IMG/VR virus record: IMGVR_UViG_3300025030_000078
Reading direction: 5' to 3' (one strand)
Length of the DNA: 20,000 nucleotides
Origin: an uncultured virus (IMG/VR IMGVR_UViG_3300025030_000078)
Taxonomy: Duplodnaviria > Heunggongvirae > Uroviricota > Caudoviricetes
Under the pieces are notes generated by a model. That model made no database searches. It worked only from the letters and a program-made list of their open reading frames with translations, and was not told the origin of the DNA. Positions 1-20,000 of this stretch are shown piece after piece; the first letter of the stretch is position 1; each line of letters begins with the position of its first letter. A program made the position numbers and the translations under genes.

Positions 1-1
1 G

Positions 2-538
2 CACAGACAGATTCTTGCGGGATTAGAAGCAAGCGACGCGGATTATGTTTTTTTATGCGAAAGCGATGTTTTATACCATCCCTCTCATTTTGAGTTTACT
101 TCTCCGCAGGATACAGCTTATTACTACAACATAAATGTATGGAAATATTGGTTTGAAGACGGTCTTTGTGTTTGGGTCGATGATATGAAACAAGTATCCG
201 GAATATGCGCTAATAAGAACCTGTTGTTACAACATTATAGAAAAAGAGTTGAAAGAATAGATAGAGAAGGAAAGTTTTCTATTGCTTGGGGTTACGAACC
301 CGGATCGAGAAAACCTCCTTTAGGGTTTGATGAATTTCCTAGATTCGAATATAAATCGACTGTTCCTAATGTTTGTATAAGGCACGGAGAAACTTTAACT
401 AAAAGTAAAAGATCTCCGGAAGAATTCCGCAATCCTAAATATGCCGAAGGATTCAAGACCGCCAGAGAAATTCCCGGATGGGGAAATATTAAGAGTATAT
501 TTGATAGGGAGGCAATTGATGGTTCAACGACAATCTAG
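2..538 (+). CDS. Glycosyltransferase-like protein (GT-A/GT2-like), 5'-truncated by the window
   Basis: The frame is open from base 2 (HRQILAGLEASDADYVFLCESDVLYHPSHFEF...) and joins the 185..538 ORF. The 'GLEA-x-x-ADYVFLCE-x-D' segment matches the strand and DxD-like (ExD) motif of GT-A fold transferases. Confidence 0.6.
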   Translation, partial: HRQILAGLEASDADYVFLCESDVLYHPSHFEFTSPQDTAYYYNINVWKYWFEDGLCVWVDDMKQVSGICANKNLLLQHYRKRVERIDREGKFSIAWGYEPGSRKPPLGFDEFPRFEYKSTVPNVCIRHGETLTKSKRSPEEFRNPKYAEGFKTAREIPGWGNIKSIFDREAIDGSTTI

Positions 539-615
539 GAATAATAACACAAATGTTTTTAATGTTTCTCATTGGAGAAAATTCGAAAATTTCCTAAGAA
601 AGGTGGATTAATAAT

Positions 616-2316
616 ATGCCTACACTAGTTGCTAGTTATGATGGCGATGGTGCAAGTAATACAACGTGGGCTTTAGCGGGTGGTTACAACACTATCGCTG
701 TTCAATCCTTCAAACCATCGGCATCAGGAAAACTCACATCGGCTAAGTTCTATTTGAAAAATGCCACAGCCGTTACAGGAACTTGCTATTTTGTCTTATA
801 TGCACATTCTGGAACGTACGGGACAAGTAGTGTTCCTACAGGTAGCGTTCTAGCAACATCCGCCGGTCTTGATGTCTCGACACTAAACTCTACCTTTGCA
901 CTAAAAGAGCTGACTTTCTCCGGTGCTAATCAGTACGATTTAGTTGCCAATACCGCTTATTGTATAGGTGTAACTTTTACAGGGGGTGATGGAGACCATT
1001 ATATACAGGTAGGGATTGATACCACCAATCCTTCTCACGAAGGTAATAGGGCGTCCTATATTTCATCGTGGACTGCCTATGCAAATGACCAAGCATTTTA
1101 TGTATACATAGAGGCATCATCACCGAGTGCTAGTGTTTCTCCCTCATCATCAGCTAGTCCGTCGTCTTCAATTTCCCCGTCTTCTTCGGAATCCCCATCG
1201 GTTTCGCCCTCGGCTTCTATCAGCCCGTCTTCGTCGGAAAGTCCTTCTGTCTCACCGTCAGCATCAGTAAGCCCATCGTCGTCAGTATCGCCATCTTTAA
1301 GTCCATCGGCTTCCGCTTCTCCGAGTTCTAGCGTTTCGCCTTCGGTTTCACCAAGTGCGTCTGTGTCACCTTCGGCTTCAGAGAGTCCGTCGGTATCACC
1401 TTCGGCGTCAATTAGTCCATCCGCTTCAGAGTCGCCTTCGGTATCCCCAAGTTCGTCAGTATCGCCGTCGGTCTCTCCTTCAGCTTCTATAAGTCCGTCG
1501 GCTTCGATCTCTCCATCAAGTTCGGAGTCTCCTTCGGTTTCTCCGTCAGCATCAGTATCGCCATCATCATCGGAGTCGCCAAGCATTTCCCCATCGTCTT
1601 CGGCATCTCCAAGTCCGGGAAGTCCTTCGGCGTCTATTTCTCCATCGGCATCGGTTTCGCCAAGCGCTTCAGAATCTCCATCGGTTAGTCCTTCGGCTTC
1701 CGTAAGTCCTTCAGCTAGTGAGAGTTTGTCACAATCTCCGTCGGCATCTATAAGCCCTTCGGCTTCAGAGTCTCCGTCGGTTTCGCCATCCGCTTCGGTA
1801 AGTCCGTCGAGTTCCGGGTCTCCTTCAATTTCCCCATCCGCTTCAGTTTCTCCGAGCGCTTCGGTAAGCCCGTCGTTTTCAGAATCTCCGTCGGTATCCC
1901 CGTCGGCATCCATGTCGCCTTCTTCGTCAGCATCGCTCTCAACGAGTCCTAGCGCGTCGATTTCTCCTTCAGCTTCGGAAAGTCCTTCAATTTCACCTTC
2001 GGCTTCTGTTTCACCTTCAGCATCCGGATCACCATCGGTTTCACCAAGTAGTTCTCTTTCAGCGTCACCGTCACCTTCGTCGAGCGAAAGTCCTTCATTA
2101 TCTCCGTCATCCTCGCCAAGCCCGTCGTCCTCGGTTTCCCCTTCTATCAGCCCATCATCTTCGGCTAGCCCTTCTCCCACGGAATGGGAATACAAATACA
2201 CAACAAGAAATACTGTTTATAGTGGTTATAAGTATTCAACGCGCGGAACTTCATATAGTGACAAATACTCAAATAGAAGCTCTTCTTATCAGGATAAATA
2301 TCGTTTTAGATCTTGA
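616..2316 (+). CDS. Putative virion surface/decoration protein: ~165-aa beta-rich N-terminal domain, ~354-aa Ser/Pro repeat stalk, Tyr-rich C-terminal repeats
   Basis: 566-aa ORF with SD-like AAGGTGGA upstream. The N-terminus is beta-strand rich (QSFKPSASGKLTSAKFYLK...YCIGV). It lies at the head of the structural gene run. Confidence 0.7.
   Translation: MPTLVASYDGDGASNTTWALAGGYNTIAVQSFKPSASGKLTSAKFYLKNATAVTGTCYFVLYAHSGTYGTSSVPTGSVLATSAGLDVSTLNSTFALKELTFSGANQYDLVANTAYCIGVTFTGGDGDHYIQVGIDTTNPSHEGNRASYISSWTAYANDQAFYVYIEASSPSASVSPSSSASPSSSISPSSSESPSVSPSASISPSSSESPSVSPSASVSPSSSVSPSLSPSASASPSSSVSPSVSPSASVSPSASESPSVSPSASISPSASESPSVSPSSSVSPSVSPSASISPSASISPSSSESPSVSPSASVSPSSSESPSISPSSSASPSPGSPSASISPSASVSPSASESPSVSPSASVSPSASESLSQSPSASISPSASESPSVSPSASVSPSSSGSPSISPSASVSPSASVSPSFSESPSVSPSASMSPSSSASLSTSPSASISPSASESPSISPSASVSPSASGSPSVSPSSSLSASPSPSSSESPSLSPSSSPSPSSSVSPSISPSSSASPSPTEWEYKYTTRNTVYSGYKYSTRGTSYSDKYSNRSSSYQDKYRFRS
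1117..2178 (+). repeat. Degenerate coding tandem repeat of SPS[A/S]S[V/I/E/A] hexapeptides and SPS[V/I] tetrapeptides
   Basis: Visible directly in the translation. Codons are synonymously diversified, so there is no perfect DNA repeat. Confidence 0.95.
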
Positions 2317-2319
2317 AAG

Positions 2320-2328
2320 TGTTAGAAT
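2320..2328 (+). promoter_or_regulatory. Extended -10 promoter (TG-T-TAGAAT), 6 nt before ATG 2335 (leaderless-type)
   Basis: TG at 2320-21, TAGAAT at 2323-28, AAAAAT spacer, then ATG. No SD sequence is present. Confidence 0.55.
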
Positions 2329-2334
2329 AAAAAT

Positions 2335-3795
2335 ATGAAAAGTTTTCTTATTCAAAGTTTTACCGGACTTTCTGATTTTGAGGACAAAGGCGCGAGAGGA
2401 GCTTTTAAATTCGGAAGTGGTTTGGATGTTAGACGAAACAGAGATTCTTTAAAGGCGGGGCAAGCATTAGCAAACGATTTAGCGTTGGGCGGTATTATGA
2501 ACTCTCCGGTTGTCGATGTAGTGAACTCTTCCGATGGAAATTCTTATTGGGGACTTGAAAACGGAAGAATTTTACAAAGAACTAGCGCAGGAGTTTGGAG
2601 TTTAAAATATACAGATGTTGAAGGAGATTTAAGAGGTATCGGAGAATGGGGAAACGACAACGGAGAAACAGGAATTTATTGGGCGACTCCTACAAAAATA
2701 CATAGAAAACCAATTCCCGGAAATGCAAATTGGACAGATGTTGATACAAGTGCCGGAAACCCTGCACAAACATATCCTAAAACTAATCTTACGAACACAC
2801 CTAACCATTTAATGAAAGTTATAAATGGCGGGTTTTATATAAACAACGGAGACGCTGTAGCGCTTATTGGTTATGATGAGTCTTACACCAATTTAGCTCT
2901 CCAACTTTTGCCGGATAATCTAGCCGAAGTATTATTGGACGACGGGATTTATGCAATTATAGGAGCCAGTCTTGGATCAGATAAGGAAGAATGTTGGCTT
3001 TATTCTTGGGATGGAATTTCCCTTAATTATAACGATAGAACTCCTCTCCCGTTTAAAGATATTAACGCAATAATAAAAGGAGAAGTAATTGTTGTTCAAT
3101 TCGGAAGCGATGGGCAATTATTCTTTGTAGGGGATTCTGGAAGGATCCCAATTACAGCTTTCCCCGGAGGAGGTCAAGTAGAACCGGCAGGAGTAGATGT
3201 TGATGGTGGACTTATTTTATTTGGAGTTTATGGTAATGACGTTTCTCGACAATCCGGAGTTTATGCTTATGGCAGAAATAAAAAGAACGCGGATTTTGTT
3301 CTGAATTTAGAATATCCTTTAGTTTGTGATTCTATAGATGCTGTAAGAAAAGTAGGATCTGATAAACTTATTGCTTATAAATCCGGATCACAGTATGGGG
3401 TCAAGAAGGTTGATACAGCAAACAAAATATCACAAGCTATTTACGAAACTATAGATTTAAAACTTCCTACAGAATACGGGAAGTTGCCTACCATATCTAG
3501 TATTGTTGTGGATATGGCTCCGCTACCGGCAGGGTGTTCTATAGAAATATGGCGAAGACTTGATAAAAAAGAAACTGAAGCCGGTACTGATTACGCCGGA
3601 GTTGCTACCGGTTTAAATGACGGTTGGCATCAATGTAGTTTGCAGGACGGATCCGGTTCTTTTACCGATGATGGGAAAACGGAAGCTATATTTAATTCGG
3701 AGGATAGTGGAAAAATCCTAGAGATCCGTGCTGTTTTAAATTGTTCTGGTAATAACAGCCCTGAAATCTTTAAGATCCAACCCTATTTTAGTTGA
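2335..3795 (+). CDS. Phage structural protein, probably a beta-propeller tail nozzle/stabilisation protein (P22 gp10/T7 gp12-like role)
   Basis: 486 aa, beta-rich with W/Y/G-containing blade-like segments. The N-terminus (FTGLSD...GLDVR) and the gene position are typical of podovirus tail genes. Function is inferred. Confidence 0.5.
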   Translation: MKSFLIQSFTGLSDFEDKGARGAFKFGSGLDVRRNRDSLKAGQALANDLALGGIMNSPVVDVVNSSDGNSYWGLENGRILQRTSAGVWSLKYTDVEGDLRGIGEWGNDNGETGIYWATPTKIHRKPIPGNANWTDVDTSAGNPAQTYPKTNLTNTPNHLMKVINGGFYINNGDAVALIGYDESYTNLALQLLPDNLAEVLLDDGIYAIIGASLGSDKEECWLYSWDGISLNYNDRTPLPFKDINAIIKGEVIVVQFGSDGQLFFVGDSGRIPITAFPGGGQVEPAGVDVDGGLILFGVYGNDVSRQSGVYAYGRNKKNADFVLNLEYPLVCDSIDAVRKVGSDKLIAYKSGSQYGVKKVDTANKISQAIYETIDLKLPTEYGKLPTISSIVVDMAPLPAGCSIEIWRRLDKKETEAGTDYAGVATGLNDGWHQCSLQDGSGSFTDDGKTEAIFNSEDSGKILEIRAVLNCSGNNSPEIFKIQPYFS

Positions 3796-4286
3796 TGGAT
3801 CAAGACAAGGTTTATTATCCGGAAATTATAGAAACATACGCTTTGCCCGAAACTGTAGTGGAGGAAGAAACGTCCTCTACTAATTATGTTGGTAAAACCA
3901 ATCTTGTTCCAACTACACAAGTAGACAAGAAATTTCCTCCTAGAAACTTCGCAAGAGAAACTATAAGTGAGACGTTAAACACTCGAACAAAGAAGATTTT
4001 GGGGGAATTTACTTTCGGTCAAGTAGGTGCTATCGCAATCGGGGTATATGAAAACGGGGTGTCCGGAGATATTCGTATCACGCCTAACGGCATTACAGCT
4101 AGAAATATAAATGGGGAAACTACTTTTTCTATAGACGGAACAACAGGAGATGCTGTCTTTAAGGGAACAATAACCGCAGGTGCTTTAGTCACGGGAAGTG
4201 TCGTAGTACAAGGACAAGGGGCATTTGTAGTTAATGATGGAACTTATAACGTAATCCGCATGGGTTACTTTGCAGGAGGTTTGTAA
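3795..4286 (+). CDS. Putative tail protein
   Basis: ATG at 3795 overlaps the previous TGA (TGATG). The segment 'DIRITPNGITARN..GETTFSIDGTTGDAVFKGTITAG' resembles phage tail beta-repeat regions. Confidence 0.55.
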   Translation: MDQDKVYYPEIIETYALPETVVEEETSSTNYVGKTNLVPTTQVDKKFPPRNFARETISETLNTRTKKILGEFTFGQVGAIAIGVYENGVSGDIRITPNGITARNINGETTFSIDGTTGDAVFKGTITAGALVTGSVVVQGQGAFVVNDGTYNVIRMGYFAGGL

Positions 4287-4618
4287 TGCCAGCCGAATAC
4301 GGTTTAAAAATAAGACTAGACAATGTTGCTGATGATGTGGAGGATTGTACGCCAAAACAAACAGCCTTCAATTCTAAATACCCTTGTGCGAAGATTCTTC
4401 AAGATGGAAAGGTTAGTGCTTCTACCGGATTTATTGTGGAAGTAAGCTTAGATTCCGATGTATCTTTTCCTTTCCAGTTACTTTGTTTTCTATATGACGC
4501 TAGTACACAAGAATATGAACCTGCTCAAAATGTTTCTTTTGATAGTACAAAAATTTATCTACCGGCAACGGCAAAAATAGAAGGAAGCTTTTTCTATTAC
4601 TTTGTTTGTTACGCATAA
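4286..4618 (+). CDS. Small structural/tail protein (YGLKI...FNSKYP type)
   Basis: 110-aa ORF with TAATG coupling. Shares motifs with the next gene. Confidence 0.6.
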   Translation: MPAEYGLKIRLDNVADDVEDCTPKQTAFNSKYPCAKILQDGKVSASTGFIVEVSLDSDVSFPFQLLCFLYDASTQEYEPAQNVSFDSTKIYLPATAKIEGSFFYYFVCYA

Positions 4619-4619
4619 T

Positions 4620-5039
4620 ATGGGAAATTACGGCGCTAAGATAGCAAAGAAAAAACATAATGTAGAAGATGGGGATCGTTACCAGATCTTCAATTCTAAA
4701 TATCCGGCGCTAAAATTAAAAGTATCCGGACAGGGTACGGGATCGCAGGTGGCAGGTAATGGAGGATTTACCATAACAATATCGCATAATTTGGGTTATG
4801 TTCCCCTATGTTTTGTAGATGGTCAGTACTTTAATCTTCCGGCGGAAGCCGTCGTTACCAAGTTCTCTAAGTGGAACAGATTTATATATCAAGGACTACA
4901 GGTTGGGGATTCTTATTACTACTACGCTGATACCACAAATTTATATATAGTGGCTTCTCTTTCCTATTTAACAGATGTTTACACTTTCGATCTTGATTAT
5001 ATGTATCATATTTATTATGACGAGGATACTTTAGCATGA
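4620..5039 (+). CDS. Small structural/tail protein, paralogue of 4286..4618
   Basis: Likely start is ATG 4620, just after the stop at 4618. Contains YGAKI...FNSKYPALK and 'TISHNLGYVP', a motif typical of phage tail accessory proteins. Confidence 0.6.
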   Translation: MGNYGAKIAKKKHNVEDGDRYQIFNSKYPALKLKVSGQGTGSQVAGNGGFTITISHNLGYVPLCFVDGQYFNLPAEAVVTKFSKWNRFIYQGLQVGDSYYYYADTTNLYIVASLSYLTDVYTFDLDYMYHIYYDEDTLA

Positions 5040-6301
5040 GTGTATTTACAAAAAGAGTAGACGCAGATATAAGGGATATAAACCATGTTTACGATGGAAC
5101 TTGGTCTGTTTGGGAAAATTCCGCTTATAACATAGGAAACCCCGGAGCAGTAATTAGGAATACTAGCTTACGTTTTATAGGTGTAAATATACCAAAAGAT
5201 TCAATTATAAATTCAGCTAAAATATCTTTTACATACGGTAGCACAGAGTCTATTACCGGAATGAAGATCTTGATAAAAGGTGTTGCGGAAGATAACACGG
5301 GGGAGTTTGTATCTTCTCCGGAAGATACCGCAAGAACAAGAACAAAAACAACGGCTAGTGTTGTCTGGGAAGGAACTATCTCTTACTCTGGAGGTGTCGC
5401 TTATGATACACCGGACATAAAAACAATAATTCAAGAAATAGTAAACAGATCCGGGTGGGTTTCGGGAAACGCTTTAGCCATTTATTTATATGACAATGGC
5501 AGTAGTTACGGAAAATATATCAGCATGGATGAGTATAGCGATGGTTTAGGAGATTCTGCTTTATTAACAGTAGATTATACTCCAGCAGGATCCCCAAGTA
5601 GTTCGGTATCCCCATCGGTATCTCCTTCTAGTTCAGCTTCTCCATCATCAAGTTTGAGTCCTTCGTCTTCGGTTTCCGCAAGTTCTACGCCAAGTGCTTC
5701 TCCATCACCTAGTTCCTCTATGAGTCCAAGTGCTTCGGTATCGCCTTCGAGTTCTAATTCTCCATCAATTTCGGCTTCAGTATCACCGAGTAGTAGTTCT
5801 TCTCCGTCTCTTTCTCCTTCGGCTTCCGCCTCACCTTCTCCGGTTTATTATGGAATTATGGTCAAAAAACAAAGCGTTAATAAAAATGTTGAGGATATTA
5901 CGGATCCTAAAGAGTTGGTTTTTACATCATCTTTAGGTGTTTTAGGACTTCGTTTACTTGATACAATCGAAGGAACTACGGACGCTAATGGGGAGATAAA
6001 TACAACCAAAAATCATAGTATTGGTTATCCTCCTATAACCATAGTGAAAGCAACAGCCTATGACGGGAATATTGTACTAGCGCCTATAACTTGGCGTTCT
6101 TACTATACAGACGTAGTGCATGGGGATTTGGAGGTTGTGGAAACTTTTAACTTCAAAGTGGACGGGACTAAAATTAGAATGTTAGTAACTGCTTACGAAT
6201 CCGACAACATTCAAGATGGGTACTTTGCTTATTTGGTGGGCAGAACCTATACTTTTAATATCTATTACTACTTTAACGAAATTGTGGAGACGCAATTTTA
6301 G
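5036..6301 (+). CDS. Putative tail appendage protein: N-terminal globular domain (DNRLRE/carbohydrate-binding-like), 84-aa Ser/Pro stalk, C-terminal YGI...HSIGYPP domain
   Basis: 421 aa with ATGA coupling. The N-terminal segment 'LRFIGVNIPKDSIINSAKISF...TPDIKTIIQEIVNRSGWVSGNALAI' resembles surface-protein domains. The C-terminal domain resembles the two preceding genes. Confidence 0.6.
   Translation: MSVFTKRVDADIRDINHVYDGTWSVWENSAYNIGNPGAVIRNTSLRFIGVNIPKDSIINSAKISFTYGSTESITGMKILIKGVAEDNTGEFVSSPEDTARTRTKTTASVVWEGTISYSGGVAYDTPDIKTIIQEIVNRSGWVSGNALAIYLYDNGSSYGKYISMDEYSDGLGDSALLTVDYTPAGSPSSSVSPSVSPSSSASPSSSLSPSSSVSASSTPSASPSPSSSMSPSASVSPSSSNSPSISASVSPSSSSSPSLSPSASASPSPVYYGIMVKKQSVNKNVEDITDPKELVFTSSLGVLGLRLLDTIEGTTDANGEINTTKNHSIGYPPITIVKATAYDGNIVLAPITWRSYYTDVVHGDLEVVETFNFKVDGTKIRMLVTAYESDNIQDGYFAYLVGRTYTFNIYYYFNEIVETQF
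5591..5842 (+). repeat. Second SPSxSx coding repeat
   Basis: Same repeat pattern as 1117-2178, seen in the translation. Confidence 0.9.
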
Positions 6302-6351
6302 TATGCTGTACAATTAAGGGGAAAGTGTAATAATAATTGTATAGGAAACTT

Positions 6352-6570
6352 ATGTCAAACGAGGATCAAAAGAAAAAAGATATCAAAAGATTTGAAAAAG
6401 AATTAGAAGAATTGAAGGAAAAGTATAAACTGGATCCTGTAGCGACACTAGAGTTTCCGCAGTATAGAGTCCTTCCGGACGATGTGCTTTTGGCGTTGAA
6501 GATAATAGAAAAGCATCAGTATAAAATTATGCTTTCTTATAAGGAAAAACAAAATGCAAACCAGATCTGA
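6352..6570 (+). CDS. Hypothetical small protein
   Basis: The likely start is ATG 6352 (MSNEDQ...), preceded by AGGA. It overlaps the next gene. Confidence 0.6.
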   Translation: MSNEDQKKKDIKRFEKELEELKEKYKLDPVATLEFPQYRVLPDDVLLALKIIEKHQYKIMLSYKEKQNANQI

Positions 6571-7279
6571 AATGGAAATAGAATTACAAGCGCAACTTCA
6601 GGCGGCTAACAACTCCTCCTTATTTCCTGCATCTCGATTAACTTCCCTTATACAAAATGCTTATAAAAGTGCCACTACCCTTTTTAAATGGTTGGCTCTT
6701 GCGAGGGCAAAAACAACCAGTACTACAGCAAAAGGTGTTAATGATGATATTTGTTATTACGATTATCCCGATGAATTTAGAACTAACACAATCTTCAGAG
6801 TTCAAATAGATGGGAAAGAATACAACAGAAAAAGTTTTGAATCCCTTTTAGATTATAGAAATAGATACCCAACCGGAAACGCTAAAAGAATTTTTGCAAA
6901 TTATCAACGCTTTGTTTTTATATCTCCGGATACATCAGTAGGATCAAACAATATGGATATTTGGGGAATTATACAGGCTCCGGAACTATCCTCCGGATCT
7001 TCAGAAACCATATTCTCCGGAAATTCAGACGATGCAAACATGGCAGTTATAGGGTTAGCGATGGCTATTGCCCTAAAGAAGATTGATCCCAAATTAGCAG
7101 AGAAAGAAAAACAAGACGCACTTCTAACTTTAGGTAAACTAAACTCCGATGAGTGGGCGGAATACGCAAGGGATCAGCAATTAGATACTCCTTTATTTGA
7201 AGTACCGGACTTTTTTGGTACTCCGAATATAAATACGCAGATAGGTCAATTTGATTACGATCCAACGGAGCATTACTAA
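6554..7279 (+). CDS. Putative head-tail adaptor (T7 gp11/P22 gp4-like role)
   Basis: 241 aa. A helical N-terminus (LTSLIQNAY...FKWLAL), 'YDYPDEFR', a central beta domain and a helical end give the typical layout of podovirus adaptors. Confidence 0.5.
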   Translation: MQTRSEMEIELQAQLQAANNSSLFPASRLTSLIQNAYKSATTLFKWLALARAKTTSTTAKGVNDDICYYDYPDEFRTNTIFRVQIDGKEYNRKSFESLLDYRNRYPTGNAKRIFANYQRFVFISPDTSVGSNNMDIWGIIQAPELSSGSSETIFSGNSDDANMAVIGLAMAIALKKIDPKLAEKEKQDALLTLGKLNSDEWAEYARDQQLDTPLFEVPDFFGTPNINTQIGQFDYDPTEHY

Positions 7280-7280
7280 T

Positions 7281-8408
7281 ATGGCAAGTATTAAAGATTT
7301 AAGATCAAAACCATTAAGTTCGATGTCCTATGAGGAACTATCCGATTTCATTAGTAAGGCTGAATCAGCCGGATATTCTCGTTCAGAATCTAAAGAATTA
7401 GGAAAAGCCGAGGATCTAAGAAAGACTTTGAAGCCGGAGAAGTACGGATCTGAAACTGTAGACGCCGCTAAGAAAAAACTTCTTACAAGTACAACTCCGG
7501 AGACACAGCAAAAACTAGGGCTTAGTGCAGGAAACGGCAGTTCTTCAGGACTTGGTACAGGATTTTCAGGATCCGGATCCGCAGGAGTGGATCTAAATAA
7601 AATATACGAGACTGCTTTAAACGACCCCGAACTAAAGGCTTTAGAAAAACAACTCGCCGAAAGACAGACTGCAAGAGATACGGCGGAAGCCGATATAAAC
7701 GACAATCCTTATTACACAGAAGCTACTCGTGTAGGCAAAATAGCTAAACTAGATGAAAAGGCAAACGATGAAATAAATACTCTAAAGAGTCAGATAGACT
7801 CTAAGAAGGCAGACGCGCAAGTAAAGGTTAATATAGCCACCCAACAATATAATATCGACAGTAACGAGTACCAAAAGAATCTTTCTAAACTAAATCTTCT
7901 TATAAGTTCCGGAGCAATAATCGGGGCTTCTTCTTCGGATATTGCTCAAATAGCAGTTGCAACAGGTATGAGTACTGAAATGGTTAAGAGCATTATAGAC
8001 ACAACAAAACAAGGTCAAATACAAACAAGTGTAACCACGAATACAGATGACAATGGAAATGTTACCGTATCAGTAATAAACACAAAGACCGGAGAAGTTG
8101 TTGCCCAAAATTCATTGGGGGCTATCGGTAACAAACAAACTTCCGGAACAGGTAATAATTACAAAGTAGGATCCGAATACTACACACAGGCGGCAAGGTT
8201 AATGACACAAGATCTTTCCTCTGTAGCAGGACAAGATAAATATGTAAGTCCTGTAGATTTTAGAACTTTTAGATCTCAATGGGTATCAGCAGGATTTAAT
8301 CCTTCCGACTTTGATAAAACCTTTGCCGGATTTATAAATCCATCACACGCCCAAGATTACATATATGATGCCGGTAAAGGCGGAACAGTAATCAATTTAG
8401 GAGATTAA
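7281..8408 (+). CDS. Putative internal virion/DNA ejection protein
   Basis: Likely start is ATG 7281. Has coiled-coil, G/S-rich and A/Q-rich segments and lies directly before the giant protein. Confidence 0.5.
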   Translation: MASIKDLRSKPLSSMSYEELSDFISKAESAGYSRSESKELGKAEDLRKTLKPEKYGSETVDAAKKKLLTSTTPETQQKLGLSAGNGSSSGLGTGFSGSGSAGVDLNKIYETALNDPELKALEKQLAERQTARDTAEADINDNPYYTEATRVGKIAKLDEKANDEINTLKSQIDSKKADAQVKVNIATQQYNIDSNEYQKNLSKLNLLISSGAIIGASSSDIAQIAVATGMSTEMVKSIIDTTKQGQIQTSVTTNTDDNGNVTVSVINTKTGEVVAQNSLGAIGNKQTSGTGNNYKVGSEYYTQAARLMTQDLSSVAGQDKYVSPVDFRTFRSQWVSAGFNPSDFDKTFAGFINPSHAQDYIYDAGKGGTVINLGD

Positions 8409-8410
8409 CA

Positions 8411-11400
8411 ATGGGAGTCTTTTCAGAATCCTTCCTACAAAACAACAAGCCAAATGTAAGTGGTGGGCAGAACAATCAACCACAAACTCCTGTTTCTACG
8501 GGGGCTTTCGCCAAACAATTCGGCGTTGATGAAGGACTGCAATACAAAGCACCACAGCCAGTTGCTCCAATAACTACGCCCGAAACAGCACAACCACAAG
8601 AAGAGGTAGGGGTTTTAAAGAAAATACAAGACTTCGTTAATAATCTCGTCACTACAGCCAAACCAAGATTTAAAGAGGGAATGGAGGACGCAGGTCTTCT
8701 TGGAGGTATCGTTAATGTGATTTCTCCTTATAAGAGTAAAGAGGACAGAGAACGCTTTCAACAAAACATGAGAACATATACGGAGATGCCGAAAGGCGAA
8801 GAGATCTTAACTGAAATAGTTATGAATGTTGCCGCCAACAAGTTTGAGCAATTCGCGGCGGCAGGAGCAGGTATATCAGGAATTATTGATTCAAGAAGTT
8901 TAACTAAGTTTGATAAAGAACTTCTGCAAAGAAACGGCTATCTTGATGAGCAGGGGAATATAAAAAAAGGTAAGGTCGCTATTGAAACTGGAAAGAGTGT
9001 TTTAGATTTATCCATATTCTTCCCACAACTATATGTAGGACTAGAGGGTTTGGGAGTCCTTGCAACAGGAGGAAAAAGTTTAACTATAGCCGGAAAGACT
9101 GTTTCTCTTGGTAGAGTAGTGACGGGAACTATAGTAGGAGGAACTTATAATACTCTATACACCCCAAAACTAGAGAACATTTTAACCGATCCTGAAGTCG
9201 TAGGAGACGCGGGGAAAGAGTTTTTGATCGGAGCCGGTGTAGGAACCCTTATTTCACTTCCGGTTGAATTTATACGCGCCCCACGCGCTCCAAAGATACT
9301 TACACAAGTAGAGCAGACCGAATTAAAGGAACTGTACCTTGCTTTAGCCAAACAATATCACCCCGATTCCTTAATAAACGGAAGTGACGAGGCTTTCAAG
9401 AATGTCGTTCAACACTATGACGCCGGAGATATAGAGTGGTTAAGGAAATTAAACCAAGCTACACCCGAACAAGCCGAGTCTATTTTGAAAACTGTTCTAC
9501 CAAACAAGGACAAATTCGGAGGTTTATTAACAGAGAAAGCCGGAGTTGTTGCACCAGTACAGCCAGAGCAGACAGCAAGCACTTCGACAAACATAGTGCC
9601 AACGGAGAAACTAGGAAAACCCACACAAGTATATAGAGGAACTACAGTAGCCGGAGAAACTTTAAACACAACCAAAGTAAACGGATTAACACGCGGAGAA
9701 TCTACTTCTACAGACCTTGCGGTAGCCGAAAGATTTGCTGAAAAGAAGGGCGGAGAAATACAATCTTTTACTATTAGCCCCGAAGCTACAGTCATAAATC
9801 ATTCTTATTTAGAAGATCTAGTAAAGAATGTTAAAAGCCCTAAAGAACAATTTAATATCGTAGATAAGTTTATAACCGATAATAAGATAGATGTTGTTCG
9901 TTTCGATGTTCCGGAAGGATCTTTAGGAGAAGCAGAACTTAGGGTACTAAATCCCGATGTAGTAACCAAGTCAGAAATAATACCTACTACTACAGCCAAA
10001 ATATCTAAAAGTGAAGAAGCAATGCGAGATATTTATAAGCAGAATAAGGACGTCGTAGAACAGGCTCTAGGGGAAGTTTGGACCGAAATGGATATAGCAG
10101 AAGCCGGAAGGCGTATTACTTTTGAACAACCGGATACTTCCGAAAGAGGTGTTATAGGAATTAAATCTTCTTTTCCTTCTTGGGTCCCGGAAGATTTGAG
10201 AAGCAGAAAACTATTTGATGCTGTTATGGAAGGACTAACAGATATAGATAATATAAAATATCCTGCTAAAAATATGGTCGCAAGACGAGAATTATTTGAT
10301 GCAATCTTAGATGAAGTAGATCGTAGAGCCGGTGTTGATACTTCAAAATTGAGAAGTGATATACTTAGATTGTATGAAAAACCAACCGCAAAAACCCCAG
10401 TCACAGAAACTAAAAGACCTGTTCGTGAAAGCCCTACAGGAAGCAAAGAACCTGTTAGAAAGCCCCAAGAAGTCGAAAGAGAACGCCCCGAACATATCCA
10501 AAGGGGAATAGAAAAGTCAAAGAAACTAACTGAAAAAGAAGTATTGGCGAAAGCCAAACAATCTTTGAAGGCATACATAGATAGAAATCCTACACTTGAA
10601 AGATTCAAAAACGATGTAAGTAATGGAGGTCAAACTTTCGGAGACTTTGAAGGAGATCTTAATTACAACAAGGGAAATGTTTCTATCGAACTTGCAAACG
10701 GTAGAAAATTCAAATTCACAGCACAAGAAATATACGGAAGTAAACCGGCAGTAGTTAGAGAGAAAGTTACTGTATCAGCAAGAAAAACCATAAAAGAATC
10801 TGAAGTAAAAGGATTTAATCCTAAAAATTTAGAAGACCCCGTATCTCCGGAAGCCACAAAAGAAGCCGATAAAATAATAAAAAGAAGCGAAATAGCGAAA
10901 GAGTTAAGCGAAAAATTAGGTGTTCCTATCAGACAAGGAAAGTTTAGAACACCAAATGCGCTTGGTATTTATAAGACAAGGGCAAAGGTAGTTAGAATAA
11001 AGTCCGGGGGATTGCAGACAATCTTCCATGAAGTAGGTCATTTCTTGGACGATAAATTCACGTTCTCTAAAAATATCTCTATTAGTGAAAGAAAGGCATT
11101 GATGGCAGAGTATGGAAACGCTTACGCAAATCAACCAAAGAGACAACAAGAAGAAGCCTTCGCAGAATTTTTAAGATTTAGAATGACGGGACAAACAAAC
11201 AAAGTTAGTAAAATGGCTCCGTCTTTCTCGAAAGAATTCGAAAGTAGATTAGAAGAACTTCCCGAAATAAAAGACGTTATTGATACAGCAACAAGAGATT
11301 TCAAGCGATGGAATGAGCAACCGGCTACCGCCAAAGTTTTAAGTAATATCTCAACCGGAGCGCAGGAAAAAGATAATTTACTAAACAAAATAAATAATAC

Positions 11401-13957
11401 CCTACACGATATTTATACCGCAGGTATTGATGATCTACACCCACTATCAGAATTTTCAAAAATCGCAAAGAGAACTTTATCAGGTATTCCGGCAGATAAG
11501 GATCCATATATTCTTGCTAGAAACCTAAGAGGTTGGGTAGGGAAAGCAGAACTATTTTTAACAAAGGGAACTTTTGCAAAGAATTATTGGAGTGTTGACG
11601 GTAACAAAGTGAAGATGAATTTCACAGGCAAAAGTTACAGCGATATTATGAAGCCAATAGAAAAGGCTAAAATGTTGGACGAGTTCAGAGCCTACATTGT
11701 TTCCGAACGCGCCCTAGAATTAAACGCTAGAGGAATTAAAACGGGTATTAGCCCCGAAGATGCGAAAGCGGTCATAAAAGAATTAGACGCTAAAAACGAA
11801 TTGTTTAAAAAAGTATCGGAAGAAAGAAGAGCCTACAAGGATTCCTTATTAGAATACGCTAAGGATAGCGGACTGATAGGCACAGAGGGGTTGAAAAAGA
11901 TTAAGGAATTAAATAAATTCCATGTACCTTTTTATCGTGTTATGGAAGAAACCAACTCCGGATTCATGGGCGGTAAAAAGATTGCAGGAAATGTTTCAAG
12001 TCCTATAAAGAAAATAAAAGGATCCGAGAGGGATATCATAGATCCATTAGAAAGCGATGTTAAGGATACCTACGCAATAATCAACGCTTCTGAAAGAAAT
12101 AATATTGCTATAGCAATGGCAAATCTAGCATCACAACATTATGAACTTGGAAGATTGTTCGAAGAAGTTTCCGCCCCAATGCAAATGACTAAAGTTACCG
12201 GAGAGGAAATGGTAAAAAATATCTACAAGGCATTAAACATTGAGTCTTCAACCCCTGAAAGACCTTTTACCGATGAGGAGGAAACAGCCCTTGCGGAAGC
12301 GGTGTTTAATGTGTTCAGACCTTCTTATGCTAAAGGAGTGAATATGTTAAATGTAAATATGGGAGATCAAAGAAAAGTATTCCAAGTGGATCCCGATCTA
12401 TTCAAAGCAATTCAAGGTCTTAACTCCGAAGATGTTGGTGTAATAATGAAAATAGTTTCCATGCCTTCTAAATTGTTAAGAGCCGGAGCAACCTTATCTC
12501 CGGACTTCACGGTTAGAAATCCGCTTAGGGATCAGTTTACAGCTATGGTTTATTCTAACTACGGATTCGTACCCGGAATAGATCTTATAAGAGGAACTTT
12601 TGAATTGTTCAAAAAAGGAGATGTGTATAACTTGTGGAAAGCTAGTGGCGGGGAACACTCAATGCTTGTGTCAATGGATAGAGATTATCTACAAAAGAAC
12701 TTCAAAGACATTCTAAAAAACAATGGGGAAAAGGCACTTGATTATATTAAGAATCCGGTGGAACTTCTTAGAACCTTATCCGAACTTGGAGAACAAGGGA
12801 CACGTCTTGGAGAAATGAAAAGAGGTTTAGAAGCCTTAGTAAGAAAAAAAGCATCTTCACCTACAGAGGTAGCTTTTTCTACTAGAGAAGTAACCCTAGA
12901 CTTTGCCCGTATTGGAACTAAAACAAAAGCTGTAAATCTTCTTGTAGCGTTTTGGAATTCCAATGTACAGGGCACAGATAGAATGATTCGCGCGTTTAGA
13001 GACAAGCCTTTTAAAACCCTATTCAAGGTCTTGATGGGAATAACCCTTCCCTCTATTCTGCTTTATATGGCAAATAGAGATGATGAAAGATGGGACGAAA
13101 TACCCGGTTGGCAAAAAGATCTATTTTGGATTGTCTTAACAAAGGATCATATATACCGAATACCAAAACCTTTTGAACTTGGAGTTATTTTCGGAAGTGT
13201 TCCGGAAAGAATCCTAGAATTCATGGATAAAAAGGATCCTAAAATGTTAGAGGAATTGAAGAACTCTGTAGCAAATGGAGCGACTCCGGGATTCATTCCT
13301 ACTACACTTCTTCCAATAATAGAAAACATTTCTAACTACAGCTTCTTCTTAGATAGACCTATCGTTCCACAAGGAAAAGAAGATCTTCCGGCGGAAGCCC
13401 AATATGGAACATACACTAGCGAAGTTGCTAAATTATTAGGCAAAGCCTTAGAGTATTCTCCATCAAAGGTAGACAACCTTATTCAGGGATACGCCGGAGG
13501 TTTAGGAAAGTATGGGGTTAATATCATAGATAGCGTACTAAAAGGAACTGGTATTGTTTATGAACCAGTAGAACCGGCTAAATCTGTAGAAGACCTTCCG
13601 GTGATAAAAGCATTTATGATTAAACCTCCTACCGGATCCTCTTCCGAGAGTGTAAACAGAGTATATGAAATGTACGGAGAAGCAATTGGACAACTTCGCT
13701 ATGTGAAAAAACTAATGGAACAGGGAAGCAACGATGACGCGAAAGCGTTCGCGAAAAAGAATAGAGATGTGGTTTACGCACCACTATTGCAAACTACAAT
13801 ATCCACCTTTAGTGATATTAACAAAGCAAAAGAGGAAATAAGAAATAGCACTACTTTATCAGCCGAAAAGAAACGGGAGAAGATAAAGAAACTAGACGAT
13901 GCTCAATTAAAGATTGCACAAGAAGTTCTAAAACAAATCGAAGCCGATAAGAAATAA
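8411..13957 (+). CDS. Large polyvalent (probably injected) virion protein: hydrophobic segments, J-domain-like, ART-like, zincin metallopeptidase, LPD38-like C-terminus
   Basis: 1848 aa. Motifs: LAKQYHPD (HPD at 9359-9367); VYRG (9629), STS (9701), EAE (9929); IFHEVGH (HEVGH at 11027-11041) with downstream EEAFAE; C-terminal 'WQKDLFW...IPKPFELGVIF...PERILE...SPSKVDNLIQGYAGGLG', which is LPD38-like. Confidence 0.8.
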   Translation: MGVFSESFLQNNKPNVSGGQNNQPQTPVSTGAFAKQFGVDEGLQYKAPQPVAPITTPETAQPQEEVGVLKKIQDFVNNLVTTAKPRFKEGMEDAGLLGGIVNVISPYKSKEDRERFQQNMRTYTEMPKGEEILTEIVMNVAANKFEQFAAAGAGISGIIDSRSLTKFDKELLQRNGYLDEQGNIKKGKVAIETGKSVLDLSIFFPQLYVGLEGLGVLATGGKSLTIAGKTVSLGRVVTGTIVGGTYNTLYTPKLENILTDPEVVGDAGKEFLIGAGVGTLISLPVEFIRAPRAPKILTQVEQTELKELYLALAKQYHPDSLINGSDEAFKNVVQHYDAGDIEWLRKLNQATPEQAESILKTVLPNKDKFGGLLTEKAGVVAPVQPEQTASTSTNIVPTEKLGKPTQVYRGTTVAGETLNTTKVNGLTRGESTSTDLAVAERFAEKKGGEIQSFTISPEATVINHSYLEDLVKNVKSPKEQFNIVDKFITDNKIDVVRFDVPEGSLGEAELRVLNPDVVTKSEIIPTTTAKISKSEEAMRDIYKQNKDVVEQALGEVWTEMDIAEAGRRITFEQPDTSERGVIGIKSSFPSWVPEDLRSRKLFDAVMEGLTDIDNIKYPAKNMVARRELFDAILDEVDRRAGVDTSKLRSDILRLYEKPTAKTPVTETKRPVRESPTGSKEPVRKPQEVERERPEHIQRGIEKSKKLTEKEVLAKAKQSLKAYIDRNPTLERFKNDVSNGGQTFGDFEGDLNYNKGNVSIELANGRKFKFTAQEIYGSKPAVVREKVTVSARKTIKESEVKGFNPKNLEDPVSPEATKEADKIIKRSEIAKELSEKLGVPIRQGKFRTPNALGIYKTRAKVVRIKSGGLQTIFHEVGHFLDDKFTFSKNISISERKALMAEYGNAYANQPKRQQEEAFAEFLRFRMTGQTNKVSKMAPSFSKEFESRLEELPEIKDVIDTATRDFKRWNEQPATAKVLSNISTGAQEKDNLLNKINNTLHDIYTAGIDDLHPLSEFSKIAKRTLSGIPADKDPYILARNLRGWVGKAELFLTKGTFAKNYWSVDGNKVKMNFTGKSYSDIMKPIEKAKMLDEFRAYIVSERALELNARGIKTGISPEDAKAVIKELDAKNELFKKVSEERRAYKDSLLEYAKDSGLIGTEGLKKIKELNKFHVPFYRVMEETNSGFMGGKKIAGNVSSPIKKIKGSERDIIDPLESDVKDTYAIINASERNNIAIAMANLASQHYELGRLFEEVSAPMQMTKVTGEEMVKNIYKALNIESSTPERPFTDEEETALAEAVFNVFRPSYAKGVNMLNVNMGDQRKVFQVDPDLFKAIQGLNSEDVGVIMKIVSMPSKLLRAGATLSPDFTVRNPLRDQFTAMVYSNYGFVPGIDLIRGTFELFKKGDVYNLWKASGGEHSMLVSMDRDYLQKNFKDILKNNGEKALDYIKNPVELLRTLSELGEQGTRLGEMKRGLEALVRKKASSPTEVAFSTREVTLDFARIGTKTKAVNLLVAFWNSNVQGTDRMIRAFRDKPFKTLFKVLMGITLPSILLYMANRDDERWDEIPGWQKDLFWIVLTKDHIYRIPKPFELGVIFGSVPERILEFMDKKDPKMLEELKNSVANGATPGFIPTTLLPIIENISNYSFFLDRPIVPQGKEDLPAEAQYGTYTSEVAKLLGKALEYSPSKVDNLIQGYAGGLGKYGVNIIDSVLKGTGIVYEPVEPAKSVEDLPVIKAFMIKPPTGSSSESVNRVYEMYGEAIGQLRYVKKLMEQGSNDDAKAFAKKNRDVVYAPLLQTTISTFSDINKAKEEIRNSTTLSAEKKREKIKKLDDAQLKIAQEVLKQIEADKK

Positions 13958-13973
13958 GTGTAGAATTTAATTG

Positions 13974-14132
13974 ATGAGTAAGTTAGAAAAAACTATAGGA
14001 AATATAATTGCAGTAGTATTGACGGTAGTCGTTATACTCTCAACTTTCTATGTTGTTTTTTCTCTCGTGTTCGGTAAAGGTTATGGGAAGGGGCTTTACG
14101 GAAACAGAGGGGACTCTTACCTAGTAGAATAA
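13974..14132 (+). CDS. Small single-TM membrane protein (52 aa, not in the ORF track)
   Basis: MSKLEKTIGNIIAVVLTVVVILSTFYVVFSLVFGKGYGKGLYGNRGDSYLVE* fills the intergenic gap. TAGAAT lies 7 nt upstream of the ATG. Confidence 0.6.
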   Translation: MSKLEKTIGNIIAVVLTVVVILSTFYVVFSLVFGKGYGKGLYGNRGDSYLVE

Positions 14133-14151
14133 AAAATGCTTTAATTAAACT

Positions 14152-14349
14152 ATGGAAGAATTCTTTACAGCGATATCAAACTTTGGATTTCCCGTAGTCG
14201 TAGCCGGGTATTTACTCTTCCGTATAGAAAGTAAGATGGAAAGATTCAGCGATACTATGCAAAGAAACACGGAATCAAACATAAACTTAGTAAATGCAAT
14301 TAATAAGCTATCGGACGAGGTTAGGGAAGGACTTAGGAATCGTAAATGA
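14152..14349 (+). CDS. YvrJ-family-like small membrane protein (holin-like position)
   Basis: 'ISNFGFPVVVAGYLLFRIESKM' matches the YvrJ-type signature, followed by a coiled coil. Confidence 0.65.
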   Translation: MEEFFTAISNFGFPVVVAGYLLFRIESKMERFSDTMQRNTESNINLVNAINKLSDEVREGLRNRK

Positions 14350-14717
14350 CAAGCGATCTATTAAAACAAGCAGTAATATATGTAACAAACGCTCCGTTTT
14401 TTTGGGGATCTATGGGGTTCACGGTGGCGATAGCCATGTTTTCAGGAGTATTACTTTACGATGGACATTTAAATCAAATAAAAAAAGGTTTTGTTTCCGT
14501 TGTTTCCTACGCTTCTATAATATTTTGGGTAACAATTTCCCGTGTCTTACAAACAACCAGTAATCCAGAATTTATGAATCAGACTGTACACCCGGAGTAT
14601 GCTTACGCCGGAGCAATATCTTTGATCTTTATTACTCTTTCATGGTTACTTGGTATTTTAATAGGCGTTCTGATCTTCAGATACAAATATAAGGGACGCC
14701 ATGTTGACCAATTTTAA
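14346..14717 (+). CDS. Membrane protein with 3 TM segments (holin candidate)
   Basis: Three hydrophobic stretches, a basic C-terminus and ATGA coupling. Confidence 0.6.
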   Translation: MTSDLLKQAVIYVTNAPFFWGSMGFTVAIAMFSGVLLYDGHLNQIKKGFVSVVSYASIIFWVTISRVLQTTSNPEFMNQTVHPEYAYAGAISLIFITLSWLLGILIGVLIFRYKYKGRHVDQF

Positions 14718-14720
14718 AAG

Positions 14721-14729
14721 TGCTATAAT
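14721..14729 (+). promoter_or_regulatory. Consensus extended -10 (TG-C-TATAAT), 6 nt before ATG 14736
   Basis: Perfect TGnTATAAT with no SD between it and the start codon. Confidence 0.65.
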
Positions 14730-14735
14730 AAATAT

Positions 14736-15038
14736 ATGAAGTTATTTGACCTTTTAGACTTAGAAACTATTTGGGAATCTTTAAAAACCCCTATCAGACA
14801 GGCTTTACTTGCAGGATATTCCTTCTTATTAAATCAGATATTTGTCTTCATTGCCGAGAAATTTGGCTTTGAATTTACTCCTGAACAAAAACTACAGTTA
14901 ATTTCTTACGGCACTCCTATCGCTTGGGCGATCATATCTTTTATTGATAAAGTACTGCATCAACTTGGAAAGAAGACAGGTAGTTTGAAACTTACCTACG
15001 GTCTTACTCCATACCTAGAGAAAATTAAACAAGCATGA
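14736..15038 (+). CDS. Membrane protein with about 2 TM segments (holin candidate)
   Basis: 100 aa with two hydrophobic segments, directly upstream of and coupled (ATGA) to the peptidase gene. Confidence 0.55.
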   Translation: MKLFDLLDLETIWESLKTPIRQALLAGYSFLLNQIFVFIAEKFGFEFTPEQKLQLISYGTPIAWAIISFIDKVLHQLGKKTGSLKLTYGLTPYLEKIKQA

Positions 15039-15946
15039 ATAAAATAAAACTTCCAACCATTTATTCCCAATGGGATAGTAAATGGGCAAATGAAATACTA
15101 GGCTTCAACGCCACTAATTCCGGCTTTAATATATATAATTACGGTTGCCTTATTACTTGTATCGCAATGGCTTTGGAATACTACGGTAAAAAGGAAACAC
15201 CAAGTGATATAAACGAAGATCTTAGAGATTCAAACGGTTTTGCTCCTGATAGTGGAAACTATGTTTGGGGATCCGCCCCTAAAATCTTCAAACAAATAAA
15301 AGAGGAAAAACACATTATAACTCCTTACCTATTAACAGACGAACAAATGCAAGAAATAAAAGGATCTTTAGATATTGGATATCCGGTAATGGTACAGCTT
15401 GATTCCAACCCTAAAACCGTAGCTTTAGATATGCACTTTGTCCTTCTTATTGGCTACAATCCTTCAGACGAAAATGACTTTTTAATCGCCGATCCTTTAG
15501 GCGGTATTGAACAAAGTTTGAAAAAATACTTAGGTTGGTTTAGACCAAGTGCTAGAAAAACCATTGAAAGTTACACCATACTAAAAGGTGATCTTCCTAT
15601 TACTGATGAATTAAAAGATAAGATCATAGACTTTGACGATCCGGAAGGAAAAAGAAGATCCGTACTATGGTATGTAAAATCATGGTTCGATCAAAAGATG
15701 GACAAACAAAATCAGAAAACCGAATACGAAGCGCAGTTAAAAAAGAAGGACGAACTATTCTTACAAAACGCCAATCTTTTAACCGCTTCCACGAAAGAGG
15801 TCGCTAGAAAAGAGACAAAGATCCAAGAAATGTCCGTTAAAATAACAACCTTAGAGAAGGAAAACGCTAGGTTAATAGATCAAAACGCATCATTATTTCA
15901 ATTCGTTGATCTAATAAAAATGGCTTTGAGTAAACTTAAATTGTAA
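15035..15946 (+). CDS. C39-like (papain-fold) cysteine peptidase with C-terminal coiled coil; putative endolysin
   Basis: Motifs YSQWDSKW, YGCLITCIAM (Cys), MHFVLL (His) and IADP (Asp). Follows the membrane-protein genes. Confidence 0.75.
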   Translation: MNKIKLPTIYSQWDSKWANEILGFNATNSGFNIYNYGCLITCIAMALEYYGKKETPSDINEDLRDSNGFAPDSGNYVWGSAPKIFKQIKEEKHIITPYLLTDEQMQEIKGSLDIGYPVMVQLDSNPKTVALDMHFVLLIGYNPSDENDFLIADPLGGIEQSLKKYLGWFRPSARKTIESYTILKGDLPITDELKDKIIDFDDPEGKRRSVLWYVKSWFDQKMDKQNQKTEYEAQLKKKDELFLQNANLLTASTKEVARKETKIQEMSVKITTLEKENARLIDQNASLFQFVDLIKMALSKLKL

Positions 15947-16292
15947 AATCGGATAAGGTTATTTCTCTAACTACTACTTCCCACATTTTTCTTTTACCGG
16001 TCTTGCCTTTCTTTCCCCAACCGTGAACATATATTTTTGCTCCCGCTTGTAGCCAGTATTTAGCTTCCGGAATTGCCAGTATTTTCTTTATTCTAGTTGA
16101 TGTGTTTCCGATAGAAGTTGTTTGTACGCCGAATATCTTTCCGTCAAAATGGCTGATAGCCACTATATCAATAAATCCGAATAGATCCACGCGTACCCTT
16201 CCGTAAGGATTCCATCTTTCAACCACTTGCGCGGTGTATTTTTGATCCCTTAAATACCTCAAAGATCTTTGAGCCGGTGTTATAGATCCCAT
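15936..16292 (-). CDS. PD-(D/E)XK-type endonuclease (Holliday junction resolvase/VRR-NUC-like)
   Basis: 'LRDQKY..QVVE...DLFGFIDIVAI...GVQTTS' fits the restriction-endonuclease fold, with Q-x-T in place of E-x-K. Confidence 0.65.
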   Translation of the reverse strand: MGSITPAQRSLRYLRDQKYTAQVVERWNPYGRVRVDLFGFIDIVAISHFDGKIFGVQTTSIGNTSTRIKKILAIPEAKYWLQAGAKIYVHGWGKKGKTGKRKMWEVVVREITLSDFTI

Positions 16293-17488
16293 AAATTCTC
16301 CTTCTTTTTAACTTCAAATTGGTATAGAGGTGTTCCGTGCCAAGATCCGGATTCAGACAACAGTTCCCATTTATCCCTCTTTTCTAAGCGTATGGTTTCG
16401 ATTCTACCGAGACTTTTAACAGTAGAGGTTAAATCTATCACCTTACACGCCTTCTTCCCCTCTGCGCGTCTCACACCGCGTCCCAGCATCTGATAATAAA
16501 GACCTATGGATCTTGTGGGTCTAAGCAAAACTATCGCGTCCAGTTCCGGAAAATCAAACCCAGTAGTCAAAACACCCACATTGAAGACGGTCTTTATCTT
16601 GCCATTCCTAAACGCTGAAATTACCCCGTCACGCGATTTTCTACTGCTTTTAGATGTAACTACCGCCGAACCCTCTACAAACGATTGTAGACGCTCTGCT
16701 TGGACTACAGAAGAGCAAAAAACAAGGACATGGGAAGCCAATTCTTCAGCTAAGAATACTGCTTCTAAGATCTTTTCCTCCTCTCCGGAGATTTTTTCTT
16801 CGAATTTTTCAAGGTCAAAATCGGATCCGGATTTGTTAGTTGGTATATCTTTGTGATCCAACAGGGATTTATCTATGTACTTTAAAGGTAAAAGATGCCC
16901 TTCTTTTATAAGTTCCTGATTGTTTATATTGTAAATAATACGATGCCAAAACCTTCCTTTCATTCTGTTTATTAGTTTAATTGCTGTATGTGCTATGAAG
17001 GTTCCGTAGGTAGTTCGTTCGTAGGAGACGTCCATTCGGTACGGTGTCGCGGTTAGACCTATTACTTTTGGATTTCCGATGGCTTCTAAGAATTGAGTAA
17101 ACATACCATCTAAATTCTTAGGATTTACTAAGTGGCACTCGTCTATGATTATGTATTTAAAGTGAACGAACTCTTCCGGCTTTTTGTAAATACTTTGTAT
17201 CGTTGCGAAAGTAAATTTAGAAATATCTTTTCTACCGGCGGAAGCCGAATATATTCCAATAAGTTCGTCCGGAACGTATGCCAACAGTTTTTCGTAGTTT
17301 TGTCGTAAAATTTCACGACTAGGTTGAAGAATAAGAATTGGTTGATTTAATCTAACGACAAGTTCTGCTATCACTAGAGATTTACCCGCACCGGTAGGGA
17401 GAACACAAATATCTGCTCCATTTAGCGATTGACTCCAAAGAAGTTTATCAACTGCCTCTTCCTGATACGATCTTAATTTATATTGCAT
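16280..17488 (-). CDS. SF2 DExH helicase (RadD/YejH/UvsW-like)
   Basis: Motifs LRSYQ (Q), PTGAGKS (I), DECH (II), TAT (III), LTTGFDFP (V) and QMLGRGVR (VI). Confidence 0.93.
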   Translation of the reverse strand: MQYKLRSYQEEAVDKLLWSQSLNGADICVLPTGAGKSLVIAELVVRLNQPILILQPSREILRQNYEKLLAYVPDELIGIYSASAGRKDISKFTFATIQSIYKKPEEFVHFKYIIIDECHLVNPKNLDGMFTQFLEAIGNPKVIGLTATPYRMDVSYERTTYGTFIAHTAIKLINRMKGRFWHRIIYNINNQELIKEGHLLPLKYIDKSLLDHKDIPTNKSGSDFDLEKFEEKISGEEEKILEAVFLAEELASHVLVFCSSVVQAERLQSFVEGSAVVTSKSSRKSRDGVISAFRNGKIKTVFNVGVLTTGFDFPELDAIVLLRPTRSIGLYYQMLGRGVRRAEGKKACKVIDLTSTVKSLGRIETIRLEKRDKWELLSESGSWHGTPLYQFEVKKKENLWDL

Positions 17489-17921
17489 GTTCTTTTCTTG
17501 CTTTCATATATGCTTTGTGGGCATCTTTTGGGTCAGAAAAGCTTCCTAAATAAATTCTTTTTTTATTTATAACTATCATTGAGTAGAAAGTATTTTTTGT
17601 CCTAAATACACCAATATATCCTGTTTTGTTCTTTCTTAAAAATCTTTTATTAAACGACTGCTCTCCGTAAGTTGCCCATCTAACATTACCCGGCTCGTAT
17701 CCTTTCGAATTATCAATTCTTTCTATCGTATGCTTTATTGTCGGAGGGTCACCTAGATATTCGTAAAACTTACTAAAAGAGTTTTTCCATTCTTCACAAA
17801 GAAAAATTCCCCTTCCCCCGTAGTTTTCATAACCAGTAGCTGAAACCTTAGACGTGCGTCTTTTTATTGTTTTCCATCTGGCATAAATAGCCGTTCCTGT
17901 TTTACCGTGAAATTCTTTCAT
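17478..17921 (-). CDS. HNH-type homing endonuclease with C-terminal AP2 domain
   Basis: 'YGGRGI..CEEW...TIERIDNSKGYEPGNVRWAT..EQ..N' followed by the AP2-like 'NKTGYIGV...RIYLGSF.....AHKAY'. Confidence 0.85.
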   Translation of the reverse strand: MKEFHGKTGTAIYARWKTIKRRTSKVSATGYENYGGRGIFLCEEWKNSFSKFYEYLGDPPTIKHTIERIDNSKGYEPGNVRWATYGEQSFNKRFLRKNKTGYIGVFRTKNTFYSMIVINKKRIYLGSFSDPKDAHKAYMKARKEHAI

Positions 17922-17927
17922 TTATCG

Positions 17928-17956
17928 ATATTAGTTCGTTGTTTCTTTTCTGTCAA
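17928..17956 (-). promoter_or_regulatory. Sigma70-type promoter TTGACA-N17-TAATAT, 6 nt before the HNH-AP2 ATG
   Basis: Minus strand reads TTGACA (17956-51), GAAAAGAAACAACGAAC, TAATAT (17933-28), CGATAA, ATG (17921). Confidence 0.75.
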
Positions 17957-18019
17957 ATGTTTCTTTACGGTATTTCCGGAACATCGGCTTTGTTCCAAAT
18001 CTTATATCCGTAAATTACA

Positions 18020-18178
18020 TTAATTCTTTTTAGTATGAAGTGTATAAACTTCCTTGTAAGTAGCCACATTGCCTTCTCTTAGATCCCTTTCCAAGCCGTT
18101 ATAGACATACAGAAAGAAAATTAAATACCCTATCAACAACAAAACCATCAAGAATATCAATGTTAATTGCGTCCTCAT
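18020..18178 (-). CDS. Small single-TM membrane protein (52 aa, not in the ORF track)
   Basis: MRTQLTLIFLMVLLLIGYLIFFLYVYNGLERDLREG...; its ATG overlaps the exonuclease stop (ATGA). Confidence 0.5.
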   Translation of the reverse strand: MRTQLTLIFLMVLLLIGYLIFFLYVYNGLERDLREGNVATYKEVYTLHTKKN

Positions 18179-18939
18179 TCTTTTTCTGCCTTAAACTTTT
18201 CCAACATCTCTAAATTATTAGACAAAACAAAAGCCGCTATGAAGGCTTCAAACATCTTTTTATACATTGCATCATCTTTTACAACTGCGAATTCAAAAGT
18301 CCCGTCTTTTCCAATTCTTACTATTAGTTGTCCAGAATATTTTTCCTCCGGAAACTCTTCGTTTCTAGCGTATCTATAAGCAGAAGTTTGTATAAACATT
18401 TCCGGATAAATACCGTTACTTGTCTTTAAATCCCCTATATACATTTTTCCGTCTATCGTACAGATAAAATCTGTTGTTCCGGAATACTCGTACTTCTTAG
18501 AAAATATAACCTGTTCTGCTTGTAAAAATTTAACATTATGTTTCTTAACCCAGATAAGAAATTTTAGAACCGATTCCTGTAATTCCGGATTTACCGGTGT
18601 TCCGGGATTTTCTCCCTTTATATATTTTTCTACCCATTTATGAAGGAAGGTTCCAAGATCTCCGGCGTCCTCTTTTTTCTGCCAATGTGCTTTTCTTGCT
18701 CCGGAGTACATTGCCGATAACTCTAATTCGTCGTAAGATTTCCCCGGCTCTATCTGTCCGGAAATATAATCTACAGCGCATCCGGAAGCCCAATTTATTA
18801 AAGCGGGTTTATTTATCACTTTCAGAATCGTAGTTACGGACTTGATCTCCTTGTTCTTTTCTACCCACATATATTTATGGCGAAAGCCGTCGAAGTTAAG
18901 GGTTACTGTTCCGTTATAAAGTTTGTTTTTTATCATCAT
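18175..18939 (-). CDS. PD-(D/E)XK exonuclease (Cas4-like/YqaJ/lambda-exo-like phage recombination nuclease)
   Basis: Motifs SVTTIL, GTFLHKWVE, EQVIFS, YSGTTD, DLKTS and QTSAY. ATG 18939 is preferred as start over GTG 18984. Confidence 0.85.
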   Translation of the reverse strand: MMIKNKLYNGTVTLNFDGFRHKYMWVEKNKEIKSVTTILKVINKPALINWASGCAVDYISGQIEPGKSYDELELSAMYSGARKAHWQKKEDAGDLGTFLHKWVEKYIKGENPGTPVNPELQESVLKFLIWVKKHNVKFLQAEQVIFSKKYEYSGTTDFICTIDGKMYIGDLKTSNGIYPEMFIQTSAYRYARNEEFPEEKYSGQLIVRIGKDGTFEFAVVKDDAMYKKMFEAFIAAFVLSNNLEMLEKFKAEKE

Positions 18940-19001
18940 CTCGATATTTTCTCCAAAAACCACCACCAAAGTTCCCGATGCCACTTATTTTCTATTCTCA
19001 T
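18936..19001 (-). CDS. 21-aa Trp-rich mini-ORF (MRIENKWHRELWWWFLEKISR)
   Basis: GAGGAG SD 6 nt upstream; its TGA overlaps the exonuclease ATG (ATGA). Confidence 0.4.
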   Translation of the reverse strand: MRIENKWHRELWWWFLEKISR

Positions 19002-19182
19002 CGGGGTCTCCTCTTATCTCTTTCCAAGGAAAATCAGGCAGAGAGTGTCCGTGATTCCAATTCATAAATATTGCACTATTACATTCTGACTCCCACTCAT
19101 CGCATCTTTTATCAAGAACTCTTATAGTTCCGTCATTATACTCAACTGTTACTTTTATTAGTTTCTTTACTTTCTTTCTCAT
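18985..19182 (-). CDS. Hypothetical phage protein (65 aa)
   Basis: G-rich SD-like sequence upstream of the ATG; fills the gap in the operon. Confidence 0.6.
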   Translation of the reverse strand: MRKKVKKLIKVTVEYNDGTIRVLDKRCDEWESECNSAIFMNWNHGHSLPDFPWKEIRGDPDENRK

Positions 19183-19870
19183 TCCCCCTACCCCCTTTAG
19201 TTTGTGATAGGTTAAATAATGAAGGTGTCGTAGCCCTTATCCTTTCCTCTGCTATTTTTACATATTCGGGGTTTAGTTCTATTCCAATATAGTTTCTACC
19301 CAACTCTTTACAAGCAACGGCAGTTGTTCCGCTACCGATACAGGGGTCTAAAACTGTATCCCCCTCGTTACTACTTGCCCTTACAAGATAACTGAATAGT
19401 TTTAGTGGTTTCTCTGTGGGGTGCTGTTTGTTAGTTCCACTTGGGAAGTCCCACACGCAGTTTTTACAATGCTCGTTGAAAACCCCATTTTTCTTTTTGA
19501 AATATACGCAGTATTCTGCACCCGATAACCATATAAAATCCCCGTTCATAGGGCTTGGGTTAGTCTTTCGCCAACAACACAACCTTGTTGATAAACCGCT
19601 TTCTCTAACTAAACCCACTATCTCGCTTATCTGTTCCCACCCACAGAAAATGTAACAGCTTCCCTTTGTTACCCTTACACACTCTTTTACAAATGTTTCC
19701 AAATCAAAAGTTATAATATCTGCATCTCCCTTGTCCAAAGACCTCAACCCGTTGTCATCTCTGTTTACACCATCGTAGGGTATGTCGGTTAAGATAAGTT
19801 CAACCGAGCCGTTTTCCACCCCCTTTAACACCTCCAAACAATCCCCTTGTATTATCTTATTTACTTCCAT
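19142..19870 (-). CDS. DNA methyltransferase, N4-C/N6-A beta class
   Basis: Motifs IIQGDCLE, LTDIPY (motif IV variant of DPPY), HPTEKP and VLDPCIGSGTT (motif I), in beta-class order. Start ATG 19870 follows a GGGGGAG SD. Confidence 0.92.
   Translation of the reverse strand: MEVNKIIQGDCLEVLKGVENGSVELILTDIPYDGVNRDDNGLRSLDKGDADIITFDLETFVKECVRVTKGSCYIFCGWEQISEIVGLVRESGLSTRLCCWRKTNPSPMNGDFIWLSGAEYCVYFKKKNGVFNEHCKNCVWDFPSGTNKQHPTEKPLKLFSYLVRASSNEGDTVLDPCIGSGTTAVACKELGRNYIGIELNPEYVKIAEERIRATTPSLFNLSQTKGGRGNEKESKETNKSNS
19191..19212. repeat. 22-bp direct repeat, copy 1 (CCCCCTTTAGTTTGTGATAGGT)
   Basis: Identical to 19876-19897. Confidence 0.95.
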
Positions 19871-20000
19871 CTTCTCCCCCTTTAGTTTGTGATAGGTAGG
19901 TTTCAATCCACTTATACAAGTCGTAGCCGTATGTGTAGCCATCAACCCAGCCCTCGTCTGTTAGATACTTACCAAACCCCCTCACAGCTTCCCCTCTTTC
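19857..20000 (-). CDS. 3' end of a hypothetical protein entering from beyond the window
   Basis: Open frame from 20000: ERGEAVRGFGKYLTDEGWVDGYTYGYDLYKWIETYLSQTKGGEDGSK*, overlapping the methyltransferase start. Confidence 0.55.
   Translation of the reverse strand, partial: ERGEAVRGFGKYLTDEGWVDGYTYGYDLYKWIETYLSQTKGGEDGSK
19876..19897. repeat. 22-bp direct repeat, copy 2
   Basis: Identical to 19191-19212. Confidence 0.95.

Follow-up and report, generated by a model that had tools for sequence, protein, structure and literature searches.

TCCGGA is strongly over-represented in the phage DNA analysed here, and the unit of enrichment is its core CCGG, not the hexamer. The excess is probably a by-product of a DNA-level bias in CCGG composition, a signature of host type that would be mutation- or repair-like in nature.

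The window, by which we mean the whole 20 kb stretch of DNA (GC content 39.1%), contains 38 TCCGGA from position 197 to 18781 (last base 18786), where 2.7 are expected from composition (order 0) and 4.7 from a first-order Markov model. A count by eye in the first-pass annotation had arrived at 35-37 sites against roughly 3 expected. The 38 dispersed sites are a subset of 113 CCGG sites (29 expected), CCGG being the tetramer with the highest over-representation, and the enrichment claimed for GGATCC was found as well (15 against 2.7 expected). Positions 1-1031 overlap with 100% identity with the IMG/VR fragment L004, which adds 12.6 kb of upstream DNA with terminase, portal and capsid genes and brings the joined total to 32.6 kb. 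The fragment carries the same signature (28 TCCGGA, 87 CCGG and no GGCC), and the joined DNA has 64 TCCGGA, corresponding to 1.96 per kb and an observed to order-0 expected ratio (O/E0) of 14.4.

The excess was compared with three shuffles of the 34 CDS of the joined DNA, which hold 60 TCCGGA. Codon permutation gave 10.6 ± 3.2 (none of 500 shuffles reached 60), synonymous shuffling 19.7 ± 3.7 (maximum 32 in 500 shuffles) and a synonymous shuffle that kept dinucleotides 36.3 ± 3.8 (maximum 47 in 100 shuffles). The TCCGGA excess is real: it survived all three, where the first-pass annotation had allowed that it might vanish under a shuffle of the dicodon type. The GGATCC excess was weaker in the shuffles, with 20 observed against 8.5-8.9 (z about 4).

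The groupings noticed by eye were all recovered. The exonuclease gene (phrog_298; 18175-18984, minus strand) contains seven TCCGGA, at 18347, 18401, 18478, 18584, 18700, 18757 and 18781, and four more lie at 6925, 6979, 6992 and 7016 (6925-7021, plus strand) within the ORF at 6554-7279. Fused GGATCC/TCCGGA forms occur as GGATCCGGATCC at 7569-7580 on the plus strand, which reads GGA-TCC-GGA-TCC and codes for Gly-Ser-Gly-Ser in the ORF at 7251-8408, and as GGATCCGGA at 16823. Two sites are intergenic, one at 6474-6479 between the ORFs at 5036-6301 and 6554-7279 and the other at 17975-17980, flanked by the HNH and exonuclease genes. The sites were said to occur on both strands and in different frames; both strands are indeed used, but only two of the three frames. 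The window has 19 sites read as TCC|GGA (Ser-Gly), 17 as xxT|CCG|GAx (X-Pro-Asp/Glu) and none as xTC|CGG|Axx, and the corresponding numbers in the 34 CDS are 28, 32 and 0. The restriction to two frames arises because TCC-GGA and xxT-CCG-GAx are the sole synonymous coding routes to the word.

CCGG as the unit of enrichment

A maximal-order Markov model based on the TCCGG, CCGGA and CCGG counts predicted 37.1 TCCGGA in the window, so the hexamer adds nothing beyond its pentamers. Tabulation of all NCCGGN sites in the 32.6 kb gave 64 with both T before and A after, 35 with T only, 64 with A only and 31 with neither. The flanks are thus independent (odds ratio 0.89; 1.15 in the window alone), and the proposed HIP1-like iterated hexamer does not hold up. 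What is enriched is CCGG, with an O/E of 3.9-4.0.

The bias is clearly visible at synonymous sites. In NCY codons followed by GG the third base was C in 101 of 115 cases (88%) as compared to 31% elsewhere (OR 16, p = 5e-34), and this preference was seen in all four NCY codon families (72-100%). For the Pro codons CCR followed by G the third base was G in 85 of 100 cases against 33% elsewhere (OR 11.5, p = 3e-17), whereas control contexts gave odds ratios of 0.9-2.4. When all four bases were compared in NCN codons preceding GG, T was reduced to 0.20x and C raised to 3.3x, with A at 0.83x and G at 0.80x. Only the transition neighbour CTGG/CCAG was depleted (O/E 0.36); the transversion neighbours stayed at 0.8-1.0. 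The phage therefore displays a pattern of the VSP type, in which the target word goes up, its T-for-C neighbour goes down and T is exchanged for C. In non-coding phage DNA (2,047 nt) four TCCGGA were found, or 1.95 per kb compared to 1.96 overall.

The flanks showed weaker effects, with an odds ratio of 3.4 for GGA after NCC and 2.1 for T before CCG|G. In the phage T precedes CCGG at a fraction of 0.51 of the sites and A follows it at 0.66; the genomes most similar to it have flank fractions of 0.24-0.47. This strong T/A bias is unexplained by the CCGG signature, and something more specific acts on the flanks.

The CCGG bias in Bacteroidota

In a tblastn search with TerL, 17 of 21 matches were phages named for Bacteroidota hosts and the other four name no host, which suggests Bacteroidota as the host phylum. 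We sampled 40 index-spaced Bacteroidota genomes, taking at most 20-100 kb from each and calling genes crudely as ORFs of at least 150 aa. CCGG had an O/E0 above 2 in 23 of the 40 (maximum 4.89) and was the top tetramer in 19; the word bias is thus present in the putative host group. Non-coding DNA of the 23 enriched genomes contained 141 CCGG against 35.7 expected (3.95x), and the third frame, with C before CGG, was biased too. In CCGG-rich genomes the four-base comparison gave T at 0.27-0.35x, C at about 2x and A and G at 0.92-0.99x, whereas CCGG-poor genomes had C at 0.36x and the other three bases raised in proportion.

The resemblance has its bounds. Overall, CTGG/CCAG was often not depleted in the bacterial samples (O/E0 up to 1.7-1.9), unlike in the phage, and the tetranucleotide correlation of the phage with the best genomes was only 0.52-0.60, the top values of 0.58-0.60 belonging to a Kaistella genome and a prophage locus. 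Among the genomes most like the phage is G080, with CCGG at 3.5x, GGCC at 0.15, CWGG at 0.24 and a Vsr match. TCCGGA reached at most 1.41 per kb across 401 Bacteroidota genomes and an O/E0 of at most 8.5 across the 40 sampled ones, compared to 1.96 per kb and 14.4 in the phage. Unrelated IMG/VR contigs had up to 1.8-2.8 TCCGGA per kb.

We read the bias as a host-type signature because the CCGG bias, with its T-to-C specificity, recurs in many genomes of the Bacteroidota, the phylum that the hosts of the TerL relatives belong to; the term refers to the phylum level only. The phage would acquire this mutation or mismatch-repair signature by replicating in a Bacteroidota-type host. Where C or T is free in C-Y-G-G (or G or A in C-C-R-G), about 85-88% of such positions in the phage hold C (or G), with the gain of C drawn from T alone. 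T is preferred before CCGG and A behind it, less strongly and independently of each other, which makes TCCGGA the commonest flanked form of CCGG. The cause may be a directional correction of the T:G-to-C:G type or a context-specific suppression of C-to-T change. CCGG and TCCGGA would persist since the host does not restrict them, while GGCC, CCWGG and many 6-bp palindromes would be purged. We infer the T:G-to-C:G type of correction, its host origin and a host that lacks CCGG restriction. Less in keeping with this reading, the relatives L011 and L014 show diverse words at phage CCGG positions, with CAGG the commonest and CTGG/CCAG not predominant; at 72% nucleotide identity the synonymous positions have reached saturation, so that this comparison has no direction. 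Of the earlier suggestion that the palindrome is methylation- or repair-driven, the repair part fits best, given the T-to-C exchange at C-Y-G-G in both of the frames used and outside genes; the methylation part finds no support in the methyltransferase that the phage encodes.

A more far-reaching version, which we put forward as a doubtful possibility, is that an undescribed, Vsr-independent CTGG-to-CCGG correction operates in many Bacteroidota and their phages and that its specificity extends to the flanks (T-CCGG-A) in the host of this phage. Such a correction could be a T:G-to-C:G repair or a methyl-directed equivalent that saturates free sites with CCGG. If true, its extension to the flanks would give a HIP-like hexamer density above that of all 401 sampled genomes.

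Alternative origins of the bias

A process of the HIP type coupled to a methyltransferase, in which a host or phage enzyme recognises CCGG or TCCGGA and methyl-directed or very-short-patch repair completes near-miss sites, much as in the HIP model of Elhai or the Dcm/Vsr skew of E. coli, is unlikely, yet it is the strongest of the alternatives. The specific T-to-C exchange, with only CTGG/CCAG depleted, is what T:G-to-C:G correction should produce, a site-specific enzyme could also account for the additional T/A flank bias, and over-represented palindromes have been tied to cognate methyltransferases (Elhai 2015, PMC4390886). The phage does encode a DNA methyltransferase (PF01555; 19142-19945, minus strand), the only one found in the joined 32.6 kb and one that had no close orthologue among the relatives compared. 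Its motif IV, D-I-P-Y, is of the N6-adenine type, which excludes m5C as its product. Among the scanned ORFs of at least 70 aa (at least 80 aa in the window) of the 32.6 kb, which is an incomplete genome with some kb missing, there was neither a Vsr nor an m5C methyltransferase. Vsr (PF03852), matched in G080, was found in just 6 of the 23 CCGG-enriched Bacteroidota genomes, many of which are drafts, and the T-to-C pattern was alike with and without it. Canonical Vsr does not account for the CCGG bias. Flanks that act independently are also not what one would expect from an enzyme specific for the hexamer.

It is quite improbable that the bias is a side effect of restriction avoidance, in which targets containing CTGG/CCAG are removed and the freed synonymous sites become CCGG. 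Avoidance itself is evident, in agreement with the premise that phages shun palindromes: 24 of the 64 palindromic hexamers are missing, where chance would leave out 1.5, and GGCC and CCWGG do not occur in the 32.6 kb. TCCGGA (14.4x), GGATCC (5.2x) and AGATCT (2.5x), enriched rather than depleted, are therefore tolerated exceptions. Two prophage-like loci (L151 and L170) have nearly purged CTGG/CCAG (0.01-0.02) and have CCGG at 2.4-2.6x, and CCGG and CWGG are inversely related across the phage relatives. But removal of T-containing words should lift A, C and G in proportion, and only C rises in the phage; the four-base comparison can detect avoidance, as shown by the proportional pattern of the CCGG-avoiding genomes. 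Moreover, 54 CTGG/CCAG remain, unlike truly purged words, and TCT|GG and ACT|GG are replaced too though they are not CCWGG.

Selection of TCCGGA as a functional site, such as the recombination, packaging or protein-binding signal proposed in the first-pass annotation or a replication signal, has very little probability. Its high density, its palindromic form and the flank preference exceeding that of sampled genomes would fit. By scan statistics the densest groups were 8 sites within 810 bp (P = 0.035) and 4 within 100 bp (P = 0.054), values that precede correction for the several window sizes tried, and such clustering is marginal. Overall the sites are spaced as in a Poisson process, with a gap CV of 1.00 and a variance/mean of 1.16 per 2 kb, and the flanks show no synergy. 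CCGG varies from zero to about 4.8x among close relatives: L014 (70% TerL identity) lacks it altogether and L011 (83%) has one third of the density, so the sites are dispensable. Of 28 aligned CCGG sites 10 are conserved in L011, no better than the background of 29% for all 4-mers, and unrelated phages have the same excess.

Least probable is translational selection for the codon pairs TCC-GGA and CCG-GAx, for although all 60 coding sites encode Ser-Gly or X-Pro-Asp/Glu and, of the 50 Ser-Gly pairs that the window encodes, 19 are TCC-GGA where codon usage predicts 4.0, this idea is largely refuted by the equal TCCGGA density of coding and non-coding phage DNA, by the preference for CCGG in two frames, in four NCY families and in Pro codons before any codon starting with G, and by the non-coding and third-frame bias of Bacteroidota.

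Comparison with known systems

The highly iterated palindromes of cyanobacteria comprise HIP1, GCGATCGC, as well as GGCGCC, GCsGC and rCCGGy (Elhai 2015, PMC4390886; Xu et al. 2018, PMC5861425). The last of these, over-represented in one Oscillatoria strain, shares the CCGG core with TCCGGA, and biased repair has been proposed as the origin of such palindromes (Elhai 2015, PMC4390886). As with HIP1, a short palindromic word occurs far above composition in genes on both strands, its excess also exceeds codon-preserving nulls, and an origin in repair is plausible. The differences are that the palindrome is not the unit in the phage, with independent flanks and a count explained by its sub-words, and that the excess is 14x, where 15-300x is quoted for HIP1. 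Furthermore, the phage sites have no periodicity, non-random spacing or extra positional conservation, no cognate methyltransferase was recognised in the 32.6 kb, and for the tetramer the bias extends across the phylum.

Another comparable case is the oligonucleotide skew of E. coli, which Bhagwat and McClelland and Merkl et al. reportedly traced in 1992 to very-short-patch repair (Dcm at CCWGG, and Vsr). In both cases the target word is raised at the cost of its T-containing transition neighbour, as can be seen at synonymous sites and irrespective of the frame. Unlike in E. coli, the target is CCGG instead of CCWGG, 17 of the 23 CCGG-enriched genomes (many of them drafts) and the scanned phage ORFs gave no Vsr match, and CTGG/CCAG is not depleted overall in many Bacteroidota.

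Restriction-site avoidance is known in phages (Rusinov et al. 2018, PMC6286503), as is amelioration, in which the oligonucleotide signature of a phage resembles that of its host, and the present phage recalls such cases in its strong palindrome avoidance and in a CCGG bias common to the phylum that its relatives infect. In contrast to restriction-site avoidance, the feature found here is an enrichment, which at the hexamer level lies above that of all sampled genomes.

Phage sequence and genome context

The window (20,000 bases, GC 39.1%) is phage DNA as judged from its gene content, which includes an LPD38 polyvalent protein of 1,848 aa, a C39-like peptidase, a helicase, an exonuclease (18175-18984, minus strand) and a DNA methyltransferase of family PF01555 (19142-19945, minus strand). 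Between the helicase and exonuclease genes is one for an HNH endonuclease (phrog_374; 17478-17921, minus strand), which may be a homing endonuclease. For genome-scale counts the window was extended with L004, an IMG/VR fragment of the same phage which overlaps positions 1-1031 with 100% identity and contributes a further 12.6 kb that encodes the terminase, portal and capsid proteins. The joined sequence of 32.6 kb contains 34 CDS. Two family-2 glycosyltransferase and two Methyltransf_24 genes located directly downstream of the capsid genes (L004:1217-4325, minus strand) could form a virion or glycan modification module.

In L014, a relative with 70% identity in the large terminase subunit (TerL), a homologue of the exonuclease (L014:2580-3347) precedes the terminase genes (L014:8842-12506) by about 5.5 kb, which suggests a circularly permuted phage genome of roughly 37-39 kb. 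If so, the joined 32.6 kb represents most of the genome, and a 78.8-kb contig, the longest listed for the methyltransferase cluster, may be a dimer. Neither megablast of the window nor tblastn of the portal protein gave a match in phage records, and searches for related loci with the ORF at 616-2316 and with the helicase returned only self fragments or distant matches. The genome G003 (locus L003) was rejected as a relative since it is unrelated, with a GC content of 53%. TerL did match phage records; of the 21 phages concerned, 17 have names that refer to Bacteroidota hosts and four indicate no host.

TCCGGA excess and the CCGG core

The window contains 38 copies of TCCGGA, its third most common hexamer, where 2.7 are expected from base composition and 4.7 from a first-order Markov model; CCGG occurs 113 times and GGATCC 15 times. 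With 28 TCCGGA, 87 CCGG and no GGCC, L004 shares this signature, so the property is genome-wide. The joined sequence has 64 TCCGGA (1.96 per kb, a 14.4-fold excess over composition) and 194 CCGG, and lacks both GGCC and CCWGG. The 34 CDS hold 60 of these TCCGGA sites. Codon permutation leaves 10.6 ± 3.2, synonymous shuffling 19.7 ± 3.7 (at most 32 in 500 shuffles), and its variant that preserves dinucleotides as well 36.3 ± 3.8 (at most 47 in 100). The last shuffle replaced a strict codon-pair-preserving one, which is uninformative because it keeps every TCC-GGA by construction. The excess thus goes beyond chance and codon usage, and the over-representation reported in the first-pass annotation is confirmed: codon bias, proposed there as the explanation that could undo it, falls short in all three shuffles. 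Site counts also bore out the seven copies claimed for the exonuclease ORF and the four at 6925-7016, and the fused words GGATCCGGATCC at 7569 and GGATCCGGA at 16823 are present. The enrichment claimed for GGATCC holds to a moderate degree only, with 20 coding sites against 8.5-8.9 in the nulls; 13 of these 20 are GGA-TCC, encoding Gly-Ser.

The unit of enrichment is CCGG rather than the full hexamer. No other tetramer is as over-represented as CCGG (3.9-4.0x), and the counts of TCCGG, CCGGA and CCGG predict 37.1 of the 38 hexamers in the window. Among NCCGGN sites in the 32.6 kb, 64 have both the T and the A, 35 the T only, 64 the A only and 31 neither, giving an odds ratio of 0.89; the two flanks are picked independently. 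The proposal of a HIP1-like iterated palindrome is therefore not supported. The coding sites use only two reading frames, 28 as TCC-GGA and 32 as xxT-CCG-GAx; the third requires the Arg codon CGG, which occurs twice in the window. The flanks do have preferences, GGA following NCC in 73% of cases versus 45% (OR 3.4) and T preceding CCG-G in 62% versus 44% (OR 2.1), and these effects are weaker than that at C-Y-G-G, the context where C or T is free to vary.

The phage is under strong restriction avoidance, since the 32.6 kb lacks 24 of the 64 palindromic hexamers where 1.5 absences are expected. TCCGGA, GGATCC and AGATCT are tolerated exceptions. The absence of GGCC compares with about 48 sites expected from composition and that of CCWGG with roughly 29 per CCWGG word (hand estimate), while ACGT (0.27x) and CATG (0.34x) are strongly depleted. 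The flanks of GATC are skewed in the same sequence: 87 of 157 sites are RGATCY and eight YGATCR, TGATCA is found once and CGATCG never, and GGATCC (5.2x) and AGATCT (2.5x) are enriched.

T-to-C-specific bias at free sites

When an NCY codon precedes a Gly codon, its third base is C in 101 of 115 cases (88%) versus 31% elsewhere (OR 16, p = 5e-34), with Ser, Pro, Thr and Ala codons all showing the preference (72-100%). Likewise, CCR codons for Pro that are followed by G end in G in 85 of 100 cases versus 33% elsewhere (OR 11.5); control contexts gave odds ratios of 0.9-2.4. The non-coding phage DNA has four TCCGGA in 2,047 nt, a density equal to that of the whole. The CCGG bias thus works on the DNA itself, at free sites. 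A four-base test at synonymous sites cleanly separates two processes: under word avoidance C drops and the remaining three bases gain in proportion, whereas a directional T-to-C process exchanges T and C alone. For NCN followed by GG the phage showed T at 0.20x, C at 3.3x, A at 0.83x and G at 0.80x. Among the words one substitution away from CCGG, depletion is confined to CTGG/CCAG (0.36); those reached by transversion remain at 0.8-1.0. This pattern fits a directional T-to-C exchange.

The main rival explanation, that a methyltransferase-coupled process lies behind the TCCGGA/CCGG excess, appears unlikely. The phage does encode a methyltransferase; its D-I-P-Y motif is of the N6-adenine type and its best solved relative, 5hek, is an adenine methyltransferase. 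Searched by tblastn against the compared loci, it gave partial matches only (at most 54% identity), and as these fall in loci with and without CCGG no correlation between the two can be drawn. Selection against CTGG would raise A and G as well, and selection for CCGG would lower them; both are unlikely because A and G hardly moved. The suggested packaging, recombination or binding signal finds no support in the sites, which are neither clustered nor periodic (gap CV 1.00; variance/mean per 2 kb 1.16; local maxima marginal) and are conserved near 4-mer background, with 10 of 28 aligned CCGG shared with L011 versus 29% for all 4-mers.

CCGG in related phages and in Bacteroidota

The 80 TerL relatives in IMG/VR vary wildly in CCGG usage. 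Identical fragments have the same signature, and L011 (83% TerL identity) reaches 4.4x for TCCGGA and 2.7x for CCGG. In L014 CCGG is entirely absent, as in sixteen more relatives; 18 loci in all have none, and CTGG/CCAG is raised (1.3-2.6x) in 16 of these 18. Several relatives have CCGG at 1.5-3x, yet no TCCGGA. A swing from zero to 4.8x CCGG at 70-100% TerL identity indicates that host defence and repair environments quickly rewrite phage synonymous sites. The direction of change is not readable from L011 and L014 because synonymous sites are saturated at 72% nucleotide identity.

Unrelated viral contigs reached 1.8-2.8 TCCGGA per kb among the matches listed from a pattern scan. L280, an unrelated viral contig with a high TCCGGA density (1.9 per kb), has at one end four tandem 81-base units with three TCCGGA each (L280:23-325); a segment of it codes for a distant PF01555-like methyltransferase. 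Eight prophage loci from Bacteroidales-type records (L108, L114, L116, L119, L123, L124, L130 and L134) form the opposite class, with zero or nearly zero CCGG and with CCWGG at 3.4-5.7x over composition. In two prophage-like loci (L151 and L170, GC about 55%) CCGG is at 2.4-2.6x and the asymmetric CTGG/CCAG is almost fully avoided (O/E 0.01-0.02), which is unexplained because, to our knowledge, no 4-base CTGG restriction target exists.

Across 401 Bacteroidota genomes TCCGGA typically occurs at about 0.3-0.7 per kb (judged by eye), with a maximum of 1.41 per kb, under the phage density. Tetramers were counted in 40 index-spaced genomes (at most 20 kb each); the overall sample was 44 genomes (5.6-100 kb each). 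CCGG exceeded twice its compositional expectation in 23 of the 40 (maximum 4.89) and was the top tetramer in 19. These enriched genomes have the same synonymous-site preference as the phage; their third frame is biased too, and their non-coding DNA has CCGG at 3.95x (141 versus 35.7). In the four-base test they gave T at 0.27-0.35x, C at about 2x, and A and G at 0.92-0.99x, while the seven CCGG-poor genomes of the 40 gave the proportional pattern that word avoidance predicts. Vsr (PF03852) was matched in 11 of 44 genomes and 6 of 23 enriched ones, and the T-to-C pattern was alike with and without a match. The directional CCGG pattern is present in most of the sampled Bacteroidota, non-coding DNA included. 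In the open-access literature searched, no paper reports that CCGG or TCCGGA is over-represented in this phylum or its phages, though one may have been published, and nothing relevant on TCCGGA methylomes turned up. Should no known enzyme account for it, the pattern is a testable clue to a repair or mutation bias that depends on sequence context and operates in a major phylum.

The genomes most like the phage have flank fractions of 0.24-0.47 and TCCGGA at 1.7-4.2x, both below the phage (T 0.51, A 0.66), and the highest TCCGGA excess among the 40 samples was 8.5x versus 14.4x. The flank preference and hexamer excess of the phage beyond the CCGG signature are unexplained. For host prediction the signature is the whole pattern: CCGG at about 4x and preferably flanked by T and A, a complete lack of GGCC and CCWGG, and tolerance of GATC. 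It points to a Bacteroidota host and weakly to a Kaistella/Chryseobacterium-like composition; the best tetranucleotide correlations, with a Kaistella genome and a prophage locus, were modest (0.58-0.60). The TCCGGA sites should not be annotated as a HIP1-like element or signal: they probably reflect a CCGG signature of host type, repair- or mutation-like and unrestricted in the host, rather than a palindrome iterated in the manner of HIP1.
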